NCBI GenBank assembly: GCA_964488475.1 | Contig: CAZAUK010000016.1 | Coordinates: 73 to 64,072 of the forward strand | DNA: 64,000 nt | Direction: 5' to 3' | Origin: an uncultured bacterium | Lineage (GTDB): Bacteria; Krumholzibacteriota; Krumholzibacteriia; Krumholzibacteriales; WJIX01 | Shown here: one piece after another, positions 1 through 64,000 of the stretch | Numbering within the stretch: the first letter of the stretch is position 1 | How the letters are laid out: each line of letters opens with the position of its first letter | Notes under the pieces: generated by a model | The model's input: only the letters and a program-made list of their open reading frames with translations | The model's database searches: none | Told to the model about the DNA's origin: nothing | Position numbers and translations under genes: made by a program

Positions 1-107
1 TTAGGTAACAATTATAATTTGAATATAAAAAGCAGAATGACTGGTGAGTAACTCTGTTGGAATTGAAATACTTGAAGATAAAGTCCCGTTGTGACAGAAT
101 AAGAATA

Positions 108-121
108 ATAACGGCCGTTAT
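108..121. repeat. Perfect 14-bp palindrome ATAACGGCCGTTAT, possible operator
   Basis: Self-complementary sequence read directly in the AT-rich region 70 nt upstream of the CDS at 191; function not shown. Confidence 0.25.
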
Positions 122-190
122 GAGAGTTATGTTAAAGTTATACTGGAATCTAAGGCTGTATTATTTCCTTTTTATCTCTAGGAGAAACGC

Positions 191-1891
191 ATGTTGAGGA
201 GTTTGCTGATAGCCGTAACGATTAGTTTTTTCGCTATGGGTTGTGAAGGGGAGGATACCGGAACATCCCCAGCCGACCTGGTTATAAAGAACGCGAAGAT
301 AGTTACTATCGACAAAGATAATCCCAGAGCTGAGGCGATCGCAGTCATTGGAGACAGGATTGCGGCGGTGGGTTCTGGCAGCCTTGTAGAAAAATATATC
401 GATAAGGATAGAACCAACGTGATAGATGCTGGAGGACGACTGGTAGTTCCGGGATTCAATGACGCCCACGTTCACTTCAGAAAGATCGACCCGGATTTTA
501 TCGACCTCAGGTACGTCAGCGACCCGGCTGTCATAACCGATAGGGTTTCGAAAAAGGTCGCCGAAGCCTCTCCCGGAGAACTGGTGAGAGGTGGAAGATG
601 GGACCATGAGTTGTTTCCCGGTGCAAAATGGCCTACCAAGGAGTTGATCGACGATGTATCTCCTGATAACCCGGTCTTGTTAAGCAGAGCTGACGGGCAT
701 TCGGTGCTGGTGAACAGCTACCTCATCACAGAATCAGGGATAACAGCAGATACGCCTGATCCACCGGGTGGCGAGATAGTCAGGGATCCGGTTACCGGAG
801 AACCGACGGGCATATTCAAGGAGACGGCAAAGGAGCTTCTGAAATATGACCGGGAAGAAGCGGGGTATCTTTCAAAAGATAAGCCCAGTGAGGATATGGA
901 GGGTTGGCAGGCGGCTCTTGAAATGGCTGCCCGACTGGGAGTCACCAGCATTCAGCATCCTGGAGACGGGGGTTTTGATATTTATAGGCGGCTTATGAAT
1001 ATGGGAAAACTTACCCTGCGGGTGGATGTTTCCGCGGATCTAACAGATGACCCCGATACTCTGGCTATGTACGACAGCCTCCGGTCGGAGTATCCGCGCG
1101 ACGGAAACTGGATCCGTTTTGGAATCCTAAAGGATTTTATGGACGGCACTCTCGGCTCCGCCACAGCGATGTTCTTTGAGCCCTACGAAAACGATTCGGA
1201 TAACACGGGACTTCCTCAAATGAGCTATCAAGAGATCGAGCAACGAGTCATCGCTGCGGACAGGATGGGATTTCAGATAGGAATCCATGCCATAGGATCC
1301 AGGGCCAACCACTGGATACTCAACGCTTATGAGAAGGCCGAAGAAGTCAACGGGGCAAGGGACAGCCGGCACCGCAGCGAACATGCCCAGATTCTGGTCG
1401 ACCAGGATATTCTGCGGTTCTCGCAGCTGGGTGTAGTAGCTTCAATGCAGCCGACCCACTGCATAACCGACAAGCGCTTCTGCGAGAAGAGGATAGGCCG
1501 GGAAAGAAGCAAAGGGGCCTATGCCTGGAGGCGCCTTCTGGACGCGGGAACGAAAATAGCCTTTGGCACGGACTATCCGGTTGAGCCTCTAGATCCTCTG
1601 GAAGGTCTCTACGCATCGGTTACCAGAAAGGCCCGGGGGGGCGAGGAGGGTGAGGGGTGGTTTCCGAGCCAGAAGCTTTCCATGGAGAAGGCGATAGAGC
1701 TCTACACATTGGGTTCCGCATACGCGCAGTTCATGGAAGACCGCAAGGGAATGCTGAGGAAGGGGTATCTTGCCGACATGGTTGTTTTCAGAGACGATCT
1801 TCTATCTATCCCCGCCGAAAATATAATGAAGGCTAAAGTGGATTACACCATCGTCGCGGGGAGAGTGATCTATAATAGATTGGGAGATTGA
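191..1891 (+). CDS. Amidohydrolase, YtcJ-like (Amidohydro_3), probable lipoprotein
   Basis: 566 aa; metal-binding DAHVH, HAIG, RxEHAQ and GTDYP motifs; lipobox-like FAMGC; GGAG RBS before ATG. Confidence 0.9.
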   Translation: MLRSLLIAVTISFFAMGCEGEDTGTSPADLVIKNAKIVTIDKDNPRAEAIAVIGDRIAAVGSGSLVEKYIDKDRTNVIDAGGRLVVPGFNDAHVHFRKIDPDFIDLRYVSDPAVITDRVSKKVAEASPGELVRGGRWDHELFPGAKWPTKELIDDVSPDNPVLLSRADGHSVLVNSYLITESGITADTPDPPGGEIVRDPVTGEPTGIFKETAKELLKYDREEAGYLSKDKPSEDMEGWQAALEMAARLGVTSIQHPGDGGFDIYRRLMNMGKLTLRVDVSADLTDDPDTLAMYDSLRSEYPRDGNWIRFGILKDFMDGTLGSATAMFFEPYENDSDNTGLPQMSYQEIEQRVIAADRMGFQIGIHAIGSRANHWILNAYEKAEEVNGARDSRHRSEHAQILVDQDILRFSQLGVVASMQPTHCITDKRFCEKRIGRERSKGAYAWRRLLDAGTKIAFGTDYPVEPLDPLEGLYASVTRKARGGEEGEGWFPSQKLSMEKAIELYTLGSAYAQFMEDRKGMLRKGYLADMVVFRDDLLSIPAENIMKAKVDYTIVAGRVIYNRLGD

Positions 1892-1932
1892 GTTTGAGCG
1901 CCCGGGGCGCCCGTTGAAGGAAGCTTCTCACC

Positions 1933-1955
1933 GAAGATTCTTATATTGAATCTTC
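1933..1955. promoter_or_regulatory. Inverted repeat GAAGATTC-N7-GAATCTTC upstream of the NHEJ cluster, candidate operator
   Basis: 8-bp perfect arms with an AT-rich 7-nt spacer, about 125 nt upstream of the probable PE start. Confidence 0.3.
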
Positions 1956-2080
1956 AGCTTCGATGCCCGGGCGGGCTGTTCCAGGGCATTCACTGTAATA
2001 ACCGGAGGATTGAGATTTCAATTTGCGGGCAGTCGGTACGAAAACGGTTATCTTACAAATCCGGAGGGCGACGATCAAAA

Positions 2081-2683
2081 ATGGCTAAAAAAGATTCACT
2101 TAAAGAATACCGTAGAAAGAGGGATTTTAGAAAAACTCCCGAAGCACGAGGGGGAAGAGAAAAAAAAGAATCCGGTGAACCTTTATTCGTTATTCAGAAG
2201 CATGACGCCAGCAGGTTGCATTACGATTTCCGGCTGGAGGTCGATGGAGTCCTCAAATCATGGGCCGTCCCCAAGGGGCCGTCTATGGATCCGAGGGAAA
2301 AACGGCTGGCCGTTCCAACCGAGGACCATCCTCTGGAATATGTGGATTTTGAGGGAGTTATACCGGAGGGCCAATATGGGGCCGGCACTGTAATGGTTTG
2401 GGACACAGGCACCTACCACAATATCCGAAAGGAAAAGGGCAAAGAGGTCTCAATGGAATATTCGCTCAAGGACGGCAAGGTGGTAATAAGCCTTAAAGGG
2501 AAAAAGCTCAAAGGAGGTTATGCCCTGGTTCGAACCGGAAAGGGAAAGGGCAACAGGTGGCTTTTAATCAAGAAGAAAGATGATCAAGCGGATGCCCGGC
2601 GTAATCCGGTGAGCTCTGAACCGAAATCGGCAATGACCGGCCGTACCCTCAAGCAGATAGAAAAAGTGGAAAAGGGGGGTTAA
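2081..2683 (+). CDS. ligD: DNA ligase D 3'-phosphoesterase (PE) domain, stand-alone
   Basis: FVIQKHDASRLHYDFRLE, SWAVPKGPS, TEDHPLEY and GAGTVMVWDTG motifs; start moved to ATG 2081 (MAKKDSLKEY) behind GGAGGG, in frame with ORF 1946..2683. Confidence 0.9.
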   Translation: MAKKDSLKEYRRKRDFRKTPEARGGREKKESGEPLFVIQKHDASRLHYDFRLEVDGVLKSWAVPKGPSMDPREKRLAVPTEDHPLEYVDFEGVIPEGQYGAGTVMVWDTGTYHNIRKEKGKEVSMEYSLKDGKVVISLKGKKLKGGYALVRTGKGKGNRWLLIKKKDDQADARRNPVSSEPKSAMTGRTLKQIEKVEKGG

Positions 2684-2696
2684 AAGCCGGCAAGTT

Positions 2697-3704
2697 ATGA
2701 ATAAAGCGCTCAATAATCTCGCGGAAGAGGAAAAAAAGAAGTTAAAGAAAACGGGTCATACTGGATGGACCGATCCTATGCTCGCGAAACTAACCAAGGA
2801 TTATTTCTCCAGCGATGATTGGATTTTCGAGAGGAAACTGGACGGGGAGCGCTGTCTTGCCTCTAAGAAGGGCGAAAAGGTGAATCTAAAGTCCAGGAAC
2901 AAGAAGGAACTTAACGATACCTACCCGGAAATCCTCAATCATTTGAAAAAACAGAAGGCAAAGTCATTCCTTATAGACGGTGAAATAGTGGCGTTCAAGG
3001 GAAAGCTCACCAGCTTCTCGAAACTGCAGAACAGAATGCGGATAAATGACGCCCGGAAAGATTTAAAGAGCGGGGTCGGCGTCTATTACTACGTTTTTGA
3101 TATAATAAATCTGGAAGGGTGGGATCTTTCCGCTTTGAGTTTGAGAAGCCGCAAGTCGATCCTGAAAAAAACCATAAAATTCTCCGACCCGATTCGTTTC
3201 ACTACCCACAGGAACGGATCCGGAAAGTCATTTCACCAAAATGCCTGTAAGAAAGGCTGGGAAGGGATCATAGCCAAAAAGGCTTCCAGCGCTTATGTTC
3301 ATTCTCGTTCCAGCAACTGGCTTAAATTCAAATGTGTTAAACGGCAGGAGTTCGTTATTTGCGGGTTTACCGACCCTGAGGGAGAGAGAAAAAGTTTCGG
3401 GGCTCTTCTTCTGGGCTACTACAGTAAAGACAGCCTGGTATACGCCGGAAAGGTGGGAACCGGTTTTGATGAGGAGACCCTGGAGGACTTAGGCGAAAAG
3501 TTATCCAGTCTGAAAACGGATGATTCTCCTTTTGAGGATCGGAAGGGCGGGGAAGGCGATAATATGCACTTGGTAAAGCCGAAGCTGGTGTGTGAGGTAG
3601 GGTTCACCGAGTGGACAGGGGATGGCAAGCTGAGGCATCCCAGATACTATGGTTTGAGACGAGACAAGGGCCCGAAAAAGGTGGTCAGGGAAGATACGGG
3701 TTGA
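2697..3704 (+). CDS. ligD: NHEJ ATP-dependent DNA ligase (LigD ligase plus OB domain), stand-alone
   Basis: Adenylation motif ERKLDGER, DGEIV, YYVFDI, EGIIAK, WLKFK; OB-domain GKVGTGF and LRHPRY. Confidence 0.92.
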   Translation: MNKALNNLAEEEKKKLKKTGHTGWTDPMLAKLTKDYFSSDDWIFERKLDGERCLASKKGEKVNLKSRNKKELNDTYPEILNHLKKQKAKSFLIDGEIVAFKGKLTSFSKLQNRMRINDARKDLKSGVGVYYYVFDIINLEGWDLSALSLRSRKSILKKTIKFSDPIRFTTHRNGSGKSFHQNACKKGWEGIIAKKASSAYVHSRSSNWLKFKCVKRQEFVICGFTDPEGERKSFGALLLGYYSKDSLVYAGKVGTGFDEETLEDLGEKLSSLKTDDSPFEDRKGGEGDNMHLVKPKLVCEVGFTEWTGDGKLRHPRYYGLRRDKGPKKVVREDTG

Positions 3705-3755
3705 GTGCGGGCCGAATAGCAAGAGCGATTCCGGATATTTAATCAACTTAGAAAT

Positions 3756-3774
3756 CCACCTTCTTAGAAGGTGG
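3756..3774. repeat. Inverted repeat CCACCTTCT-T-AGAAGGTGG between the ligase and polymerase genes
   Basis: 9-bp perfect arms read directly; no U-tract, so terminator function is not supported. Confidence 0.4.
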
Positions 3775-3835
3775 TCGTTGACTTTTCGACTTCGAAGAGC
3801 GGGAAATCGAAAGAAAGGATAAAAGACGGTACCTA

Positions 3836-4738
3836 ATGACGAAAATGAGATTTGGAAATTACACTGTTGAGACATCCAGAGAGGACAAGGTCTTTTTTCC
3901 GGATAATGGCATAACCAAGGGTGACCTGATAAATTACTACCGCGAAGTATCCGGTTTCATGCTTTCCCACATCAGGGGAAGACCATTATCTCTTCAAAGA
4001 TATCCGGATGGAATTGAGAAGGAGGGTTTTTACCAGAAGGAAGCGTCAGCCTATTTTCCGGACTGGATCGAGCGGGTTAGTCTGGAAAAGCGGGAAGAAG
4101 GAGGGAAAGTGAAGCAGGTTACATGCGAGAACGCCGCAACCCTGGTATATCTGGCCGATCAGGGATGTGTAACCTTTCACCCGTGGCTGAGCAGGAAGGA
4201 CAGGCCGGATTATCCCGACAGGATGGTTTTCGATCTTGACCCTCCCGGTGAAGGATTCCAAACCGTAATTTTCGCGGCAAGGGCTCTTCGCAAGCTGCTG
4301 CTGGAAGAGCTTAAGATCAATTCCTACGTCATGACCACAGGCAAGAGGGGGCTTCATGTTACTGTTCCGCTGGACAGAAAGTGTAACTTCGATTCAGTCC
4401 GTTCTTTCGCTGGCAGGATAGCGGAGATTCTGGCGGAAAGGCATCCAGAGCGGCTTACTACAGAAACACGCAAAAGCAAAAGAAGAAAGCGGCTTTTTCT
4501 TGATGTGGCAAGAAACGCCTACGGCCAGACCGCGGTTTCCCCTTATTCGGTAAGACCCCGGCCTGAGGCACCGGTGGCCACGCCGCTCGATTGGAAGGAG
4601 TTGGAGAGGCCGGATATCAACCCTGGAAAATACAATATCGGAAACTTGTTCCGCCGTCTGGGGCAGAAGGGGGATCCCTGGAAGGGCATAGGGAGGAGCG
4701 CGATATCCATAAGCGGGGCCATGGCGAGATTGAAGTGA
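3836..4738 (+). CDS. ligD: NHEJ primase-polymerase (LigD POL domain, AEP superfamily), stand-alone
   Basis: TKGDLINYY, LQRYPDGI, FYQK, MVFDLDP, TTGKRGLHV, QTAVSPYSVR and PVATPLDW motifs. Confidence 0.92.
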   Translation: MTKMRFGNYTVETSREDKVFFPDNGITKGDLINYYREVSGFMLSHIRGRPLSLQRYPDGIEKEGFYQKEASAYFPDWIERVSLEKREEGGKVKQVTCENAATLVYLADQGCVTFHPWLSRKDRPDYPDRMVFDLDPPGEGFQTVIFAARALRKLLLEELKINSYVMTTGKRGLHVTVPLDRKCNFDSVRSFAGRIAEILAERHPERLTTETRKSKRRKRLFLDVARNAYGQTAVSPYSVRPRPEAPVATPLDWKELERPDINPGKYNIGNLFRRLGQKGDPWKGIGRSAISISGAMARLK

Positions 4739-4970
4739 ACGCTCCTTTTGCAGGTTTTACAGATTCTTTGTTAGTGAACGCGTTTAACCCGTACAGATCT
4801 TTCCGGGTGGAAGATGATAACCGGCAGGAATGTCGGTTACGCGGACTTCAGTCGGTTCCGCTTTAAGCTCCGCTCTCACCCTTACGTTTCTGACTTTTCT
4901 TCGATAGAAGAAGACCACAGATGATAAAGGCTGTTACAATCAATTGGACTCTTCACTCTGAATCCCGTCT

Positions 4971-5369
4971 CTAGAGGAAATGGATTATAGAGTCTGTTTC
5001 CATATCGAGGCGGTTGAGTCCGCCCGCGTCGGTGCCCAGCTGATTCCGATTCAGAGGATTCTGGAAGGACTCTCGTGGATTATCCTTATAAAATTGCCGC
5101 CCAGGCTGTTGGGGTTGCCGGGTTCTGATTTGAGCACTCTAAAGGAATACCCGTTATATCTGTTAAGGCCGTATTCGGTGACTATCCAGGGGAATCCCCT
5201 GGAATCCTGGCAGAGAGCCCGCACGGAACTCCGGGACAGGCCTTCCTCGAGCCAGATTATTTCGAAACTGTATTCTCGCTTCTTTCCTCTCGCCGGTGAG
5301 ATTCGAACCAAAAGTGGCTGATGATATGATCACAAAGAGGGCAAGGAATAAAATAACCCATTTTTTCAT
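4971..5369 (-). pseudogene. Decayed N-terminal remnant of a two-component regulator beta-propeller (Reg_prop) sensor
   Basis: Signal peptide MKKWVILFLALF (ATG 5369); +1 frameshift near 5264-5267 into EEGLSRSSVRALCQDSRGFPWIVTEYGLNRYNG; TGA at 5051-5053 in place of the W of LWIG; second shift into GTDAGGLNRLD; TAG at 4971-4973. Confidence 0.8.
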
Positions 5370-5529
5370 TTTAATCACCTTGCCATTTGAACTGTCCTGC
5401 CCCACAATTCAATGAATACGAGAGAAGAGAGTGTATCCGGTTCCGGAACAAAAATCTCTTTATCTTACTATCGTTGTTTTTTTATCCGGATATGTAAGAA
5501 TGCAATGCCGAGCCCAGGGGAGGTTTATT

Positions 5530-6273
5530 ATGAGACGCACGATTGCGGCGGCCGCAGCGGTTTTTCTTGCTGCCGCCGTTTTTTCGCCGGCTTCCGGCCT
5601 TCAGCCGAAGCTTCAAGCTCAGGAAAGGGATACTGGTTCAAGTATCGCGCTGCCAGACCCTGTCCTCGAAAGTTCCGTATCTGTGGAAGAAGCGATTGAT
5701 AACAGGCGCTCTGCTAGGAGCTACCTTCCGGAAGGACTTTCAATGGAAGATGTGGGGCAGATTCTCTGGGCCGTCCAGGGCATGACAGAAAGGCTGGAAA
5801 AGGATCAGTTTTTTCGCTCGGGCGGAAGGTTAATAACAGGCCTCAGGGCGGTCCCCTCAGCGGGAGCGCTGTATCCGCTCGAGGTATACCTGGCGGCGGA
5901 GAAAGTGTTCGGACTTGACGCGGGTTTATACCGTTATCTTCCACAGGATCATTCACTGGCCGGGGTGAGGGAGGGGGAGACTCTTGGAGATCTATCTGCA
6001 GCGGCGCTGAACCAACCCTGGGTGAAAAAGTGCCCGGCGGCTGTTATAATAACCGCGGTTTTGAGCCGGACGGCGGTAAAGTACGGAGAGAGGGCCGCCA
6101 GATACGTCCATATTGAGGCGGGCGCGGCCGCTGAAAATATTCATCTTCAGGCTGAATCGCTGGGGCTGGGCACGGTCATAGTGGGCGCTTTTGATGATAG
6201 CGCAGTCAGCGGAGTCATGGGACTTACGGAAGGAGAAACTCCATTGATAATAATGCCCCTGGGCAAAAAATGA
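5530..6273 (+). CDS. SagB/ThcOx-family nitroreductase-like FMN dehydrogenase with N-terminal signal peptide
   Basis: [34 protein letters not shown] and [10 protein letters not shown] motifs; start set at ATG 5530 ([10 protein letters not shown]) behind GGGGAGG. Confidence 0.85.
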
Positions 6274-6355
6274 CCCGTGCCCTACCGGCAATCATGGACA
6301 GGTGCTCACCGGTGAAGAAACTCAGGTCTTCCATGGGCAGATCGATTCCCAGAGA

Positions 6356-6856
6356 TCACCAGCTCTCACGATGGTCCCTGGACTCTTCGTACTGGGTCCT
6401 GGGTTCCTTGGTCTCGGCCGGGTGGCCCAGCGCTATCAGGCTCAGAATTCCGATTTCCTGAGGGATTCCCAGAACTTCCCTTATCGCCGCGACCCTTTCC
6501 TCCCTTGGGTGGCATCCCAGCCAGCATGTCCCCAACCCCAGCCCTGCCGCCGCCACCAGGATATTTTCGGTCACCGCGCTGCAGTCCTGGACCCAGTAAT
6601 CCGGCGATATGCCTGTATCTCCGCAAACAGCGATGGCCGCGGTGGCTTCAAAAAGCATCTTTCCGTAAGGGTGAGCCTCGGCCAGCCGGTCCAGCATCTT
6701 TCGCCCGGTGACCGTAACCAGGTGCCAGGGTTTGCGGTTTCTGCTTGACGGAGCTGCCATGCCGGCCTCTATTATTCTTTTGAGAGTTTTCTCTTCCACC
6801 GGCTTGCCGGCGTATTTTCTAATGCTTCGTCTTGCGAAAATAATATCAATCGACAA
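6356..6856 (-). CDS. Nitroreductase family protein
   Basis: RRSIRKY, APSSRNRKPWH, DCSAVTENILVAAAGLGLGTCWLG; probable TTG start at 6856 behind GGAGG (ORF track starts at 6913). Confidence 0.88.
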   Translation of the reverse strand: MSIDIIFARRSIRKYAGKPVEEKTLKRIIEAGMAAPSSRNRKPWHLVTVTGRKMLDRLAEAHPYGKMLFEATAAIAVCGDTGISPDYWVQDCSAVTENILVAAAGLGLGTCWLGCHPREERVAAIREVLGIPQEIGILSLIALGHPAETKEPRTQYEESRDHRESW

Positions 6857-6909
6857 CTTTTCGACCTCCTTTTTCCCAGACAATGATCTGCGGTCAGCCG
6901 CAGTTTGAT

Positions 6910-7725
6910 TCAACCTTCTATCCGGCGCTGCCTGGAAGCTTCATACAGCATTACCGCTCCAGCTACCGAGACATTGAGCGAATCGGCCCATCCCCGCATA
7001 GGAATCCTGGTCATGACATCCGCCGCATCGAACCACTCGCCCCCCAGCCCAGAATCTTCGCTTCCTACCACTACCGCGGCGGGAAGGGTATAATCGATAT
7101 CGGTGTAAAGTCCGGATCCCTCGGGGGAGGTCACTATGATTTTGATTCCTTTTCTGCTGAGCCATCTTATGGCTTCCGGAGCTTCAGCCAGAGCCGAGGA
7201 TACGGTAAAGACAGTTCCCAGACTGGCCCTGATCAGGTTCGGATTGAACAGATCGGTTTTGACTCCGCTGGCGATGACTCCGCTGGCCCCCGCCGCGTCG
7301 ACCGTTCTGAAGAGAGCTCCTATGTTGCCCGGTTTTTCAGCGCCGTCTATTACCAAATAGAGGGGGTTTTCCGGTACAACCATGTTTTCCAGCGACCGCT
7401 TGGGTTTTTCGGCAAGTGCGACCACTCCTCCGGTTGTGGACCGGTACGCTATTTTTTCAAAGACAGCCCTGGATATGGATACGGTTCCTCCTTCCGGCTT
7501 AACTGCCGGTTCGGAAAGAAGGTCCTGAATGCCCGGCCCCGCTATGGCCGGGCAGTAGTAGATCTCACGAAGAGAGGCGCCTGATCTCAGGGCAGCTCTT
7601 ATTTCCCTGATTCCCTCGATGGCTATCAGGCCGCTTCTTTCCCTTTCCCGTTTTTTTCTCAAATGGATGAGAAATTTTACCGATGGATTTTTGACGCTGG
7701 TTATGTGAGGGCGGCTTCTAGTCAT
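6910..7725 (-). CDS. TrmH/SpoU-family RNA 2'-O-methyltransferase
   Basis: PGNIGALFRT, VGSEDSG, RIPMRG and SLNVSVA SPOUT motifs. Confidence 0.92.
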   Translation of the reverse strand: MTRSRPHITSVKNPSVKFLIHLRKKRERERSGLIAIEGIREIRAALRSGASLREIYYCPAIAGPGIQDLLSEPAVKPEGGTVSISRAVFEKIAYRSTTGGVVALAEKPKRSLENMVVPENPLYLVIDGAEKPGNIGALFRTVDAAGASGVIASGVKTDLFNPNLIRASLGTVFTVSSALAEAPEAIRWLSRKGIKIIVTSPEGSGLYTDIDYTLPAAVVVGSEDSGLGGEWFDAADVMTRIPMRGWADSLNVSVAGAVMLYEASRQRRIEG

Positions 7726-8450
7726 TGTGGGCCCTGGGCGTCGATTTCTTCCAGAGTTTCCAGCAAAAGAGAGTCTAGTTTGCTGTAAGCTTTTTCGTTT
7801 ATGTGAAGACCGTCTTTCCGGGCGAAGCTGCTTCTGAGGTAACGGTCTTCAGGCCCCGTTCTCAAAGCGGCTTCCAGATCCATTACCGGGATACCTTCAC
7901 TGGAGGCGTACTTTAGCAGCCAGTCGTTGTATTCGATTATTCCCTGAAAGGTGCCGCCTGGCCATCTTATCTTGAACCTGAGAAGGCTGAGCAGAAATAC
8001 TCTTAAGGGAAAACTTTTTACCACGGGTACGGTAGTCGCCAGGACCACGGTAACCCCTTTTTCCCGGCACATGCCGGCCCACCGCTTTACGTACTCTTTG
8101 TACCTCGGCATATCCCCGGGAAATGAGGAAGCGCATTCCTTGATAATAATGATGTCCGGCCTGGTCTTTTCCGCGCTCAGTATCTCTCTCAGCGCATCGG
8201 TCTTATCGAAATTATAAACAGCGCGCGATTCAAATCGGTAGCCGGTGATCGGAGTTCTGCCGGGAAGGCCGGATAGATTCCAGTCCCTGCCAATGGAAGC
8301 TCCGATAAGAACGACTCTTTTAGCCTTGTTTTCGTTCTCTTTCTTCATTTCCGTATTTCCGGCCCGCACGAGTGAACAGCCCAGGATCGAAATGGCCGCC
8401 AGAATCAGCAGCTTCTTAATAATATTTTCTCTGGCCGGCCGGTTTCTCAT
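7722..8450 (-). CDS. Secreted SGNH/GDSL hydrolase family protein
   Basis: Signal peptide; block I LIGAS; catalytic DGLH near the C-terminus; 4-nt overlaps with both neighbours. Confidence 0.75.
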   Translation of the reverse strand: MRNRPARENIIKKLLILAAISILGCSLVRAGNTEMKKENENKAKRVVLIGASIGRDWNLSGLPGRTPITGYRFESRAVYNFDKTDALREILSAEKTRPDIIIIKECASSFPGDMPRYKEYVKRWAGMCREKGVTVVLATTVPVVKSFPLRVFLLSLLRFKIRWPGGTFQGIIEYNDWLLKYASSEGIPVMDLEAALRTGPEDRYLRSSFARKDGLHINEKAYSKLDSLLLETLEEIDAQGPQ

Positions 8451-9940
8451 ATCGGTATCCTGAACTGTTTTCTCTCTCTTCGGTCGAGTACGATGAACGT
8501 GTTCAGTATAATGAATACGATCGACGTCAATATACCAAGGATAAACAGTCTTTTATAGCTGTTCAAGATAAAACCCCTTATCACCAGCCAGCTTCCCAGG
8601 TGAATCAGGCAGCCCAGCAGAAAAGTGCCCAGTACGACTTTCACGTATTTAAGAAGCTCCATATTTATGACCCTGTTGGTGTAGGCCGGAATCACGAACA
8701 GGTTTGTTATCATGATGGGAATAGTTGTCCCCATAGCGACTCCCAGGATTCCGTATCTTCTCACCAGCAGAAGACTCAGGGCCAGGTTCGCCACCCCCTC
8801 CAGAGTTACGGTTATCGCGTACATCTTATGCCTGGAAAGACCGAAAAGCACCGTCTTGGATGTGATTTGTATCGTGTTGAAAAGCACCCCGATGGTAAGG
8901 AGCGCCAGAACGCTGTAAGAATCTCCATACTGGGGCCCCATCCACCTCAGGATAAAAGCCTTTCCGTATATGAGCAGGGACCCGCCCACGAATACCGATG
9001 CGATTGTGTTCAGCTTGGAGATGAATATATAATTCTTTCTTATGTTATCGTAATCCTTTATTCCCTCCATTCTGCTGAATACGGGCATCACCAGCGCTAT
9101 GGCGTTGGTTATCAGCAGAACGTAGTACTTGGTTATTCGGGCGCCAATATTATAGTGAGTCACCATTCCCAGCCCGATAAAAGCGGTGATGACAAAAGCA
9201 TCCAGGTGAAACTGGAGCCGGTCGCCCACGGTGGCTATGAAACTGTAGACGCTGTAACCCAGAAGCTCCCTGACCCTGTTCTTTCTGAAGTAGCTAAGAC
9301 CGACCACCAGCTCCGGATAGTTCTTAAGGGCGTAGAAGATAAAGACTCCGCACTGGGTGGTCTCCACCGCGAATGATATTAAAGCCAGAGCGATTATACC
9401 GTGCCCCCGGCTCAGGAAGAATACGATCAGGCCCGTTCTTATCAGGGCCTTGATAAGTTCTATTATGTTGACAACGTCGTACCGGATATGGGCGTAGAGG
9501 AAGCCGGTGAAAGCCCTGACCGGAAAAGAGATGGCCATAGTGACGGCTATGACCATGGTCACGATCCTGAAGATCCTTACGTCAGAGGTTTTATCCATGA
9601 AATGGGGGGTGAGCCAGACAATGACCAGGGCCGCGATTACAGTCAGAAGGGCGGCCACGAAGAAAAGGGCCAGGCAGGTGTTGAAGACTGCGTTGGCTTC
9701 TTCCCGGTCTTCTTTGCCCAGAGCTCTTGAAATGAATCTCTCGTTCGCTCTTGAGAGGCCCAGATCGAGAAGCCCGTAGTATCCCACGAACGCCGCGGCC
9801 AGCACCCACAGGCCGTACCACCTGTCTCCCAGGCTTCCGATTACGAAAGGCATAAGGAAAAAGGTGATGATTACGTTGCAGACGGGTATGAGCACCCTGA
9901 CAAATGATCCCTGAATCAATCTTCTGGCAAGAGTAGCCAT
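8447..9940 (-). CDS. Wzx-like oligosaccharide flippase (MOP superfamily)
   Basis: 497 aa with about 12-14 hydrophobic segments; LG...YGLWVLA, LLDLGL and RYGILGVAMGT patterns; located in the glycan locus. Confidence 0.88.
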   Translation of the reverse strand: MATLARRLIQGSFVRVLIPVCNVIITFFLMPFVIGSLGDRWYGLWVLAAAFVGYYGLLDLGLSRANERFISRALGKEDREEANAVFNTCLALFFVAALLTVIAALVIVWLTPHFMDKTSDVRIFRIVTMVIAVTMAISFPVRAFTGFLYAHIRYDVVNIIELIKALIRTGLIVFFLSRGHGIIALALISFAVETTQCGVFIFYALKNYPELVVGLSYFRKNRVRELLGYSVYSFIATVGDRLQFHLDAFVITAFIGLGMVTHYNIGARITKYYVLLITNAIALVMPVFSRMEGIKDYDNIRKNYIFISKLNTIASVFVGGSLLIYGKAFILRWMGPQYGDSYSVLALLTIGVLFNTIQITSKTVLFGLSRHKMYAITVTLEGVANLALSLLLVRRYGILGVAMGTTIPIMITNLFVIPAYTNRVINMELLKYVKVVLGTFLLGCLIHLGSWLVIRGFILNSYKRLFILGILTSIVFIILNTFIVLDRRERKQFRIPI

Positions 9941-9982
9941 CTTGTATATAACCTCTGAGCGCCGGTATCGCCCTTGAATTGC

Positions 9983-10978
9983 TTATTCCAGGTCCAAGCG
10001 CTTTGCTACGGCCTCTATGATCTTCCCTTTTTCTTCCGCTTCAAGCCGCTCTATGGCCTCGTTGCGCTCCATGTACCCTTCCCTGACCAGCTTACCCAGT
10101 TCGAAGGCGTATGGATGAAAATTGAATTTGGCCCGGTGAATCTTGTTGGCGAAAGCGTTCAGAAGGCAGTTGGTCGAGTTAGGATCGGTATCGTCCGGTT
10201 TGCGCCAGCCCATTCTCTGGATTTCTTCCAGTATAAAGTCCTCGTCATATTCGAGAAAGGCCAGGGGGCTGACGTTGTAGGGGAATCTCTCCTTCATTTT
10301 GAAGTGTTCCTCTGTGAGAAAATAATTGTCAATGCCCGGTCCGGCAGCTTCAAGCATCGGTTCATAAAGAGCTTTCTGCATGGTGCGGATCATCGCCGGA
10401 TTATTCTTGAATATGGAAGCCTGTATTGGAGCCTGCCCGGGAGACCAGCCGTAGGTTATGAATGGTATCCCCATGTCGATGGCCAGTCGAAGAGCTATGT
10501 ACTTGACTATTCCCATACAGCTGGTGCAGATGGTGCTCGCCCTCTCCAGGGTTTTGGCGGAATACATGGTGGAAGAGGAGGCCCGCCTGAATATTTTTTT
10601 CATCACATCGAAGCGGGGTTTATACAGGATATGGTCCACCTCCAGGTTTTCGACCACCTTTCGAATATTGTCAATGGCGGCCGGTGATATGAATCCGTTG
10701 TCCATGGTGAACGCCAGTATTGAGACGTTGTATCTTTCTTTGATAACGGCCATGGTGTAGGTTGAATCCTTGCCTCCGCTGTAAGCCATAAGGCAGTCAT
10801 AATTTCCCGGCGAGCGGCGTTCTTCCAGAAGTTTTTCGAATTTCAGCCTGTACTTCCGCATCGATTCAGCCAGTTTTTTCTCCCCTCCGAAAGCCCTGCA
10901 GAAATTGCATACCCCGTTTTCATCGAAATCTATTCCGGGAAATGTCTCGGGAAGAACACAATTCGTACATCTTTTCAT
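9983..10978 (-). CDS. N-acetyl sugar amidotransferase-like PP-loop protein (WbuX/WbpG-like)
   Basis: N-terminal CxxC...CxxC (RCTNCVLP...CNFC), PP-loop YSGGKDS, later CxxC. Confidence 0.8.
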   Translation of the reverse strand: MKRCTNCVLPETFPGIDFDENGVCNFCRAFGGEKKLAESMRKYRLKFEKLLEERRSPGNYDCLMAYSGGKDSTYTMAVIKERYNVSILAFTMDNGFISPAAIDNIRKVVENLEVDHILYKPRFDVMKKIFRRASSSTMYSAKTLERASTICTSCMGIVKYIALRLAIDMGIPFITYGWSPGQAPIQASIFKNNPAMIRTMQKALYEPMLEAAGPGIDNYFLTEEHFKMKERFPYNVSPLAFLEYDEDFILEEIQRMGWRKPDDTDPNSTNCLLNAFANKIHRAKFNFHPYAFELGKLVREGYMERNEAIERLEAEEKGKIIEAVAKRLDLE

Positions 10979-11040
10979 GTCGATCGCCCCTTTTTATATT
11001 TCATTGATCTTATACTATAAGTGCCTTCTGTCATGATTTC

Positions 11041-12006
11041 TTATTCCATCGATGGAGGCATTATCCTCAGGTGCCTGGTTATTTCTATCTTATGCGCCAG
11101 ATCGGCCCATGCCCTTTTGATCTGATCCCGCTGAAGTCCCAGCGCTTGAGCGGCTTCTTCTTTCCCGATGTTATTTTCAATAGCGTAAAGTATGGTATCG
11201 ACCACGTCGTAGGGAAGGCAGAAATAGAAATCCTCGTCACTGACCTCAAAGCTGTAGGTATCGGGGCTGGGGGTCCGGGATAGGATCTGCTGAGGAACCT
11301 GCAGATATTTTCCAAGCTGGTAGACCTGGTACTTGTAAAGATGGGCGATAGGTTCGATGTCGACTCCGCCGTCTCCGTACTTCACGAAGAAGCCCTGCAT
11401 GGTCTCCGATCTGTTGGTGGTGCCGCATACGATGTAGTGGCGTTTTTCCGCCTGGTAGTAAAGGGTGGTCATCCTGACTCTCTGCTTGATATCGTTTGCC
11501 GCCATTATTTCCAGATAATCCTTTATGGGAAGCCGTTTTCTGATCACATCTCCACCTTCCGGCAGCACTTCGAGGTAATATACGTTCAGTCGGTCGCGGT
11601 TTAGAAGGTCCTGCGGCAGGACCAGGCGGAATCTGTAAGGTTTGGCCACATCCGGGAGCAGTTTCTCGACCACCGTTTCCCTCTTGCTGTAAACTCCGAA
11701 TTCCTTGAGAACTGAGGTGAGATCGATTTCCATGCATTCGATTCCGAGGTCTTCCGCGACGGATTTCCCGTACTCCCTGCTTACCGGGTTGGAGTCCGCT
11801 TCGGGAAGAAGCACGCCGATGACCTTTTCAGGGCCTATCGCTCTTACCGCCAGGGCGGCGGATACCGCTGAATCAAGTCCTCCGCTCAGGCCGATGACTA
11901 TTCCCCTTCTTCCGTAGAAATCAGAGAGTGAATCACGGATAAATTTCTGCACCTTGGTAGAAACCGCTTCCGGGTTTATATTTAGATCATCCTTGCTGAA
12001 CGGCAT
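11041..12006 (-). CDS. nadE: NH3-dependent NAD+ synthetase-like protein (ACP-operon paralogue)
   Basis: GLSGGLDSAV, NIKQR-like DIKQRVRM, GTTNRSE, FVKYGDGG and PIAHLYK motifs; carries an internal insertion; lies in an operon with an ACP and an adenylation enzyme. Confidence 0.8.
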   Translation of the reverse strand: MPFSKDDLNINPEAVSTKVQKFIRDSLSDFYGRRGIVIGLSGGLDSAVSAALAVRAIGPEKVIGVLLPEADSNPVSREYGKSVAEDLGIECMEIDLTSVLKEFGVYSKRETVVEKLLPDVAKPYRFRLVLPQDLLNRDRLNVYYLEVLPEGGDVIRKRLPIKDYLEIMAANDIKQRVRMTTLYYQAEKRHYIVCGTTNRSETMQGFFVKYGDGGVDIEPIAHLYKYQVYQLGKYLQVPQQILSRTPSPDTYSFEVSDEDFYFCLPYDVVDTILYAIENNIGKEEAAQALGLQRDQIKRAWADLAHKIEITRHLRIMPPSME

Positions 12007-12067
12007 CGATTTTTCCTTTCTTCGATCCTCTTGGAGGATTATTTTGGAACTTGGGAAGTGGGATCCG

Positions 12068-13600
12068 TTATAGTCCCTTGGTGGTAATCTTGCCCGAAGA
12101 GGTCTTCGGCAGACTGTCCATTATGATTACCTGCTGGGGGACCATAAAATCTTCCAGGTGTTTTCTGGCGTGCGCCATGATTTTCTTTTCCGTCATGGAG
12201 GAAGATTTCTTCAGAACCACGAAGGCCTTTACCGCCTCTCCCAGAGTGGGGTCCGGCACACCCTTGACGGCGGCCTCTACCACGTCCGGATGAGCGTAGA
12301 GGGCTTTCTCCACCTCTTTCGGGCTTACCTTTTCCCCCCGGCTTTTGATTATATCATCTTTTCGGGATACAAAATACAGAAACCCTTCCTCATCCATTCT
12401 GAAAAGGTCGCCTGTGTAAAGCACTTTTTCCCAAGGGACTACTCCCGGTTTGAGCATTTTATCCGTCTCTGAGGGGAGTTCCCAGTAGCCTTTCATTACG
12501 TTTGAACCGCGAACCACCAGCTCGCCGGTCACTCCCGGTTCTATGATCCGCATTCCTTCTTCGTCTACCAGGAATACTTCCTCGTTCGGCATTCCCTTTC
12601 CCACAGATTCCGGCCTGCGGTCCAGCTCTTCCGGCGGAAGGTAGGAAACCCTTTTGCACTCGGTCAGACCGTACATTGAATATATCAGAGCGCCCGGAAA
12701 TATCTTCTGAAGGCCCCGAATGTGACTGACCGGAAGAGCCGCCGCGGTATTAGTGATATATCTGAGATGCTCAAAGTTTTCATCTTCGAGCTTCTTCAAC
12801 TGAAGTAGGATGGCGGAAATGGTGGGAACGATGGGGAATCCCGTTATCTTTTCCTCCTTCAGGGTATTAATTATTTCATAGGGATAGATAAAAGATTTCT
12901 TGAGGACCACCGTGCCTCCGAACTGAAAGGACATTATTATCTGATACAGGCCGTAATCGAAAGAGAGGGGAAGCACGTCCAGGATTATGTCGTCCTCTGT
13001 GTTTCCCAGATAGGTGGTTATGGATGTCGATGCGGAGACCATGTTCAGATGAGTCAGCATTACCCCTTTGGGATTTCCCGTGGTTCCTGAGGTGTATATC
13101 AGGGAGGCCAGGTCGATATCGATATTCCGGCGCTTCGGCGCTTGAGGGGGAGATCCACCCATAACCTCATCCCACTTTTTCATGGGAACGGGAAGGTCCG
13201 TTTTTATATCCTTTCCCACCGTGATGAGGGCTTTCAGATAATTCGATTCCGAGGCCGCCTTTAGAGCCGCTTCTCTTCTTCTGTAGTCGATGATGAGCGC
13301 AGTGGCCCGGCAGTTATTAAATATGTAGGCTAGCTTTTCACTTTTGGTGGTAGGGTTTATAACGACGAACACCGCGTCCGCCTTGAGGATTCCAAAAATG
13401 CTGATCACCGTCTCGGGAGAGTTGTCCAGAAGGATGGCCACCCGTTCTCCGCGATCCACTCCCAGCTCTGACAGTGAGTGGGCCAGACGGTCAGCGCTGC
13501 CATCCACTTCCCGGTAGGTGAGCCTGCGGTCACCGTCAATAAGGGCTGTTTTTCCGGCAAGCCTTGCCGCCGAATTCTCGAGAAATTCCTGAACCAGCAT
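12068..13600 (-). CDS. AMP-binding adenylation enzyme (acyl/aminoacyl-ACP ligase), similar to exosortase-locus ligases
   Basis: YTSGTTGNPKG, LSFDYG, YGLTE, YTGD...SRKDD and PKTSSGK motifs; start ATG 13600 (MLVQEFLE) behind GGGGAG. Confidence 0.88.
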   Translation of the reverse strand: MLVQEFLENSAARLAGKTALIDGDRRLTYREVDGSADRLAHSLSELGVDRGERVAILLDNSPETVISIFGILKADAVFVVINPTTKSEKLAYIFNNCRATALIIDYRRREAALKAASESNYLKALITVGKDIKTDLPVPMKKWDEVMGGSPPQAPKRRNIDIDLASLIYTSGTTGNPKGVMLTHLNMVSASTSITTYLGNTEDDIILDVLPLSFDYGLYQIIMSFQFGGTVVLKKSFIYPYEIINTLKEEKITGFPIVPTISAILLQLKKLEDENFEHLRYITNTAAALPVSHIRGLQKIFPGALIYSMYGLTECKRVSYLPPEELDRRPESVGKGMPNEEVFLVDEEGMRIIEPGVTGELVVRGSNVMKGYWELPSETDKMLKPGVVPWEKVLYTGDLFRMDEEGFLYFVSRKDDIIKSRGEKVSPKEVEKALYAHPDVVEAAVKGVPDPTLGEAVKAFVVLKKSSSMTEKKIMAHARKHLEDFMVPQQVIIMDSLPKTSSGKITTKGL

Positions 13601-13713
13601 CTTAATCCTTTTTGTCTCCCCTCGGCATTGCGGGTTCCGGCGGGTCCTCAAACCGCGGTTTTCCGCGCGCCGGCGGTCCATCAAATTACGGCATCCCGCA
13701 CGCCAGCGGCTCC

Positions 13714-13962
13714 TCAGCCCGATGCTTTCCTGTTTATGTATTCGGTCAGCTTGTTAACGGAATCGAAATTGTCGGGCACCAGTTCCTCGTCCGCCACTTC
13801 GAATTCGAACTCCTCCTCGATGTAAGAGACCAGCTCAAGGATCCCTGTTGAGTCTATTATTCCGTTTTCCATGAAGGAATCGTCGTCGGAGATCTTCTCG
13901 TCTTCCGAGTCGAGAAGGACGTTATCCTCCAGAAAAGCGTATATCTTCGCCTTTATTTCCAT
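13714..13962 (-). CDS. Acyl/aminoacyl carrier protein
   Basis: 82 aa, acidic; phosphopantetheine site GIIDSTGILELV; GGAGG RBS. Confidence 0.92.
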   Translation of the reverse strand: MEIKAKIYAFLEDNVLLDSEDEKISDDDSFMENGIIDSTGILELVSYIEEEFEFEVADEELVPDNFDSVNKLTEYINRKASG

Positions 13963-14053
13963 TCCGCCTCCTTAATATATCGACCCTTATTCTGAATGGT
14001 TTAGTATAGTATCAGCCGGCCGGTCAATCAATTCATTAGCGACTTTTTGAAAT

Positions 14054-14069
14054 TGCAAGAATCCTGCCA
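14054..14069 (-). promoter_or_regulatory. Sigma-54 promoter TGGCAGGATTCTTGCA driving the ACP operon
   Basis: Matches TGGCAC-N5-TTGCW with exact GG/GC spacing, about 90 nt upstream of the ACP start. Confidence 0.7.
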
Positions 14070-14137
14070 CGGTTCGTCTGGAAAGCCCGCCCGCTGTCCT
14101 TTTATGATCATTAATGCCGGAACAGGGGAATATCACC

Positions 14138-14437
14138 TCATAGTTTATCGATAACCGACTTCAACTTTCCCCCCATGGTAATATCTTTATCCTTTCTGTC
14201 GTCTATGATTATGGTTGTCAGGACCCTGCCCGCTCCCCGCTCAAAGGGCAAGCTGTGAAGTTCTGATATTACATCCATAATCTCCTTATACTCCCCTTCC
14301 AGGATAGTCGCCATGGGAGTAAGCTGGTATTTTATGTTTGTCTTGCTCTCCAGCACCTTTTGGCAACCGGCCACGTAGCTGCTTACGCTGGTGCTTCCCG
14401 TTCCGACCGGAACAACTGAAACAGATACTATCGCCAT
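14138..14437 (-). CDS. MTH1187/YkoF-family thiamine-binding protein
   Basis: VSVVPVGTGSTSVSSYV, YQLTPMATILEG and RVLTTIIIDDR motifs; start ATG 14437. Confidence 0.88.
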   Translation of the reverse strand: MAIVSVSVVPVGTGSTSVSSYVAGCQKVLESKTNIKYQLTPMATILEGEYKEIMDVISELHSLPFERGAGRVLTTIIIDDRKDKDITMGGKLKSVIDKL

Positions 14438-14634
14438 GTCTGTTTTCCTTTCCAAGCTTACTTCCGAAGCCCCTGTGGACTTGAGGCCAGAAATCAGTAT
14501 ATACGATTAACCGTGCTTCGGCCACCGGCTTTTTCACTGCCGGGGTGTCAAGGTTTGAGTGCTGATTCCCTTCAGGTTTGATAGTTTTGATTGACTCGGT
14601 CCTGTTATTACGTGAGAATATGGAAGCGATTTTT

Positions 14635-14650
14635 TGGATTGATATTTGCG
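14635..14650 (+). promoter_or_regulatory. Candidate sigma-54 promoter TGGATTGATATTTGCG
   Basis: GG and TTGC correctly spaced, about 50 nt before ATG 14703; the -24 box is degenerate. Confidence 0.45.
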
Positions 14651-14702
14651 TGAATTCACTCTGAAAGCGCCAGTGACTTAAGTTTTCCAGAGAGGCAGGA
14701 TC

Positions 14703-15569
14703 ATGAAACGCTGCGCGAGGTGTCTTCTTCCGGAGACGATACCCGGAATCAGTTTTGGCCATGAGGGGCTCTGCAGTTACTGCCGGAACTACCGTTCCAT
14801 CGAGTACCGGGGAGAGGAAGAGCTGGTCAGGCTGCTGGAAGAGGCCAGGAGCGGGAACCGTGAGTACGACTGCATTGTTCCTCTAAGCGGCGGCAGGGAC
14901 AGCAGTTATGTCTTGTATTTGGCGAAGAAAAGGTACGGGCTAAAAGTTCTGGCGGTAAACTATGATAATGAATTCAGGTCGAAGCAGGCCCTCGCGAACA
15001 TGAAGGCCGCCTGCTCGATCCTGGACGTCGACTTTGTTTCTCTCAGGTCAAAAAGAGGGATCGCCGGAAAGATAGTGGAGGCTTCGATCAGGAATTCATC
15101 CCGGGAGGGACTGAAATCGCTGGCCACCAGCTTCTGCGACGCCTGCGCATACGGGTATCAGGCGGTCGTCTATATCATGGCTGAAAAACATAAGGTTCCG
15201 CTGATCCTCTGGGGAAGCTCCGAAATGGAGTATACCGGGCACCTGACCGACGAGTTTTTCTCGGAGAGGAAATCGCCCTGGCGGAAGATACTTAACCAGA
15301 CCAGGGTCTTCCGGCTCAAGATCCTTAAGCTTCTACAGAGACTTGAATTCCCCGTTCCGGGCAATCTTTCTGTGGCGCTGCGGCTGGGCAGTCCCTGGCT
15401 TATGAATGATAAGATATCGGAGATCAGAGTATTTGATTATATCCCCTGGAAGCAGGATACCATAGTACGTACTATAAGGGAGGAACTGGGGTGGAGGAAA
15501 CCCGAGGATTCGGCTTCGACCTGGAGAACGGATTGTGAGCTGGAAAAATGGTCGAATACTGTTTTATGA
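14703..15569 (+). CDS. Second N-acetyl sugar amidotransferase-like protein, prematurely stopped at 15567-15569
   Basis: RCARCLLP...CSYC, LSGGRDS PP-loop, CDAC; paralogous to 9983..10978 but missing its C-terminus. Confidence 0.8.
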   Translation: MKRCARCLLPETIPGISFGHEGLCSYCRNYRSIEYRGEEELVRLLEEARSGNREYDCIVPLSGGRDSSYVLYLAKKRYGLKVLAVNYDNEFRSKQALANMKAACSILDVDFVSLRSKRGIAGKIVEASIRNSSREGLKSLATSFCDACAYGYQAVVYIMAEKHKVPLILWGSSEMEYTGHLTDEFFSERKSPWRKILNQTRVFRLKILKLLQRLEFPVPGNLSVALRLGSPWLMNDKISEIRVFDYIPWKQDTIVRTIREELGWRKPEDSASTWRTDCELEKWSNTVL

Positions 15570-15779
15570 ACCTGCTGGGCTGCAGCAAGAGATGCCTGGG
15601 GTTATCATAATATGATAAACGAAGGGCAGATGAGCACTGAGGAGGCAATAGAGCTGGAGGAGAGTATCAGCTCGCGTTTTACCGATGAGTTGAAAGAACT
15701 TCTTGAGATAATCGGATTGTCGGAAGAGGAGATCATAAGGATAGAATCTTTTCAGAACGGTCCGCCCTCCACCACTTGA
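15570..15779 (+). pseudogene. C-terminal continuation of the amidotransferase beyond the premature TGA
   Basis: The same frame continues as DAWGYHNMINEGQMSTEEAIELEE to TGA 15777-15779 and aligns without gaps to the paralogue's VREGYMERNEAIERLE. Confidence 0.7.
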
Positions 15780-15789
15780 TCTTAATATT

Positions 15790-17169
15790 ATGTCTAGCTC
15801 AAAATTATTCATAATTATAATGGCTTCCCTGATAGCGGTTGCCATAATCCTGATAGGACTTTTTTCCATACCTCTTGCCCTGATGGTGGCGGCCGGCGGT
15901 ATTACCGCTCTGGTGGTCTTTTTCGATCCATTCAAGGGCATGATCATATATGTAATCATCATTATCTTCAGACCGCAGGATTTTATCCCAGAGCTGGCGA
16001 ACGTCAGGGTTGCCCTGATAATGGCGATAATAATCCTGGCGTTTTTTCTGACCCACAAGGTATTGAAGAGGGAATCGATAAATTTTCTGGCCACCCGCCA
16101 GAACCTGCTGATGATATTGATGCTGATAATAGTACCGGTGAGTGTTCTGGTGAACAGCGGCCTGAAGCTGGCCTGGGAGCAGTTCAACGAATTTCTCACG
16201 ATTTTCTTCCTCTTTTTCATGGTGAGTAACGTTACCGAGAATTTTGAGAAAATGAAAAAGCTGATAACCGTGATTGTAATATGCGTCGCCATGATATCTC
16301 TTAACGGTCTGCTGCAGCACTTCAGGGGTTATGACGTAATCGGAAGAACTCCTCTTCTGGGACGTATCCGCTGGGTGGGTATATTCGGCGACCCCAACGA
16401 TCTGGCGCTATTGATAAACTCCTTTTTTCCACTGCTGCTTCTCTACTCCACCGGCAGGGGGGTGGGCCGGGGAGTCAGGTTTCTGTCGATACTGGCCGGG
16501 GCGGTCTTTCTACTGGCCGTCTATTATACCGATTCAAGGGGCGGGTTTCTGGCCCTGGCGGCGGTCCTGGTGCTCTTCGCTTATAAGAGGTGGGGTTTTC
16601 TGAGAGCTTTCCTGGTGGCCTCGGGAGCTTTCGTTGCTATATTCCTGGTGGGATTGGGGCGTATGACCAACCTCTCGCCCTATGAGGCGTCGGCCAGCGG
16701 AAGGGTGTTCGCCTGGATTCACGGGCTGGTCATGCTGAAGAACAACCCCGTTATAGGCATAGGATTTCAGGAGTTTTACGCAAACCACGGGCTTGCCGCC
16801 CACAGCGCGTTCATTGAATGCATGGCGGAACTGGGTCTGGTGGGTTATCTTGTCTGGATGACACTTCTCTATACCGCCGTTTCGGGCCTGATAAGATCGG
16901 AGAGGTATGAAACGGACCGGTCGGTCCACAGATACCTTGTTTTTCTTCAGCTGGCCTTCGCCGGGTTTATCGTAAGCTCTATCTTTCTCAACCAGGCCTA
17001 CAGCCCGGTACTATATATTATAGTGGCCCTTTCGTCGGTTATCGTCAAAGCCTCCCGGGCCGGCATAAAAATTCCGGTGATACCCGCTCCAAGGGAGATA
17101 GTCCACATCATAGCACTGATTACCGGGACCATCATACTTTACAAGCTGCTTGCTATCGTATACATATGA
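15790..17169 (+). CDS. O-antigen ligase / Wzy_C family membrane protein
   Basis: Multiple TM segments; GIFGDPNDLA, TDSRGGFL, GIG and AAHSAFIECMAELGLVG (Wzy_C His motif). Confidence 0.85.
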   Translation: MSSSKLFIIIMASLIAVAIILIGLFSIPLALMVAAGGITALVVFFDPFKGMIIYVIIIIFRPQDFIPELANVRVALIMAIIILAFFLTHKVLKRESINFLATRQNLLMILMLIIVPVSVLVNSGLKLAWEQFNEFLTIFFLFFMVSNVTENFEKMKKLITVIVICVAMISLNGLLQHFRGYDVIGRTPLLGRIRWVGIFGDPNDLALLINSFFPLLLLYSTGRGVGRGVRFLSILAGAVFLLAVYYTDSRGGFLALAAVLVLFAYKRWGFLRAFLVASGAFVAIFLVGLGRMTNLSPYEASASGRVFAWIHGLVMLKNNPVIGIGFQEFYANHGLAAHSAFIECMAELGLVGYLVWMTLLYTAVSGLIRSERYETDRSVHRYLVFLQLAFAGFIVSSIFLNQAYSPVLYIIVALSSVIVKASRAGIKIPVIPAPREIVHIIALITGTIILYKLLAIVYI

Positions 17170-17243
17170 TTGCGGGGTTCAATCACATTTATTACAAGAT
17201 ACGCACTAAACCGCGTTAACGATGCCGGGTGGAATAATATTCT

Positions 17244-17262
17244 CGGCTGAATCAACCAGCCG
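17244..17262. terminator. Short hairpin CGGCTG-N7-CAGCCG between convergent genes
   Basis: 6-bp stem just after the stop codon at 17268; no U-tract. Confidence 0.25.
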
Positions 17263-17267
17263 GAGGT

Positions 17268-18863
17268 TCAGTTGCCTTTAATCTTAACCAGTTCAGCGGG
17301 GGAAGGCAGATTGAGCGTCGGGGGTACGGGGGGAGCTCCCTCGGCGGTAGTTCCGAAGGCTCCCAGAGCGGGCGGATCGCTCCAGGTTCTGTTGTTATAA
17401 TCGAGCCCGTCGATGTATCTTTCATTGAAGTAGTCGTATATCTCGTTATTGAGAGCCGTTCCGCGGTCGGCGGCGGGACTGGTCTCGGTGAGCTGGAAAT
17501 GCAGGGGAAGGGACGGATTGGAGCTGACAAACTGGGGATCTCCAGTCAAGTCATTGTCATGCTGGGGGCACCCGTAATGATTAGCCAGAAGATCCCAGTC
17601 GGGTTCGGAGTCGGCGGGCTCCTGCATATTATGCCAGATGTTGTGCGAAAAGAGAAAGGTCTCGGGAAGAGTGGTGCTTGACTGAACCATGATAACCCAG
17701 TTTTCGTATCCCCAGGTGCCGTTGTAATATGAGATATTATTTACCACTTCCCCGTCACGGGGCCATACCAGATCGTATCCGCCTACCGAGGTCTGGAATG
17801 AATACATGTTAAACATGAAGGCAAGGCCGGTTGGCTCATCCGGATTGCTGTAGGCTACCGGACAGTAAAAGGTACAGTTGTATACTCCGCCTCCCCGCGA
17901 ACTGGCGAACTTTACGGGATTCTGTATGTTGACGAATACCGAGCGGTAGACCTTTATGTTCTTGGCCTCATAATCCATGGTCTCGCCGTCGCCGTCAAGC
18001 TCGTAGAGTGGAGGCCTGAAGAAAGCGCTTCCGGTGGCCTGGCCGATATTGACTCCGTTGTAACCGCAGGCCCTGAAGTAGCACCTGTCGATGGTTATCT
18101 TGCTGGAGCCTCCTTTGGCGACAAGCCCAGATCCACGCTCCCAGGCGAGATCAGCGTCAATGAACTTACAGTTTTGAATAGTACCGTAATGGCAGCCGAC
18201 CATGTCGAGCATGGGATCCTGAATATCGGTGAACACGCAGTCCTTGACCAGAAAGGTGTCCACGCCGGCCATCTTTAAGCCGTGATAGGGGATTCCCGAC
18301 CTGGAGAATTCACAACCTTCAATTATTATGTGATGAGCGGGGGTGCCCCTGGAGTCATGTGCATCGTCGGGGTGACCTCCATCGTCTATATTGACGCATT
18401 GCTGGCTGCTGTTGGTAAATACTATATCCTTGAGTTTTATAAAGGCGATATCGTCTTCCGGGTTATTGTTCGATGGTTCCGAATAGTCGGCAGTAAGCAA
18501 AAGGCAGACATTAGCCGATTTGTTGGCGTCGATTACCGGTTTGCTGGAAGCGTTAGGATCTCCCATAATTACCAGGTAATCATCCGGTCCGCCCCCGCGG
18601 ACCCTGAAATTGAAACCAACCACCCCCTGGCTGGGGTAGGTTCCCTCCATGACTATGACCGTGTCTCCGGTTCCTGGAGTAAGCACGTACTGGGCTATAT
18701 GCCTCAAGCTCTGATAGGGGTTGTCCGCGCTTCCGTTCCCGGAGGAATCGCTTCCGTCCGGCGCCATGTAGATCCTCGCCGCTGAGGGGCCTGCCAGCAC
18801 TATCAGCAGAGAAACAGAAATAATCGCGTGAATGTATAATATCTTTTTGGGGTTTAGGTCCAT
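17268..18863 (-). CDS. Secreted right-handed beta-helix (pectin lyase-like) protein
   Basis: Signal peptide; IYMAPDGSDSSGNGSADNPYQSL; GDTVIVMEGTY; repeated xIxxCxF parallel beta-helix rungs. Confidence 0.8.
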   Translation of the reverse strand: MDLNPKKILYIHAIISVSLLIVLAGPSAARIYMAPDGSDSSGNGSADNPYQSLRHIAQYVLTPGTGDTVIVMEGTYPSQGVVGFNFRVRGGGPDDYLVIMGDPNASSKPVIDANKSANVCLLLTADYSEPSNNNPEDDIAFIKLKDIVFTNSSQQCVNIDDGGHPDDAHDSRGTPAHHIIIEGCEFSRSGIPYHGLKMAGVDTFLVKDCVFTDIQDPMLDMVGCHYGTIQNCKFIDADLAWERGSGLVAKGGSSKITIDRCYFRACGYNGVNIGQATGSAFFRPPLYELDGDGETMDYEAKNIKVYRSVFVNIQNPVKFASSRGGGVYNCTFYCPVAYSNPDEPTGLAFMFNMYSFQTSVGGYDLVWPRDGEVVNNISYYNGTWGYENWVIMVQSSTTLPETFLFSHNIWHNMQEPADSEPDWDLLANHYGCPQHDNDLTGDPQFVSSNPSLPLHFQLTETSPAADRGTALNNEIYDYFNERYIDGLDYNNRTWSDPPALGAFGTTAEGAPPVPPTLNLPSPAELVKIKGN

Positions 18864-18911
18864 ACACTTCCTTCGGCATCGGTTATGGCATGACTGACCG
18901 GGTATAAATCT

Positions 18912-18927
18912 CGCAACTCTTGTGCCA
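18912..18927 (-). promoter_or_regulatory. Sigma-54 promoter TGGCACAAGAGTTGCG
   Basis: Consensus TGGCAC-N5-TTGC, about 50 nt upstream of ATG 18863. Confidence 0.75.
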
Positions 18928-18956
18928 TAACCGCCAAACCTTCGGCAACTTTTGAA

Positions 18957-18970
18957 TTTAGCCGGCTAAA
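18957..18970. repeat. Perfect palindrome TTTAGCCGGCTAAA upstream of the sigma-54 promoter
   Basis: 14-bp self-complementary sequence 30 nt upstream of the -24 box; possible regulator site. Confidence 0.3.
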
Positions 18971-19259
18971 ATAGAATAGAAACATCAAAACAAAAAGTCA
19001 ATAAATAGTTATAATCATAAATATCTCTTGCCTATGGCAGAGAATATTCGGCTGATGCCGCTACAATTCCATTCTTGGCAACACCTTAAGCCGGTAAATC
19101 TTTATCCGCCATACTACCGGTGGGCCTTCATCTCTTCAGGCCGTAAGATTTAGTCCATATCGTGTTGCAGTTATAAATATATAGTCTTGAAGCTGGATTT
19201 AAAAGTAATTATCCATGACTGAATCCCCCTATTTTGATATTCGATTGCATTATGGAGAT

Positions 19260-20351
19260 TCAAGGCGCCGATAAGTGCCTTTCGTACATATCCTGGTGTC
19301 TTTCGATCATTTTTTCCACCGAGAACTTGGCCCGGAAGGTTTCCCGAGCTTTCTCCCTTATATTTTCCATTCCGAAGCTCTGCAGGTTTTCTATGACGTG
19401 CGACATTTTGTTAATCAGGCCGTTTTGGTCCTCCGACCTGAAGACGAATCCGTTGATCCCATCCTCAATTATCTCCGTGTTTCCTCCCACGTTAGTTACC
19501 ACGCAGGGGAGGCCGGCGCTTATCGCTTCCAGCAGGGACATGGACAGACCTTCATAGACCGAGGCGAGGACGAAAATATCGAACCTCCGTAGAAATGAGG
19601 AAACATCAAGCTGATAGCCGTGAATCCTGACCTTGTCAGACAGGGACATACTTTCCACCAGTTCTTCAAGTTCTCTTTCGATCTTTCCGCCACCGACGAT
19701 CTCAAGGCGGCATTTGGGGTATCTCTTCTGAATCTCGTTAAACGCCTTTATCAGAAGCGGATAGTTCTTTACTCTGTTCAGCCTTCCCACGCTTCCGATT
19801 ACTATCTCTTCTCCGGTCCGGCTCCCCCTGACCGAGAAATCGGAAGGATCTATGCCGTTGTAGATAACAGACAATTTCTTATCGGCTATGCCTATCTCGC
19901 CCTTCATCCTCTCCTTCAGCTCCTTTGAAACGCAGACGTATTCGGAGACAGACCTGCTGAACCACTTGCCGATCAAGCCCACCGATCTTCTTTCCTGAAC
20001 GATTCCTCCATAGCCGTGCTTGGTGTGAATTATCGGAATGCCGGCCAGCTTCGCGCAGGGAAGGCCGTAAAGCAGAGCGGCCAGTTCATGAGAATGGACC
20101 AGGTCTATCGATTTTTCTCTGATCAGACTGAAAATATACCTGAAACCACCGGGGCTTATCCTGCCCTTATTTCCCATAACTAACAGTCTATTCCGGCTGT
20201 CCAGGCCCTTTGCAAGTTCGCCGGCCGTGGAGACGCAACAGATATAAGGCTCGAATCTTTCCCTGTCCAGGTTGTTGTTCAGCAGGACTATGACTCTCTC
20301 CAGCCCGCCGATCTCAAGCGATTTTGCAATGTAGAGTATTCTCTTTCTCAC
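19260..20351 (-). CDS. GT4-family glycosyltransferase
   Basis: GGLERV, VGRLNRVKNY, EGLSMSLLEA, TNVGGNTE; GTG start. Confidence 0.9.
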   Translation of the reverse strand: MRKRILYIAKSLEIGGLERVIVLLNNNLDRERFEPYICCVSTAGELAKGLDSRNRLLVMGNKGRISPGGFRYIFSLIREKSIDLVHSHELAALLYGLPCAKLAGIPIIHTKHGYGGIVQERRSVGLIGKWFSRSVSEYVCVSKELKERMKGEIGIADKKLSVIYNGIDPSDFSVRGSRTGEEIVIGSVGRLNRVKNYPLLIKAFNEIQKRYPKCRLEIVGGGKIERELEELVESMSLSDKVRIHGYQLDVSSFLRRFDIFVLASVYEGLSMSLLEAISAGLPCVVTNVGGNTEIIEDGINGFVFRSEDQNGLINKMSHVIENLQSFGMENIREKARETFRAKFSVEKMIERHQDMYERHLSAP

Positions 20352-20368
20352 CTCAGTCTACTCCGGTT

Positions 20369-21472
20369 TCAATTCCTGGATAAGCACTCCAGGTATAATT
20401 CCTGGTACCTCTTGACGGCTTCTCGCGCGTCGTGGTGTTTTCTAACCCTCTCCCTGGCCGCGGAGGAGATTTTCTTATAAAGGGACCGATCGCCGGTGAG
20501 GCGGTCGATCCGCTCCGCAATCTCCCGGGGGCTTTTCACCGGCACCAGCATTCCCGTCTTTCCATCCTCGATCAGTGGTTGAAGCCCTGGTATCTTGGAA
20601 CCTATAACGGGCTTGCCCATAGCCATGGCCTCCAAAACCGTTCTGGGCATTCCTTCTGTCACAGAGGGGAGGACCAGGATCGAAGATTCCGCCAGAAGAT
20701 CGAGAGCGTCTTTCCTGAAACCAAGGAATCGGACCCGGTCGCAAACTCCCATCTCTTCAGCCAGTTTTTCCAGGCTGGGTCTTAAAGGGCCGTCGCCTAT
20801 TATTCTGAGGGTGACACTCTGGTTTTCAACCATCGAGAAGGCAGCAATCAAGTCTTCCACTCTTTTAAGCGGGATAAGCCTTCCTATGAAGGCGACGGCT
20901 TTGGAATCGTACCGGCTGCCGTCCGGAAGCGATTCCGTGTCGATAAAGTTGTTGATGAGTATCTTGTTTTCTTTTTTCACCAGCTTGAGGCTGGAGGAAA
21001 GTGAAGGTGAAAGGGGTACCACTCTGTCAAAGTAACGCAGGACGACCTGGTCTATCCACTGGTAGAGGCGTAATTTCAAATCCCCGGACCTGTTCCAGCC
21101 GTGGGGGGTGCTTACCGAACGGATTCCGGACCTTCTGCCGGAGATAACCGCTGTTAAATCAGCTTTATAGTCGTGAGAGTGAATTATTTCGACCTTCTCT
21201 CTCTCAAGAATCGATATTACCCGGTCGACTGATCTAAGGCTGAATTTTTCAGCCGACATGACATTATACACCGGTATTTTCAAATTGTCCAGTTCAGCGG
21301 CCAGAGCGTTGTCTTGGATCCTGGTCAATGTTACCACGCACGGACGGAACCTGTCCCGGTCCAGGAACTTCAAGAAAGCCAGCAGCCATTTTTCCTTTCC
21401 GTATAAGCGCATCGGTGAGATTATATGGCAGATTCCGGTCCTTTTCACACTTCTCCTCCCGGCGAGGATCAA
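20369..21472 (-). CDS. GT4-family glycosyltransferase
   Basis: HSHDYKA, IGRLIPLKR, EGMPRTVLEAMAMGKPV. Confidence 0.9.
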   Translation of the reverse strand: MILAGRRSVKRTGICHIISPMRLYGKEKWLLAFLKFLDRDRFRPCVVTLTRIQDNALAAELDNLKIPVYNVMSAEKFSLRSVDRVISILEREKVEIIHSHDYKADLTAVISGRRSGIRSVSTPHGWNRSGDLKLRLYQWIDQVVLRYFDRVVPLSPSLSSSLKLVKKENKILINNFIDTESLPDGSRYDSKAVAFIGRLIPLKRVEDLIAAFSMVENQSVTLRIIGDGPLRPSLEKLAEEMGVCDRVRFLGFRKDALDLLAESSILVLPSVTEGMPRTVLEAMAMGKPVIGSKIPGLQPLIEDGKTGMLVPVKSPREIAERIDRLTGDRSLYKKISSAARERVRKHHDAREAVKRYQELYLECLSRN

Positions 21473-21522
21473 CGCCTTGAGCGCCCGATCAGAAAACAGC
21501 TTAGACCTCAGGCTATTGCATG

Positions 21523-21551
21523 TTGACAGAAAAATCCAATATTTTTATACT
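21523..21551 (+). promoter_or_regulatory. Sigma-70 promoter TTGACA-N17-TATACT
   Basis: Near-consensus -35/-10 with a 17-nt spacer, 58 nt before ATG 21609. Confidence 0.7.
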
Positions 21552-21608
21552 TTGTTTTTGCGCAACTGAGGAAGTTGTATCGCCAGTTATGAATAAAGGG
21601 GTTTTTTA

Positions 21609-22328
21609 ATGGGGATTAATACTTTTATTAAGAAAATCAGAAGGGGAGATACTGGTTTTTATAATTTTTTGCATGTAACCATTAAAAAGATAAGAAAATT
21701 CGGGATTCCTTATGTTTTCATATTACATGATTTTCTGTACTATGAGAGAAGATTGAGAATAAATATATGGCGAACTTTTTGGAGGGTATTCTATTACCAA
21801 CCGATTTTCAGAGGGAGGTGTCACTCATGCGGAAGGAATTTTCACATATTTAATTCGGGACAGGGTATTCCTGTTATAGTCGGTCATCTAAAAATTGATA
21901 TTGGTGACAATGTAAAAATTTATGACCGAAGTACACTTGCAGGCTTGACTGTAGGCGAGGATCCCAATTTTATAATTGGTGATAATAGCAGTTTGAACCG
22001 ATCAACTTCTATTCTTGTAGGGAATGAGGTGGAAATTGGAAAGAATTGTATGATTAATTGTAACCTTATAACTGATAATGCTGGTCACAATGTAGAAATT
22101 GCTGCTAGAAGTATGAAATTAGATGTAGATAGAATAGGTAGAATAAAAATAGGGGATAACGTTTGGGCGGCTTTTGATTCAATAATTATTGGGGACGTTG
22201 AGATTGGTGACGGTTCGATAATAGCCGCCAGGTCGGTGGTGACTAAGTCTGTGCCCCCCATGTCAGTCGTGGCCGGAAATCCCGCCAAGGTCATCAAGCG
22301 GTTGGACGAGGGGGATGGAACTGGCTAG
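21609..22328 (+). CDS. Hexapeptide-repeat (LbH) O-acyltransferase; AT-rich 5' part
   Basis: IGDNVKI, IGDNSS, IGKNCMI, IGDGSIIAARSVVTK and VAGNPAKVIK repeats. Confidence 0.88.
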   Translation: MGINTFIKKIRRGDTGFYNFLHVTIKKIRKFGIPYVFILHDFLYYERRLRINIWRTFWRVFYYQPIFRGRCHSCGRNFHIFNSGQGIPVIVGHLKIDIGDNVKIYDRSTLAGLTVGEDPNFIIGDNSSLNRSTSILVGNEVEIGKNCMINCNLITDNAGHNVEIAARSMKLDVDRIGRIKIGDNVWAAFDSIIIGDVEIGDGSIIAARSVVTKSVPPMSVVAGNPAKVIKRLDEGDGTG

Positions 22329-22401
22329 GCGGCCCTGGATTTATAAGATCTTTCAGAGATAGATCGGCTAACCCGGCTTACTCCGCTCCAATTATGAGAA
22401 A

Positions 22402-23349
22402 ATGGAAAATACCATGAACTTCTTCAGCAGAAAAGTCCTTTGCCCCGTGCGCCGGATCTTTCCGGTTGTCATTGGCCTGGTGTTTGTTTTTTCGCTCGCA
22501 TGTTCAGAAGAATCCGGAAGGGCGGATGACTCTTTCAGTTTTGTTTTCATGACCGATATTCACCTTCAGCGCCAGCTCGAAGCGGACCGTGGTTTCAGAA
22601 TGGCGATAGACTCCGTGAACGAGCTGAGTCCGGATTTTGTGATCACGGGAGGTGATATGGTAATGGACGCTCTGGGAGTTTCACACGAACGGGCGGCCGG
22701 CCTGTATGATCTGTATGAGGATATGTGCCAAGAATTCGAGATGCCGGTTTATAATACCATCGGAAATCACGAAGTCTTCGGACTCTATTCAGAGAGCGGT
22801 GTTGATTCCAGCCATCCCCAGTACGGCAAGGAGATGTTCAGGCAGAGGATAGGAGGGGGAAGGACGTACTACTCTTTCGATCACAAGGGGTGGCATTTTA
22901 TGATAATAGACGCCGTCGGATTTACTCCTGAGAGGCGGTATATCGGCCGGGTCGACTCAGCCCAGATCGAATGGATAAAAAGAGACCTTCAGCGGGTTGG
23001 TCTCAACACTCCTATCATCATATCCACGCATATTCCATTTGTCTCGGCATGTGGGCAGGCCAGGGGCGGAGGAACGGCGGCTTTACGGCCGGGTGAGGCG
23101 GTTGACAATTCCCACAAAGTAATAAACCTGTTCAAAGATCACGATCTTCGGCTTGTGCTTCAGGGGCACCTGCACCTGGTGGAAGAGATCATTTTCAAGG
23201 AAATACATTATATAACCGGCGGGGCGGTCAGCGGAAGGTGGTGGCGGGGTTCAAGAGACGGATTTGACGAAGGGTTCGTGGTTATCGATATAGAAGGGGA
23301 CTCGATCACCTGGAAATACGTAACTTACGGGTGGAAGGCGGTCGAATAG
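22402..23349 (+). CDS. Calcineurin-like metallophosphoesterase, probable lipoprotein
   Basis: TDIH, GGD, GNHE and GHLH motifs; SLAC lipobox. Confidence 0.88.
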   Translation: MENTMNFFSRKVLCPVRRIFPVVIGLVFVFSLACSEESGRADDSFSFVFMTDIHLQRQLEADRGFRMAIDSVNELSPDFVITGGDMVMDALGVSHERAAGLYDLYEDMCQEFEMPVYNTIGNHEVFGLYSESGVDSSHPQYGKEMFRQRIGGGRTYYSFDHKGWHFMIIDAVGFTPERRYIGRVDSAQIEWIKRDLQRVGLNTPIIISTHIPFVSACGQARGGGTAALRPGEAVDNSHKVINLFKDHDLRLVLQGHLHLVEEIIFKEIHYITGGAVSGRWWRGSRDGFDEGFVVIDIEGDSITWKYVTYGWKAVE

Positions 23350-23584
23350 TTCCTTAAGGATCTTAAGCGGTGAGATGCCGCAGGACCGATTTGCCGGCGC
23401 CGCAACAGGCAGAGTTCGGCGGCCGGGGCGTTTAAGCTCAGAATCCGGTTGACCTTTAAAGGTGATTATAATAGCCTGAGTATAGTTCGGCAAGATCCGG
23501 GGAAAGTAATTCTATATGAACGAGCCTGAATCGCGAGCTGATTGGTAATTGGCGAGGCAAATCTATACCCGAAAAGCAGTTAAC

Positions 23585-23600
23585 TGGCCCGAAAAATGCT
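23585..23600 (+). promoter_or_regulatory. Candidate sigma-54 promoter TGGCCCGAAAAATGCT
   Basis: GG/GC spacing exact; 25 nt before ATG 23625, with GGGAG RBS in between. Confidence 0.55.
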
Positions 23601-23624
23601 AGATATCTTGGTTGGGAGCAAGCT

Positions 23625-24737
23625 ATGCCAAGAATAATCGTGTTCGGTGAAGATTGGGGAGCCCACCCGAGCAGTACGCAGTATCTGATAAGCAACCTGC
23701 GGAGCGAGTATGATATTATCTGGGTCAACTCTATCGGCCTTAGAAGACCCAGGCTGTCAAGCGGCGATCTGAGACGGATATTCGGAAAAGGGAGCAGAAT
23801 AGTAAAGCGGTTCACTTCACCCAATAACGGGTCCCAAGCTCCATTTCCGGTCATAGACGCGGCCGCTATTCCCTGGCCGGGCAATCCGATCGTCAGAAAG
23901 ATAAACAGCTCGCTGATCAAGAAAAGCCTGCAGCTTTACCTGGATGGCCGGGAAAAGCTTTACCTCTGGTGTTCCCTTCCATCGGCTGTCGATGCGGTGG
24001 GAAAGCTGGACGAGAGCGCGGTCATCTACTATTGCGGAGACGATTTTTCCTCTCTGGCCGGAGTAGATCACGCCGCTGTGAGCGAGATGGAAAAGGAGCT
24101 GGCCGGAAAGGCGGACCTCATAATAGTGGCCAGTGAGGTGCTCGCCAGGAAGTTTCCCCAGGAAAAGACCCGCATCGTTCACCACGGAGTTGATTACGAA
24201 CTGTTCTCCAGTGTTCAGAAGCGTCCTGAAGATCTGCCGAACGGGAAGCCGATAGCGGGCTTCTACGGGTCGATAGCGGAATGGATAGACCAGGAACTCA
24301 TATGCGAGTGCGCGTCCCGGCTTCCTGGCTGGAATTTTGTGATTATCGGTCCGGCGAGGGTCGATTTTACCAGCCTTACCAGGCATCAGAACATACATCT
24401 TCTTGGCCCCAGACCTCATGACCGGCTTCCGGGATACGTTCAGCACTGGAATGTCGCTCTTCTCCCCTTCAAGCCGTCTGAACAGATTCAGGCCTGCAAC
24501 CCGCTTAAGCTGAGAGAGTACATGGCTTCAGGCACCCCGGTGGTCTCAACCTATTTCCCCTCCCTTGAGAGGTATCGCGGGCTGATCACAGTGGCCGGTT
24601 CGCGGGCTGAGTTCATTCAGGCCATAGAGGGAAGCCGGAAGATCGAAGGTAAAAACGCCGCCGGCCAGCGCAAAGTAGCTTCCGAGACCTGGTTCAGCCG
24701 GGCCAAAGAGGTTGATAGACTCCTGAGATCCTTATGA
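23625..24737 (+). CDS. GT-B glycosyltransferase (TuaH-like GT4-related)
   Basis: GEDWGAHPSSTQ, YYCGDDF, GVDYELF, GFYGSIAEW, NPLKLREYMASG. Confidence 0.85.
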   Translation: MPRIIVFGEDWGAHPSSTQYLISNLRSEYDIIWVNSIGLRRPRLSSGDLRRIFGKGSRIVKRFTSPNNGSQAPFPVIDAAAIPWPGNPIVRKINSSLIKKSLQLYLDGREKLYLWCSLPSAVDAVGKLDESAVIYYCGDDFSSLAGVDHAAVSEMEKELAGKADLIIVASEVLARKFPQEKTRIVHHGVDYELFSSVQKRPEDLPNGKPIAGFYGSIAEWIDQELICECASRLPGWNFVIIGPARVDFTSLTRHQNIHLLGPRPHDRLPGYVQHWNVALLPFKPSEQIQACNPLKLREYMASGTPVVSTYFPSLERYRGLITVAGSRAEFIQAIEGSRKIEGKNAAGQRKVASETWFSRAKEVDRLLRSL

Positions 24738-24822
24738 TTCTCAAAACCGTTCAAAGGCGCATAGTTGCCGGCAGAGGAGCTTTGCCGTCTACCTTGATGC
24801 CGCCGGAGAGCGGATGGATTCA

Positions 24823-25935
24823 TTATTCAAATGAATAGCCGTCCCCGCTGAAGTGGGAGAGTTGCCAGTCCTCCAGGCCGCTGTTTTCGGTATTCAGGTT
24901 CCAGGAGTCGGGGAAGGTGAAGGTAAATGACATACCCTTTCCTATATTTATCATACCCATTCTGCCTGCAGCCGAGCTGAGGCCGGGGTGTGAGGAGACG
25001 ATATCAAGCACCTCCGCGTCGCTTTTCATGAAAGAATCAAATACCTCTCTAACGAGCAGCTTAGGTGAGAGAGGATTCTGGCTGAAGAAACCATAGTCCA
25101 TCAGGCTCATCATCCTGAATCCTGAGTAGCCGCCCAAGGGCTGGGTGAGTACCCTGTTTTTCAGTATGAAATAGGCGGCGGGGCGGTTTTCCTTCTTGTC
25201 TTCCATTATGAAAAATTGACTGTTTCCCGCCCTGCTGAGTTTGAAGGCGAGCTTGGCCCCGCTGTCATTAAAGCGGAATCTCGAGCCATGATGGATATTC
25301 AGACCCTCCATGGTCGATTCCACTTCAGCCTTATCGATCCTGTGCCGGCTAAGATCCTTATTTCTCCCCGGCCCCAGGCTGGAAAGTATTGACACCAATG
25401 CTCTGGGAAAGGGTCTGAAAAGCGTATCGGCAAACTTTATCACCCCGCTGCAGTCTATGTACTTTCTCAGGAGAGGAGCACATGATCTGAGAAAAACAAA
25501 CCGATCGGCGTAACCCATGAATGAATATCCCAGTTTCCGGTAGATATGAACCGATACCGGCGTGGAAAAGACCATGCCGGATCCGATACCTTTTCCGTGA
25601 AGCACTCTCACCATGTTATCTATGAGTTTCGTTCCCAGTCCCTTGCCCCGGTATTCGGGGACCGTGAAGAATCCGCCCCCCCACGACCAGGGGTGTTTTC
25701 CCCGGTCGGTTATGAGAACGTCAGGTATCGCGAACCGGTTGCAGACCACCCTGTCCTCATGAGCGATATAGAAGAAGAAGGGAAATTCTTCATAGATGTC
25801 GGGATTTCCCCTGAAAGGCTCGAATTCAGTAAAGTCGCCGTCTTCAGTGACAAAGGAACGGTAAACCGCCGGATGGGTTTCAGCTGCCTTATCGATCTCG
25901 CCGAATGTTACAAAACCGAATTTGAAATCTTCCAT
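24823..25935 (-). CDS. GNAT-family N-acetyltransferase-like protein
   Basis: Acyl-CoA binding motif FTVPEYRGKGLGTKL; YRKLGY. Confidence 0.75.
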   Translation of the reverse strand: MEDFKFGFVTFGEIDKAAETHPAVYRSFVTEDGDFTEFEPFRGNPDIYEEFPFFFYIAHEDRVVCNRFAIPDVLITDRGKHPWSWGGGFFTVPEYRGKGLGTKLIDNMVRVLHGKGIGSGMVFSTPVSVHIYRKLGYSFMGYADRFVFLRSCAPLLRKYIDCSGVIKFADTLFRPFPRALVSILSSLGPGRNKDLSRHRIDKAEVESTMEGLNIHHGSRFRFNDSGAKLAFKLSRAGNSQFFIMEDKKENRPAAYFILKNRVLTQPLGGYSGFRMMSLMDYGFFSQNPLSPKLLVREVFDSFMKSDAEVLDIVSSHPGLSSAAGRMGMINIGKGMSFTFTFPDSWNLNTENSGLEDWQLSHFSGDGYSFE

Positions 25936-25953
25936 ATTTGATTCCCCGTACGT

Positions 25954-26592
25954 TCAGAGGTGATTTATTGCGTTAAAAAGATCGTAACCCTTATTCTTCA
26001 GGGGAGGAAGCACTATCTCGAGAACTTCCGGGATCTTGGGATTGTTATCATGGAGAAGGACGATGTCGCCGCCCTTTATGCGCTCGAGAAGCTTCCCGGC
26101 GATCTCTGCCGGCTCACTATCCCTGTTGAGGGTCCATTCGTGGCCTTCAGCGGACCAGAGCACGGTGGTAAGACCGCTGGAAAATGCCGCGGAAATAGAC
26201 GCGGGTCCGACCCAGCCCATCGGCGGGCGGTAGTACCTGGGCTTGTACCCGGTAATTTCCGTGATGATTTTTTGGCACATGCCGATATCTTCCCTGTGCC
26301 GTTTGAAGTTCCTGCGCTTCTCCTTAGAGTGATAAAAAGAATGGTTGCCGATGATATGGCCGTCTTCTGTTATCTTTTCGAGAAGGCGCGGATTTTTCCG
26401 TGCGAACCGGCCGACAATGAAAAATATCGCCCTGATCCGGTTAGCTTTTAAGATTTCCAGGATTCGGGGGGTGAATCTTTCGCTGGGCCCGTCGTCGAAG
26501 GTCAAGAGGAGTGAGGTCGAACCATTCGCTTCAAGCCTGCTGGCGAGGAGGCGGTTTGGCATGGCCGCTTTTATCGATTCCTTGAAGTTCAA
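25954..26592 (-). CDS. Polysaccharide deacetylase (NodB/CE4)
   Basis: LTFDDGP, GNHSFYH, YRPPMG, IVLLHD motifs. Confidence 0.9.
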   Translation of the reverse strand: MNFKESIKAAMPNRLLASRLEANGSTSLLLTFDDGPSERFTPRILEILKANRIRAIFFIVGRFARKNPRLLEKITEDGHIIGNHSFYHSKEKRRNFKRHREDIGMCQKIITEITGYKPRYYRPPMGWVGPASISAAFSSGLTTVLWSAEGHEWTLNRDSEPAEIAGKLLERIKGGDIVLLHDNNPKIPEVLEIVLPPLKNKGYDLFNAINHL

Positions 26593-26631
26593 GTCTATGA
26601 CCTCAGAGCAACCGGCCGGATATTAAAGGGA

Positions 26632-28317
26632 TCACAGCGAATCTTCCAGCTTTATATCCAGGCCGGGAGCATTAAAGTAATCGTCGAAATCGCCGCTCGT
26701 TATCAACCTGGTAAACAGATGAATATATACCAGCTGGAGCATGAATATATGATAGGTGACCGGATCTTCTTTCAGAGTGCTGATCTGGGCGGGAGTAAGC
26801 AGCTCCAGGGCGGTGTTCGAATCAAGGACCCGCATCAGAACATTCTTCTTGAACCGGAAAAGCCCCGCGGTGTCTGATACGATATCGCTCATTTCAATTT
26901 TATCGGCTTTTTCTCTACCCAGCATCTCCCTTACTTTTCTGTTGTGTAGTTCCTTGTGAAGATTCCTGTTCCTCAGAGCAAGAGCAGCGCTGATAGTCTG
27001 CCTGTTGACGAAGGGATATATTCCCTGAAGTCCGAAACTGTTAAGCAGGATGTCGTGCATCTTGAGAAGAAGATCGAAGGTGGAGTTGTACTTTACCCGG
27101 CGGGCGCTGCCCATAAATTGCCTGGTCAGGAGGTCGTAGGGTGTCTTCCGGCCGGTCAGGAGGCTGTAATATATCCGGCCCGGCAATCCCCTCTTGAGAT
27201 AGTTAATAAGCGCCGATCTGGTATTGTCTATTTTTCTGAAAAAGACGCTGTTCCTTTCCTGGGTTATTATCTCATTCGCTCCCGCTCCGAAAAGAGCTGT
27301 TTTCTTGCCGGTATTCCGCAGTAGATTGCAGATGCGGTACCGCAGGAATATTCCCCCTTCGAAAAGGTAGCTCTCGTAGCGCCAGACGATATCGGGCAGG
27401 TTGTCGATCGCTTCTTCGCTCATGTCGGCGGTGTGAAGCTCCACCCCGTCGTAATTTTTCAGAATGCTTTTTACCCTGGGAACCTCGTTGAATCCTTCCC
27501 CGCCGTTCACAGTGGCCGCGACCAGCGGCTTATCGGTGATTCTTTGCAGAAGATGCAGTATTAGATTCGAGTCGAATCCTCCCGAGAGAGACACGGCGGG
27601 AGGGGAATCGGTGAGGGTGGAATTGACCTCTGCCATGTTATTGCTGATATAATCTATCCAGTTTTCCTCAGCCTCGCCGGCGCTGATGCGCTGTCCCTCT
27701 GCTATAAAGGGAGGAGCGCTGACGGTGCGCTCCTTTCCGTTTATCAGGAGGTATCTTTGGGGGACCAGCTTTTCTACTCCCTTGATCAGCGTCGATTCAT
27801 CCGGAATAAGATACCTTCTAAAGAGGAACCGGTGGGCGGCCGATACGTCAATATTCCTGGAGACTTTTGATTTTTTAAGAAGCAGTTTGAGGCTGGTGCT
27901 GAAAGTTATCCCTTCGCCGGTGGTGGCGTAATATACCGGAAGGAAAGAGCCGTGCTCGGGCTGCAGAACAAGACATCTGCGCTCGCTGGAGTCATATATG
28001 ACGATAACGTAGTGGCCTTCCAGCTCGTTCAGCAGTTTCAGGCCGGACGAACGGTAGAGCGCTTCAACGATTTCGGTGTCGGTGGAATTGTCCATAGATA
28101 TTCGTTTGGCGATTTCACCGATATTCGAAAGGTATCCCAGAACAGAACAGAGGATACCCGATTCACTATTATAGAACAGGGAGGAACGGTCATATCTTGA
28201 GTAACTCATCCTGGCAGCTTCGAAATCGAATCCAGCGTCTCGAAAACGGCTTTCCAGCGTGAGGCTCTTGTTATCCTCCCGGAGCTTCCAGTCAAATTTT
28301 CCAAGCAGGTAGTTCAT
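26632..28317 (-). CDS. Asparagine synthetase-like protein lacking the N-terminal catalytic Cys
   Basis: AsnB-like layout (LNELEGHY, PVYY, FSTSLK, TLIKGVEKL), PP-loop LSGGFDS, GAGANE; begins MNYLL, not MC. Confidence 0.7.
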   Translation of the reverse strand: MNYLLGKFDWKLREDNKSLTLESRFRDAGFDFEAARMSYSRYDRSSLFYNSESGILCSVLGYLSNIGEIAKRISMDNSTDTEIVEALYRSSGLKLLNELEGHYVIVIYDSSERRCLVLQPEHGSFLPVYYATTGEGITFSTSLKLLLKKSKVSRNIDVSAAHRFLFRRYLIPDESTLIKGVEKLVPQRYLLINGKERTVSAPPFIAEGQRISAGEAEENWIDYISNNMAEVNSTLTDSPPAVSLSGGFDSNLILHLLQRITDKPLVAATVNGGEGFNEVPRVKSILKNYDGVELHTADMSEEAIDNLPDIVWRYESYLFEGGIFLRYRICNLLRNTGKKTALFGAGANEIITQERNSVFFRKIDNTRSALINYLKRGLPGRIYYSLLTGRKTPYDLLTRQFMGSARRVKYNSTFDLLLKMHDILLNSFGLQGIYPFVNRQTISAALALRNRNLHKELHNRKVREMLGREKADKIEMSDIVSDTAGLFRFKKNVLMRVLDSNTALELLTPAQISTLKEDPVTYHIFMLQLVYIHLFTRLITSGDFDDYFNAPGLDIKLEDSL

Positions 28318-28445
28318 CTCGAATCCTCCAGTTCCGGTCCTCGCTGCCGGTTCGGCTATTCAAGGTTTTTAATTATGAAAGGGCTGTAAGCAGGTTACGA
28401 CGAGCCTTCCCTTCCTATTGCCCGAAGCGGGCCGAGCCGAGCCCG

Positions 28446-29093
28446 TTAACCGCCTCTGCCGGTGAAGAAGTCCTCTGCGGCTTTGATTTCTTCTTCTTCA
28501 AAGACTTTTATGACGCTGGCGGGATTTCCTCCCACCACGCAATTGGCGGGGACGTCCCTGGTTACCACCGCTCCAGCCGCGATGACGGAATTACGGCCTA
28601 TGGTAACTCCTTTTAATATTATGGTGGCCAGCCCCGCCCAGACATTATCCTTGATGACCACCGGACTTGAATCCACGGGGGCTTCCGGGTCCCAACGGTC
28701 GGGAGCCACTCCGTGCTGATCGCTGTCTGTTATTCTGGTGTCCGCGAAGATGCACCATTTTCCGATCTCCACCCTCTCGCTGCAGCTCACTCTCAGGCCG
28801 TTCAGGTAGCTGTTGGTCCCCACAAGTATCTTGGCCCGCCTGGAGTAGGTGTATAGAGAGTTGATCTTGAACGGTCCTCCCTCTATCAGAATATTGTCTC
28901 CGAGCATGACTTCCCCGGGGCCTCGCACTCGAAGCCTTTGTCTTACCCTCAGATTACTACCGCAGGTAAAGCGTCTTCCGCTGAGAGCCATCACCGACAT
29001 GTAGCGCAGCGCGTTAAAACGCGAAAGAAGGTAATTAAATCCCTTTGAGGGGTTCCTGATGCCCTTATGAATTCTGGTTCCAAGCGAGTTCAT
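28446..29093 (-). CDS. Hexapeptide-repeat O-acyltransferase
   Basis: [39 protein letters not shown]. Confidence 0.88.
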
Positions 29094-29204
29094 TCGAAAA
29101 CACTTTCGAAGCCCATTTCCGGGGACGGCGGTTGACCAGGTTTGCTTCTCCGCCGAATCTATAAATAATACACCAGATTACCCGTATGACGGCGCTGAAG
29201 TCAA

Positions 29205-30491
29205 TTATTTAAAAAAGAGGTGAAAAAACCTGGAAAAGATCACCATTATTTCATCCACCCTGAGAGCAAATAGAAGAATTCCCAGCGCGAAAAAGTTGAA
29301 CGTCCCGATGACCCCGACCGCCTGGCTGTAACTGGACCTGAAATAGCGCCTGATACTCCTGTTTTTGATCTTTCGTTTCTGTTTTCGGTATATGTTCAGA
29401 ACAGCCAGCCCCAGTCCCTGGTATAATCCCCAGAGCACGAAGTTGAAAGTATCGCCGTGCCACATCCCACATATGATGAAGGTCACGATTATGCTGACGT
29501 TCGAGAGGGTGATGGGTCTTTTTTTGAAGTACCGGTAGTTTCTGAGTTTCCTGGACAGCGGCCAGAAGATGTAATCGGTAAGCCAGGTGGTAAGGGACAT
29601 GTGCCAGTTGGCCCATAGTTGCTGGATGTTTCTTTTCATGAAAGGGTTGTTGAAGTTTTCGGGAAGTTCTATGCCCATTATTCGGGCGGACCCGATGGCC
29701 AGGTCGGAATAACCGGCGAAATCAAAATAAAAGTAGAGGGTATAGGCATACAGGCCGATCAGGACCTGGAAAGAGCTCATACTCGATATCGAACCGGATA
29801 TATTGGTTATAGCGTATGGAAAGACCAGAGTCGACAGAACGAATTTCTTGAACAGGCCGTGTACTATCCTTTCCAGCCCGGGTTTCAGGTCGGCTGAGAG
29901 GTCCTTCTCCTTGAACTCCATCTGAGCGCTGAAATGGTTGTAGCGGTTTATCGGCCCGCTGATGAAGGAAGGGAAGAAGAAGATGAAATTGAAAAAGTAC
30001 AGGATATTGATCTTTTCTATCTGCCGCTTGTAGCACTCGATCACGAAGTGCATCAGTTTGAATGAAGAATAGGAGATTCCGATTATGAATATGAAGTCGA
30101 TAGCCTCAAAATCCCTGCCCAGAAGGTCCTCAAAAAAGATTTCCTGCAGAAAATTGTATTTGAAGAAGGCCAGAATCAGAATCAGTGAACCGATTGAGCC
30201 GGAAGCGATAAGGAGTTTTCGTGACCCGGGTTTCTCAACAGAGGTTCTGTTCAGGTAGTAACCCATGAAATAAACGATGATGGTTATAACCAGCAGGAAG
30301 AGGAAAGAGAGTGGGGAAAACCTGGGAAGTGCCAGCAGAAAGAGGATGTTGAAAACGGCTATTGAAACATCCCTGATCCAGCGGCGAACCATCAGCAGCC
30401 TGAATATCACAACGGCCGCCAGGAAGAATATCCAGAACTTAATGTCGTAGTAGAAGTTGAATTTCAGTAATATAGTGTTAAAATAATCCAT
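29205..30491 (-). CDS. MBOAT O-acyltransferase (DltB/AlgI-like)
   Basis: GISYSSFK, FFPSFISGPI, YFDFAGYSDLAIG, ENFNNPF, WHMSLTTWL and the catalytic GMWHG. Confidence 0.92.
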   Translation of the reverse strand: MDYFNTILLKFNFYYDIKFWIFFLAAVVIFRLLMVRRWIRDVSIAVFNILFLLALPRFSPLSFLFLLVITIIVYFMGYYLNRTSVEKPGSRKLLIASGSIGSLILILAFFKYNFLQEIFFEDLLGRDFEAIDFIFIIGISYSSFKLMHFVIECYKRQIEKINILYFFNFIFFFPSFISGPINRYNHFSAQMEFKEKDLSADLKPGLERIVHGLFKKFVLSTLVFPYAITNISGSISSMSSFQVLIGLYAYTLYFYFDFAGYSDLAIGSARIMGIELPENFNNPFMKRNIQQLWANWHMSLTTWLTDYIFWPLSRKLRNYRYFKKRPITLSNVSIIVTFIICGMWHGDTFNFVLWGLYQGLGLAVLNIYRKQKRKIKNRSIRRYFRSSYSQAVGVIGTFNFFALGILLFALRVDEIMVIFSRFFHLFFK

Positions 30492-31584
30492 GCTTAAGGA
30501 ATACTTCCTCTATCAGATACTCTCCTACTAACCTGTTGGCGAATTCGTTGTAATGGGGATCCCGCTCGAAGCATAGCTTCTCCCCGAGGTCGTAATGTTT
30601 TTTAAGGACGGGCCTGGGATTGAGCAGCAGCTTGCCGTTTTTCCGAGCGTAGTCTATCATGAATTCCTCGTACAACGAGGGGTGATAACGGGAGGGGTCT
30701 GCCCCCAAATCGCCCAGGACACTCTTCAGCCTGAAACTGTCCACCAGTGGGACGAAAAGGTAGGCTGTCTTTATTCCCTTTCCCGCGCAGTACTCTTCGA
30801 ATTTATTGAGGTATCCCTCGGCTTCCCCAGCCTCGTCCAGGTTGTACAGCCGGCTCTCTTCGGAGTAAAGTTCGAAATGTTTGGGAAGCCTCTCGGATAT
30901 TTCGATCAGGTTCAATCTGGCGTTAAGTTTCCAGAAGACATCCCTGAGAAAATCATATATGGACAGGGTGTTCTTTATGATGAGCCTGATATAGGCTTTT
31001 TTCCATGAGCTTTTGTAAAACAGGTATCCGCTCTTGACCATGACCGGTTCAAGCGTGGAGTGAGTGGTGTCGTACCAGTTCAGGGAGGAAGAGCTGAGGC
31101 CGAGTATAACCAGTTCCGGTTTTCGCCGCTCGTCTTCGATGAATTCCCTGAGGATGGTCTCCTGCTCCATCAGAAAATGCCCCCCCACCGCGAAATTCAG
31201 AACCTCGATCCCCTTTCCGGCAGCGTAATCCGAAAATATTCCTACAAAGGATTCATCGAAATCGACTCCCTGCCCGAAAACCTGGGAAGCGCCCAGGAAA
31301 ACTATGTAAGGTTTTTTATTTATGTCGACATCGCCGGTCTCACTGTCCCTGGCGCCGATGGAATTGGTTATGGTTGTATAGGAATAGGTGGACCAGTCAT
31401 TGACCTTGACCAGGTTTTTCTTGAAGCGGTAGAAATCTCTGTATTGAACATATTCACCCCGGTATGTGTTGGAAGCGCTCCTTCCCGAAATTCTGAGACC
31501 GATTTCGAGGATGACCAGGCATAGAATCAAGGTGGCCGCCAGAACCGCTGCCTTTTCAAATATTATCTTTAAATTTATTTTCAA
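30478..31584 (-). CDS. Membrane-anchored SGNH-type acyl transfer protein (AlgJ/DltD-like)
   Basis: One N-terminal TM helix; block I FLGAS, NFAVGG, C-terminal DPHYN; overlaps the MBOAT start. Confidence 0.75.
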   Translation of the reverse strand: MKINLKIIFEKAAVLAATLILCLVILEIGLRISGRSASNTYRGEYVQYRDFYRFKKNLVKVNDWSTYSYTTITNSIGARDSETGDVDINKKPYIVFLGASQVFGQGVDFDESFVGIFSDYAAGKGIEVLNFAVGGHFLMEQETILREFIEDERRKPELVILGLSSSSLNWYDTTHSTLEPVMVKSGYLFYKSSWKKAYIRLIIKNTLSIYDFLRDVFWKLNARLNLIEISERLPKHFELYSEESRLYNLDEAGEAEGYLNKFEEYCAGKGIKTAYLFVPLVDSFRLKSVLGDLGADPSRYHPSLYEEFMIDYARKNGKLLLNPRPVLKKHYDLGEKLCFERDPHYNEFANRLVGEYLIEEVFLKHGLF

Positions 31585-31628
31585 AACAGCCCTCTTGGGT
31601 AAGCTCGAGGTTGACCACAGCCCCCCCG

Positions 31629-31775
31629 TTAGAAGTTAACATAGATAAATTCAGGTATTTCCGTTGTTCCGCTGGTATACCTGTGCATAAGGAAAATGAC
31701 GATCCAGAATATCTCAAACGCGATAATGATCAGCTTTCGGTTCCGCGCTACGATATCTTTGATTTTAACGAGCAT
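31629..31775 (-). CDS. 48-aa DltX-like single-TM peptide with a C-terminal FIYxxF motif (not in the ORF track)
   Basis: Translated by hand: MLVKIKDIVARNRKLIIIAFEIFWIVIFLMHRYTSGTTEIPEFIYVNF*; RBS GGAGAGGGAG; first gene before the SGNH and MBOAT genes. Confidence 0.8.
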   Translation of the reverse strand: MLVKIKDIVARNRKLIIIAFEIFWIVIFLMHRYTSGTTEIPEFIYVNF

Positions 31776-31869
31776 TTTTCACGCTCCCTCTCCTTTGTTC
31801 TTCATGCCCGCAAATTCCGGTCCAATTTTGTGTTCGGTTCAAATGAAAACTTTTTTGGTTGAGGCGCCC

Positions 31870-31885
31870 CGCAAATCATAGACCA
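31870..31885 (-). promoter_or_regulatory. Candidate sigma-54 promoter TGGTCTATGATTTGCG for the DltX-like/SGNH/MBOAT operon
   Basis: GG and TTGC at exact spacing, about 95 nt upstream of ATG 31775. Confidence 0.55.
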
Positions 31886-32073
31886 AAGGGCCGGCGCTTT
31901 TCAATTCAAAATTACGGTAATTAGTTAATTAGCTGCTTTTTAGATATTAATCAAGCGAAAAGGATATTTCAAGCAGGCCTTGATACCAATCGAGAGAGAG
32001 GTTTTTTTTGAAGTTATCTCTGAATAGGGGGTCCAACCGGCGGGGGAGCGCGGGGGCTGTTCCCCCCGGGTTC

Positions 32074-33015
32074 CTATTTACTGAAATGTATCGAGATCCT
32101 GTGGAAATCGCCCAGCTCCCCATAGGCTGAGAAGGAGTAATCTAGAGACATGTAATCTCTGACCTTGATTCCGCCTCCCATTGAAAAACCGCTGCCCGGA
32201 CGGTATTCCCTCCCGCTGTATCCCGCTCTCAGGCAGAGGATCCGGTGGGTGGTTATCTCCGCTCCCGCGTTGAAATAAACGTCCTCATACCTGGGTTTGA
32301 CCGCGTCGGCGGCAATGGTGACCGAAGTCTCGAAGCTTACCAGTCTAATCGACTGGCTGGCGCCCATCCTCATAGTCAGGGGGATCGGCTCCTCAAGTGA
32401 CCTGAACTTGACATCGGGGCCCATGTTCTGAACGGAGAATCCCACCGTTGTACCAAGCTGTTTCACGCTGTAACTCAGCCCGGCGTCTATGGCGACGCCT
32501 TCGGAGTGCCATTCCCCCAGGTTCTCCTTGAAATGCTTGAATCCCAGGCCCATCGATAAAAACGGTATCGGTGAAAATCTTGCTCCGACCAGCATCTGAT
32601 AGTTATCAGTCCTGAACTTTTCGCCGGTGGGGCCGAACTGGTCGTATCCCTCTATTTTCGGCCGGTAGAGATAGGTTATGCCCCCTCCAACGGCAAAATT
32701 CCCCGGAAGGGAGGCATAGGCGGAGAGATTGTCGTAACGGGTGTCGATTATCCATTCGGAATGGGATATACCTATTCCTCTTCCGCCGCCTTTGGCCAGA
32801 AGAGCCGGGTTGTAGAAGAGGGAAAACGGATTTTCCAGGGCTACGCCGGTTTCCCCCATGCCTATAGACCGGGGGCTTACCGGAAGGTTGAGATATGAAG
32901 CTCCGGCCGACCCGGGACCATCGCTCGATCCCAGACACGGAGCCGCCAGGAATAATGTTGCTGACACGGTTCCCAGAAGCACGCGCAAGAGGCTCATACC
33001 TGATGTTTTAGTCAT
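32074..33015 (-). CDS. PorV/PorQ-family outer-membrane beta-barrel
   Basis: Signal peptide; GASYLNLPVSPRSIGMGE, FYNPA, SHSEW; C-terminal GDFHRISIHF. Confidence 0.85.
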   Translation of the reverse strand: MTKTSGMSLLRVLLGTVSATLFLAAPCLGSSDGPGSAGASYLNLPVSPRSIGMGETGVALENPFSLFYNPALLAKGGGRGIGISHSEWIIDTRYDNLSAYASLPGNFAVGGGITYLYRPKIEGYDQFGPTGEKFRTDNYQMLVGARFSPIPFLSMGLGFKHFKENLGEWHSEGVAIDAGLSYSVKQLGTTVGFSVQNMGPDVKFRSLEEPIPLTMRMGASQSIRLVSFETSVTIAADAVKPRYEDVYFNAGAEITTHRILCLRAGYSGREYRPGSGFSMGGGIKVRDYMSLDYSFSAYGELGDFHRISIHFSK

Positions 33016-33030
33016 ATCCCCGTCCGTTTT

Positions 33031-33933
33031 CTAGTTAACTATCATTATAGGTCTTCTGGAAACGACCTTTTCCTTGGAGTCTTCAATCACTACGTAATAT
33101 ACGCCACTCATAACCGGGTTGCCGGTGCGGTTTGTTCCCTCCCAGTTCAGGGAAGTATCTGAAGAGGTGATCTTCTCACTGTAGATCTCTATACCGTTGG
33201 AGCCGTAAATCTTCACTGTCGAACCGGCGGGGAGGTTTTCCATGCTCATGCTTCCCTGTTCGGGGTGGAACGGAACAGGGTATATATTGAGCTGGGGAGT
33301 GGTCAGAGGCGCCGGACTTTCGCCTTCCACGGTAAAACTGTCCCTCGCGGAAATAGTAAGGTTATCGTATTCATCAAAAGCGACTGCCCTGGCGTAATAT
33401 TTGGCTTCTTCCAGGTCCTCCAGGCTGGCCGTGTGGTTCAAGGCGTATTCACTGGTGTTCCAGGTGCTCATGGAATCAAGAACGGCGTCCTGATCGAACT
33501 GCACGAAACCGGATGTTGAAACGGGGGTCTCCCAGCTCAGATCATAAGATCCGTTTCCCACCTTTGATATGGTGGTGATCTCACAGCTGTCCCTGAGAGC
33601 CTGATCGGCGTCCTGTGGAATAGTCATCGCTGAAACGGGGTTTGAAAAGCCGCTTCGCTGACCCGAGGAATTCTTCGCCACTATCCTGTAAAAGAATCTC
33701 AATCCCTCCGGTCTATCCTGATCGATGTAACTGAAAGTATCGTTGTCCACGCTGTCCAGGGCGGCGAAGCCGGAGTTCCGGTATATTGAGACGTAAATCA
33801 CGTAACCGGTTATATCCGGCTCCGGGTTCGGCTCCCAGTTGATCAGATAATCGGTGCTGCCCTGAGCCTGAAGACCGGTGGCGGCAGCCAAGAGAAGAAG
33901 AAAGCTGATTACTCTGATTGATGTTCTGGTCAT
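33031..33933 (-). CDS. Secreted fibronectin-III protein with a T9SS-type/FlgD-like C-terminal domain
   Basis: Signal peptide from ATG 33933; Fn3-like WEPNPEPDITGY; CTD-like LNIYPVPF...VKIY...WEG...SGVYYVVI. Confidence 0.75.
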   Translation of the reverse strand: MTRTSIRVISFLLLLAAATGLQAQGSTDYLINWEPNPEPDITGYVIYVSIYRNSGFAALDSVDNDTFSYIDQDRPEGLRFFYRIVAKNSSGQRSGFSNPVSAMTIPQDADQALRDSCEITTISKVGNGSYDLSWETPVSTSGFVQFDQDAVLDSMSTWNTSEYALNHTASLEDLEEAKYYARAVAFDEYDNLTISARDSFTVEGESPAPLTTPQLNIYPVPFHPEQGSMSMENLPAGSTVKIYGSNGIEIYSEKITSSDTSLNWEGTNRTGNPVMSGVYYVVIEDSKEKVVSRRPIMIVN

Positions 33934-34184
33934 TCCATTTGCTCCTTCTACTGCATCCAATTTTTACGAAAAAGAATTTTCCGTGAATTTGGATATGTTC
34001 ATATTAAAAAATCTTTCAAAAAGATTCGAGGGTAAAAATGTAAATTGCGAATTTATGTGTCTTTTTTGACTTTTTCGGCCTGTTTCTCATGATGGCTTTT
34101 GCTTCCCGGTCGATTCTCATCGAATCGATTTCTGTTTCAAGGGCCGGTTAAAATTTACCTAACGCTGCTGCGGTCTGGGAATCT

Positions 34185-34200
34185 CGCAAGTAGTGTGCCA
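34185..34200 (-). promoter_or_regulatory. Sigma-54 promoter TGGCACACTACTTGCG
   Basis: Consensus match in the intergenic region upstream of the CTD-protein/PorV pair. Confidence 0.72.
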
Positions 34201-34367
34201 TCAGTTGAATGAGATAAGCTGAAGGTTGCTGTGCCAAGGTCAGTAGCAAATTCAACCGGCCCTGTTATCCGTGAATCAGTCCGAAGGCTGAAAATACCAC
34301 TCTTGAAATATATAGACGCAGCCCCGCCGGTTACAATAGGGACAAGTGATTAAAAATCGCCGGAAGA

Positions 34368-35492
34368 TCATTTCCATCTGGCGTCCGTCTTCTTGAAGGC
34401 GAACCGGTAGAGGCCCGCCACGGCGGCCGCGTTGAGGGAAATGAAGACCGAGATGAAACTCAAAGCCCTGCTTTTAGTGAGGGGTTTTAATAAAAGTGTG
34501 GCGAGTCCGCAGGCGTAGAAGACGATCTGTATGACGAAGAGAAACCGGTATAGCCAAAAATCCAGACCCGCCGAAGCGAGAAATAGAACTATCAGGGCGT
34601 AGGGTATCAGAAGCCTGAAGAATTTATGCGATACAGTTTGTACAAAGATCCTGTTTCTGGTGGGATCGAAAAGCCAGGTATTTCTGCTGAAAAGCTGGAA
34701 GTTGCCGGCCAGGGTCCGGACCTTTCTGTTCCACTCCTTTTCGATGCGGGAGGAGGAGTCATCCAGCGCCACCGCTTCCGAATCGAAAATCACCCTGTAA
34801 CCGCGCCGGAATATCCGCAAGGGGATCTCTATATCGTCCAGGATGGTATCTTCCGGTATAGGTTCGAACAGCTCTCTTCTTATCGCGTAGATCGCTCCAG
34901 TGGCTCCCAGGGTGGAGTCGACAGCCCCTTCAGCCTTTCTGATGAACTTTTCGTACCGCCAGTAAAGGCCTATATTCCTGCCGGTGCTGTCTGTGGTATC
35001 CCCCAGCCTCAGTTCTCCGCTTACCGCCCCGATTTGAGGGTCGGCGAAATTGGAGGCCAGTTCTCTGAGAGCGTCTTTGGCGAATTTTTGACGGACGTCT
35101 GAAAAGACTATGATCTCGGAGTTGGTCTGCCGCACCGCTTCGTTTATACGGGCCGGTTTGCCTTTCTGGGTGTCCCTTGATATGAACTTGACATCGCTCC
35201 GTCCGCTGAGAATCTCATCGGTCCGGTCTGTGGAGCCGTCGGAGACGAAACATACCTCGAGAAGTTCTTCAGGGTAATCCAGGGAAAGGGAGTTTTCGAT
35301 CTTTTCCTCTATTCTGTCTTCTTCGTTTCTGACCACCACCACCAGGGTCATGGATGGCAGTTTGCTGAAATCCTTCATCCCCACTCTGCTCCCGGGAATG
35401 ATTCTCGAGGTTATGAAGACCAGCGCGGGGTATATAAAATAGGTGTATATTATAAAAAGAGCAGAGGCCCAGAAGAGGAAGAGTCGCATCAC
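34368..35492 (-). CDS. GT2 glycosyltransferase (CesA/PgaC-like)
   Basis: VSDGSTD, FSDVRQ, GATGAIYA, LDD and RKVRTLAGNFQ motifs; C-terminal TM helices. Confidence 0.9.
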   Translation of the reverse strand: MMRLFLFWASALFIIYTYFIYPALVFITSRIIPGSRVGMKDFSKLPSMTLVVVVRNEEDRIEEKIENSLSLDYPEELLEVCFVSDGSTDRTDEILSGRSDVKFISRDTQKGKPARINEAVRQTNSEIIVFSDVRQKFAKDALRELASNFADPQIGAVSGELRLGDTTDSTGRNIGLYWRYEKFIRKAEGAVDSTLGATGAIYAIRRELFEPIPEDTILDDIEIPLRIFRRGYRVIFDSEAVALDDSSSRIEKEWNRKVRTLAGNFQLFSRNTWLFDPTRNRIFVQTVSHKFFRLLIPYALIVLFLASAGLDFWLYRFLFVIQIVFYACGLATLLLKPLTKSRALSFISVFISLNAAAVAGLYRFAFKKTDARWK

Positions 35493-35551
35493 AGCCAGCT
35501 TTCCGTATAAGATTCCAGGCAGCTTTCTTAACGCGGGCCTTTTTACGACTG

Positions 35552-36196
35552 TCAGAAGTCACCGTTCAGAAAGGGGTTGTTCTTTTTCTCCTCGCCGATC
35601 GTGGTCGAAGGCCCATGGCCTGAGTATACAATAGTTTCATCGGGTAGCTTCAAGAGTTTTGTGTTGATAGAATCGATCAGGGTGTCATGATCTCCGCCGA
35701 AGAAGTCGGTTCTTCCCACTGATCCGGCGAAAAGGGTGTCTCCCACTAATACGACCGAGTCGAAGAGAATGGAGATGCCGCCTCTGGTGTGTCCGGGCGT
35801 GTGTATCACCCGGCCGCTGACATTTCCGAAATCCAGTTCGTCGCCCTCTTCCAGTAAAGTCTCGACAGGCGGTTCTTCCACCGTTCCCAGGCCCCACATC
35901 GGAGCGTCCTTTACGGATTTTTTCATCGTTTCCAGGTCGTCCCGGTGAAGGGCCAGCCCTATTCTGTAATGCTTCATGATATCAGCCGCGGCCGCCAAGT
36001 GATCGTTATGGCCATGGGTCAAAACCACTTTCAAAGGTTTCAGGCATCTTTCCTCGATGCTTTTTTGTATGAGCCCGGAATCTCCGCCGGGGTCGATCAC
36101 TATCGATTGCGCGCTTTCCCGGCAGTATAGTACATAGCTGTTAGTGGCGAGTGGCCCGACAACATTTACAATTATCTGTGGAGAATTCGAGTCCAT
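35552..36196 (-). CDS. MBL-fold metallo-hydrolase (glyoxalase II/YcbL-like)
   Basis: THGHNDH, TPGHTRG, GDTLF, GHG motifs; start ATG 36196 (the ORF-track extension overlaps the upstream gene). Confidence 0.9.
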   Translation of the reverse strand: MDSNSPQIIVNVVGPLATNSYVLYCRESAQSIVIDPGGDSGLIQKSIEERCLKPLKVVLTHGHNDHLAAAADIMKHYRIGLALHRDDLETMKKSVKDAPMWGLGTVEEPPVETLLEEGDELDFGNVSGRVIHTPGHTRGGISILFDSVVLVGDTLFAGSVGRTDFFGGDHDTLIDSINTKLLKLPDETIVYSGHGPSTTIGEEKKNNPFLNGDF

Positions 36197-36230
36197 CAAA
36201 GATTCCCCCTGTTCGTCCTGGGTTTTCCGG

Positions 36231-36998
36231 TTAAAAGTGGTGGGCGAATGTGGCCGCCAGTGAAAATCCACGGTATTTAAGAGTGAAATTACCGTCATGT
36301 ATCGGGAAATTGCTCTGGGCCATCTGGTAGCGGCCCTCCACTCCGGCGCTGAACCTGTTGGTGATATAATAGTTGAGGCCGAATTCAACGTGCAGGCCCC
36401 ACTCCAGGCTGTTCCCCGATTTTTCAGCCTCCGGATCGGGATTTTCCACTTTTCTTCCGTAATTGTAAGTTTCGGTTTCGAGCCTTACCATCGGTACGAC
36501 CGCTGAAAAACCTCCCCCGATGTAGGGACACACGTTCTGAACGCGCGGCTGGCTTATCATGTATTTCATGCCTGCCTCGAAAGAGAGGAGGTATATCTTG
36601 AGGTCGCGCTCAATATCGAAAAGTGAAATCGAGTCCGGTAACTGCCAGAAGTAATAACCCGAGCTTTCCGTGCTCAGATATGAGAAGCTGGTCTTCGCGG
36701 TAAGGAAGTACCTGGGAGCTATCCTTCTCTCATAACCTACCTGGAAATAGGGGGAGGTAGGAATCTCTTCGAATATGTCTTCTCCGTTGCGGCCGCCCGT
36801 CGCAGCCCAGAAATCCAGGCCTTCGGCCAGATTCTTGATGTCGGGGCCGTCTATGAATCCCGCGTTCACAGTGAGGCTTCTTCCGGGAATGGGCCCGTAG
36901 AATTTCTTTTCCCGGAAGATCCTTTGAGCAGAGGCAGTATCGAATGCGCAGAAAATCAGGATCAGGGACAGGGCGTAAAGGGTGATTTTCCTCATCAT
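36231..36998 (-). CDS. Outer-membrane beta-barrel protein
   Basis: Signal peptide; alternating amphipathic strands, PYIGGG, C-terminal Phe. Confidence 0.75.
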   Translation of the reverse strand: MMRKITLYALSLILIFCAFDTASAQRIFREKKFYGPIPGRSLTVNAGFIDGPDIKNLAEGLDFWAATGGRNGEDIFEEIPTSPYFQVGYERRIAPRYFLTAKTSFSYLSTESSGYYFWQLPDSISLFDIERDLKIYLLSFEAGMKYMISQPRVQNVCPYIGGGFSAVVPMVRLETETYNYGRKVENPDPEAEKSGNSLEWGLHVEFGLNYYITNRFSAGVEGRYQMAQSNFPIHDGNFTLKYRGFSLAATFAHHF

Positions 36999-37137
36999 CT
37001 CTCCAATCTCAATCGCCATTGGGGTCTTTTTCCAGGCTCCTTAAAATATAAAACGGTTTACCGTTATGTCAAAATTATATTTACACCGGATTCGCTTAAT
37101 CGGGAAAACAATCACCCGCTGATGAAAAGGGTTGAAC

Positions 37138-37485
37138 CTACCTGTTTGGAACAACGCATATAAATCTAAGTCTTTCCTCTCCGGTATTCCGGAAGGAATG
37201 TCTGACCCCTTGAGGCACGAAAATGAAAAATCCGCGCGAAAATTCTTTTTCTTCATCTTCGATTGTCAGCTTCCCTTTTCCCTCGAGGATGTATACTTCA
37301 TGTTCCCACTCGTGAGTGTGATAGGGGGTCCTGCCTCCGGCTCCCACTTCAAACAGGCGCATGGCGAAGTTGGGAGCCCCATCCTTCTGCGAGACCAGCC
37401 ACCTGATGGTAACGTTCTCGGCCCCTTCCGCTTCCACTGCTTCAGCCTTTATATCATCGGCCGATCCGATCTTGTGAACGGTCAT
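37138..37485 (-). CDS. Cupin domain protein
   Basis: NFAMRLFEV, TPYHTHEWEHEVYILEG and HSFRN motifs; ATG 37485 behind GAGGAG. Confidence 0.9.
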   Translation of the reverse strand: MTVHKIGSADDIKAEAVEAEGAENVTIRWLVSQKDGAPNFAMRLFEVGAGGRTPYHTHEWEHEVYILEGKGKLTIEDEEKEFSRGFFIFVPQGVRHSFRNTGEERLRFICVVPNR

Positions 37486-37794
37486 CTTTAACTCCTCATT
37501 AATATTCTTTTGAAAGACGCATGGGCATAGGATATAACGGATGGCAAACTCTCTACAAGGTAAAAAGTTATGGTTGCCGAACAGCTTTACCTCCCCTCTT
37601 CCTTGACAGTCCCCCCGTAAAGAGACTATTTTTAGGATACCATTCAAACCGGCGATACGGCCGGTGGTGCTTCCGGCCCTGCGGCCTGGCCTTTTATCCT
37701 CACTACGGCTTTGTAGTCCGATGCCGGTCAGAGGATAACGTCAGCCGGAAAGGTCTTGGGGACGGCGCCAGAATTGAATCCTTCGGAGGAAGAT

Positions 37795-38271
37795 TTGCGA
37801 AAAATCCTTTTTGTTTGCAGCGGTAACACCTGTAGAAGTCCAATGGCCCGCGGGCTGGCTGAGATGAAGATGGGAGAAAAATGGAGCGGTGAGGTTTCAT
37901 TCGATTCTGCGGGGACCATGGCCTTAGACGGCGGCAGGGCTTCCAAACTGGCGGTGGATGTCATGTCAGACATCGGAATCGACCTCGGTGATCACAGGTC
38001 GAAAAGATTGACCAGGGATCTGGCCGATTCGGCCGACATCATAATGGCCATGGATTCAAATCATCTCGAAAGCATCTTAACCATTGATTCCGGCTATGCG
38101 TCAAAGATCATACTGCCCGTGGACCTGGATTCCGACAGGGAGGTTTCCGGAGTGGAAGATCCCCTGGGAAAGGAAAGAGATGTATATGTCAGGGTGAGGG
38201 ATGAGCTGGATAACCTGACCGACAGGCTGGAGGACTACCTGGCGGAAAGTATGGAGGCCGATAATTACTAG
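37795..38271 (+). CDS. Low-molecular-weight protein arginine/tyrosine phosphatase (YwlE-like)
   Basis: P-loop CSGNTCRS and DPLG; probable TTG start at 37795 behind GGAGG. Confidence 0.88.
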   Translation: MRKILFVCSGNTCRSPMARGLAEMKMGEKWSGEVSFDSAGTMALDGGRASKLAVDVMSDIGIDLGDHRSKRLTRDLADSADIIMAMDSNHLESILTIDSGYASKIILPVDLDSDREVSGVEDPLGKERDVYVRVRDELDNLTDRLEDYLAESMEADNY

Positions 38272-38392
38272 TACCCCTTAAAGGGACGCCGGTGATTTCC
38301 TTTTGGTTGAGCCTTGAGGATATTCAGCTGGGCGGAGATCATTCGAGGTTTTTAAGGTATCCTGTAATTTGCGGTGAAAATCGAAATTGTTG

Positions 38393-38421
38393 TTGTAAGT
38401 TTACGAACCAGTTTCTATAAT
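38393..38421 (+). promoter_or_regulatory. Sigma-70 promoter TTGTAA-N17-TATAAT for ilvE-rpiB-glyA
   Basis: Perfect -10 box, 17-nt spacer. Confidence 0.6.
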
Positions 38422-38491
38422 TGACTGAAGTTGCTGAGCGGTTTCCCCGGGTGGGAAGCTGTAAAACCGTTTGATCAGAGGGAGCGTGAAA

Positions 38492-39421
38492 ATGCCTTTA
38501 AAGAAGTCGGACAAGATCTGGATGGACGGAAAATTCGTCGATTGGGATGACGCGCAGATACACGTGTGCTCTCATGTCATTCATTACGGTACGTGTGTTT
38601 TTGAAGGAATAAGATGCTATAACACAGAGAAGGGCCCCGCTATATTCAGGCTTGAACCGCATATAAAGCGCCTGTATAACTCCGCGAAGATGTACAGGAT
38701 GGAACCCGAAATGCCCAAGAAAGATTATATGGAAGCCTGCTATGAGACCATTCGGGTCAACAAGATGGAGGAATGTTACATTCGGCCGGTGGTTTACAGA
38801 GGTTATTACGAGCTCGGGGTCAATCCCTTCAACAATCCGATAAATTCATTCATCGTGGTGTGGGAATGGGGCAAGTACCTGGGGCCGGAAGCTCTAGAGC
38901 AGGGCGTGGATGTCTGCGTCTCCACCTGGGACAGGATCGCTCCCAACACCTTTCCCGCCCTTGCCAAGAGCGGCGCGAATTACATGAACAGTCAGCTTAT
39001 CAAGATGGAAGCGATCAAGAACGGTTACGTGGAGGGAATAGCGCTCGACGCCAACGGCTACGTCAGCGAAGGCAGTGGTGAGAACATATTCCTGGTTCAG
39101 GACGGGAAACTCTTCACACCGCCTCTTGGAGCCAGCGTGCTTCCGGGGATAACCCGTAACACGGTGATCGAACTGGCTGAGGAAATCGGGTACAAGGTCG
39201 TTGAAAAGCTTATACCGCGGGAGATGCTCTACATAGCCGACGAGGTATTTTTCACCGGCACCGCCGCTGAAATAACGCCCATCAGAAGCGTGGACAAGAT
39301 TCAGGTGGGAGCCGGCAAACGCGGTCCCATAACCACCGAGCTTCAGGAACTGTTCTTCAAAGTCCTCAACGGTGAGGTCGAGGAGAGGATGGGCTGGCTG
39401 GATTTCGTTTACGACAAATAG
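38492..39421 (+). CDS. ilvE: Branched-chain amino acid aminotransferase
   Basis: HYGTCVFEGIR, AKSGANY, EGSGENIF, LPGITR, FFTGTAAEITP. Confidence 0.95.
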   Translation: MPLKKSDKIWMDGKFVDWDDAQIHVCSHVIHYGTCVFEGIRCYNTEKGPAIFRLEPHIKRLYNSAKMYRMEPEMPKKDYMEACYETIRVNKMEECYIRPVVYRGYYELGVNPFNNPINSFIVVWEWGKYLGPEALEQGVDVCVSTWDRIAPNTFPALAKSGANYMNSQLIKMEAIKNGYVEGIALDANGYVSEGSGENIFLVQDGKLFTPPLGASVLPGITRNTVIELAEEIGYKVVEKLIPREMLYIADEVFFTGTAAEITPIRSVDKIQVGAGKRGPITTELQELFFKVLNGEVEERMGWLDFVYDK

Positions 39422-39448
39422 ATCCGGCTGGACAGAAGGGATGAGACG

Positions 39449-39892
39449 ATGAAGGTAGCAATTGGAGCGGACCACAGGGGGTACGCGCTCAAAGAGCGTA
39501 TCGGTGACTTTCTCGAATCAAGGGGTGATGAAGTCCTGGACGTGGGCACCTATGATTCGAATTCAGTGGATTATCCGGATTTTGCTTTCGCCGCCGCGGA
39601 AAAGGTGGCATCCGGGGAAGTCCAGCGGGGAATCCTGATCTGCGGAAGCGGTATCGGCATGTCCATAGCCGCCAACAAGGTCAAGGGTGTACGAGCGGCG
39701 CTCTGCCGGACGGTCGATGACGCCAGGATGACCAGGAAGCATAACGATTCAAACCTGCTGGCTCTGTCAGAAAAGAGCATGGATGACCCCGATGTCATGA
39801 GGATCGTGGAAACCTGGCTGGATACCCCTTTTGAAGGGGGAAGGCATCAGAGGAGAATCGACAAGATACGCGAATATGAGAGACGCGATTAA
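39449..39892 (+). CDS. rpiB: Ribose-5-phosphate isomerase B
   Basis: GADHRG, VDYPD, CGSGIGMSIAANKVKGVRAA, HN, FEGGRH. Confidence 0.95.
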   Translation: MKVAIGADHRGYALKERIGDFLESRGDEVLDVGTYDSNSVDYPDFAFAAAEKVASGEVQRGILICGSGIGMSIAANKVKGVRAALCRTVDDARMTRKHNDSNLLALSEKSMDDPDVMRIVETWLDTPFEGGRHQRRIDKIREYERRD

Positions 39893-39913
39893 AAGGAAAA
39901 GGGGCGATTTATA

Positions 39914-41182
39914 ATGTTTGACGAAAATCTATTCCCTTATTTGCAGGAATCCGACCCGGAAATAATGGAATCGATAAAAGGGGAGCTGGACAGGCAGCGT
40001 AACCAGCTCGAAATGATCGCGAGCGAGAATTTCACCAGCAAGGCCGTGCTGGCGGCTATGAGCAACCCGATGCAGAACAAGTACGCCGAAGGATACGCGG
40101 GAAAGAGGTATTACGGCGGCTGCGAATTCGTGGATCAGGCGGAGAAGCTGGCCAGAAAGAGGGCCAAGAAGCTGTTCGACGCCGACCATGCCAACGTTCA
40201 ACCCCATTCGGGGACCCAGGCCAACGTAACCGCCTATCTGGCTTTTATAAAACCCGGTGACAAGATCATGGGGCTCAGCCTGTCGCACGGAGGTCACCTT
40301 TCCCACGGGCATCCCGTAAATATATCCGGAATGTTCTTTGACGTGGTCCATTACGAAGTGGATCGTGAAACCAAGACCCTTGACTACGACGCCCTGCGTG
40401 AACAGGCCCATAAGGAAAAACCGAAGATATTCGTGGGAGGGGCCAGCGCCTACCCCCGATTCTGGGACTGGAAGAAGATTCGTGAGATATGCGATGAGGT
40501 GGGAGCTGTCATGATGGTGGACATGGCTCATATCGCCGGGCTTATCGCGGCCGGAGTTCATTCCAGTCCGGTTCCGTACGCCGATGTTATAACATCAACC
40601 ACTCACAAGACCCTGAGAGGTCCCAGGGGGGGTTTTATTCTCTGCAAGAAAGAGCACAGGAAGGCTATAAACAAGCTCAACTTCCCCGGTACCCAGGGAG
40701 GTCCTTTCATGCATATCATAGCCGCCAAGGCGGTCTGTTTCAGGGAAGCAATGTCGGACAGTTTCAAGGAGTACCAGAAGCAGGTGGTGGCTAACGCGGC
40801 CAGGCTGGCCTCTTACATGATGGAGAGGGGTTTTGAAGTGGTCAGCGGAGGAACGGACAACCATCTCTTCCTGCTGGACCTTTCCGGAAAGGGTCTTACC
40901 GGCAAGGCGGCGGAGGAAGCCCTTGAAAAAGCGGGAATAACGGTCAACAAGAATGCCGTTCCATTCGATCAGGAGAGTCCTTTCGTGACATCGGGCGTCA
41001 GAGTGGGGACCCCCGCTCTTACCACCAGAGGAATGAAGGAGGAGCAGATGGATGAGGTGGGAAGCCTGATGGTGAGGGTGCTGGAAAATATCGATGACGA
41101 AGGCGTGCTGAAAGACGTGAGAGAGAAAACGCGAGAACTGGCCGCCGCTTTTCCTCTTTACGGAAAAGGTTCCGCGTTTTAG
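39914..41182 (+). CDS. glyA: Serine hydroxymethyltransferase
   Basis: [38 protein letters not shown]. Confidence 0.97.
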
Positions 41183-41213
41183 ATCAGGGTGTTTTCAATC
41201 TTCGGGAGCAGGT

Positions 41214-41693
41214 ATGAAAAGACCTAGTTGGGACGAATATTTTATGAAGATAGCCCGGCTGGTTTCGGAACGTTCCACCTGCCTGAGGCGTAAAGTAGGC
41301 GCAATAATCGTCAAGAATAAGAGAATAATATCCACGGGATACAATGGCGCTCCCAAGGGTCTGGCCCATTGTCTGGAAGTGGGATGCCTGAGGGATAGCA
41401 TGAAGGTTCCTTCGGGCGAGAGGCATGAACTCTGCCGGGGTGCTCATGCGGAGCAGAACGCCATCATCCAGGCGGCCGGCAGCGGAAGCAGCATGGAAGG
41501 CTCAACCATGTACTGCACTGACTCTCCCTGTTCCACATGCGCTAAGATGATAATCAACGCCGGAATCAGAAGGCTGGTCCTGGGAAGCAGATATCCGGAT
41601 GAACTCGGGGAACAGCTTATCGATGAAGCGGGCATAGAGACGGTCTATCTTCTGCCGGAGTATTCCGGCTCGCCCAAACCGGAAGGTAATTGA
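41214..41693 (+). CDS. dCMP deaminase (ComEB-like)
   Basis: [22 protein letters not shown] and PCSTC zinc motifs. Confidence 0.92.
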
Positions 41694-41694
41694 T

Positions 41695-42153
41695 TTGCAT
41701 TGTCCCGCCTGCGGAAGCGATAAGGATAAGGTGGTAGATTCAAGATCCACCAGGGATAATTTCGCGGTCAGAAGACGCAGGGAGTGCCTTGACTGCGGCC
41801 ACAGGTTCACCACCTATGAGTGCGTCGAGCACCGTCCTGTGATGGTGGTAAAAAAAGACGGCAACAGGGAACGCTATTCAAAGGAAAAGATGCTTAACGG
41901 ACTTCTGAGGGCCTGCGAAAAAAGGCCCGTCTCGATGGAAGAGCTGGAAAAACTGGTGGACGAGGTGGAAAGGAGCGTTTCCAGCAGGATTCGGGACGAG
42001 ATCCCGACCGAGGAACTCGGTAACGAGATCATGAAAAGACTGGCCAATATCGATCAGGTCGCATATGTCAGGTTCGCGTCCGTCTACAGAGAATTCAAGG
42101 ATGTCTCGCAGTTCATGTCGGAATTAAGGACGCTTCTTGAAAAGGGTAAATAG
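41695..42153 (+). CDS. nrdR: Transcriptional repressor NrdR
   Basis: CPAC...RRRRECLDCGHRFTTYE, ATP cone, AYVRFASVYREF; TTG start. Confidence 0.96.
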   Translation: MHCPACGSDKDKVVDSRSTRDNFAVRRRRECLDCGHRFTTYECVEHRPVMVVKKDGNRERYSKEKMLNGLLRACEKRPVSMEELEKLVDEVERSVSSRIRDEIPTEELGNEIMKRLANIDQVAYVRFASVYREFKDVSQFMSELRTLLEKGK

Positions 42154-42213
42154 ATATCGGCTTTCCGGCTGCTCACAGGCGTCATGGTAAACGGGCGACA
42201 AAAAGGGGGAAAG

Positions 42214-43044
42214 ATGGTTAGATCAAGAAGGAACACGCGAATTATGATTTTCGCAGTCATTATGTCGGCGCTTAACTCAGGATGCGGCTCTTCACCGCCG
42301 GCGGGGGGCATTTCTTCTGAGAGCGGTGAGATAAAGATAGATTTTTCTCTCGAACCTGAAACCGTCCTGGAATACAAGGGGACCAACACCAGGGAGATGA
42401 ATTATTACGGAAACTCCATCAACATTGTCCACAGAGACCGGATAAGAATGACGGTAAGGGAAAAGACCGATGAAAATATCCACAGAATAAGGATCAGGTA
42501 CCTCGAGAGCGGGGACAAAATGATCAGGGGTGACGAGATGGCCGATTTTGACAATCCGGTAAAGCCTGAAGGGAGGGTCGTGGAAGTGGAAGTTACCCCC
42601 CGCGGGGAGATAAACGACGTCAAGGGAGTCATCCCGGGCCTTTCCGGGGAAGAGATCAAGGAGTATCTAGAAATATGGTTTTTCAAACTTCCTGATGAGG
42701 CTCGCAAGGTGGGTGAGTCCTGGAGAAGAGACCTTTCCGACAGCACGGAAACGGGAGTAAGAGAGGGATGGGCGGATATAACCTTTAAAAGTCTCGAATC
42801 TGAGAAAGGCATAGCTGTGGCCAAAGTCGACGTAGCGGTAAAGGTTGACGTTGAACGCAGGTCGGAACGCGGGAAGATTACCGGCCTTCAGGAAACCAGG
42901 GGTGAGATAAGCGTAGCTGTCGATGGCGGTTACATAGTGTTATACGAAAGTGAATCTGAGTTCAGGGGAAAGCTGACCGGCACGGGCGGGGATGAATCTG
43001 ACATAAGCAATTTCAGCAATCTAAAGGTGGAGCTCATCAAGTAA
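42214..43044 (+). CDS. Hypothetical lipoprotein
   Basis: Basic N-terminus, hydrophobic stretch and LNSGC lipobox; beta-rich body; no family recognised. Confidence 0.65.
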   Translation: MVRSRRNTRIMIFAVIMSALNSGCGSSPPAGGISSESGEIKIDFSLEPETVLEYKGTNTREMNYYGNSINIVHRDRIRMTVREKTDENIHRIRIRYLESGDKMIRGDEMADFDNPVKPEGRVVEVEVTPRGEINDVKGVIPGLSGEEIKEYLEIWFFKLPDEARKVGESWRRDLSDSTETGVREGWADITFKSLESEKGIAVAKVDVAVKVDVERRSERGKITGLQETRGEISVAVDGGYIVLYESESEFRGKLTGTGGDESDISNFSNLKVELIK

Positions 43045-43056
43045 CCGGGAGACAAG

Positions 43057-43800
43057 GTGTCCGATGGGAGCCAGAACAGAGAACTCAGTGAAATGGGGAT
43101 ACTCGATCATCTCGAGGAGCTGAGGTCGACTTTAATCTCCGTTATCGCCTCCTGGCTGGGCGCCTCGATTATTCTATGGTTTTTTTCAGGATTCATCATG
43201 GATTTCCTGCTGGCCGGCATACCGGTCGAGAGTCTCTACTTTCACGCCCCGGCCGAGGCCTTCCTGACAAGGATGAAACTCAGTTTCATAATGGGGTTTC
43301 TGGTTTCCTTTCCCTATATACTTTTCAGAGTGTGGTCTTTCATTTCCCCGGGACTGTTCGCCAGTGAGAAAAAGGTTGTAATACCGCTGATCTTTCCCTC
43401 CACCCTCCTATTTTATTTGGGTGTGGTCTTCGCCTACTGGATCATGGTTCCGGTTGCGCTTGGATTCCTGCTCAAATTCGGGACAGGCATGCTCTCCCCA
43501 CTGATCTCGGTGGAAAAATATTTCAGTTTCGTGGGAAGGCTGTGCTTTGCTTTTGGTTTGGTCTTTCAGCTCCCCCTGATAATCATATTCCTTTCCATCG
43601 CGGATCTGATCTCTCCCACGGCTTTGCTGAAGCAGTGGCGGTGGGTGGTCCTGGCGATCTTCGCCACAGGAGCGGTCCTTACTCCCCCTGATCCCGCCTC
43701 ACAGCTTCTGATGGCCGCGCCTCTGCTGGTATTGTTTTTTGCCAGCGTGTTGGTGGCCATATTGATTAAAAAGTCCAAGGAGAGGAAGGAGGTCGGCTGA
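43057..43800 (+). CDS. tatC: Twin-arginine translocase subunit TatC
   Basis: HLEELR, WSFISPGL, FGLVFQLP, LTPPDP; GTG start. Confidence 0.95.
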   Translation: MSDGSQNRELSEMGILDHLEELRSTLISVIASWLGASIILWFFSGFIMDFLLAGIPVESLYFHAPAEAFLTRMKLSFIMGFLVSFPYILFRVWSFISPGLFASEKKVVIPLIFPSTLLFYLGVVFAYWIMVPVALGFLLKFGTGMLSPLISVEKYFSFVGRLCFAFGLVFQLPLIIIFLSIADLISPTALLKQWRWVVLAIFATGAVLTPPDPASQLLMAAPLLVLFFASVLVAILIKKSKERKEVG

Positions 43801-43934
43801 AATATCTTGAATAGGGCCTACGGTGGTGTTAAATTGTATAACTCGGCGGGGTTGAGGCTGACTGTGAATTTGTGATCGGATTGAGCTAGGTTTACTTACT
43901 AAAGGCTTCCGGCAGACAGCCGGTTGTAGAATCG

Positions 43935-44939
43935 ATGGAAGATTTCGATAATACTGAACTGGATTCATTCCGCTCGTCGGTGGAGTATGAGCTGTCTTTT
44001 CTGGAAGAAAGGCTCAAGTCGGTATTAAGATCCGATATCCCGCTTCTTAACGAGATCTGCACCTCATTGAATAGTAGTCCCGGCAAAAGAATACGTCCAA
44101 ACGTTCTCTTTCTGGCGGCCAGAAACGTCAAGGGTGATCTCGAGAAGGCGATAACAGCCGGTTTCTCTGTGGAACTCATTCATACCGCGACCTTGATCCA
44201 TGACGATATAATAGACGGACACGATTTCAGAAGGGGAAATCTCACTATCAGCGCCAGATGGGGAAGGAACATCGCCACCATAATGGGCGATTTTCTCTAT
44301 TCCAAGGCCTTTTCCTGTCTCAGCGAAGAGGGATTGACCGATGCCATGGCGATACTGGCAAAGGCCACCAATGCTATGAGTGTGGGTGAGATGCTTCAGT
44401 TTCAGCAAAAGCGGGATGTAAACGTCAGCGAGGCGGGATACCTGAACCTGATAAACATGAAGACAGCGTCGCTTTTTTCCGCCGCCTGCGAGTGCGGCGC
44501 CGCCCTTGGAGTCAGCGGTAACGGTTACAGGACCAAATATTCCATGTTCGGAGAAAACATGGGGCTGGCTTACCAGATCACAGATGACCTGTTCGACTTT
44601 ATCGCTTCAGAGAGCACCATCGGCAAGCCGGTTGCTTCCGATCTCACTGCGGGAAAGGTCACCCTTCCCTTCATAACATCCTACCAGAACGCCCCCGATA
44701 ACATCAGGAAGAGAATCGGCGAGATATTCAACGGAGGGCTCAAGAAGGAGAACCACTGGAAGGAAGTCATGCTGTTCGTGCAGAATTACGGCGGCATCGA
44801 GTATTCCATAGAAAAAGCCAGGAGTTTTGGCAGGAAAGCCAAGGTCTATCTCAAATCACTTTCTCCTTCACCCGAGATCGATGCTCTGGGTTACGCGGCG
44901 GACTACGTGGTGGAAAGGGTGGCCCCCTATTCCGGTTAA
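43935..44939 (+). CDS. Polyprenyl diphosphate synthase
   Basis: GKRIRP, first Asp-rich HDDIID..RRG, KTASLF, second QITDD motif. Confidence 0.93.
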   Translation: MEDFDNTELDSFRSSVEYELSFLEERLKSVLRSDIPLLNEICTSLNSSPGKRIRPNVLFLAARNVKGDLEKAITAGFSVELIHTATLIHDDIIDGHDFRRGNLTISARWGRNIATIMGDFLYSKAFSCLSEEGLTDAMAILAKATNAMSVGEMLQFQQKRDVNVSEAGYLNLINMKTASLFSAACECGAALGVSGNGYRTKYSMFGENMGLAYQITDDLFDFIASESTIGKPVASDLTAGKVTLPFITSYQNAPDNIRKRIGEIFNGGLKKENHWKEVMLFVQNYGGIEYSIEKARSFGRKAKVYLKSLSPSPEIDALGYAADYVVERVAPYSG

Positions 44940-44991
44940 GAGCGGCAGCGCCTATTTGATCTTATTAATTTGAAAGAAGCTGGAGGCCGCT

Positions 44992-45984
44992 ATGCAGAAT
45001 GTCGAAGCGCTTTACTATGAGAAACTCGACGACCAGAAGGTGAGATGCGTTCTCTGCCCTCACCGTTGTGTTATAAAGGACGGAGCCCAAGGGCTTTGCC
45101 GGGTGAGAGAAAACGACGGGGGTGTTCTCAAGTCCGAATCCTACGGGAGAACCGTAACTGTCAATATAGACCCGATCGAAAAGAAACCTCTTTTCCATTT
45201 CATGCCCGGAAGCAGAATACTTTCCATAGGTCCAAACGGCTGCACCCTTACCTGCAAGAACTGCCAGAACTGGGGCATTTCCCAGGAACCGGCGCCTACC
45301 AGGTATTTCTCTCCCGAAGAACTGGTCGGGATGGTCGAAGAAAGAGGGATTCCGGGAATAGCCTTTACCTACACCGAGCCTCTTATCTGGTTTGAATACC
45401 TCAAGGATGTTATTCCACTAATGAAACGGAAAGGCCAGAAGTCGGTCCTGGTCACCAACGGATATATCAATGAGGAGCCGGGGCTGGAGATCGCCCGTCT
45501 GGCGGACGGATTTAACATCGATCTCAAGAGCTTTGAAGACCAGTTCTATAAAAAGTGGTGTGGGGGGGAAGTCGAACCGGTAAAGAGATTCATAGAGATC
45601 GCCGCCGCCGAATCCCATGTGGAAGTCACCACTCTTCTGATTCCAGGGCTTAATGACGATCCCGCCGAAATCAAGGAGATGGTTAAATGGATCGCGGGGA
45701 TATCGACCGGGATTCCTCTTCATTTTTCCCGGTTTTTCCCTCACTACAGGATGGATGATATACCTCCAACCCCAGAAGAGTCCCTGAAAAAAGCTTACCA
45801 GATAGGAAGAAGATATCTTGATTATGTATATGTGGGCAATATATTCATTGATGGAACAGAGAACACCTACTGCTCAAAGTGCGGCAGTGTGGTGATAAAA
45901 AGGACCGGTTATTCAGCGCGGAGCTTGCTGGATAAGGGAGCTTGCCCGGAATGCGGGTCGGAGATCAAGGGGGTATGGAGTTAA
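44992..45984 (+). CDS. amrS: AmmeMemoRadiSam system radical SAM enzyme
   Basis: CVLCPHRC, DPIEKKPLFHF, CxxxCxxC (CTLTCKNC) QNW, TYTEP, HFSRFFP. Confidence 0.92.
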   Translation: MQNVEALYYEKLDDQKVRCVLCPHRCVIKDGAQGLCRVRENDGGVLKSESYGRTVTVNIDPIEKKPLFHFMPGSRILSIGPNGCTLTCKNCQNWGISQEPAPTRYFSPEELVGMVEERGIPGIAFTYTEPLIWFEYLKDVIPLMKRKGQKSVLVTNGYINEEPGLEIARLADGFNIDLKSFEDQFYKKWCGGEVEPVKRFIEIAAAESHVEVTTLLIPGLNDDPAEIKEMVKWIAGISTGIPLHFSRFFPHYRMDDIPPTPEESLKKAYQIGRRYLDYVYVGNIFIDGTENTYCSKCGSVVIKRTGYSARSLLDKGACPECGSEIKGVWS

Positions 45985-46338
45985 TTGACTAAAACAGCAC
46001 CAAAGACGCTGGCAAGAAGAATAATCAAAATTATCTGGCAGAAGAAAGCGGAAGATATTGTATTGCTCAATCTCAAGAAGGTTTCTTATATAACTGACTA
46101 TTTCATTGTTTGTTCAGTGGCGAGTGACGTTCAGGCCAGGGTGGTCGCGGACTCAGTAGCTGAATATTTGAAGGGAAAAGGAATATCATTCAACATCGAA
46201 GGTTATGAATCTCCCCACTGGGTCCTGATAGACTGCTTCAGCGTCGTTCTGCATATCTTTCAGCCGGAAGCCAGAAATTTCTACTCCCTGGAGAAATTCT
46301 GGGGGGACGCTCCGAGAGAGGAGTTTCCCGATGGATAA
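45985..46338 (+). CDS. rsfS: Ribosome silencing factor
   Basis: KKAEDI, DYFIVCS, WVLID, R.FYSLEKFWGD. Confidence 0.93.
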   Translation: MTKTAPKTLARRIIKIIWQKKAEDIVLLNLKKVSYITDYFIVCSVASDVQARVVADSVAEYLKGKGISFNIEGYESPHWVLIDCFSVVLHIFQPEARNFYSLEKFWGDAPREEFPDG

Positions 46339-48010
46339 AGAGAATCAGGAAGTTGCAAGCCCTCGCGATAGAGTGATTTCGGCTCTGCTTCAGGCGGTAA
46401 GATCGGCGGGAATTGAAATCGAGAAGGACAGTATAGATCTCGAGCGTCCCAACGATATGGCGAATGGCGACCTGAGCAGTAATATCGCGCTGGTTACCAG
46501 GGGCGGCGGAAAAGGCAATCCCAGAGAGCTGGCGTTTGAGATAGTCGAAAAGATCGACCTGAGCCCCGATTTCATAGACAGGGTGGAAGTGGCAGGCCCG
46601 GGATTTATAAACTTTTCCTTCTCAAGGCGTTATCTACTTGATCAGATAGCCGGGATAAACAGGGAAAAGGGGGACTACGGAAACCTCCCGGTGGGACGGG
46701 GGAAAAAGATTCAGATAGAATTTGTTTCTGCCAATCCAACCGGCCCGCTGGTGCTTGTATCGGCGAGGGCGGCGGCCGTGGGCGCTTCGCTGGTCAACCT
46801 TTACAGAAAAGCGGGTTATGAGGTCGATGCGGAGTATTATGTTAACGACACCGGAAGTCAGGTTGAAAAGCTCGGGATCTCTCTTATGGCCCGGTACAGA
46901 CAGCGGATGGGGGAAGATATACCTTTTCCTGCAGAAGGGTATCCGGGGGATTACCTTCTGGATATAGCTGGTCAAGTGCCCGCCGAAGAGGCCGGGGAAT
47001 GGCTGGGCCTTGAAGAGCGGGAAGCCGCTGAAAGATTCGGGGCCTTCGCCTTGGAAAAGATCATAGAAACAATAAAGACGGATCTGGATTTCTTCGAAGT
47101 CCGGTTCGACCGTTTTTTCAGGGAGTCGGATATGCACCGGCCCGACGGCGAAGTTAAGGAAGCCCTCAGGATAATGGAGAATGAGGACATGGTCTATCAG
47201 AAGGAAGGTGCCAGGTGGTTTCGATCGACCGAATATGGTGACGAGAAGGACAGGGTGGTGATAAGGAGCGATAATACTCCGACCTATTTTCTGGCCGACG
47301 CCGCATACCACCTCAACAAGCTCCGGCGCGGCTATGATGAGGTGATAGATATATTCGGTCCCGACCATCACGGTCATGTCAAGAGGCTTCAAGCGGCTTC
47401 CGCTGTCTTTGGAGCCGCCGAAGATTGGCTTAAGGTTCTTACCGTACAGTGGGTCCGGCTGATAGAGGACGGCAAGCAGGTAAGCATGTCAAAGAGAACG
47501 GGGGAGTATATAACCCTCAGGGAGCTGGTATCCGATGTGGGCAGAGACGCGGCGAAGTTTTTCTTTCTGATGCGTAAGAATAACGCTCACATGGACTTCG
47601 ATCTTTCCCTGGCCCGAAAGCAGTCAGATGAAAACCCAGTCTACTACGTGCAGTACGCCCATGCCAGAATCAGGAGCGTTATATCTTTCGCAAGGGAGAA
47701 GGATGTAGAATTCCCCGACAGTTTCGAATGCCTGGATTCACTGCGTGAGCCTGAAGAGATAGGGCTGATACGAGAACTGATAATCTTTCCCCAGCTGGTG
47801 GAAGGGGCTGTTCTCACAAACGACGCCAACCGGCTTACCACCTATGCCCAGGAGATAGCATCTTCATTTCATCATTTTTATCATATTTGCAGAATAGTAT
47901 CCAGCGACGGCCGGCTCAGCCAGGCTAGATTACTTCTGGCGGAGGCTACCAGGATAATACTGGCCGAGTCTCTAAGGCTGATAGGAGTGACAGCCCCCGA
48001 AAGGATGTAA
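46331..48010 (+). CDS. argS: Arginine--tRNA ligase
   Basis: GDLSSN, AGPGFIN, EFVSANPTGPL, MSKRTG, YVQYAHARI, APERM. Confidence 0.97.
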   Translation: MDKENQEVASPRDRVISALLQAVRSAGIEIEKDSIDLERPNDMANGDLSSNIALVTRGGGKGNPRELAFEIVEKIDLSPDFIDRVEVAGPGFINFSFSRRYLLDQIAGINREKGDYGNLPVGRGKKIQIEFVSANPTGPLVLVSARAAAVGASLVNLYRKAGYEVDAEYYVNDTGSQVEKLGISLMARYRQRMGEDIPFPAEGYPGDYLLDIAGQVPAEEAGEWLGLEEREAAERFGAFALEKIIETIKTDLDFFEVRFDRFFRESDMHRPDGEVKEALRIMENEDMVYQKEGARWFRSTEYGDEKDRVVIRSDNTPTYFLADAAYHLNKLRRGYDEVIDIFGPDHHGHVKRLQAASAVFGAAEDWLKVLTVQWVRLIEDGKQVSMSKRTGEYITLRELVSDVGRDAAKFFFLMRKNNAHMDFDLSLARKQSDENPVYYVQYAHARIRSVISFAREKDVEFPDSFECLDSLREPEEIGLIRELIIFPQLVEGAVLTNDANRLTTYAQEIASSFHHFYHICRIVSSDGRLSQARLLLAEATRIILAESLRLIGVTAPERM

Positions 48011-48157
48011 AGGAGAGTGAGGGTGCAGGGTATTTTGCGCAGTGCCGGGAAAGACCGGCGAATGTTCTTGTAAGCTATATATGGACAAGGGCTTGGGGTG
48101 TTCGTAAATTCGCTGGACCGGGACGCAGCCCTTAAATCCTTAAAGAACGGAGCTAAG

Positions 48158-49069
48158 TTGAATCTTCTGATAGTAGGTTCGGTTGCATTCGATTCAATAG
48201 AGTCGCCGGGAGGGAGTGTGGACAGGGCTCTGGGCGGATCGGCGGTATACGCCTCGCTGGCGGCCAGTTACCAGGTTCCGGTCAGACTTGTCGGTGTAGT
48301 GGGAGAGGATTTTGAGGATTCACACAGGGCGGTACTTCTGGACAGGGGCATTGATATAGAAGGACTGGAAAGTGTGAAAGGCGGCAAGACATTTTTCTGG
48401 AGAGGCATATACGGAACCGATCCAAACGACCGGGAAACCATAGTAACCGAGCTTAACGTCTTTGAGAATTTCAGTCCGTTGATTCCTGAAAATTGGAAAA
48501 GTTCCCGATGGGTCTTTCTGGCGAACATAGATCCGGATCTTCAGCTGAAGGTCCTGGATCAGTGTGAAGGGAAGCCTTTCGTGGGATGCGATACCATGAA
48601 TTTCTGGATCGGGGGAAAGCCCGGCTCGCTGGCCGAAGTCCTTCGAAGAACAGATCTCTTTTTCCTCAATGACAGCGAGGCCGTCCAGCTCAGCGGCGAG
48701 GCCAATATCTTTCTGGCGGCCAGGACCATACTGGATATGGGCCCGAAGATCGTAGTCGTCAAGAAAGGAGAGCACGGCGCCATTCTGATGACAGAGGAGA
48801 GCCTGTTTATCGCGCCGGCTTACCCGCTGGAAAGGTTTCCCGATCCCACCGGCGCCGGAGACACTTTCGCCGGTGGTTTTCTGGGGTGCCTGGCTCAGTC
48901 CGGTGAGGTAAATAAAATAAATTTACGCCGGGCCATGATTTATGGCACGGTTTTAGCGAGTTTCACCTGTGAAGGATTTTCGGTTGATTGTATCCGGAAT
49001 CTAGATATTGATATTATCAGGGAGCGGTTCAACAGGCTGGTGGAGCTCAGCCGCATCGACGAAGAATGA
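48158..49069 (+). CDS. PfkB-family carbohydrate/nucleoside kinase
   Basis: VGSVAFD, GGSAVY, KKGEHG, DPTGAGDTFAGG; probable TTG start behind GGAG. Confidence 0.92.
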   Translation: MNLLIVGSVAFDSIESPGGSVDRALGGSAVYASLAASYQVPVRLVGVVGEDFEDSHRAVLLDRGIDIEGLESVKGGKTFFWRGIYGTDPNDRETIVTELNVFENFSPLIPENWKSSRWVFLANIDPDLQLKVLDQCEGKPFVGCDTMNFWIGGKPGSLAEVLRRTDLFFLNDSEAVQLSGEANIFLAARTILDMGPKIVVVKKGEHGAILMTEESLFIAPAYPLERFPDPTGAGDTFAGGFLGCLAQSGEVNKINLRRAMIYGTVLASFTCEGFSVDCIRNLDIDIIRERFNRLVELSRIDEE

Positions 49070-49081
49070 TTCAGCAGCCCG

Positions 49082-49110
49082 TTGTAAATTGTAATTTATT
49101 GTGGTACAAT
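49082..49110 (+). promoter_or_regulatory. Sigma-70 promoter TTGTAA-N17-TACAAT with extended -10 TG
   Basis: Read directly in the AT-rich intergenic region. Confidence 0.5.
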
Positions 49111-49279
49111 GTCTTAAACAGGAACAACATTCAGGCGGAGCCTAATTGTCAAATTGGTATTGGGTTAATCGCCGCGGCAGAATGGCGGTGGTTCAGAGCC
49201 GGCGGTGCCGGGATTTCGTGATCGGGGAAAAGGGAGCGTTTTCGCGAATTGGATTAGCGCTGAAAGGGAAGGAGTCTTT

Positions 49280-50119
49280 TTGACGGGGGATTTATCAAAG
49301 CGGAAGGCCATCAGGAGGGCCGAGGAGCTTATTCTAATGCTTCGTGACATCCGCTCCTGCAGGATTTCGGCCGACGAGGATGATGAGATAGCGGAGATTC
49401 ACGTTGTGGCGGACAATTCCGGAAGATCTCCAAAGCTCATCGCCAGGGATGTCGAAGGGTGCCTGAAAGCAGAGCTGGGCCTCAAGGTCGATTACAGGAA
49501 GATCGGTGTAGTTATAATGGACTCGGATGAAGAAGAGGGAGGGGAAGAGGGATCAAACTCGGCACACGAACTCAGCGGCCGGGATAAAGAGGATGATATC
49601 GAGATAGACCAGCAAAGCGAGGCTGTTGAGCCTGCGGAGTGGTCCGGGAAAGGTGAGAATGAAGTGAGGGATAAGGGTGAATATGAACTCGAGTTTCTCG
49701 AGGAAGACTCCAGAATACGTTTCAGGGGTATGAACCTGAAGGTAGGCGAGGATTTGGTGGACGTCTATGTAAAGCTGGAGAAGGGCGGGGTCCAGGTGGT
49801 GGGTACGGCCGACGCTGTTAAACAGCACAAACCTTTCTTCAAATTGATTGCTGCCGCCACACTTGACGCGGTTACCAAACTTCTTGACGAGAAATTCCAT
49901 CTGTGCTTATCTGGGATAGAGCAAGTCAGTGTTTCGGATCGGGAAGCGATAGTTGTTTCGATTCAGGTAGTGGACGACGGGAAGGTCGAATATCTATCAG
50001 GAAGCGCCTTCATCGGGCGTGATCCCAACGAGACGGCGGCGCTTGCCGTTCTGGACGCGATTAACAGGCCTTTCGGGAGATGGAAATCGCGCAGGCGGGT
50101 CCACTATAGAATTAGATAG
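49280..50119 (+). CDS. Conserved hypothetical protein upstream of the HD-GYP gene, with an acidic linker
   Basis: ORF 49205..50119; probable TTG start at 49280 behind GGAG; two folded-looking regions joined by an E/D-rich linker. Confidence 0.7.
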   Translation: MTGDLSKRKAIRRAEELILMLRDIRSCRISADEDDEIAEIHVVADNSGRSPKLIARDVEGCLKAELGLKVDYRKIGVVIMDSDEEEGGEEGSNSAHELSGRDKEDDIEIDQQSEAVEPAEWSGKGENEVRDKGEYELEFLEEDSRIRFRGMNLKVGEDLVDVYVKLEKGGVQVVGTADAVKQHKPFFKLIAAATLDAVTKLLDEKFHLCLSGIEQVSVSDREAIVVSIQVVDDGKVEYLSGSAFIGRDPNETAALAVLDAINRPFGRWKSRRRVHYRIR

Positions 50120-50215
50120 ATCGCCTTCCGTAACTACCGGCCTGCGATATTCTCCAGCGTGAAATTGAATCGTGCGCTCAATTTGGACAGGTTTTCACGG
50201 CCGAGCCTTTGGATA

Positions 50216-50231
50216 TGGCATAGAAAGTGCA
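50216..50231 (+). promoter_or_regulatory. Candidate sigma-54 promoter TGGCATAGAAAGTGCA
   Basis: TGGCA and TGC at exact spacing, about 65 nt before the HD-GYP start. Confidence 0.55.
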
Positions 50232-50296
50232 ATTTTTAAGTTGAATGCCTGAAAGAGGCTGAGTGATAACCTGAGATACTTTTCAGCGGGAGTGCC

Positions 50297-51613
50297 TTGA
50301 ACAGCAATACCGAGAAAAAAAGCTGGGGATACAGGCTATACTACACGGCGTTCGTGCTGGCGGGCGTGGCTGTGCTGTTCTATTACATGAGGCAGCTGCC
50401 CGGTGGTTACTACAGAGATATATTTCTCTTTATCGTCCTGATAATAATAGCCGATTTCGTACAGATACCACTTCCCCGAGGGGGTTCCAGTATATCTACC
50501 TCTTCCGCCATCGATCTCGCCGGAATAATTCTGTTCGGTCCGGCGGTCATGGTCCTGGTGGAGACGATCGCCACATTTATTACCGAGGGGGTACTGCAGA
50601 GAAAACCCCTCAGGAAACTTATTTTCAACATCCCCCTCCTTGCCATAACGGTAGGTTCGGCCGGTTACGTATACCGGGCCTTCGGTGATATGGGAAACCC
50701 TGATTCTCCGATGTTCCTGATACCGCTTGCCGCGGCGGGGATTGTCTACTACATGGTAAATACCTGGTCGATATCTCTGATCATCGCCCTGGACAGCTCC
50801 AGGAACCCTTTCTACGTATGGATGCAGAATTACATGTGGTACTTCTTTCATATCTTCGCATTTCTGCCTATAGGAGCCGTTATCGCCCTGCTATACTCCA
50901 ATACTGGAATCTGGACGATAACCCTCTTTATAATCCCGCTGTTTCTCGCCAGGTATTCTTTCCAGCTCTACCTGGACATGAGAGAAACCAACATTCAGAC
51001 AGTGGCAGCATTGACATCAGCCATAGATGCCTCGGACCCATTTACTCACGGCCATTCCTACAGGGTCTCACAGTACGCCCTGCTGATAGCAAAAGAGATG
51101 GGGTGGTCGGCTAAGGACATGGAAACTCTGGAGTACGCCGCCCTTCTTCACGACGTGGGCAAGATATCGGTGAATAACGAGGTTCTTCTAAAGGTAGGAC
51201 CCCTTACAGAGGATGAATGGCAGTCGCTTCGAAACCACCCCGACGTGGGCGCTGATATAGTAGAGAGGCTCAAGTTTTTGAAGGAGGCGGTCGAGATAAT
51301 CCGCTGCCACCACGAACGTCCGGATGGGGGAGGTTATCCCAGGGGGCTCAAGGAGGACCAGATACCTCTGGGCGCGCACATACTCAATGTGGTTGACGCC
51401 TTCGACGCGATGACCTCGGACCGTCCCTACAGAAAAGCCCTGCCAGTGGAAAAGGTGATTCAGGAACTGGAAACTTATAGGGGAACCCAGTTTCAACTGG
51501 ATGTGGCTGATCTTGTCCTGAGACTTTACCGCGAAGGGAAGTTTCCCATAATAGTGGAGACTGACGCCACCACAGAAATCTACAACACTCTGAGGGAAGC
51601 GGTTCACGTCTGA
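50297..51613 (+). CDS. Membrane-bound HD-GYP c-di-GMP phosphodiesterase
   Basis: About 6 N-terminal TM segments; THGHSYRV, LLHDVGK, HHERPDGGGYPRGL, DAFDAMTSDRPYR. Confidence 0.92.
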   Translation: MNSNTEKKSWGYRLYYTAFVLAGVAVLFYYMRQLPGGYYRDIFLFIVLIIIADFVQIPLPRGGSSISTSSAIDLAGIILFGPAVMVLVETIATFITEGVLQRKPLRKLIFNIPLLAITVGSAGYVYRAFGDMGNPDSPMFLIPLAAAGIVYYMVNTWSISLIIALDSSRNPFYVWMQNYMWYFFHIFAFLPIGAVIALLYSNTGIWTITLFIIPLFLARYSFQLYLDMRETNIQTVAALTSAIDASDPFTHGHSYRVSQYALLIAKEMGWSAKDMETLEYAALLHDVGKISVNNEVLLKVGPLTEDEWQSLRNHPDVGADIVERLKFLKEAVEIIRCHHERPDGGGYPRGLKEDQIPLGAHILNVVDAFDAMTSDRPYRKALPVEKVIQELETYRGTQFQLDVADLVLRLYREGKFPIIVETDATTEIYNTLREAVHV

Positions 51614-51755
51614 CCGGCGGTTTTCGACCGCCCCCGGGCGTAATTTGTGAAATTCAGTTAAAATAACAATTGCCTATGGAATAGTCCTCCCTTTTGATTA
51701 TAATAGGTTAACAGAAAAATAAACCTTTCAGGACTGGACCAGAAAGGATCGTCGA

Positions 51756-52778
51756 GTGAGCTCAAAATACAGGGAATCGGGAGTGGATATAGACGCCGCG
51801 GGCAAGGCCCTTGATTCAGCGGGCGGAATGATCAGAAAGACCTGGGGTGCCAGTGTACTTTCTGAAACGGGCAATTTCGGAGGGTTATTCCGCATGCCCG
51901 AAGGTTACGATGAACCAGTGCTGGTTTCCAGCGTGGATGGCGTCGGTACCAAGCTTAAGGTGGCGTTTCTGTCTGGAAAGCATGATACGGTAGGAGAAGA
52001 CCTGGTGAATCACTGTGTCAATGATATTCTGGTGCAGGGCGCTAAGCCTCTCTTTTTCCTTGACTATATAGGATGTGGAAAACTTGAGCCCAAAATAGTT
52101 ACTGAGATAATAAAGGGTTTCTCCAGAGGATGCCAGAACAACGGTTGCGCCCTCATCGGGGGAGAGACGGCCGAAATGCCCGGCTTTTACAAAAAAGGGG
52201 AGTATGATCTGGCCGGATGTATAGTCGGAATCGTGGAGAAGAAGCGTATAATAGACGGTGGACGCATTGAAGCGGGAGATGAAGTATGGGCTCTGCCTTC
52301 CGGCGGTCTTCATACCAATGGTTATTCACTGGCCAGGAAGGTTGTCTTTAAGGACCAGGGACTGGGCGTTGAGGACACTCTGCCCGGCGGGCCGATAACT
52401 GCAGGGGAAGAGCTTTTGAAAGTTCACAGAAGCTATCTGAAGGAGGTAGAAGAACTTCAGTGCTGCGTGGATATAAAGGGGCTGGCCCATATAACCGGAG
52501 GCGGACTGGTCGAAAACATACCGAGGATACTTCCAAAAGGCACAGCGGTCCAGATCGAGACCGGCTCCTGGGAAATTCCCGCTGTATTCAGGTTCCTTAT
52601 GGAGTGGGGAGGGATATCCAGAGAGGAGATGTACAGGGTTTTCAATATGGGCATCGGTATGGCGGTCATCATTTCTCCCGGTGACGGGAAGAAAATGAAG
52701 TCGGTACAGAAACTCCGATGGAATCCGTTTCATATTGGAAGAGTGACCACAGGAGGGGGGAAAGTTATCCTCTCCTGA
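51756..52778 (+). CDS. purM: Phosphoribosylformylglycinamidine cyclo-ligase
   Basis: YRESGVDI, DGVGTK, GGETAEMPG, GLHTNGY, HITGGG, FNMGIG. Confidence 0.96.
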   Translation: MSSKYRESGVDIDAAGKALDSAGGMIRKTWGASVLSETGNFGGLFRMPEGYDEPVLVSSVDGVGTKLKVAFLSGKHDTVGEDLVNHCVNDILVQGAKPLFFLDYIGCGKLEPKIVTEIIKGFSRGCQNNGCALIGGETAEMPGFYKKGEYDLAGCIVGIVEKKRIIDGGRIEAGDEVWALPSGGLHTNGYSLARKVVFKDQGLGVEDTLPGGPITAGEELLKVHRSYLKEVEELQCCVDIKGLAHITGGGLVENIPRILPKGTAVQIETGSWEIPAVFRFLMEWGGISREEMYRVFNMGIGMAVIISPGDGKKMKSVQKLRWNPFHIGRVTTGGGKVILS

Positions 52779-52824
52779 GGATGATTTATGTCTGATTTTA
52801 AAAGAATCGCCTCTTTCACTTTTC

Positions 52825-52854
52825 TTGACACCTTCGACCGGGCGGTGCTAACAT
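52825..52854 (+). promoter_or_regulatory. Sigma-70 promoter TTGACA-N18-TAACAT with TG extension
   Basis: Perfect -35 box upstream of the STAS pair. Confidence 0.5.
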
Positions 52855-52953
52855 AACCAATCATAGATTTTAATTGTGCGAAGAAGAAATTAATTGTATT
52901 ATTTATCAACCAGCAAAAACAGATATATATAGGGGTGAATAGAGGAGAATATT

Positions 52954-53298
52954 ATGCTGAATATCGAAAAAAGCGAAGAGAATGGTGTAATGATACTGGA
53001 ACTGGAAGGCCAGATTGACGGCGGGCCTAAGTCGCAGAAGATTCAGGAAATAATAAAGGACGCGATTGAGGCGGGGAAGAAGAAATTTGTGTTCGATATG
53101 AATGAAGTCCAGTGGCTTAATTCACTTGGAGCGGGCGTCCTGATAGCCTCTTACGCCTCCGTCAGGAGAAAAGAAGGATCGATAAATCTGGTGGGGGTAT
53201 CAGACAGGGTCAAGGTAGTCCTCAAGACCTGCGGCCTGGTACCGACCGTTTTCAAGGAATTCGATAATAAAGAAGACGCCATCAAGGATCTGCAGTAA
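52954..53298 (+). CDS. STAS anti-sigma factor antagonist
   Basis: 114 aa; LEGQID, DMNEVQWLNSLGAG. Confidence 0.88.
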   Translation: MLNIEKSEENGVMILELEGQIDGGPKSQKIQEIIKDAIEAGKKKFVFDMNEVQWLNSLGAGVLIASYASVRRKEGSINLVGVSDRVKVVLKTCGLVPTVFKEFDNKEDAIKDLQ

Positions 53299-53328
53299 CT
53301 GGTTGATATTCTCCGAAAGGAAGTCCAC

Positions 53329-53670
53329 ATGAAGATCAAGACAACCGAAAAAGAAGGAATAACGATATTGAGAATGTCCGGCGAGATGCACGGCGGCGCC
53401 AAGAATCTGGAGTTGATCGACGTGGTCAAAGAACTAGCCGCCGAGAACAAACTCGATATTGTAATGAATCTCTCCAAGGTCAAGTGGATATCCAGTACAG
53501 GCTTGGGTATTCTCGTTTCCGCCAGATCCCATCTGGCCAAGGAAGGCGGAGTAATAAAACTCTGCAAGCCCAACGACAGGATTCTGGGAATATTACAGGT
53601 TACCCGCCTTAACATGCTTTTCGACGTTTACGATTCCGAAAAGGAAGCCATCGCCAGCTTTAAGGAATAG
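53329..53670 (+). CDS. STAS anti-sigma factor antagonist
   Basis: 113 aa; NLSKVKWISSTGLG, LQVTRL. Confidence 0.9.
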   Translation: MKIKTTEKEGITILRMSGEMHGGAKNLELIDVVKELAAENKLDIVMNLSKVKWISSTGLGILVSARSHLAKEGGVIKLCKPNDRILGILQVTRLNMLFDVYDSEKEAIASFKE

Positions 53671-54958
53671 CAGTTATCCCGTATCTCTCATTTTCGATCA
53701 CCGAACCGGGCAGCGAGAAAGCGTCGCTCTGAAGGTCCCCCAGGTAATCTCCCGAAGTTGAAATGAAGGCCAGACGGTCGTTTCTTTTGTCGATTATATA
53801 GAGGGTGTCTCCAAGCGCCGCGATATCCCCCCATCTGCCCGCGTCATCAGCGTTACCGAATTTCTCGTAGAAATCTATGATCTCATATTGGCTACGCAGA
53901 TGTGAATCGAACTTCCTTATCGATCTCTCCGTTCCTGTTCCGTCTATGGTCAGGTAGACCGTTCCGGTCGAGTCCACGCACATTCCGCGGGGCGCCGAAG
54001 AACCTGTATCTCCGATGTAATCTTCATAACTGTTTTCCTGTATCTGTCTGGCCCCATCCCATTCGGCGCCTCTGATCCAGTAATTAGGGCTGGACCCCGT
54101 GATATAATAGACCGTTCTGTCCAGTGGGCTGACTGCCAGGTTTTCAGCCAGGGAGGAACTGTAGTAGAGTGGTGAAAGCTGCTGCTGAGGGCAAGAGACG
54201 AGGAAAAGCGAGCCGGGCGATCCGCATACCAGCACTCCGCCCGGATTGGGTACTATCTCCGCCTCCAGTTCGACGCTGAATACGCAGTAACTGCTAAGCG
54301 ATTCTGTCTCAGGATTCACCTTGAATATTTCCGACCTGGTAGCCACGTAGAGCTCTCCTCGGGGAGATAAGGCCAAATCTATCAGCCACTCCGTGGTCTC
54401 CAGAACTTTCTCGATGTTCTGGGTGGCGGGATCGTAGTCGATCAGCACCGAGCCTGAACCGCTGAGAAGGCTGGAGCTGGTCGTGGTTATCATTATGTGG
54501 CCGGATGGCCAGTGGTCTGCCTTAGTGGTCGATTCCTCCTCGCATTGCACTTCCCTGGCCGTCGCCGAGAAGGCTGCGCTGTCCTCTTCGCATACCACGC
54601 TGGCCGACTGGGTCCCCGGTTCGGTTCCCAGTCTGAACCGGAATGACGCGGTCCCGTCCTGGCCGGTGACCGCCGAAGAGGGGGTGACCTCCGCGCCGGG
54701 CTCATCGGTAGAGAAGAACAAACGAACGCCGGAATGGACGGTTCCAAGAACATTGGTAGTCTGTACGACCAGGGGGGCGGGCAGGTTCGCTCCAGTCCGT
54801 TCGATCTGGTTATCACCGCTGATCTTGTTGATGCGGATCTGCTGAAGCCGCTGGTCGTAATCCTCGGCGTTTTCGTCGCAGGAATTCATCAGTATGACCG
54901 GAATTATTCCGATCAATGCCCAGAGAGCGGCCGTTATTAATGGATTTTCTCTTTTCAT
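53660..54958 (-). CDS. Lipoprotein with an Ig-like domain and a probable beta-propeller
   Basis: LMNSC lipobox; ISGDNQ...LPAPLVV...TGQDG.A Ig-like pattern; propeller-like repeats (RGMCVDSTG). Confidence 0.65.
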   Translation of the reverse strand: MKRENPLITAALWALIGIIPVILMNSCDENAEDYDQRLQQIRINKISGDNQIERTGANLPAPLVVQTTNVLGTVHSGVRLFFSTDEPGAEVTPSSAVTGQDGTASFRFRLGTEPGTQSASVVCEEDSAAFSATAREVQCEEESTTKADHWPSGHIMITTTSSSLLSGSGSVLIDYDPATQNIEKVLETTEWLIDLALSPRGELYVATRSEIFKVNPETESLSSYCVFSVELEAEIVPNPGGVLVCGSPGSLFLVSCPQQQLSPLYYSSSLAENLAVSPLDRTVYYITGSSPNYWIRGAEWDGARQIQENSYEDYIGDTGSSAPRGMCVDSTGTVYLTIDGTGTERSIRKFDSHLRSQYEIIDFYEKFGNADDAGRWGDIAALGDTLYIIDKRNDRLAFISTSGDYLGDLQSDAFSLPGSVIENERYGITAIP

Positions 54959-55130
54959 AGATAGACCCTCCGAATACTCCCGGCTTTGATTTACCCGGTT
55001 TTCCCGATAATCATTGTATTAACCTTAAGGCAAAGTGTAAAATCAGTCAACAAAGATAGAGACGGCAAAAACGGTCTGAAGATTCTCAAATATTTCCGGA
55101 AGGGTTCCGGATTGAACAAGGGGAGGAGAT

Positions 55131-56681
55131 TTGAACGGAGAAACAACCTATCCCTGGGTCGTAAAGAGAGATATAGACGGATTCTTTGGGCTGGCCATAG
55201 ATAATCTGATTCAGTTTCTGCTTATAGCTTCCCTGTGTCCTGTGATAGCAGGAATTCCATCCTGGTTCGTTTTCAGCAGGATTCTGCCGGGGGCGGCATT
55301 ATCCCTGATCGTCGGTAATCTCTTCTACTCGTACCAGGCCAGGAAACTGGCCCGGGAGGAGGGAAGGGACGACGTGACCGCACTGCCCTACGGGATAAAC
55401 ACTGTAAGCCTTTTCGCCTACCTCATTTTCATCATGGGGCCGGTCTACCGGGAGACCGGGAGCTGGGAAATAGCCTGGAAGGTAGGTATGCTCGCCTGTT
55501 TTCTCAGCGGTATTATCGAGTTCGGGTCGGCTTTTTTCATGGATACCCTGAGAAGGATAACCCCGAGGGCGGCTCTTCTTTCCACTCTGGCCGGAATAGC
55601 TATAACTTTTATTTCAATAGATTTCGCGCTCCAGACTTTTGAAAAGCCCCTGATAGCTATGCTTCCCCTGGCCATAATCCTTATACAGTATTTCTCAAAG
55701 GTGAGGTTTCCCTGGGGCCTTCCCGGCGGAATGGTGGCCCTGGTAGCGGGAACCATCCTGGCCTGGGCGTTTGGCATCATGGACACCGGGGCGATAAGTT
55801 CGGCCGCTTCCCAGGTAGGGCTGAACAGTCCGAAGTTTTCCGGGACCGGCCTGTTCGAGGTGATCAGGAGTCCATATTTATACAGGTATCTCTCCATAAT
55901 AATCCCTATGGGGCTGTTCAACGTCTTCGGTTCCATTCAGAACCTGGAGAGCGCTGAGGCGGCGGGCGACAGATACGAGACCAAACCCTCCCTCGCAGTA
56001 AACGGCATAGGTTCTCTCCTGGCGTCTTTTTTCGGATCCTGTTTTCCCACAACCATATACATCGGACATCCCGGCTGGAAGGGGCTGGGAGCAAGGACGG
56101 GCTATTCCCTTCTAAACGGTGTGTTTTTCGTCATAATTTCTCTGGCCGGCTGCGTAAGGCTGATCAATTCAGTCGTTCCGATGGAAGCCGGGATAGCCAT
56201 AGTGTTATGGATCGGGGTGATGATCGGGGCCCAGGCCTTCCAGGCGACTCCCAGAAGCCACGCCCCGGCCGTGGTAGTGGGGCTGTTCCCAGCCTTCGCC
56301 GCCTGGGGAGTCAATATACTCAAGCAGGCCTACATGGGCGCGGGAACCACCCTGGCCGAGCAGGCCGCAAAGGGAATTCCCATTAACGGAGCGATGGGGA
56401 TGCTCGCCCTGGAGAAAGGTTTTATTTTCTCCTCCATGATCCTGGCCGCGGTAAGTGTGTTTCTGATAGAGAAGGATTTTCTGAAGGCCTGTGTCTGGTC
56501 GGCAGCGGGAATGGTCCTGGCATTTTTCGGAATCATACATACCTTTAAATTCATGGGAAACGAGACCAGCAGCGTCATAGGCTGGAACGCGGGAGGAGAG
56601 TTCGCGTTCGGCTATCTCTGCTTCGCCCTGGTATTTCTTGTCTTCTATCTATTGAGGCAGAGAAAGGCAGAGGAAGGCTAA
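55131..56681 (+). CDS. NCS2-family permease (xanthine/uracil/vitamin C type)
   Basis: DIDGFFGLAIDN, TALPYGIN, AEAAGD.Y, YIGHPGWK; many TM segments. Confidence 0.9.
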   Translation: MNGETTYPWVVKRDIDGFFGLAIDNLIQFLLIASLCPVIAGIPSWFVFSRILPGAALSLIVGNLFYSYQARKLAREEGRDDVTALPYGINTVSLFAYLIFIMGPVYRETGSWEIAWKVGMLACFLSGIIEFGSAFFMDTLRRITPRAALLSTLAGIAITFISIDFALQTFEKPLIAMLPLAIILIQYFSKVRFPWGLPGGMVALVAGTILAWAFGIMDTGAISSAASQVGLNSPKFSGTGLFEVIRSPYLYRYLSIIIPMGLFNVFGSIQNLESAEAAGDRYETKPSLAVNGIGSLLASFFGSCFPTTIYIGHPGWKGLGARTGYSLLNGVFFVIISLAGCVRLINSVVPMEAGIAIVLWIGVMIGAQAFQATPRSHAPAVVVGLFPAFAAWGVNILKQAYMGAGTTLAEQAAKGIPINGAMGMLALEKGFIFSSMILAAVSVFLIEKDFLKACVWSAAGMVLAFFGIIHTFKFMGNETSSVIGWNAGGEFAFGYLCFALVFLVFYLLRQRKAEEG

Positions 56682-56721
56682 AATAGCCGGGGAATTCTGC
56701 CGGAGCTTTCTATTTTTTTTC

Positions 56722-58317
56722 ATGATTATCCGGAAAGGGGTATATATGCTAGATCGATCGGGTTCTAAACGGGCTTTGTGTACCATCCTGCTGGCCGCCC
56801 TGATTATTGTTCCTCTTCGCGGAAAAGCCGTTTCCTGCACCGCGGTAATTGCCGGCAAAAAGACAACGGCCGACGGCTCGATACTTTTCGGGAAGACAGA
56901 AGATGATCGGGCCGGCGATGTCGATTATCTGTGGTACATTCCGGGGCGGAATCACCAGGATGGGGAAACTCTGAAGTTGACCGGCGGTGGAACAATTTCT
57001 CAGGCGGCAAGTACATACGGATATTTCTTTGACCAGAATCCCGGTACGGAATGGTCGAACGCGGTTGTAAACCAGTGGGGGCTGGCGCTGGGAAGCAACG
57101 CCTGTCGTTCCAGGGAGGCAGGACTTGAGGAGGCCGAAGAGAGGGGCCTTCTTACCGACGGCGGTATCGGCTGGCGTTTGAGAATAATACTCGCCGAGCG
57201 GTGCAAGACAGCCGGAGAGGCCGTGGAGATGGCCGCCCGGCTGCTGGATAGATACGGCTACAGGGGAAGCGGAAGAAATCTCAGCATCGTGGGGCGCAAG
57301 GAGGCCTGGATACTACAGATGGTGAGGGGAAGACAGTATGCGGCGAGAAGGGTGAGGGACGACGAAGTGGTTCCGGTGCCGAATTGCTACACCATCAGGC
57401 AGATTGATTTTGACGACAGGGATAACTTTATCTGTTCTCCAGGCCTGGTCGAATACGCCGTGGAAAGGGGATGGTATGAACCTGAAGAGGGACAAGAGTT
57501 TGATTTCGCCAGGGCTTATTCTCTTCCGGAAAACCTCACCGGCAAGTACAACACCCGCCGGTTCTGGATGATGGCCAGGATGGTAAACGGCGATTTTCCG
57601 CTGAGCTGGGAGGAAGCTGATGAAGGAAGGATGCCCGTGTCCGTTGAGCCTGACAGAAAGCTCACGGTAAAAGACATCATGGCTGTTATGAGGACTCATT
57701 TTGAAGGTACTGATCTGGACGATTCGAGACAGTACAGCAGCTCTCCCCATAATAATGATAACCGGCCCATATGCACATACCGCACTCACCGGACGACTGT
57801 GGTCCAGCAGCGGGACTGGATGCCCGCCGAAATAGGCACTGTGGTCTGGAGAGCGCTGTACTATCCCTGCAGCAGTGGGTTCGTCCCCTGGTATCTCTGC
57901 GCGACGGATATACCCGAGGCTTTCAGGCAAGCTCCGGAAAACCTTTATGAGACCGAAAAGGACCTTCTTGATTATCATTTCGGTATGCCCGAGGTCAGCG
58001 GTAAGATGGATATGGAGTCAGCTTCTTGCGTTTTCGGAGTGATGGCCGGCCTGGTAGACTCAGACTACGGCAATCTCATAGATTATGTCCGGCATCAGTG
58101 GAAGGGCTTTGAAGATTACCAGTTCGCCGTTCAGCCGGTTATAGAAGAGACCGCTCTCGGAATGTACGATCAGAACAGGGACGCGGCCCGGATCTTTCTA
58201 TCACAGTACACCAGGGCCAGGGCGGTAAAATCGCTAGAGCTGGCGAGGTCGATTATCGATACGATTGAGAGAAGGTACTGGAAGGCGGAGAGGGGAGAGA
58301 AAACGCCCGCGCCCTGA
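56722..58317 (+). CDS. C69-family dipeptidase (Ntn hydrolase), secreted
   Basis: Signal peptide followed by SCTAVIAGK (N-terminal Cys nucleophile), T.DGS..FGKTED, VNQWG. Confidence 0.9.
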   Translation: MIIRKGVYMLDRSGSKRALCTILLAALIIVPLRGKAVSCTAVIAGKKTTADGSILFGKTEDDRAGDVDYLWYIPGRNHQDGETLKLTGGGTISQAASTYGYFFDQNPGTEWSNAVVNQWGLALGSNACRSREAGLEEAEERGLLTDGGIGWRLRIILAERCKTAGEAVEMAARLLDRYGYRGSGRNLSIVGRKEAWILQMVRGRQYAARRVRDDEVVPVPNCYTIRQIDFDDRDNFICSPGLVEYAVERGWYEPEEGQEFDFARAYSLPENLTGKYNTRRFWMMARMVNGDFPLSWEEADEGRMPVSVEPDRKLTVKDIMAVMRTHFEGTDLDDSRQYSSSPHNNDNRPICTYRTHRTTVVQQRDWMPAEIGTVVWRALYYPCSSGFVPWYLCATDIPEAFRQAPENLYETEKDLLDYHFGMPEVSGKMDMESASCVFGVMAGLVDSDYGNLIDYVRHQWKGFEDYQFAVQPVIEETALGMYDQNRDAARIFLSQYTRARAVKSLELARSIIDTIERRYWKAERGEKTPAP

Positions 58318-58438
58318 GGCTGAATCCCACGGAGCCGGTATAAGACTTAAAACACCGGGTTAGGGCCTTTCACAATTGATACATCTTATTTATCAAAATG
58401 GTGACGGCTGCATGGATGGCAGGGGGGGTTCCTTTGTT

Positions 58439-59905
58439 CTAACCTGCCAGAACAGGGATCAGGACAAAATATCCGAACAGTGTCAGGATCACGATCGAGA
58501 TCAGATTCAGGAAAAATCCCGCCCTGGCCATCTGGGGGATCTTGATATAACCGCTTCCAAATATTATCGCGTTGGGAGGTGTGGCAACCGGCAGCATATA
58601 GGCGCAGGAGGCCGCTATCGCGGCGGGCGCCATAAGGACCATGGGCGCCTTCCCAAGCCCCACCGCCACCGAACCCAGGATGGGAAGGACCATCGCGGTC
58701 GTAGCGGTGTTGGAAGTCATCTCTGTGAGGAATATTATAATAGTGATAACGGAGCCTATGAGAATGATCTCAGGCATGCCGCTGAAGAGAGTGACCCTCT
58801 CGCCGATCCACCTGGCCAGGCCGGAAACCTGAAATCCGTTGGCAAGGGATAATCCTCCCCCGAACAGTATCAGGATTCCCCAGGGCAGTTTGCTCGCCTG
58901 GTCCCAGTCCATGGCGAACTTTCCTTTTTTCCAGTCGACCGGGATTATGAACAGGAGAAGGGCAAAGAAGATTGCGATGGCGGGGTCGGATATACGGGGA
59001 ATGATACTGTCCAGCCCCGGCATGAAGACTCCGCCGATATTCTTGCTGCTCCTGAAGATCCAGCTCAGGGCGGCGAGTATGAAGACGGAAAGTACGATCT
59101 TTTCGCCCCGGGAAATACCTCCCAGCTTTTCGATCTGTTCTTCGATTACGCCTCTGTCATCGGAACAGCCTTTGCCGCCGCAGGGATAGATGATCCTGGT
59201 AAGCCATAACCAGATAAGAGGTATCATTACAACTACCAGGGGGACTCCCACCACGAACCACTCGGTGAAACCGATAGTCCTTCGGTACATCCTTTCCAGT
59301 GTGTTGGCCAGCACCAGATTGGGGGGGGTTCCTATCAGTGTGCCTATTCCGCCCACAGAAGCCGAGTAAGCTATCCCCAGCATGAGAGAAAGGGCGAAGT
59401 TGTCCTTGAGCCTTCCGTCGCTTCCGGTGGAACCGGCGCCCTGATATTGAATTACCGCCATTCCTATAGGCACCATCATAATCGTAGTGGCGGTGTTGGA
59501 GACCCACATGGAGAGAAAACCGGCCGCGATCATGAAGCCCAGGACTATCCTCACGGGCTCGGTGCCGATAAGTTTTATTATTCTAAGGGCAATTCTCTTA
59601 TGAAGGCCCCATTTCTGCATCGAAAGTGCGATGAGGAACCCACCCATGAACAGGAATATCAGGTGATTGGCGTAGGAGGCCGCCGCGTCCCCCGAAGATG
59701 TTATCCCCAGTATCGGAAACAGGGCGAGTGGCAGCAGGGCCGTCGCCGCTATCGGTATAGCTTCCGTTATCCACCAGGCGGCCATGAGCGCGGCCACGGC
59801 GGCGGTTCTTTTACCCGCCGGGCTCAGCCCTTCCGCTTCGGGAAGGAGGATAATGAGGCTAAACAGAATTATGCCAAGAAAAAGACCGAGTTTTCTGCGG
59901 AAGAT
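58439..59905 (-). CDS. DASS/SLC13 sodium:dicarboxylate/sulfate symporter; true start lies upstream of the ORF-track call
   Basis: WWITEAIP, SMWVSNT, GTLIGTPPN, EMTSNTAT, PVATPPNA; open frame with an extra TM helix extends 36 codons up to ATC at 59905. Confidence 0.88.
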   Translation of the reverse strand: MFRRKLGLFLGIILFSLIILLPEAEGLSPAGKRTAAVAALMAAWWITEAIPIAATALLPLALFPILGITSSGDAAASYANHLIFLFMGGFLIALSMQKWGLHKRIALRIIKLIGTEPVRIVLGFMIAAGFLSMWVSNTATTIMMVPIGMAVIQYQGAGSTGSDGRLKDNFALSLMLGIAYSASVGGIGTLIGTPPNLVLANTLERMYRRTIGFTEWFVVGVPLVVVMIPLIWLWLTRIIYPCGGKGCSDDRGVIEEQIEKLGGISRGEKIVLSVFILAALSWIFRSSKNIGGVFMPGLDSIIPRISDPAIAIFFALLLFIIPVDWKKGKFAMDWDQASKLPWGILILFGGGLSLANGFQVSGLARWIGERVTLFSGMPEIILIGSVITIIIFLTEMTSNTATTAMVLPILGSVAVGLGKAPMVLMAPAAIAASCAYMLPVATPPNAIIFGSGYIKIPQMARAGFFLNLISIVILTLFGYFVLIPVLAG

Positions 59906-59961
59906 ATCACACCTCTTGTTCTATTACCTGCGGCCGTTGCTGAATATTATCCAGGGCCGGT

Positions 59962-60147
59962 TCAGTATTTATTTAAAGGAAAAATCAATCCCGCTGTCCC
60001 CGATAATCGAATGCCCCCGGTCACCTTGGAAAAATTCAGGCCTCCCTTGATTTCGATAGAGGCGGCTGATACCTGAGGAGCCGGTGGAATAGCGAAGAAG
60101 AACAGGATTAAGACAAAACAAGCCGTAACAGATTTAACTCTGAGCAT
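59962..60147 (-). pseudogene. Truncated outer-membrane beta-barrel remnant
   Basis: Strong GGAGG RBS, signal peptide and an IKGGLNFS first strand, then a stop after 61 aa. Confidence 0.5.
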
Positions 60148-60271
60148 CTTTTGTCCTCCGCTTATCGGAAATCCTAATAACCATCGAGCCAGGGAAAGAA
60201 TAGAACAAAGGTAATAGCCAGGTCAATGGTGGACGCCTCACTTTTACTTAAATTTAAAATCTTTCTTAAAC

Positions 60272-61159
60272 TCAGTCCACTACCGGCTTGATCTTCTGAT
60301 CGAAGACTCTGGAGGCGAATTCGGTGTATCTTTCAAGATTTTCTTTGAACCAGGGGGGATGGCTTTTCTGTATCCGCCCGATAATGTAATAGGATATAGA
60401 CATCATCGCTCCGTAGTCCGCCCACTCGGGAAGAGGAACGTAGAATCTGTCTTTTCCGAAAACCCTGTTCTCCTTTCCGAAGCTTATGAACAGCTCTTCT
60501 GACGGCACCACGGTCACGGCGTGTTTCATATATTCGAATGTCTCCACGTCCCGGGCTATCCTGCGCCCGAACAGCTCTATGAATTTCACCTGAAGCATCC
60601 TCACTATCCCCTCGAACTTTTCGGGCACAATAAGGAAGTACCCCCGGTATTTTTCGAAATCGGGCATCTTAAGATGTTTGATCTCGGTATCGATAAATTT
60701 CAGTATACTGTTGGGATTTTCATCGGTCGCTGCAAGGATGAATCCCATATAAGTCGACGTATTATAGGTATAAGGCTCCGGATTCTTGGGAAAAACATGA
60801 ATCTCGTCGGCAAACTCACCGGCCAGCGCTTCCTGGTTGTTGGTAAGAAGGATTACCTCTTTACCCATTTCCGATGACCTTTTGGCTATAACAGGAGCGT
60901 GCTTGCCCCCGGAGGCTGAAATAAGGACTACCCCGTCGATCTCCTCTATACTTTCCAGTTTGAGCTCGAAGTTGCTCTCGTCGGCGAAAACGGCGTCGGA
61001 CTTCTCAAATATAATCTTTCCCGTAGCCGCCGCGTTACCGGAACCTACCACCATGGGCCTTTTAAAATCAAAGGAAAGAGCCGGCAGTTTTTTCCGGCTG
61101 AAAAGGTTCAGGGCGTTGATCACGCATTCGTCAAGATCGTTCAGTTGATGGCCGTTCAT
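60272..61159 (-). CDS. SIS-domain-like (sugar isomerase) hypothetical protein
   Basis: VVGSGNA, LISASGG, LLTNN SIS-type motifs; GGGGGT RBS. Confidence 0.6.
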   Translation of the reverse strand: MNGHQLNDLDECVINALNLFSRKKLPALSFDFKRPMVVGSGNAAATGKIIFEKSDAVFADESNFELKLESIEEIDGVVLISASGGKHAPVIAKRSSEMGKEVILLTNNQEALAGEFADEIHVFPKNPEPYTYNTSTYMGFILAATDENPNSILKFIDTEIKHLKMPDFEKYRGYFLIVPEKFEGIVRMLQVKFIELFGRRIARDVETFEYMKHAVTVVPSEELFISFGKENRVFGKDRFYVPLPEWADYGAMMSISYYIIGRIQKSHPPWFKENLERYTEFASRVFDQKIKPVVD

Positions 61160-61324
61160 TTGTCTACCCCCTGTAAAAACACCATGACTACCCTCATCAT
61201 AGAGGATTTAAGGCCCGAATGCATCAAATAACCAGTAATTACCATCCCGGCGGCATGCTATAGGATATTCGTCTTCGAGATCATAACTGGATACGGTTTT
61301 CTGCCGGGAACATATTATTTATTG

Positions 61325-61834
61325 TCAGAAGGAGTATTTAAGCTGTAATCCCCTCATGCTGAAAGCTATATCAAAATTACCCGGATTAGACGATTCGATC
61401 TTTCTGTCCATCTTGTTATAGACCTCGATTGCTCTATCCCTGTGTTTTCTCGAGCTCATTTCCGCCAGGAACCCGCCGGCAAAGATAACTAAACCCCCTC
61501 CGGCAATGGCCCAATTCGGGTCACCATCATCGCGCAATGACTCTCCGACCGGCCAGCCTATTAGAAACCCTCCTGCAAAACCAAGGACTTTCGCCAGACA
61601 GCTCATGTCCTTGCTGGTTTTCCATTCGCCGATCGATTCTTCAAACTTGCATAGCTGGGCCAAGAATTTCTTCTCACTGATCTCTTTTCCTTCATAATAG
61701 TACTTATCACTGGAAAATCTTGATCTTTCGACCTTAAGTGCCTTGTTTTCTTTTTTTTGGGTTGACCCGTCCACCGGAGCTAAGACGATAAAGGAAAAAA
61801 TCAATAAGAGAATGGATAGGAAGGTTTTTTTCAT
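61325..61834 (-). CDS. Hypothetical exported/membrane protein
   Basis: Signal peptide MKKTFLSILL (ATG 61834), two Gly-rich hydrophobic segments, C-terminal GLQLKYSF. Confidence 0.65.
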   Translation of the reverse strand: MKKTFLSILLLIFSFIVLAPVDGSTQKKENKALKVERSRFSSDKYYYEGKEISEKKFLAQLCKFEESIGEWKTSKDMSCLAKVLGFAGGFLIGWPVGESLRDDGDPNWAIAGGGLVIFAGGFLAEMSSRKHRDRAIEVYNKMDRKIESSNPGNFDIAFSMRGLQLKYSF

Positions 61835-62716
61835 GGCAGATCCTTTCTGAAAGCAAAAAAAGACCCCTTTATAGAAATGATTATCATTGTCATTAAATAA
61901 CGCCCTTTTTAATCTGGTCATATTCGGGAAAGCAAGTGAGTTTGAGAACAATCCGCTGAAAAAGATTTTGAAGGTTGGATTGAATCCAGTTAGACCGGCC
62001 TTAATAGGGTTTCTTCGGGAGACGACGGCGTAGTCTGCCATAATACGGTCCAAAGGATACCTTTTCTGCAAAGATCATTGCCGCGTCGGCTGAAAGGCGC
62101 TCTCTACAAATCCATCGAATCCCGTCTAATACGGGCCGTATCCATCCAAACACCTTGGTCAGAAACCCGACGTGACATTCCTCAATTATCTATCCGTAAG
62201 AAGTCCCAAATGATTGCCTGTCGCTATAATATTAACAGCTTGTTTGTACTATAAAGCCTTTTAATCGTCAAGCTAATAATCCTTGGTCATAATCCTGATT
62301 CTGTTCAGTGTCGCTCTACCGGGACAGATGGCATAGACCGGCATGTTCGAAGGAAAAGAACTTCTATGGGGGTAACGGCAAATCTGAAGGGGATCACCGT
62401 GACAGAAGCCAGGAAAAGTATAGGAATATGTCATGATAATTTCGCATTCCCTCCCGGCGATTCTAGCGATGAATATCTGCGTTTAATATTCAAAAATCTC
62501 CATTTTCAGCCTCATTTACTATTTTCCTTCTTGAGATTGGGGTGAGGCTTTCTTATGATTCCTCATTATAAATCCGGTCCGCAGCCGGTGTTGAGCCGTG
62601 GGTCTGGCTTCAGGACCGGCCAGAGAGGCCGTTTATCTTCCCTGAGAGGGGGGCGGACGCTTTGACTGTATACAAAAGACCGCTAAAAGAGCCCATTTAA
62701 TATGGAAAGGAGCGTC

Positions 62717-64000
62717 ATGCGGATGGATGATTCCGGGCAGCAGCCAGTCAAAAACATAAAGAGGCGCATATCGCATTCAGTCTTTGCCGGGGGGCTGGCC
62801 CTTCTTCTACTGGCTGAGGCTGTTACCAGCGGGGCTTCAGCGGCGGGGGAAGAATCCGCTTTTAGGTGGGGTTTCAGGGAGAGGGTCCGGCAGGCATATA
62901 TCGCCAATCCTTTCGATCTTTCGGACGGTAATCCCGATGACCGCAACTATATCAGGGTCCGCACGCAGCTGTGGGGAAGCTGGGATCCGCGGGAAGGGTG
63001 GGAACTCAAGGTTCAGCTCAATAACGAGCACAGGCACTGGCTTAAATCGGAACAAGGCCTGGAGGATCTCGATTTTGAGATCGACGAGCTTGTAGTGGAA
63101 AATCTCTTCCTCTCAATTAAACGTATCGCGGGATCTCCTTTCAGCGTTATTCTGGGCAGGCAGAACATAATAAGGGGGGAGGGTTTCATTTACATGGACG
63201 GCAGTCCCCTGGAAGGTTCCAGAACGGCCTATTTCAACGGAATGCGACTGATGATGGAATATGAAAAGAGATCTCTTGAACTGAACGCCATTTCCAATCC
63301 GACCTGGGACAAGTACCTCCCGGTGATAAATAACCTTCAAAACGGCCTGATCGAACATGAAGAGTCTGGAGTGGGATTGTATTATACCGATAATTCATTC
63401 TCGAACAAGAAGATAGAGGCGTATTACGATTTCAAGAACGAGAAAAAGCCGGGTGAACGATTGCAGGAAAGCGATATACACACCCTGGGCGGACGGGTTT
63501 CCGGCGAATACGGAAAGATGCTGCGTTACGCGGCCGAGTTCGCATTTCAGGCAGGCGACATGGCCGGAGCCGGCCGAAGAGGTTTCGGAGGCTACGCTCA
63601 CGGAACCTTGAGCTCTTCGATGCCGTGGGAGCCCTCACTGACGGCCGGTTTTTTGTATCTTTCGGGGGATGATCCATCGACTGAAGAATATGAGGGTTGG
63701 AATCCTCTTTACAGCAGGTGGCCCAAATGGAGCGACCTTTATATCTACACCCTGGCGCCCGAGGCGGGAGTCGCCTACTGGGAAAACATTATGGCTCCGA
63801 GCATAAAGCTCGCTCTCAAGCCGTTTGAGCAGATGACGCTGGAGAGCACTCTATATTATATGCTGGCACCTCAGGATGATCCCGATTCCGCGCCGGGCGT
63901 TTCGAATCCCAACCCCCTGTTTGGCGACGGCGATACGCGCGGCACTTTATCTATCATAAGACTCAACTGGAGATTCGGTGAACACCTCTCCGGGCATCTG
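62717..64000 (+). CDS. Alginate export (AlgE-like) outer-membrane protein, 3'-partial; not in the ORF track
   Basis: ATG 62717 behind AAGGAG; open to the window end; signal peptide, RERVR, LGRQ....GEG, YLSGDDP, WNPLYSRWPKWS. Confidence 0.8.
   Translation, partial: MRMDDSGQQPVKNIKRRISHSVFAGGLALLLLAEAVTSGASAAGEESAFRWGFRERVRQAYIANPFDLSDGNPDDRNYIRVRTQLWGSWDPREGWELKVQLNNEHRHWLKSEQGLEDLDFEIDELVVENLFLSIKRIAGSPFSVILGRQNIIRGEGFIYMDGSPLEGSRTAYFNGMRLMMEYEKRSLELNAISNPTWDKYLPVINNLQNGLIEHEESGVGLYYTDNSFSNKKIEAYYDFKNEKKPGERLQESDIHTLGGRVSGEYGKMLRYAAEFAFQAGDMAGAGRRGFGGYAHGTLSSSMPWEPSLTAGFLYLSGDDPSTEEYEGWNPLYSRWPKWSDLYIYTLAPEAGVAYWENIMAPSIKLALKPFEQMTLESTLYYMLAPQDDPDSAPGVSNPNPLFGDGDTRGTLSIIRLNWRFGEHLSGHL

Follow-up and report, generated by a model that had tools for sequence, protein, structure and literature searches.

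The locus analyzed in the present study raises the question of whether a diderm bacterium, an uncultured member of the Krumholzibacteriota, carries within a surface glycan cluster a counterpart of the Dlt system of Firmicutes (DltX, DltA, DltB, DltC, and DltD), which is responsible for the D-alanylation of teichoic acid. The original prediction placed analogues of all five proteins in two blocks of one glycan locus. In the window, i.e., the whole stretch of 64,000 nucleotides analyzed, the five open reading frames (ORFs) were confirmed, each on the minus strand at the coordinates given below.

The MBOAT, Microprotein, and SGNH Protein

29205..30491, minus strand: DltB-type MBOAT, 428 aa (PF03062, TIGR04091, and PDB DltB matches)
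30478..31584, minus strand: SGNH-fold membrane-anchored protein, 368 aa (AF2 and Foldseek, invariant residues)
31629..31775, minus strand: DltX-like membrane microprotein, 48 aa (one TM segment, C-terminal FxYxxF-type motif)

Judged from its sequence, the MBOAT is of the DltB type, as originally predicted. It matched PF03062 (Pfam, E = 5e-27), its sole NCBIfam match was DltB TIGR04091 (242.7 bits, under the cutoff of 375), and its sole PDB sequence matches were DltB 6BUG and 8JEM (E = 6e-41); His289 and His336 of DltB aligned with His297 and His345 of the MBOAT. Its C terminus has no fused FxYxxF motif, which is carried by the separate microprotein. The FXYXXF motif has been defined, and the split motif-on-microprotein architecture tied to the carrier protein-dependent Dlt pathway (PMC12148441).

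In translation, the microprotein has a basic N terminus, a single TM helix, and the C-terminal residues F43-I-Y45-V-N-F48, of which Tyr45 is the predicted acyl acceptor, and an AAGGAG ribosome-binding site lies upstream of its ORF. A Pfam search with this protein returned no match, and its five database relatives are all unnamed. In 26 loci spanning several phyla, a microprotein of the same motif class (mostly F[IV]YV[NH]F) is encoded close to the MBOAT; the ORF is therefore a real gene, and the assignment as a DltX analogue was upheld.

The 3' end of the SGNH gene and the start of the MBOAT gene share 14 nt. A Pfam search with the 368-aa protein returned no match and none of its 38 homologues is named; it belongs to a family that no Pfam model covers. 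The AF2 model (pLDDT 90.7), with a TM helix at residues 5-32 at the N terminus, matched SGNH/GDSL hydrolases with a Foldseek probability of 1.0. Ser100, Gly135, Asp342, and His344 are invariant across 32 homologues; Ser100, Asp342, and His344 are candidate catalytic residues of what is predicted to be a periplasmic acyltransferase. By sequence and profile, the protein is not a member of the DltD family (hhalign probability of 3%, no PF04914 match), and DltD or AlgJ/AlgX structures were absent among the best 50 Foldseek matches. The earlier DltD/AlgJ-type label is thus loose; the fold, the membrane anchor, and the invariant triad nevertheless support a Dlt-type reading.

The Carrier Protein Cassette

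13714..13962, minus strand: acidic acyl carrier protein (ACP), 82 aa (PF00550)
12068..13600, minus strand: ANL-superfamily adenylating ligase, 510 aa from the ATG at 13600 (AMP-binding and AMP-binding_C)
11041..12006, minus strand: NadE-like PP-loop (SGGxDS) ATP-dependent amidating enzyme, 321 aa (PF02540)
9983..10978, minus strand: WbuX-like PP-loop amidotransferase 1, 331 aa, directly following the NadE-like gene in the ACP operon
8447..9940, minus strand: Wzx-type flippase (PF01943/PF13440), the final glycan gene of the ACP operon

An HMM scan of the window identified 13714-13962 as the sole ACP, which matched PP-binding PF00550 (E = 1e-6) and has its phosphopantetheine site at Ser38 in IDSTG. 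It scored 28 bits with DltC models, for which the cutoff is 68, and is a generic ACP.

The ligase, the ORF of which extends further to a TTG at 13684, matched AMP-binding plus AMP-binding_C (Pfam, E = 1e-92). Its top NCBIfam model was TIGR03098 ([quoted passage not shown]), yet at 481.6 bits against a cutoff of 592. Against the PDB, residues 195-345 had VinN as their sole match, and VinN D230/F231/S299/K330/R331 corresponded, in an alignment without gaps, to D215, Y216, T285, K316, and R317. Based on the roles of the VinN pocket residues (PMC11253843), this pocket matches that of VinN, an activator of the side-chain carboxyl of aspartate-type acids, and the ligase probably loads an aspartate-like amino-dicarboxylate onto the ACP via the side-chain carboxyl. 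The pocket pattern FDY / NT[AG] / ECKRV is retained in about 69 of 84 aligned ligases. The substrate call itself is based on five aligned residues. The view of the ligase as a DltA analogue was dropped because of its top family and VinN-like pocket.

The NadE-like protein scored 392 bits with NF002048, exceeding the NAD+ synthase cutoff of 313 (NCBIfam), and aligned to NH3-dependent NAD synthetases in two blocks (PDB), with an insertion of ~65 aa relative to the matched solved NadE structures. It is predicted to amidate the free carboxylate of the carrier-bound unit. WbuX-like amidotransferase 1 scored 159 bits with TIGR03573 (cutoff 203). The tailoring genes named in the original prediction are all present, namely those for the NadE-like enzyme, an AsnB-like enzyme, two WbuX-like amidotransferases, and a GNAT protein.

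Putative Promoter Elements and Glycan Context

14054..14069, minus strand: sigma-54-type -24/-12 element TGGCAGGATTCTTGCA, ~92 nt upstream of the ACP start codon
31809..31824, minus strand: degenerate sigma-54-like element TGGACCGGAATTTGCG (GG-N10-GC), 5' end ~49 nt upstream of the DltX start codon
15790-17169, plus strand: Wzy (PF04932)
24823..29093, minus strand: four co-directional genes downstream of the MBOAT (Pfam), as follows
28446-29093, minus strand: hexapeptide acyltransferase (Pfam)
26632-28317, minus strand: AsnB-like amidotransferase (Pfam)
25954-26592, minus strand: polysaccharide deacetylase (Pfam)
24823-25935, minus strand: GNAT-domain protein (Pfam)

A sigma-54 motif had been claimed before each block, and this was borne out for the ACP block, at which TGGCAGGATTCTTGCA has one mismatch against the consensus TGGCACN5TTGCW; three such one-mismatch sites were observed in the window versus 1.0 expected. 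The 16-mer is identical in the relative L188, in which the rest of the spacer shows little conservation and contains numerous mismatches and two long gaps. Of 77 more distant cassette loci, 76 do not retain the element. Ahead of the DltX block, the only GG-N10-GC sites have three mismatches, as in TGGACCGGAATTTGCG, which taken alone is a weak candidate for a sigma-54 element; in L187, TTGGACCGGAA[A/T]TTGC lies at an equal distance from the DltX start with diverged flanks. Sigma-54-like elements ahead of both blocks are thus kept in one close relative.

Wzx and Wzy mark a Wzx/Wzy-dependent glycan locus, from which the acceptor presumably derives. The entire locus is syntenic in one relative at 70-79% identity, and the order of the four genes downstream of the MBOAT is identical in L187. 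Elsewhere, a hexapeptide transferase gene neighbors the triad of MBOAT, microprotein, and SGNH protein in both L022 and L006, accompanied in L022 by an AsnB-like gene.

Linkage of the Cassette and the MBOAT Across Genomes

We compared 95 MBOAT loci and the 80 closest relatives of the ACP-ligase block, with 10 kb as the neighborhood. An ACP was present within this distance of the MBOAT in 18 of the 26 loci with a microprotein of the window's motif class, in none of the 31 fused-motif MBOAT loci, and in none of the 16 loci with a second class of microprotein (Fisher test on a nearby ACP, all microprotein loci versus fused-motif loci, p = 1e-5). Since the second-class microproteins lack a nearby ACP, the split architecture alone is not diagnostic.

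In four independent loci (L110, L006, L106, and L107), the ACP, ligase, NadE-like, MBOAT, and microprotein genes are adjacent. The L110 operon consists of seven genes in the order ACP-ligase (58% identity)-NadE-WbuX1-SGNH-MBOAT-DltX, with stop/start overlaps at five of its six junctions, whereas the order in L006 is SGNH-MT-MBOAT-DltX-SnoaL-NadE-ACP-ligase (54% identity), and in L106 and L107 ACP-NadE adjoins MBOAT-DltX. In L002, the ligase ends 4 nt ahead of the MBOAT. A NadE-like gene lies no more than 10 kb from the MBOAT in L001-3, L006, L106-108, and L110. The ligase of L001-3 and L108 is of another subtype, which lacks an equivalent of Asp235, and an ACP was not detected in these loci. 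More distant relatives show the order MBOAT-DltX-SGNH-ACP-amino acid:carrier protein ligase-GNAT, with different loaders feeding the same triad. In a neighbor-joining tree, quickly built from stop-to-stop ORFs and with a few sequences misplaced, the MBOAT clade of the window is sister to L110, followed by L006/L106/L107, with the canonical dlt-like operon L008 basal and the 31 fused-motif loci in separate clades.

Viewed from the cassette, the picture differs. The ACP is directly upstream of the ligase in 78 of 80 loci, a NadE-like gene lies downstream of the ligase in 67, AsnB-like amidotransferases (resembling the XrtA/PEP-CTERM amidotransferase) are encoded upstream of the ACP in 57, and a WbuX-like gene follows the NadE-like gene in 14, as also in the L110 operon. 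The NadE-like gene goes with those for the ligase and ACP, not with glycan genes, and is also present in cassette islands without glycan genes, which fits the tailoring of the carrier-bound unit. No MBOAT, SGNH, or DltX homologue was found within 10 kb of any of these 80 cassettes, which include a complete 4.1-Mb chromosome, and none of their assemblies is shared with the 90 MBOAT assemblies. ACP-ligase-NadE is an autonomous cassette, and because it occurs without an MBOAT in 80 of 80 loci, its product must usually be destined for something else. In L022-L024 and L105, the four loci whose MBOATs are most closely related to that of the window, an ACP or ligase is likewise absent from the 10-kb neighborhood.

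The link between the ACP cassette and the MBOAT is, therefore, asymmetric, and comparative genomics partly supports a single pathway. The original prediction was to fall if the MBOAT block occurred independently of the ACP-ligase block across genomes and used acetyl-CoA like AlgI, and the profiling goes halfway in that direction: the 80 cassettes and L022-L024 and L105 stand apart, whereas L110, L006, L106, and L107 are linked. The components and Dlt-like logic of the five-part pathway were retained.

Proposed Pathway and Its Alternatives

We consider it reasonably probable that the locus encodes a carrier protein-dependent, Dlt-type acylation of a Wzx/Wzy surface glycan in a diderm. From the genes, motifs, fold, pocket residues, and gene-neighborhood statistics directly observed, we infer the transfer steps, substrate, amidation, and acceptor as follows. 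The VinN-like ligase would adenylate the side-chain carboxyl of an amino-dicarboxylic acid, for which aspartate or a close analogue is the likeliest candidate, and thioesterify this acid to the Ser38-phosphopantetheine of the ACP. The NadE-like enzyme, possibly with the WbuX-like or AsnB-like protein in this role, would amidate the free alpha-carboxylate, yielding a net positively charged, isoasparaginyl-like unit; the donor may thus be a beta-linked aspartyl unit, possibly amidated. The MBOAT would accept this unit from the ACP at the cytoplasmic face and, through His345/His297, pass it onto Tyr45 of the microprotein at the periplasmic face, and the SGNH protein would receive it on Ser100 and esterify a hydroxyl of the flipped glycan. 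Sigma-54-type promoters appear to drive both blocks. Given a diderm host and the setting of a Wzx/Wzy glycan locus, the acceptor is presumably not teichoic acid.

The system resembles Firmicutes Dlt in an MBOAT that, among proteins of known function, is related by sequence only to DltB and retains both His residues, in a separate single-pass microprotein with a C-terminal FxYxxF, in a membrane-anchored SGNH partner with a Ser/Asp/His triad, and in a small ACP and an adenylating ligase within one locus. It differs in that the ligase is VinN-like/TIGR03098 and not DltA, the ACP falls under DltC cutoffs, the SGNH protein is outside the DltD family, the microprotein escapes Pfam recognition, NadE-like and WbuX-like proteins are extra conserved partners, and the two blocks are 15 kb apart. 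An MBOAT with a periplasmic SGNH partner in a diderm is also found in PatA/PatB (peptidoglycan O-acetylation), AlgI/AlgJ/AlgF/AlgX, and WssH/WssI; however, in PatA/AlgI/WssH-type MBOATs, the motif is located on two additional TM helices at the C terminus, and the donor is acetyl-CoA with no carrier protein. In both cases, the acyl group is expected to pass to the Tyr of a shuttle motif and then to form an acyl-Ser intermediate (PMC12148441).

With regard to loading, VinN/VinL (and FlvN, IdnL1, and CmiS6), which load beta-amino acids for macrolactams, share a stand-alone ANL enzyme, a stand-alone ACP, and the pocket residues, whereas the window has no VinO-type PLP decarboxylase, second protecting adenylation enzyme, or PKS, and instead has an adjacent NadE-like amidating enzyme and a glycan, not polyketide, context. 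The usual partner of the TIGR03098 family is a PLP decarboxylase, which is absent from the window, in which no exosortase or PEP-CTERM gene was seen either. Amino acid:[carrier protein] ligases (Bll0957 type, SerRS-like) similarly charge a stand-alone carrier protein with an amino acid, and their homologues (E = 1e-27 to Bll0957) directly follow MBOAT-DltX-SGNH-ACP in related Acidobacteriota, Verrucomicrobiota, and Planctomycetota loci, but none is present in the window, the loader of which is of the ANL superfamily.

Aminoacylation of diderm envelopes has precedents in Vibrio cholerae AlmEFG (glycine on lipid A), Bordetella dra, and the Dickeya/Pectobacterium dlt operons, which, as proposed here, add a small amino acid to an envelope polymer by means of a carrier protein and alter its charge. 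However, AlmG is a cytoplasmic-face LpxL-type transferase and no MBOAT is involved, while dra and dlt encode canonical DltABCD. Beta-linked Asp with its alpha-carboxylate amidated is also known from bacterial envelopes: in Lactococcus lactis, AslA/AsnH produce a D-Asp cross-bridge amidated to D-isoasparagine, the AsnH substrate being peptidoglycan precursors. To our knowledge, none of these systems combines a VinN-like loader with a NadE-like enzyme.

In a different arrangement, two unrelated modules would share one glycan locus: the triad would O-acylate the glycan from a soluble acyl-CoA, e.g., acetyl-CoA, like AlgI/AlgJ or PatA/PatB, and a soluble transferase would place the acyl or aminoacyl group of the cassette on a cytoplasmic amino sugar, the candidates being the hexapeptide LbH or GNAT proteins by analogy with acyl-ACP-using LpxA/LpxD. 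Besides the 80 cassettes without an MBOAT or a shared assembly, the closest triad loci without an ACP or ligase, and the 16 microprotein-type loci without a nearby ACP, this arrangement is favored by cassette-only islands such as L087 (hexapeptide transferase-AsnB-ACP-ligase-NadE-methyltransferase), by the two hexapeptide transferases and one GNAT of the window, and by the distance between its two blocks, which have their own promoters. We nonetheless regard it as rather unlikely: L110 unites all seven genes in one overlapping operon, adjacency is retained in L006, L106, and L107 despite differing orders, and the window's MBOAT, related to DltB alone among proteins of known function, is bracketed in the tree by ACP-linked MBOATs and a canonical dlt operon, whereas described acyl-CoA-type MBOATs have a fused motif (PMC12148441) and the fused loci form separate clades.

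A Dlt-type, ACP-dependent pathway may also operate with another donor, such as 3-methylaspartyl, an aspartyl that is N-acetylated or lacks the amide, or a different dicarboxylate, or with an acceptor other than the Wzx/Wzy glycan of the locus, e.g., a protein, a lipoglycan, or the core or lipid A of LPS. The pocket residues indicate an amino group and a distal carboxylate only, a GNAT follows the loader in Acidobacteria-type cassettes and is also present in the window cluster, and the NadE-like protein might modify a glycan uronic acid or be a true NAD synthetase. Against this reading, its gene is associated with the ligase and ACP, not with glycan genes, even in islands without glycan genes. 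The triad is also encountered away from comparable glycan genes, e.g., in L006 and L110, but lies inside Wzx/Wzy loci in the window, L022-24, L105, and L187, and we view a change of donor or acceptor as improbable.

Acylation of the locus glycan through the ACP, MBOAT, microprotein, and SGNH protein is, therefore, the reading that we prefer. At that strength, the locus would represent a relative of the Gram-positive machinery that places D-alanine on teichoic acid, set inside a Gram-negative-type surface-sugar cluster and equipped with a different loading enzyme.

Genes of the locus

ORF calls and domain searches recovered all five genes that the original prediction had combined into a Dlt-like acylation system:

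12068-13600, minus strand, AMP-binding ligase
13714-13962, minus strand, PP-binding ACP (82 aa)
29205-30491, minus strand, MBOAT (428 aa)
30478-31584, minus strand, 368-aa SGNH protein, sharing 14 nt at its 3' end with the start of the MBOAT gene
31629-31775, minus strand, 48-aa DltX-like ORF

These genes lie in a glycan locus of approximately 28 kb (7.7-35.5 kb), which is encoded for the most part on the minus strand and also contains Wzx, Wzy, five glycosyltransferases, a polysaccharide deacetylase, and two hexapeptide transferases. The tailoring genes assigned to the system (NadE-like, AsnB-like, two amidotransferases, and a GNAT) were likewise present, both amidotransferases being WbuX-like PP-loop proteins. 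Housekeeping genes flank the locus upstream (LigD-type NHEJ genes, nitroreductases, and a SpoU methylase) and downstream (SHMT, ArgRS, and a polyprenyl synthetase). Since the ArgRS is 63-74% identical to those of Latescibacterota and Krumholzibacteriota MAGs, and the window encodes an OMP beta-barrel protein together with PorP/SprF-like and CHU_C-like proteins, we place the host in the FCB group, as an uncultured diderm.

The NHEJ module (1946-4738, plus strand) distributes the LigD functions over three genes, a phosphoesterase, an ATP-dependent ligase, and a primase-polymerase, and is unrelated to the acylation system. A small GDSL-like lipase/acylhydrolase of 242 aa (7722-8450, minus strand), which overlaps the Wzx stop by 4 nt and is retained in the close relative L188 and the related triad locus L022, could be a second glycan (de)acylating enzyme. 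A CHU_C/FlgD-Ig/fn3 and PorP/SprF-like pair, both T9SS-type, is located upstream of the DltX block (32074-33960, minus strand); such a pair directly precedes the ACP gene in the nearest relatives of the ACP cassette (L027, L030, L032, L037, L040, and L095).

MBOAT, microprotein, and SGNH protein

Regarding the MBOAT, its sole NCBIfam match was DltB TIGR04091 (242.7 bits against an equivalog cutoff of 375), and its sole PDB sequence matches were two DltB structures (E=6e-41). Its His297 and His345 align with DltB His289 and His336, and its C-terminus (...FHLFFK) contains neither FxYxxF nor a fused shuttle motif. The predicted DltB analogy agrees with these features, and because the score falls below the equivalog cutoff, the protein is described as DltB-like and not as a DltB orthologue. 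FXYXXF is the "acyl shuttle" motif of DltX; PatA and other acyl-CoA-dependent MBOATs carry it as a fused part of the enzyme itself (PMC12148441). The arrangement of the PatA/PatB and AlgI/AlgJ types, with the C-terminal motif fused on extra TM helices and no carrier protein, was not found in the window MBOAT. The residues Met302/Val305/Ile306/Met309 of the DltB-DltC interface (PMC11035591) align to Trp/Ser/Arg/Arg in this protein.

In the 48-aa microprotein, a basic N-terminus is followed by one TM segment, and the chain ends in F43-I-Y45-V-N-F48; it thus combines the single TM segment with the C-terminal FxYxxF (FIYVNF) anticipated for a DltX analogue. A Pfam search matched no family, and its five database relatives are all unnamed. 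The 48-aa ORF is nevertheless a real gene, since 26 loci have a microprotein of the same motif class, mostly F[IV]YV[NH]F, near their MBOAT; they belong to Aminicenantes, Acidobacteriota, Verrucomicrobiota, Planctomycetota, Spirochaetia, and unclassified MAGs.

The 368-aa protein had no Pfam match, and only 38 homologues, all unnamed, were retrieved. Ser100 (GAS), Gly135, Asp342, and His344 are invariant in 32 homologues. Its AF2 model (pLDDT 90.7) consists of an N-terminal TM helix and a catalytic domain matching SGNH/GDSL hydrolases (Foldseek probability 1.0). The SGNH fold of the original prediction was confirmed, with an N-terminal anchor and a Ser/Asp/His triad, whereas the assignment to the DltD/AlgJ type was not. 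A comparison by hhalign with one PF04914 DltD returned a probability of 3%, and DltD, PatB, and AlgX were all missing from the Foldseek top 50, which comprised generic SGNH esterases, e.g. TesA, acetyl-xylan esterases, and CgnD. On these grounds, the protein is termed SGNH by fold only. A tblastn search showed that its family also adjoins the Acidobacteria-type MBOATs described below.

ACP, ligase, and NadE-like enzyme

A PP-binding ACP is encoded as predicted, but it is a generic one and does not belong to the DltC families (28.2 bits against a cutoff of 68 for NF003464; 20.1 bits against 52 for TIGR01688). It carries Leu at S+4 and Glu at S+5, a pattern that is common among ACPs and was judged uninformative on a DltB-DltC-type interface.

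The view of the ligase as a DltA analogue had to be abandoned. DltA models were absent from the best 25 of its 108 NCBIfam matches, and its pocket reads FDY / NTA / ECKRV, as opposed to FDL / FCG / EATTM in the DltA of L008, a locus of the canonical type. The best NCBIfam model was the exosortase-A-associated ligase TIGR03098 (481.6 bits against a cutoff of 592.35); the ligase falls outside this family by score and by context, no exosortase being found among the annotated window ORFs. Full-length PDB matches were NRPS adenylation domains and VinN, and for the pocket segment (residues 195-345) VinN was the sole PDB match at E<=1e-8, with an ungapped alignment. VinN contacts 3-methylaspartate through D230 (amino group), F231, S299, and K330 with R331 (alpha-carboxylate; PMC11253843). 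D215/Y216/T285/K316/R317 of the ligase align to D230/F231/S299/K330/R331, such that the amino-binding Asp, its bulky neighbour, and a shortened beta13-beta14 loop with Lys-Arg for the distal carboxylate are all present, and the pattern FDY / NT[AG] / ECKRV is retained in approximately 69 of 84 aligned ligases. From these five residues, the predicted substrate is aspartate or a close analogue: it should bear an amino group as well as a distal carboxylate and be activated through its side-chain carboxyl. VinN pathways employ a PLP-dependent decarboxylase and a PKS as partners, whereas neither was found among the annotated window ORFs and a NadE-like enzyme follows the ligase instead. Over 7,900 proteins of the ligase family carry no better name than "AMP-binding" or "long-chain acyl-CoA synthetase".

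The NadE-like protein is a member of the family by sequence, with PF02540 (E=5e-55) and the PP-loop SGGLDS, and exceeds the NCBI cutoff for the NF002048 "NAD(+) synthase" subfamily (392 against 313 bits), NAD synthesis itself being a prediction only. Compared with the matching NH3-dependent NAD synthetases of solved structure, it carries approximately 65 inserted residues. Its fixed place after ACP and ligase in 67 of the 80 listed ligase loci (see below) argues for a cassette-specific role. The NF002048 (PRK00876) proteins in this position (11041-12006 in the window; L026-L104 in other genomes), one of which scores 497 bits in an Occallatibacter cassette island, may be amidating enzymes specific to the cassette that wrongly bear the name NAD synthetase.

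Sigma-54-like elements

The original prediction had placed a sigma-54 motif before each block. One relative contig of 23,971 bp, with 70-79% protein identity, has the full locus, DltX through the SpoU gene, in the same order. The 16-mer TGGCAGGATTCTTGCA at 14054-14069, upstream of ACP, has one mismatch to the sigma-54 consensus and is identical in the window and the relative, within a spacer that otherwise aligns poorly (many mismatches, two long gaps). Upstream of DltX, at 31809-31824, TTGGACCGGAA[A/T]TTGC (GG-N10-GC) lies at an equal distance from the start codon in both sequences. These footprints from a single relative support putative sigma-54-type promoters for both blocks. The elements are conserved in one relative, but they are neither clearly enriched in the window nor shared by the wider loci. 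A scan with at most two mismatches found 10 sites against 19 expected, and one with at most one mismatch found 3 sites against 1.0 expected, a weak excess that 9 of 100 shuffles also reached; 76 of 77 wider cassette loci lacked the motif upstream of ACP, which is retained by the one close relative only.

The other one-mismatch sites are at 34185-34200, upstream of the CHU_C and PorP/SprF-like pair, and at 18912-18927 (minus strand; TGGCACAAGAGTTGCG), approximately 50 nt upstream of a beta-helix gene (17268-18863). Approximately 170 nt upstream of DltX, GCTTGATTAATA (31940-31955, minus strand) is conserved between the window and the close relative L187 in an otherwise diverged spacer, and may serve the putative sigma-54 promoter as an activator site or an IHF-type site. 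No gene for a sigma-54 enhancer-binding protein was identified among the annotated window ORFs; the last gene of the triad locus L105 was read by eye as encoding one. A 105-aa ORF (14138-14455, minus strand) immediately precedes the putative sigma-54 promoter that serves the ACP operon; its position is occupied in L188 by a PF01910 (Thiamine_BP/YkoF-like) gene. A 158-aa ORF that overlaps it (14286-14762) has no Pfam match and is probably spurious.

Linkage between the two blocks

Scans of 185,579 species genomes yielded at least 95 MBOAT loci and at least 80 ligase loci, most of the listed entries being MAGs. In L110, seven genes occur in the order ACP-ligase (58% identity)-NadE-WbuX1-SGNH-MBOAT-DltX, with stop/start overlaps at five of the six junctions. 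L006 encodes a hexapeptide transferase, SGNH, methyltransferase, MBOAT, DltX, SnoaL, NadE, ACP, and ligase (54%) on one strand, and ACP-NadE adjoins MBOAT-DltX in L106 and L107. That the linkage survives in such varied gene orders points to functional coupling. A rough NJ tree made the clade of the window MBOAT (with L022-24 and L105) sister to L110 and then to L006/L106/L107, and placed the canonical dltC-D-X-B-A operon of L008, with its PF04914 DltD, at the base; fused-motif MBOATs and those with a second class of microprotein were placed elsewhere. An ACP was found within 10 kb in 18 of the 26 loci with a window-class microprotein, in none of the 31 with fused-motif MBOATs, and in none of the 16 with the second class.

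The Aminicenantes loci L001-3 were rejected as proof of linkage. In L002, the ligase ends 4 nt before the MBOAT; the ligase of these loci belongs to another subtype (YIY/QAG/EASRL) and an ACP could not be detected, so that only a link of MBOAT, ANL ligase, and NadE-like protein can be drawn from them. The split architecture as proof of carrier-protein use was also weakened by the second-class microproteins, single-TM proteins with ends such as DF[IV]Y..F or VLYQAF that adjoin MBOATs in 16 loci without a nearby ACP (L111, L112, L114, L116, L119, L127, L131, L140, L149, L156, L158, L159, L165, L167, L171, and L172). Split MBOAT/microprotein systems are hence not limited to Dlt, contrary to published statements (PMC12148441).

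More distant relatives, in Acidobacteriota, Verrucomicrobiota, and Planctomycetota (L009, L011, L012, L014-L019, and L157, e.g. L016:9863-14136), have the order MBOAT-DltX-SGNH-ACP followed by a SerRS-like protein of 397-403 aa and a GNAT. The SerRS-like protein is a homologue of Bll0957, an amino acid:[carrier protein] ligase (E=1e-27). This homologue indicates that the triad of MBOAT, microprotein, and SGNH protein is fed by different loaders, and suggests that aa:CP ligases, the biological role of which was unknown according to a 2022 review (PMC9437257), feed Dlt-like envelope aminoacylation. In a Solibacteraceae MAG (L106:3906-6917), an NRPS module (C-A-T-TE) adjoins ACP-NadE-MBOAT-DltX and is possibly another type of loader.

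The cassette of ACP, ligase, and NadE-like enzyme is autonomous and far more widespread than the triad. Among the 80 closest ligase loci listed (55-70% identity, one on a complete chromosome), ACP was upstream in 78 and a 656-aa AsnB-like amidotransferase upstream of ACP in 57, and none had an MBOAT, SGNH, or DltX homologue within 10 kb. These loci and the 90 listed MBOAT assemblies had no assembly in common. The nearest cassette relatives (L027, L030, L032, L037, L040, and L095) share the order CHU-PorP-ACP-ligase-NadE-WbuX1-Wzx, which is the window order minus the 18-kb segment holding the MBOAT block, and the Occallatibacter cassette is a small island without glycan genes. Dependency is therefore asymmetric: MBOATs of the window clade tend to travel with a loader, and the cassette does not need an MBOAT.

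Proposed relay and alternatives

Considering both sets of loci, we favor, with some reservation, a Dlt-type relay that joins the two blocks, running from ligase, ACP, and NadE-like enzyme through MBOAT, microprotein, and SGNH protein to the glycan. The claim that they form one system is supported by the ACP-linked relatives, and opposed by the cassettes lacking an MBOAT and by the four closest triad loci (L022-24 and L105), none of which has an ACP or ligase within 10 kb; the sequence of L022 stops at Wzy, and the window ACP sits just past Wzy. The latter observations are what the main rival, in which the triad uses acyl-CoA and the cassette serves a cytoplasmic N-acyltransferase, would lead one to expect. 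This rival, which must be set against the ACP-linked relatives and the unfused C-terminus of the MBOAT, appears unlikely to us.

In the favored relay, the ligase would place an Asp-like unit on ACP Ser38 and the NadE-like enzyme would amidate the free carboxylate, possibly with help from the WbuX-like or AsnB-like enzymes. The MBOAT would then transfer the unit to microprotein Tyr45, and SGNH Ser100 would accept it and esterify the Wzx-flipped glycan. D-isoasparagine is formed in lactococcal peptidoglycan, and it is on this analogy and the fixed position of the NadE-like gene that the amidation idea is based. Predicted from sequence as it is, the full chemical proposal, from Asp-like loading through amidation to relay onto the glycan, is speculative and has perhaps a modest chance of being correct throughout. 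A second rival, in which the relay holds and the donor or acceptor differs, is at variance with the setting of the triad among glycan genes; we consider it quite improbable.

Implications

The Dlt route from carrier protein to MBOAT, microprotein Tyr, SGNH Ser, and polymer was recently elucidated, and was presented as the sole MBOAT pathway with a carrier protein and a microprotein (PMC12148441). The Dlt system adds D-alanine to (lipo)teichoic acid in Gram-positives, whereas the present genome is of the diderm type and the system sits in a locus for a Wzx/Wzy glycan. Dlt operons are known in some Gram-negative bacteria, as is AlmEFG. Within the literature searched, no account was found of a glycan locus in which a DltB/DltX-type system is combined with a VinN-like loader, a NadE-like partner, and an SGNH protein other than DltD. 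The locus and its relatives indicate that Dlt logic occurs in diderm environmental phyla with other loading enzymes, with an SGNH partner family outside Pfam models, and in glycan rather than teichoic-acid contexts.

Joined together, these observations can be read as an undescribed and widespread diderm family of carrier-protein-dependent systems of MBOAT, DltX-like microprotein, and SGNH protein, a reading that we offer tentatively and that has a limited chance of holding in all its parts. It would extend over Latescibacterota/Krumholzibacteriota, Aminicenantes, Acidobacteriota, Verrucomicrobiota, and Planctomycetota, esterifying surface glycans with amino-acid-derived groups, and its interchangeable loaders would be VinN-like ANL ligases, other ANL ligases, an NRPS module, and SerRS-like aa:CP ligases. 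The donor in the present locus would be isoasparaginyl, a beta-linked aspartate alpha-amide built on the ACP by the ligase and the NadE-like enzyme, and NF002048 would not be a NAD synthetase. If this reading is true, the product would be a cationic ester, a functional analogue of D-alanylation, and the missing biological role for aa:CP ligases would be supplied.

If confirmed, the relay would widen surface-glycan modification chemistry to amino-acid esters besides D-Ala, offer substrates to test on a very large ligase family whose annotation says little, and call into question the "NAD synthase" label of the cassette partner. Through the Acidobacteria-type loci, it would also suggest a function for the aa:CP ligases, the role of which was unknown according to the 2022 review (PMC9437257).

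Follow-up and report, generated by a model that had tools for sequence, protein, structure and literature searches.

Candidate sigma-54 promoters in a surface-polysaccharide gene cluster of an uncultured Candidatus Krumholzibacteriota bacterium

Sigma-54-controlled polysaccharide loci and the present cluster

The sigma-54 holoenzyme forms a closed complex on a GG at -24 and a GC at -12, and transcription starts about 11-13 nt downstream after an ATP-hydrolysing activator has remodelled this complex. In the syp locus of Vibrio fischeri, several sigma-54 promoters lie within one polysaccharide cluster, each heading its own transcription unit, with the activator SypG encoded inside the locus and an enhancer sequence shared among the promoters. 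Also, the polysaccharide loci associated with exosortase A (XrtA/EpsH) and PEP-CTERM proteins have a sigma-54 regulator pair, PrsK/PrsR. More generally, sigma-54 control of genes for exopolysaccharide and other parts of the cell exterior is a recognised theme (Francke et al. 2011, PMC3162934).

The stretch of DNA analysed here (64,000 nt, referred to as the window) is almost the entire contig, a microbial-mat metagenome sequence of the lineage Candidatus Krumholzibacteriota. As in the survey of Francke et al. 2011 (PMC3162934), predicted sigma-54 promoters are found before genes for exopolysaccharide synthesis, transport and surface structures, and the sites were recognised by motif scoring together with conservation across genomes. 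However, this candidate phylum is absent from that survey, and the gene set described here goes beyond it by including a protein with a sorting domain of the type IX secretion system (T9SS) type, its PorV/PorQ-family partner and an HD-GYP gene. Like syp, the window has multiple putative sigma-54 promoters dispersed in one polysaccharide cluster, but only part of the cluster carries the motif, no activator is encoded in the window and no upstream sequence is shared.

The parallel with PEP-CTERM/exosortase systems drawn in an earlier note on this DNA proved apt. The best NCBIfam matches of the ligase (TIGR03098), of both GT4 transferases (TIGR03088) and of the Wzy-like protein (TIGR03097) are exosortase A-associated families, although all of these scores are below the curated cut-offs. 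Further points in common are genes for an AsnB-like amidotransferase, a deacetylase and a GNAT protein, a cluster-encoded protein that carries a sorting signal, and predicted sigma-54 control. In contrast to exosortase A loci, a comparison of the approximately 60 proteins of the window with Pfam gave no exosortase and no enhancer-binding activator, as the same note had stated, and no PEP-CTERM protein, PrsK/PrsR or rpoN. The sorting signal also differs in belonging to the T9SS C-terminal-domain type, and its partner is a PorV/PorQ-family protein. This pair combines a C-terminal sorting domain, recognised through weak CHU_C, FlgD_ig and Por_Secre_tail matches (21.5-27.6 bits, around or below cut-offs), with an outer-membrane protein of the PorV/PorQ family (32074-33015; NF033709, 141 bits against a cut-off of 90). 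According to the alignment of translations, the fn3/sorting-domain protein most likely starts at the ATG at 33933. No core T9SS genes were seen within the window.

A further resemblance is to the Dlt D-alanylation system (DltX-A-B-C-D), since the cluster encodes a carrier protein, an AMP-forming ligase, an SGNH-like protein, an MBOAT protein most similar to DltB (243 bits, with a cut-off of 375) and a 48-residue protein that, like DltX, ends in FIYVNF. Unlike in Dlt, these parts are split between two separate units, the scores are below cut-offs and the ligase resembles acyl-CoA ligases and not DltA.

Motif score and placement

The criterion for a sigma-54 promoter was a GG at -24 and a GC at -12 with exactly 10 nt between them, in the context TGGCAC-N5-TTGCW. 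Seven promoters with the GG-N10-GC spacing had been proposed in the window, and the seven 16-mers were verified as intergenic at their claimed coordinates and strands, each directed at the next gene. As a bare criterion, however, GG-N10-GC is worthless: its 572 matches in the window compare with 560 ± 22 in shuffled sequences, and a frequency equal to background carries no information. With at most one mismatch to TGGCAC-N5-TTGCW, the window scan gave matches only at 14054, 18912 and 34185, which agrees with the description of three sites as near-perfect, although this count is weak (3 against 1.02 expected, with 9 of 100 shuffles reaching 3). Allowing up to two mismatches gives 10 matches where 19 are expected, which would if anything be a depletion.

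A clearer separation is obtained with a position weight matrix on the 43 upstream regions (7,843 nt, sense strand only). This matrix is our approximation of a published compilation, mostly from Proteobacteria. Five sites separate as a group (Table 1), followed by upstream matches of 9.1, 8.3 and 8.0 bits. At 10 bits or more, the five matches in upstream sense DNA compare with 0.61 expected (Poisson P = 4e-4), and none is found on the antisense strand of the same regions. The density of matches is 0.64 per kb upstream and 0.035 per kb in coding DNA, approximately an 18-fold difference, and a similar 20-fold difference is observed across 13 non-redundant loci, where upstream sense DNA has 0.82 matches per kb and coding DNA 0.042.

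Table 1. Candidate sigma-54 promoters of the window and neighbouring features
Feature	Position	Strand	Details
Putative operon of the 14054 promoter	6356..13962	-	Genes on one strand with gaps of -4 to 62 nt; presumed co-transcription
Predicted sigma-54-type promoter TGGCAGGATTCTTGCA	14054..14069	-	16.2 bits, top score of the window; 91 nt upstream of the ACP operon
Right-handed beta-helix protein with N-terminal hydrophobic segment	17268..18863	-	PF13229
Predicted sigma-54-type promoter TGGCACAAGAGTTGCG	18912..18927	-	15.1 bits; 48 nt upstream of the beta-helix gene
Sigma-70-type match TTGACT-17-TATTCT	18973..19001	-	About 50-70 nt upstream of the beta-helix sigma-54 motif
Probable sigma-54-type promoter TGGCCCGAAAAATGCT	23585..23600	+	12.5 bits; 24 nt upstream of glycosyltransferase gene 23625-24737
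Gene pair: fn3 and T9SS-type C-terminal sorting-domain protein; PorV/PorQ-family gene	32074..33960	-	Profile matches
Predicted sigma-54-type promoter TGGCACACTACTTGCG	34185..34200	-	15.1 bits; upstream of the sorting-domain and PorV/PorQ-family genes
Predicted sigma-54-type promoter TGGCATAGAAAGTGCA	50216..50231	+	12.9 bits; 65 nt upstream of HD-GYP gene 50297-51613

The other two proposed sites, each with 8.3 bits, are not supported as sigma-54 promoters. They do not stand above chance, because the range of 8-10 bits holds 3 upstream matches against about 1.5 expected. The site at 14635..14650 (+) TGGATTGATATTTGCG, upstream of the WbuX-like and Wzy genes, is kept only in the 87%-identical locus L002 and is missing in L003, and a sigma-70-type match (TTGACT-17-GAGAAT, 14591-14619) lies near it. 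The site at 31870..31885 (-) TGGTCTATGATTTGCG, upstream of the DltX-like, SGNH-like and MBOAT genes, includes the TATGAT of TTGAAA-18-TATGAT (31904..31875, a 10/12 match) and fits better as the -10 element of a sigma-70-type promoter. In L004, the sole ortholog found follows the beta-helix gene and has no motif of its own.

Outside the five units, ordinary sigma-70-type promoters appear to serve the remainder of the cluster. The earlier note had assigned such promoters to the housekeeping genes, and the organism otherwise uses promoters of the TTGACA/TATAAT type, with 28-30 matches found against 17-19 expected. For example, the two GT4 genes, the hexapeptide transferase/phosphoesterase pair, Wzy and Wzx have sigma-70-type matches and carry the sigma-54 motif in no relative. 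In the loci of the relatives, the upstream regions of the GT4 pair, hexA, Wzy, Wzx, GDSL, AsnB and GNAT never score above 7.2 bits.

Conservation of the five sites in related loci

Footprinting in relatives gives strong support for four sites and moderate support for 23585. The motif is present upstream of the beta-helix gene in 12 of 12 loci, the ACP gene in 7 of 7, the sorting-domain gene in 7 of 8, the HD-GYP gene in 4 of 5 and the glycosyltransferase gene in 1 of 2, counts that are not fully independent of the matrix because the ortholog matches were chosen with it. The MAFFT alignments, on the other hand, are independent of the matrix.

For the ACP operon, with a predicted transcription start at about 14042-14044, the motif lies 49-110 nt from the start of the orthologous gene, and in L003 it is identical although the flanks have diverged. 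The operon comprises the ACP, an AMP-forming ligase, an NAD-synthase-like protein, a WbuX-like amidotransferase, a Wzx flippase and a GDSL/SGNH protein, and possibly also the SpoU methylase and nitroreductase genes; the order ACP-ligase-NADsyn-WbuX-Wzx is preserved in L002, L003, L007 and L069. The beta-helix gene (predicted start of transcription about 18900-18902) has 14 orthologs (E < 1e-89), and its motif is found 25-80 nt upstream at protein identities from 36 to 91%. In the unbiased alignment of five of its upstream regions the motif is one of three conserved islands, TGGCA..A.AGTTGC being flanked by diverged sequence. Judged by its fold family, the product is probably a secreted enzyme that modifies or cleaves polysaccharide.

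At the sorting-domain gene, the motif is conserved at 225-245 nt from the approximate gene start, being absent only in L007; in the window, transcription would start at about 34173-34175 and run through a leader of some 240 nt. The HD-GYP gene (predicted start about 50241-50243) has orthologs in L073, L074 and L075 with motifs of 11.2-16.9 bits located 67-80 nt upstream, in surroundings that are unalignable. The promoter predicted in L073 lies in a closed genome (CP070727.1), and the HD-GYP upstream region of L076 has no motif. Finally, the glycosyltransferase ortholog of L003 carries TGGCCTGAATCATGCT at an equal distance, as the best-preserved block of the upstream alignment, whereas the motif is missing in L004, where the ortholog is internal to an operon. 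By these comparisons, the predicted sigma-54 arrangement is a lineage-level trait of Candidatus Krumholzibacteriota, in which the putative promoter moves with its gene in rearranged clusters.

Competing readings and the predicted regulation

The scores and their conservation make it likely that at least four and probably five of the seven proposed sites are real sigma-54 (RpoN) promoters, these being 14054(-), 18912(-), 34185(-), 50216(+) and probably 23585(+). The occurrence of sigma-54 activator genes in relatives, described below, also speaks for this reading. That they are functionless chance occurrences is very improbable. Such a reading could appeal to the background frequency of GG-N10-GC, to the depletion of the two-mismatch consensus and to two intragenic matches of similar score, at 44621 (13.2 bits) and at 48943 (12.7 bits), and chance is the most likely reading for 14635 and 31870; for the five strong sites, however, it is opposed by their placement and orientation and by the recurrence of the motif before orthologs in loci that have diverged and been rearranged. 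It is also improbable, if less so, that neighbouring sigma-70-type promoters transcribe these genes and that TGGCA...TTGC serves as an operator for another protein or as a roadblock formed by the sigma-54 holoenzyme. This would fit the sigma-70-type matches at two of the units, namely the one upstream of the beta-helix motif, conserved in five loci, where TTGACTTTT is invariant in five relatives, and TTGATT-17-TATACT downstream of the ACP motif, which L002 and L003 retain. Nonetheless, the preserved positions are exactly the sigma-54 determinants, GG and GC with a fixed 10-nt spacing, while spacer and flanks drift; the element is asymmetric and directed toward the gene in every case; and it is shared by the HD-GYP and sorting-domain genes, which lack a conserved sigma-70-type match. 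We know of no repressor family with a TGGCA...TTGC half-site pattern. Under the preferred sigma-54 reading, the conserved sigma-70-type matches of the beta-helix and ACP units suggest a basal promoter in addition to an inducible one, with TTGACT-17-TATTCT as a candidate second promoter arranged in tandem at the beta-helix gene.

A separate matter is whether the five promoters form one dedicated regulon, with a single SypG- or PrsR-like activator and a common enhancer switching the whole envelope programme together. The five units are functionally related and co-conserved among relatives, and in L074 the HD-GYP gene is followed, 4.5 kb downstream, by the gene of a TPR-type activator, but in L073, L075 and L077 the two genes are not in synteny. 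Moreover, sigma-54 activators are widespread in the phylum and the relatives carry many different ones: a sigma-54 interaction domain (PF00158) is found in syntenic relatives L074 (198 bits, with GAFTGA) and L076 (218 bits), and L077 has four activator genes within 10 kb. Also, when both strands of the five 260-nt upstream regions were compared, no 7- or 8-mer recurred in three or four of them, a comparison that degenerate sites could escape, and TTGACTTTT of the beta-helix upstream region does not recur upstream of the other four promoters. The claim of a regulon under one regulator is thus doubtful, and since no shared enhancer sequence was found, the five units are better described as a sigma-54-dependent gene set. 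No RpoN-box peptide was found in six-frame translations of the window or of 72 related loci, and a search of RNA runs found none containing this sequence.

At the five predicted promoters, the sigma-54 holoenzyme would bind the GG and GC elements as a closed complex, and an ATP-hydrolysing activator would remodel it to allow transcription from about 11-13 nt downstream. This need for remodelling implies units that would be off by default and activated by a signal: the carrier-protein/ligase/amidotransferase/flippase operon, the secreted beta-helix enzyme, the T9SS-type sorting-domain surface protein with its PorV/PorQ-family partner, one glycosyltransferase and the HD-GYP c-di-GMP phosphodiesterase. 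Because the five sites look real, part of the polysaccharide cluster and the gene of a c-di-GMP enzyme appear to be sigma-54-activated. A much more tentative proposal is a phylum-wide, sigma-54-gated surface-glycan module as a T9SS-flavoured counterpart of exosortase/PEP-CTERM systems, in which enzymes of the XrtA-associated type and a Dlt-like acylation set would be paired with a sorting-domain protein and PorV/PorQ partner in place of an exosortase, and co-controlled with the HD-GYP phosphodiesterase via TPR-fused sigma-54 activators.

Sigma-54-controlled surface polysaccharide genes are a familiar bacterial arrangement, and the general understanding of sigma-54 is unchanged by these results. 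For uncultured lineages, they indicate that sigma-54 promoters can be predicted from motif scores taken together with conservation among metagenomic relatives, something that the GG-N10-GC rule alone does not achieve. For this candidate phylum, which has no cultured member, they provide a first testable picture of gene regulation: an activator would have to fire before part of a conserved surface-polysaccharide cluster, a surface protein bearing a secretion signal and an enzyme that degrades c-di-GMP are expressed, and biofilm-type functions would thereby be tied to signal-dependent sigma-54 control.

Statistics of the candidate promoters

Seven 16-mers of the form GG-N10-GC, proposed in an earlier note as sigma-54 promoters of a putative envelope regulon, are all found at the coordinates and strands claimed, outside called genes and directed at the next gene (7/7 in both respects). 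Sites 14054 and 14635 belong to two separate intergenic regions, since the ACP gene and the divergent WbuX-like gene have a Thiamine_BP-family gene between them. As a criterion, GG-N10-GC is uninformative, its frequency in the window being that of the background (572 matches vs 560 +/- 22 in shuffles). The consensus TGGCAC-N5-TTGCW with at most one mismatch matches exactly the three sites described as near-perfect (3 vs 1.02 expected; 3 is reached in 9/100 shuffles), and no enrichment over the whole window is observed when up to two (10 vs 19 expected) or up to three mismatches are allowed. Tallies that are weak or at or below background mean that whole-window counts prove nothing; signal and noise are separable by position-aware scoring only.

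Such scoring was carried out with a position weight matrix, our approximation of a published sigma-54 promoter compilation, whose bit values are indicative only, on the sense strand of 43 upstream regions (7,843 nt) and against a first-order Markov chain of upstream composition. The best scores per region form two groups, with 16.2, 15.1, 15.1, 12.9, and 12.5 bits separated by a gap from 9.1, 8.3, and 8.0 bits, after which a continuum follows. At 10 bits or more, 5 matches are obtained vs 0.61 expected (P = 4e-4), the antisense strand of the 43 regions giving none, and the density of matches is 0.64 per kb upstream vs 0.035 per kb in coding DNA. The background comparison, which the earlier note had proposed as a check, thus leaves five sites above chance, namely 14054, 18912, 23585, 34185, and 50216. 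Two further matches fall inside coding sequence (44621 and 48943) and are probably due to chance; 48943 was rejected as a sigma-54 site, being kept in L074, an orthologous locus of a relative, through the encoded peptide YGTVLAS and absent in the corresponding loci L073 and L075.

Between 8 and 10 bits, 3 upstream sense-strand matches are found vs ~1.5 expected, so that sites 14635 and 31870, both at 8.3 bits, are no different from chance within the window. For site 31870, a sigma-70-type promoter would be the better explanation because its TATGAT is the -10 element of TTGAAA-18-TATGAT (31904..31875, 10/12 match). The sole recovered ortholog of this unit, in the related locus L004, lies behind the beta-helix gene and has no motif of its own. 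Site 14635 is retained only in the very close L002, and neither this site nor the adjacent TTGACT-17-GAGAAT (14591-14619) is retained in L003.

Features of the window and of related loci (positions refer to the window unless a locus is named)
Feature	Position (strand)	Sequence or content	Location
Sigma-54-like site	14054 (-)	TGGCAGGATTCTTGCA	ACP operon
Sigma-54-like site	14635 (+)	TGGATTGATATTTGCG	
Sigma-54-like site	18912 (-)	TGGCACAAGAGTTGCG	beta-helix gene
Sigma-54-like site	23585 (+)	TGGCCCGAAAAATGCT	glycosyltransferase gene
Sigma-54-like site	31870 (-)	TGGTCTATGATTTGCG	
Sigma-54-like site	34185 (-)	TGGCACACTACTTGCG	sorting-domain/PorV pair
Sigma-54-like site	50216 (+)	TGGCATAGAAAGTGCA	HD-GYP gene
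Coding match	44621-44636 (+)	13.2 bits	within polyprenyl synthetase gene
Coding match	48943-48958 (+)	12.7 bits	within PfkB gene
Sigma-70-type match	21523-21551	TTGACA-17-TATACT	before hexA
Sigma-70-type match	37045-37072		before outer-membrane protein gene
Sigma-70-type match	38393-38421		before housekeeping operon
Conserved sigma-70-type match	18973-19001 (-)	TTGACT-17-TATTCT	upstream of beta-helix motif
Conserved sigma-70-type match	14003-14031 (-)	TTGATT-17-TATACT	downstream of ACP motif
Leader	33934-34172 (-)	~240 nt	between 34185 promoter and sorting-domain gene
Thiamine_BP-family gene	14138-14437 (-)	99 residues	between ACP and WbuX-like genes
Dlt-like unit	29205-31775 (-)	DltX-like (48 residues), SGNH-like, DltB-like MBOAT	
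Dlt-like unit	12068-13962 (-)	carrier protein, AMP-forming ligase	
LigD-domain genes	1946-4738 (+)	3'-phosphoesterase, ATP-dependent ligase, primase-polymerase	
Hairpin	32046-32070	CGGGGG-loop-CCCCCG	directly 3' of PorV/PorQ-family gene
Extra motif, L004	17235-17250		
Extra motifs, L005	3927-3942, 18792-18807		
Extra motif(s), L007	19929-20012		

Conservation of the motif and the neighboring sigma-70-type matches

Orthologous loci were gathered via the beta-helix and the HD-GYP proteins; reference genomes yielded nothing when scanned with the single beta-helix protein, and alignment-based scans were successful. The relatives hold the same gene families in differing orders and orientations. Before the beta-helix gene, the motif is present in 12/12 loci (10.5-17.6 bits, 25-80 nt before the start, 36-91% protein identity), for example as TGGCATGAGAGTTGCA in L004, TGGCACATTACTTGCG in L007, TGGCACGCATAATGCC in L009, and TGGTACAAAAAATGCA in L068. 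A MAFFT alignment of five of these upstream regions (~400 nt) contains three conserved islands only, these being TTGACTTTT, invariant in the five loci and followed ~17 nt later by TATTxT, the block TGGCA.rArAGTTGC, and the ribosome-binding site. The ACP operon carries the motif in 7/7 loci (10.2-16.2 bits, 49-110 nt upstream) and the sorting-domain protein/PorV/PorQ-family gene in 7/8 (13.6-15.2 bits), always 225-245 nt before the approximate gene start; the exception is L007, where the gene lies directly behind the beta-helix gene. For HD-GYP, motifs of 11.2-16.9 bits stand 67-80 nt upstream in L073 (in the closed genome CP070727.1), L074, and L075, within otherwise unalignable sequence, and the ortholog in L076 (59% identity) has none. 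For the glycosyltransferase at 23625, L003 has its motif 24 nt from the gene, as in the window, and the pairwise alignment is best kept there; the L004 ortholog, an operon-internal gene, lacks a motif.

Control upstream regions (orthologs of the GT4 pair, hexA, Wzy, Wzx, GDSL, AsnB, and GNAT genes) never exceed 7.2 bits. Across 13 non-redundant loci, matches of at least 11 bits occur at 0.82 per kb on the upstream sense strand, 0.18 on the antisense strand, and 0.042 in coding DNA. Footprinting in relatives, also proposed in the note, supports four of the five sites strongly and 23585 moderately; of the seven promoters claimed, 14635 and 31870 are set aside. Moreover, in L005, L006, L007, L009, and L068, the genes for the beta-helix, sorting-domain, PorV-like, ACP, and ligase proteins all lie on one strand, with the motif before the beta-helix, sorting-domain, and ACP genes (L007 excepted for the sorting-domain gene). 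In the window these units are scattered yet each retains its own motif, which argues that the promoter moves with the gene. Also, relatives hold more sigma-54-like motifs (11.6-13.3 bits) in front of cluster genes that are motif-less in the window (a hexapeptide transferase/AsnB pair, a GT4, a GT2, and a Por_Secre_tail protein), so that the set of genes with the motif seems to differ from lineage to lineage.

Matches to sigma-70-type -35/-10 elements exceed expectation (30 vs 19.4 and 28 vs 16.7 expected), with good ones before hexA, the housekeeping operon, and an outer-membrane protein gene. Two such matches, one on the upstream side of the beta-helix motif and one on the downstream side of the ACP motif, are themselves conserved. 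The simplest reading suggested by this arrangement is that both units would have tandem basal and inducible promoters; the rival reading, in which the conserved sigma-70-type matches would be the only working promoters of the two units, is retained beside it. The leader before the sorting-domain gene keeps its length (225-245 nt) in distant relatives. Even a permissive threshold gives no Rfam match for this leader, a consensus fold is lacking, and a short reading frame within it was discarded because it is not conserved.

Activators and gene context

Neither a sigma-54 gene nor an activator with a sigma-54 interaction domain is found within the window, and its scanned proteins include no enhancer-binding protein or exosortase, as had been noted. 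Relatives carry such activators in abundance. L074, which shares synteny with the window in the HD-GYP region, encodes a TPR-AAA+-HTH_8 protein (PF00158, 198 bits, GAFTGA loop present) 4.5 kb downstream of the HD-GYP gene; L076 has a GAF-type activator (218 bits), and L077 has four sigma-54 activator genes in ~10 kb (6776-17304; three TPR-type and one GAF-type). The TPR-type family comprises dozens of members from Krumholzibacteria named sigma-54-dependent regulators. Orthologs of HD-GYP (57-85% identity) and of the relative's activator are repeatedly named Candidatus Krumholzibacteriota/Krumholzibacteria at NCBI, and the lineage is assigned on these names; the Spirochaetaceae and Patescibacteria labels on some relatives are inconsistent and were dismissed as probable binning errors. 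Sigma-54 itself would be expected wherever such activators are encoded. No sigma-54 reports were found in the literature on Krumholzibacteriota. Also, L076 has two identical copies of a sigma-54-like motif, TGGCACGCGAGGTGCT, at a distance of 500 nt (16332-16347 and 16832-16847, (+)), upstream of the GAF-type activator gene (17189-18832), which points to duplication of a segment and perhaps to autoregulation.

The window, essentially a whole contig from a microbial-mat metagenome, holds a polysaccharide biosynthesis cluster at 6.3-36 kb, followed by housekeeping genes (38-50 kb) and the HD-GYP gene (from 50297). A search for RNA runs containing this sequence found none. The cluster encodes a Wzx flippase, a Wzy-like polymerase, glycosyltransferases (two GT4, one GT2, and one further), two hexapeptide acyltransferases, an AsnB-like and two WbuX-like amidotransferases, a deacetylase, a GNAT protein, a carrier protein with an AMP-forming ligase, DltB-like MBOAT, DltX-like (ending FIYVNF), and SGNH-like proteins, the beta-helix protein, and, beside a PorV/PorQ-family protein, an fn3 protein whose C-terminal domain is of T9SS type. 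Parts resembling a Dlt-type acylation system are divided between two units. The hairpin behind the PorV/PorQ-family gene is G+C-rich, with no T-run on the gene's strand, and may separate this unit from the downstream DltX-like/MBOAT genes. LigD domains occur as three separate adjacent genes.

Several sigma-54 promoters within one locus are known from the Vibrio fischeri syp polysaccharide locus. The parallel drawn with exosortase/PEP-CTERM systems holds for enzyme families, with best NCBIfam matches, all below cut-off, of the ligase to TIGR03098 (481 bits, cut-off 592), the GT4 transferases to TIGR03088 (222 and 162 bits, cut-off 409), and the Wzy-like protein to TIGR03097 (97 bits, cut-off 188). 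However, the window lacks the exosortase and PEP-CTERM proteins that define those systems, and it has a T9SS-type sorting signal instead.

Extent of the probable sigma-54-dependent set

According to the general mechanism, sigma-54 holoenzyme would occupy the five promoters as a closed complex, and each would fire only after ATP-dependent remodelling by an activator. A search for a shared enhancer, as k-mers common to the regions upstream of the five promoters, found none, and the TTGACTTTT element is not shared with the other promoters' upstream regions. Given no common upstream sequence, a regulon under a single activator is not established, and it is safer to speak of a "sigma-54-dependent set". 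The observation is therefore partly confirmed, with five of seven sites, and its interpretation partly supported; it is likely that four or more of the sites are genuine sigma-54 promoters. That sigma-54 controls exopolysaccharide and other cell-exterior functions is a published general theme (PMC3162934), and the present case is a solid but unsurprising one, which would add an uncultured phylum to a known kind of control.

What the first reader, a model, noticed from the sequence alone, without database searches (positions are those of the whole stretch)
31629..31775. Unannotated 48-aa DltX-like acyl-shuttle peptide
Below the ORF-track cutoff there is a strong RBS, one TM helix and a C-terminal EFIYVNF. 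In the Gram-positive Dlt pathway the small protein DltX ends in a similar FIYxxF motif, and its Tyr carries the acyl group from the MBOAT (DltB) to DltD; AlgI/PatA-type MBOATs carry such a motif fused at their C-terminus. The MBOAT here ends SRFFHLFFK with no such motif, consistent with needing this separate peptide, which is the first gene of the same operon.
Basis: partly seen in the sequence, partly recalled or inferred. Interest (0 to 1): 0.8.

Follow-up and report, generated by a model that had tools for sequence, protein, structure and literature searches.

The report
Stand-alone acyl-shuttle microprotein beside an MBOAT
A conserved but unannotated 48-residue membrane protein ends in the same six-residue tyrosine motif that carries acyl groups across the membrane in known bacterial cell-surface acylation systems, which suggests that the "separate shuttle peptide" design known only from Gram-positive teichoic-acid D-alanylation also occurs in polysaccharide gene clusters of several uncultivated bacterial phyla.

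Summary
Window 31775..31629 (- strand) is a 48-codon ATG ORF with an SD-like GGAG/GGGAG upstream, one TM helix (residues 15-30), a basic N-terminus, and a C-terminus ending FIYVNF.

It is a real gene. About 70 cluster representatives were found, all 33-82 aa. F43, Y45 and F48 are (near-)invariant, and synonymous changes far exceed non-synonymous ones (window vs L001: pS 0.57, pN 0.05).

The gene sits beside a membrane-anchored SGNH-fold protein and/or a DltB-like MBOAT in every adequately covered SGNH-side locus, although gene order varies. In a survey of 67 MBOAT loci:
- long MBOATs carry FxYxxF fused at their own C-terminus;
- no MBOAT of this clade does;
- 20 of 36 close relatives have the microprotein within the short flanks;
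- two compact loci have none.

The best reading is a trans-acting acyl-Tyr shuttle, a functional analogue of DltX, serving exopolysaccharide acylation. It shows no detectable sequence similarity to Pfam DltX beyond the motif. The held literature says non-Dlt MBOAT/SGNH systems lack such a microprotein.

A ligase + ACP + NadE-like module recurs nearby, hinting at a carrier-protein donor. All biochemistry is inferred.

I rate it a new variant of a known kind, interest about 0.65.

The parts
31629..31775 (-). Gene for the 48-aa single-pass membrane microprotein ending FIYVNF-COOH. The proposed acyl-accepting residue is Tyr45.
   Evidence: ORF and translation. Homologues and invariant residues. 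Purifying selection. Hydropathy and charge.
31784..31793 (-). Shine-Dalgarno-like GGAGaGGGAG; its 3' end is 8 nt upstream of the ATG.
   Evidence: Read directly from the sequence. SD-like purine runs also precede the orthologues in L001, L004 and L005.
31875..31904 (-). Sigma-70-like promoter candidate (TTGAAA-18-TATGAT) in the 298-nt intergenic region upstream of the microprotein gene.
   Evidence: This is a consensus match only; function is not shown.
30478..31584 (-). 368-aa SGNH-fold protein with an N-terminal TM anchor (helix 5-32). Invariant Ser100 (GAS), Gly135, Asp342 and His344 (DPH). Proposed to take the acyl group from the microprotein Tyr and transfer it to the polymer.
   Evidence: 38 homologues and invariant columns. 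AF2 model with pLDDT 90.7. Foldseek PDB hits to GDSL/SGNH esterases at probability 1.0. Weak Pfam ALGX and Lipase_GDSL_2 hits in 10-11 of 32 members.
29205..30491 (-). 428-aa DltB-like MBOAT with His297 (WHMSL) and His345 (GMWHG). It has no C-terminal FxYxxF. Proposed to load the microprotein Tyr.
   Evidence: Pfam MBOAT 5e-27. TIGR04091 DltB 243 bits, below the 375-bit cut-off. PDB DltB 6bug 6e-41 and 8jem 2e-40. His positions. C-termini across the clade.
13714..13962 (-). 82-aa acyl carrier protein with an IDSTG phosphopantetheine site. Candidate acyl donor, analogous to DltC. Its link to the MBOAT is inferred.
   Evidence: phmmer against AcpP and DltC probes. NCBIfam ACP families. Sequence. 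Homologues lie near the triad in L008, L033, L035, L040, L047, L050, L057 and L060.
12068..13684 (-). 538-aa AMP-forming ligase. Candidate loader of the ACP, analogous to DltA. Its substrate is unknown.
   Evidence: Pfam AMP-binding 1e-92. TIGR03098 481 bits. Homologues near the triad in L008, L038, L050, L052, L057 and L060.
11041..12006 (-). 321-aa NadE-like ATP pyrophosphatase that travels with the ligase and ACP. Its role is unknown; it might amidate the ACP-bound group.
   Evidence: NCBIfam PRK00876 392 bits. Homologues adjacent to the module in L031, L047, L050, L057, L059 and L075.
24823..29093 (-). Genes downstream on the same strand: hexapeptide acetyltransferase (29093..28446), AsnB-like amidotransferase (28317..26632), polysaccharide deacetylase (26592..25954), and a GNAT/FemAB-like protein (25935..24823). 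They indicate that the substrate is a surface polysaccharide.

Best explanation
The ORF encodes a real single-pass inner-membrane microprotein. Its N-terminus faces the cytoplasm and its roughly 18-residue tail lies outside. The last six residues, F-I-Y-V-N-F, are the 'acyl-shuttle' hexapeptide FxYxxF.

The neighbouring MBOAT is DltB-like and lacks the motif and the extra C-terminal segment that long, PatA/AlgI-type MBOATs carry. I propose that it uses His345 to move an acyl group from a cytoplasmic thioester donor onto Tyr45 of the microprotein at the outer face of the membrane. The flexible tail would then swing the acyl-Tyr ester into the active site of the membrane-anchored SGNH protein (Ser100/Asp342/His344). 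That enzyme would transfer the acyl group to a surface or exopolysaccharide made by the surrounding gene cluster.

Shown here: the gene is real, conserved and selected; the motif is invariant; it is genetically linked to this MBOAT/SGNH clade; and fused and split motif arrangements are complementary across MBOATs.

Inferred by analogy with DltX/DltB/DltD and PatA/PatB: the acyl-Tyr chemistry, the direction of transfer and the polymer acceptor.

Open: the acyl donor. A recurrent neighbouring ligase + ACP + NadE-like module suggests a carrier-protein donor as in Dlt. Acetyl-CoA is not excluded.
For: 1. Coding and conserved. Five close homologues (58-88% identity) were found. A profile search over 1.84 billion representatives gave 70 hits at E<=1e-3, all 33-82 aa. 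Of these 70, 64 end in F[IV]Y[VA]NF. In a 58-sequence alignment F23, F43 and Y45 are invariant, and E21, W24, N47 and F48 are at least 90% conserved. pS (0.57-1.0) far exceeds pN (0.05-0.42) in all comparisons with the window; window vs L001 has 15 synonymous and 5 non-synonymous differences in 40 codons.

2. Linkage. The microprotein was found in all 15 other loci that hold a full-length homologue of the SGNH protein with usable flank: L001, L002, L003, L008-L014 and L025-L028. These include Aminicenantes, Syntrophales and 'delta proteobacterium' MAGs. Gene order varies: pep-SGNH-MBOAT, SGNH-pep-MBOAT, MBOAT-pep...SGNH, or pep-SGNH with the MBOAT on the other strand. It was also found in 20 of 36 close MBOAT relatives retrieved independently from metagenomes, usually abutting the MBOAT stop codon.

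3. Complementarity. In the same survey, 17 of 26 complete distant MBOATs (454-523 aa among those carrying the motif) end in FxYxxF and 4 more in near-variants. None of the close relatives (417-456 aa) does. Three other short MBOATs (384-403 aa) have different adjacent microproteins ending FIYGNF or FFYQGF.

4. Partners fit. The MBOAT matches DltB structures at 6e-41 with the catalytic His aligned. The 368-aa protein has an SGNH fold (pLDDT 90.7; Foldseek probability 1.0), an N-terminal TM helix, and invariant Ser, Asp and His.

5. Architecture matches DltX. B. thuringiensis DltX is also 48 aa, with a TM helix at 12-33 and a tail ending FIYNEF (PMC5541007). N. gonorrhoeae PatA ends FIYANF, and O-acetyl-FIYANF is a donor for PatB (PMC12148441).

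6. Donor hint. Homologues of the window's ACP, ligase and NadE-like genes lie within a few kb of the triad in 12 other loci. Examples are L038 (SGNH-MBOAT-pep-ligase), L057 (MBOAT-pep-MTase-NadE-ACP-ligase) and L060.
Against: - There is no biochemical or expression evidence. Translation is inferred from conservation only.
- No sequence homology to DltX is detectable. Pfam PF12459 hits none of 58 members even at E<=10, and hhalign gives probability 1.2% over 9 columns. The parallel may therefore be convergent.
- The complex could not be modelled.
- 16 of 36 close MBOAT relatives show no microprotein within their flanks. Most have flanks that are too short. L034 and L043, however, contain SGNH and MBOAT in divergent orientation with no microprotein on the contig.
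- The ACP/ligase module is absent within +-10 kb in L025-L028. It also occurs beside one fused MBOAT (L075).
Confidence: 0.75

Rival explanations
1. The microprotein is real but acts only as a structural or regulatory subunit. It might bridge the TM helices of the MBOAT and the SGNH anchor, or gate the MBOAT tunnel. In this reading it never carries the acyl group covalently, and the MBOAT passes the acyl group directly to the SGNH serine or to the polymer.
For: A conserved intramembrane TFE[IV]FWI motif (E21, F23, W24) points to specific helix-helix packing. The protein has no detectable homology to DltX. Two loci (L034, L043) have the MBOAT and SGNH but no microprotein on the contig.
Against: The most conserved part of the protein is the terminal FxYxxF, with an invariant Tyr. 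It is identical or nearly identical to the hexapeptide shown to carry acetyl in PatA and D-Ala in DltX (PMC12148441). The strict fused-or-split complementarity across MBOATs is what a catalytic element would show. A mere scaffold would not be expected to show it.
Confidence: 0.15
2. The ORF is a leader peptide or upstream ORF. Its translation would regulate the downstream SGNH/MBOAT operon, or it could be a chance ORF in a 5' UTR.
For: It is the first and very short reading frame of the operon in the window.
Against: In other lineages it lies after the MBOAT or between the SGNH and the MBOAT (L010, L011, L012, L031, L033, L038, L039, L047, L050 and others). Its amino-acid sequence, not its RNA, is conserved (pN much lower than pS). 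It has a TM helix. No Rfam element matches the region.
Confidence: 0.02
3. It is a precursor peptide for a ribosomally synthesised natural product, processed by the nearby AsnB-like (lasso-cyclase-like), GNAT or acetyltransferase enzymes.
For: It is a small peptide gene near an Asn-synthase-like gene that has a weak hit to the lasso peptide cyclase family (NF033535, 9e-11).
Against: The AsnB-like gene is not consistently adjacent. It lies 4-9 kb away, or is absent from the flanks, in L025-L028 and L009-L014. The peptide is a hydrophobic TM helix with a conserved C-terminal end rather than a leader/core layout. Its constant partners are the MBOAT and the SGNH protein.
Confidence: 0.02

Closest known systems
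DltX (Pfam PF12459/DUF3687) of the Gram-positive dltXABCD teichoic-acid D-alanylation pathway
   Same: - Length: 48 aa here and 48 aa in B. thuringiensis DltX.
- Basic cytoplasmic N-terminus and one TM helix.
- External tail of about 15-18 residues ending exactly in FxYxxF-COOH (FIYVNF here, FIYNEF in DltX).
- Encoded beside a short, DltB-like MBOAT that lacks the motif, and beside a TM-anchored SGNH protein (PMC5541007, PMC12148441).
- An adenylating ligase and a carrier protein are often nearby.
   Different: - No detectable sequence similarity outside the hexapeptide.
- A distinct conserved TM motif, TFE[IV]FWI.
- Hosts are uncultivated lineages outside the DltX-bearing Firmicutes (Aminicenantes, Syntrophales, deltaproteobacterial MAGs; an Eisenbacteria MAG carries the SGNH family), not Firmicutes.
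- The context is an exopolysaccharide cluster (GTs, Wzy, Wzx), not teichoic acid.
- The SGNH partner has no DltD Pfam hit and has DxH rather than DxxH spacing.
- The ligase resembles acyl-CoA ligases (TIGR03098), not DltA.
PatA/PatB, AlgI/AlgJ/AlgX, WssH-type MBOAT-SGNH O-acetylation systems of Gram-negative bacteria
   Same: An MBOAT plus an SGNH partner modify an extracytoplasmic polysaccharide. The hexapeptide is the same: N. gonorrhoeae PatA ends FIYANF, and three members of this microprotein family end FIYANF. The SGNH family here has weak ALGX Pfam hits.
   Different: In those systems the motif is fused to the MBOAT on extra C-terminal helices, and PMC12148441 states that they lack a DltX-like microprotein. 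Here the MBOAT is about 50 residues shorter, ends without the motif, and the motif is supplied in trans.
DUF5989 (Pfam PF19451) microproteins
   Same: They are about 50-aa single-pass proteins that also end in FxYxxF (PF[IVA]Y[AST][ML]F). In the loci seen here they lie close to large SGNH/ALGX-like proteins.
   Different: They form a separate family: hhalign probability is 10.6%, and only 1 of 58 members of the present family touches the Pfam model, at E 0.088. Their neighbour is a carbamoyltransferase, and no MBOAT was seen within 12 kb.

Membership tests
DltX (PF12459; NCBI 'teichoic acid D-Ala incorporation-associated protein DltX') | A single-pass membrane microprotein of about 45-50 aa with N-in/C-out topology. 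| tested here: met
   48 aa, hydrophobic core 15-30, N-terminal net charge +4, tail net charge -1. Bt DltX for comparison is 48 aa with its TM helix at 12-33 (PMC5541007).
DltX (PF12459; NCBI 'teichoic acid D-Ala incorporation-associated protein DltX') | FxYxxF hexapeptide at the extreme C-terminus with an invariant Tyr. | tested here: met
   The protein ends FIYVNF. F43 and Y45 are invariant and F48 is at least 90% conserved in 58 sequences.
DltX (PF12459; NCBI 'teichoic acid D-Ala incorporation-associated protein DltX') | Sequence match to the family profile. | tested here: not met
   No PF12459 hit for the window peptide or for any of 58 family members at E<=10. No NCBIfam hit. hhalign against 8 Bacillus DltX sequences gives probability 1.2%, with only the last 9 columns aligned.
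DltX (PF12459; NCBI 'teichoic acid D-Ala incorporation-associated protein DltX') | Encoded in a dltXABCD operon (DltA, DltB, DltC, DltD equivalogs). | tested here: not met
   The MBOAT scores 243 bits on TIGR04091, below the 375-bit cut-off. The SGNH protein has no DltD hit. The ligase's best match is TIGR03098, not DltA, and the ACP is below the DltC cut-offs. Analogous roles are present, but not orthologues.
DltX (PF12459; NCBI 'teichoic acid D-Ala incorporation-associated protein DltX') | The Tyr carries the acyl group from the MBOAT to the SGNH protein. | not testable with these tools
   This needs reconstitution and mass spectrometry, or a Tyr-to-Phe mutant.
Bacterial MBOAT-SGNH acyl-shuttle systems (as defined in PMC12148441) | An MBOAT with the conserved catalytic His. 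| tested here: met
   GMWHG His345 aligns with the WHG His of DltB 6bug. WHMSL His297 is also conserved. Both are invariant in 8 clade members.
Bacterial MBOAT-SGNH acyl-shuttle systems (as defined in PMC12148441) | An extracytoplasmic SGNH-fold partner with Ser/His/Asp. | tested here: met
   AF2 model with pLDDT 90.7 and an N-terminal TM helix. Foldseek top hits are GDSL/SGNH enzymes at probability 1.0. Ser100, Asp342 and His344 are invariant in 32 sequences. The triad geometry was not inspected.
Bacterial MBOAT-SGNH acyl-shuttle systems (as defined in PMC12148441) | An FxYxxF acyl-shuttle motif available to both enzymes. | tested here: met
   The motif is supplied in trans by the microprotein. 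It is absent from the MBOAT C-terminus in all clade members.
PatA/AlgI-type MBOAT with fused shuttle motif | [quoted passage not shown] | tested here: not met
   The window MBOAT is 428 aa and ends SRFFHLFFK. Fused-type MBOATs in the survey are 454-523 aa and end FLYFRF, FMYGNF, FLYANF and similar.
DUF5989 (PF19451) | Match to the Pfam profile. | tested here: not met
   1 of 58 members hits at E 0.088. hhalign gives probability 10.6%.

The most novel reading that the evidence does not exclude
The triad may be the membrane half of a complete five-role, Dlt-like, carrier-protein-dependent pathway outside the Firmicutes. An AMP-forming ligase would load an unusual acyl or aminoacyl group on a dedicated ACP, perhaps tailored by the co-travelling NadE-like amidating enzyme. 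The short MBOAT would pass it to the microprotein Tyr, and the SGNH enzyme would esterify an exopolysaccharide.

More broadly, C-terminal FxYxxF microproteins may be a widespread, polyphyletic and largely unannotated class of trans-acting group shuttles. This class would include at least this family, the FFYQGF family next to FkbH-like loaders, and Pfam DUF5989 next to carbamoyltransferases. Every short MBOAT lacking the motif would then be predicted to have one.
Probability: 0.35. Interest if true: 0.8.

Novelty: new variant of a known kind. Interest (0 to 1): 0.65.

Why it matters
The acyl-Tyr shuttle mechanism was worked out only in 2023-2025. The current account (PMC12148441) has two parts: Dlt uses the separate microprotein DltX, and all other bacterial MBOAT/SGNH systems carry the motif fused and lack such a microprotein.

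This locus and its roughly 70 relatives show a third situation. A non-Dlt MBOAT/SGNH pair in exopolysaccharide clusters outside the Firmicutes, mostly in uncultivated lineages, has its own sequence-unrelated stand-alone shuttle.

That gives a simple predictive rule for annotation: a short MBOAT without FxYxxF means one should look for a microprotein of about 50 aa ending in the motif. It also rescues a family of genes that are unnamed or 'hypothetical'. It provides independent evolutionary support for the catalytic role of the hexapeptide. Finally, it points to unknown acyl decorations of environmental exopolysaccharides, possibly delivered from a carrier protein.

Tried and rejected
- Pfam and NCBIfam scans of the peptide found nothing meaningful; the only hit was ArlX at E 0.17.
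- A profile search of the family against PDB sequences gave no hit at E<=10.
- hhalign against DltX and against DUF5989 was not significant.
- A DltX homologue search returned only close Bacillus relatives, so the DltX profile was narrow.
- The single-sequence AF2 model of the MBOAT had pLDDT 47 and was unusable, so no fold search was run on it.
- Rfam found no leader or riboswitch upstream, and nothing in the whole window.
- The primary paper, Schultz et al. 2023 (PMC10664464), is not held. Its content is cited only through PMC12148441.
- No held paper links exosortase loci, ACP and MBOAT, and none mentions DUF5989.
- The RiPP-precursor and leader-peptide readings were rejected (see rivals).
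- An outer-membrane-protein beta-signal reading of the C-terminal aromatic residues was rejected. The protein is a single hydrophobic helix, and the Tyr spacing differs from my recollection of the OMP Y-x-F signal.
- The window's organism could not be identified. The closest named relative of the SGNH protein (50% identity) is from a Candidatus Eisenbacteria MAG.

Full report
**1. The observation**

On the - strand, window 31775..31629 is an ATG-initiated ORF of 48 codons: MLVKIKDIVARNRKLIIIAFEIFWIVIFLMHRYTSGTTEIPEFIYVNF. The 22 nt upstream read caaaGGAGaGGGAGcgtgaaaa, so an SD-like element ends 8 nt before the ATG.

Residues 15-30 form a strongly hydrophobic stretch (Kyte-Doolittle mean 2.97). 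The N-terminal 14 residues carry net charge +4 and the 18-residue tail carries -1, so the positive-inside rule predicts N-in/C-out.

The peptide stop is followed after 44 nt by a 368-aa ORF (31584..30478). That ORF's stop overlaps by 14 nt the ATG of a 428-aa MBOAT (30491..29205). Upstream lies a 298-nt intergenic region with a sigma-70-like site at 31904..31875. No Rfam element is present.

The motif is not a chance feature. Only 1 of 1,786 stop-to-stop segments in the window ends F.Y..F. Across the window plus 95 fetched loci the count is 69 of 17,634 against about 0.55 expected. The 69 break down as follows:
- 36 are this microprotein family;
- 19 are MBOAT C-termini;
- 7 are DUF5989;
- 4 are other microproteins next to short MBOATs;
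- 3 look like chance.

**2. It is a real, selected gene**

A word-indexed search found five homologues of 46-49 aa (58-88% identity), all ending PEF[IV]YVNF.

A profile search over 1.84 billion cluster representatives found 70 proteins at E<=1e-3. All are 33-82 aa and none is a long protein. Their C-termini are FVYVNF (27), FIYVNF (26), FVYANF (8) and FIYANF (3).

In a 58-sequence alignment F23, F43 and Y45 are invariant, and E21, W24, N47 and F48 are at least 90% conserved. The consensus is ...RKLIILTFEIFWIVVFLL...IPQF[IV]YVNF.

At the DNA level, synonymous differences are near saturation while non-synonymous ones are few. Window vs L001 has 15 synonymous and 5 non-synonymous differences in 40 codons (pS 0.57, pN 0.05). 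pS is 0.57-1.0 and pN 0.05-0.42 across the 16 comparisons with the window.

Where sources name these proteins at all, they call them 'hypothetical protein'.

**3. The partners**

The MBOAT matches Pfam MBOAT (5e-27). In NCBIfam it matches only the DltB model TIGR04091, at 243 bits against a cut-off of 375. In the PDB its only sequence relatives are DltB structures (6bug 6e-41, 8jem 2e-40). The alignment runs to within about 15 residues of both C-termini, and the catalytic WHG histidine is aligned.

The 368-aa protein has no Pfam hit of its own. Its 38 homologues share invariant Ser100 (GAS), Gly135, Asp342 and His344 (DPH). An AF2 model built on that alignment has pLDDT 90.7 and shows an N-terminal helix 5-32 followed by an alpha/beta domain. 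Foldseek places it among GDSL/SGNH esterases (TesA, Axe2, CgnD and others) at probability 1.0. Family members give weak Pfam hits to ALGX (10 of 32, best 1e-4) and Lipase_GDSL_2 (11 of 32), and none to DltD.

The surrounding 8-35 kb is a polysaccharide cluster. It contains GT2 and GT4 glycosyltransferases, Wzy_C, a Wzx-type flippase, a polysaccharide deacetylase, hexapeptide acetyltransferases, AsnB-like, WbuX-like and GNAT/FemAB-like genes. T9SS-type genes lie just upstream.

**4. Linkage, tested from both sides**

SGNH side. A scan of GTDB genomes with the SGNH alignment, plus look-ups of distant SGNH homologues, gave loci from Aminicenantes, Syntrophales, 'delta proteobacterium' and unclassified MAGs. 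Including the window, all 16 loci with a full-length SGNH homologue and usable flank contain the microprotein. Gene order differs:
- pep-SGNH-MBOAT in the window, L001, L002 and L025-L028;
- SGNH-pep-MBOAT in L010;
- MBOAT-pep...SGNH in L011 and L012;
- pep-SGNH with the MBOAT 3-4 kb away on the other strand in L009, L013 and L014;
- pep-MBOAT with SGNH divergent in L003.

Rearrangement scars remain: a degenerate second peptide copy in L010 and an SGNH C-terminal remnant in L003. They show that the three genes stay together through reshuffling.

MBOAT side. A metagenome scan with an alignment of eight clade MBOATs returned 67 loci with 4-kb flanks.
- Of 36 close relatives, none ends in the motif. 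Twenty have the microprotein, most often abutting or overlapping the MBOAT stop codon.
- The 16 without it mostly sit on short contigs, or have the Aminicenantes-type layout, in which pep-SGNH lies about 4 kb away.
- L034 and L043 have SGNH and MBOAT divergently arranged with no microprotein on the contig. They are unexplained exceptions.

**5. Fused and split motifs are complementary**

In the same survey, distant MBOATs (93-176 bits) that carry the motif are 454-523 aa. Of the 26 complete ones, 17 end in FxYxxF (FLYFRF, FMYGNF, FLYANF, FVYQGF and others) and 4 more in near-variants (FLYWNY, YVYFQF). Three short distant MBOATs (384-403 aa) lack the motif but have an adjacent small TM ORF ending FIYGNF (L072) or FFYQGF (L074, L085). 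Two complete distant MBOATs (L068, L087) show neither the motif nor such an ORF.

A catalytic element that can be supplied in cis or in trans would produce this pattern. It also reproduces, on independent data, the statement in PMC12148441 that PatA/AlgI-type MBOATs carry the motif on extra C-terminal helices that DltB lacks.

**6. Comparison with the known**

PMC12148441 summarises the mechanism. DltB moves D-Ala from DltC to an invariant Tyr in the FXYXXF motif of the microprotein DltX, which hands it to the DltD serine. PatA auto-acetylates the same Tyr in its fused motif. O-acetyl-FIYANF is a competent donor for PatB. [quoted passage not shown]

B. thuringiensis DltX is 48 aa, with its TM helix at 12-33 and a tail ending FIYNEF (PMC5541007).

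The present protein has the same size, topology and terminal motif. It is not, however, a detectable sequence relative:
- no PF12459 hit in 58 members at E<=10;
- hhalign probability 1.2% against Bacillus DltX;
- no PDB hit.

It is therefore filed as a functional analogue, possibly a very remote homologue, and not as a member of the DltX family. A full-text search found no paper describing a DltX-like protein outside Dlt.

**7. The acyl donor is open**

The window holds three relevant genes 15 kb from the MBOAT in the same cluster:
- an 82-aa ACP with an IDSTG phosphopantetheine site (13962..13714);
- an AMP-forming ligase (13684..12068; TIGR03098, 481 bits);
- a NadE-like ATP pyrophosphatase (12006..11041).

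Homologues of one or more of these lie within the short flanks of 12 other split-type loci: L008, L031, L033, L035, L038, L040, L047, L050, L052, L057, L059 and L060. Some are in the same transcription unit, for example L038 (SGNH-MBOAT-pep-ligase), L057 (MBOAT-pep-methyltransferase-NadE-ACP-ligase) and L060 (ACP-ligase-WbuX-MBOAT-375 aa-pep).

This suggests a DltA/DltC-like supply line. Against it, the module is absent within +-10 kb in L025-L028, and it also flanks one fused MBOAT (L075). I put a carrier-protein donor at roughly even odds against acyl-CoA.

**8. Mechanism proposed**

A cytoplasmic thioester donor enters the MBOAT tunnel. His345 catalyses transfer to Tyr45 of the microprotein at the outer leaflet. 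The tail of about 15 residues beyond the TM helix delivers the acyl-Tyr to SGNH Ser100, and the SGNH enzyme acylates the polysaccharide.

Shown: the gene is real, the motif is invariant, the linkage holds, the fused/split complementarity holds, and the partner folds and catalytic residues are present.

Inferred: every chemical step, the acceptor and the donor.

**9. Limits**

There are no expression data. The organism is unidentified.

**10. Verdict**

This is a new variant of a known kind of system: a trans-acting FxYxxF shuttle outside the Dlt pathway, forming a new and unannotated microprotein family. Interest is about 0.65. It would be higher if the carrier-protein supply line, or the wider class of FxYxxF microproteins (including DUF5989), is borne out.

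Noticed in passing
window 11041-13962 (- strand); also L050 4083-7209, L057 6953-9157, L060 657-3766, L008 8287-9156: A three-gene module of AMP-forming ligase (TIGR03098-like), dedicated ACP and NadE-like ATP pyrophosphatase, sometimes with a WbuX-like amidotransferase. It recurs within a few kb of the MBOAT/microprotein/SGNH triad in 12 other loci. It could be the DltA/DltC-like supply of the acyl group.
   Followed up: partly
L015 228-392; L017 10513-10770 (also L016, L018, L019, L021, L023): Pfam DUF5989 microproteins (E 1e-24 and 4e-12) also end in an FxYxxF hexapeptide (PF[IVA]Y[AST][ML]F) after one TM helix. In L017 the gene overlaps the 3' end of a carbamoyltransferase gene (8181-10529), which follows a 774-aa SGNH+ALGX-like protein (5695-8019). 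In L015 a 385-aa SGNH-like protein lies about 1.5 kb downstream. No MBOAT was seen within 12 kb. They may be a Tyr shuttle for carbamoyl or acyl groups.
   Followed up: partly
L074 1851-6100; L085 14-4218; L072 660-1972: Other unannotated split systems. In L074 and L085 the order is FkbH-like protein, short MBOAT (383-386 aa), microprotein ending FFYQGF, then a roughly 350-aa protein with no Pfam hit. In L072 a 47-aa protein ending FIYGNF overlaps the start of a 390-aa MBOAT.
   Followed up: partly
L060 3776-6330: A divergent arrangement on a 2.4-Mb contig: ACP, ligase, WbuX-like, MBOAT, a 375-aa protein with no Pfam hit, then a 50-aa protein ending PFVYVRF. The microprotein is not recognised by the family HMM.
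   Followed up: no
L010 5854-5967; L003 4211-4399: Rearrangement scars. L010 has a degenerate second copy of the microprotein upstream of SGNH (…GIPQFIYTNF, read through into LILNKSIRL). L003 has a remnant of an SGNH C-terminus between the microprotein and the MBOAT, while an intact SGNH lies on the other strand.
   Followed up: no
L034 (whole contig, 4990 nt); L043 (2517 nt): The SGNH homologue and the MBOAT are divergently arranged and no FxYxxF microprotein is found anywhere on the contig. These are exceptions to the linkage. The gene may lie elsewhere in the genome.
   Followed up: partly
L075 1112-4786: A fused-type MBOAT (488 aa, ending FYYMRF) is immediately followed by homologues of the ligase and the NadE-like gene. 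The putative carrier-protein supply line is therefore not exclusive to split systems.
   Followed up: no
window 32074-33960 (- strand): Directly upstream of the operon lie a PorP/SprF-like (type IX secretion) membrane protein and a secreted fn3/FlgD_ig protein with a CHU_C/Por-type C-terminal sorting domain. The same pair precedes the triad in L001, L002 and L025. This hints at an FCB-group host and a surface-associated role.
   Followed up: no
L013 5956-7028 and 9224-10686; L014 5989-7090: The SGNH genes (and the MBOAT gene in L013) are split over several frames in these MAG contigs. Assembly indel errors are more likely than pseudogenes, but this was not checked.
   Followed up: no
window 31611-31862 and 31696-31881 (+ strand): Two + strand ORFs (83 and 61 aa) overlap the microprotein gene antisense. 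The substitution pattern favours the - strand frame, and the + strand ORFs have no support.
   Followed up: partly
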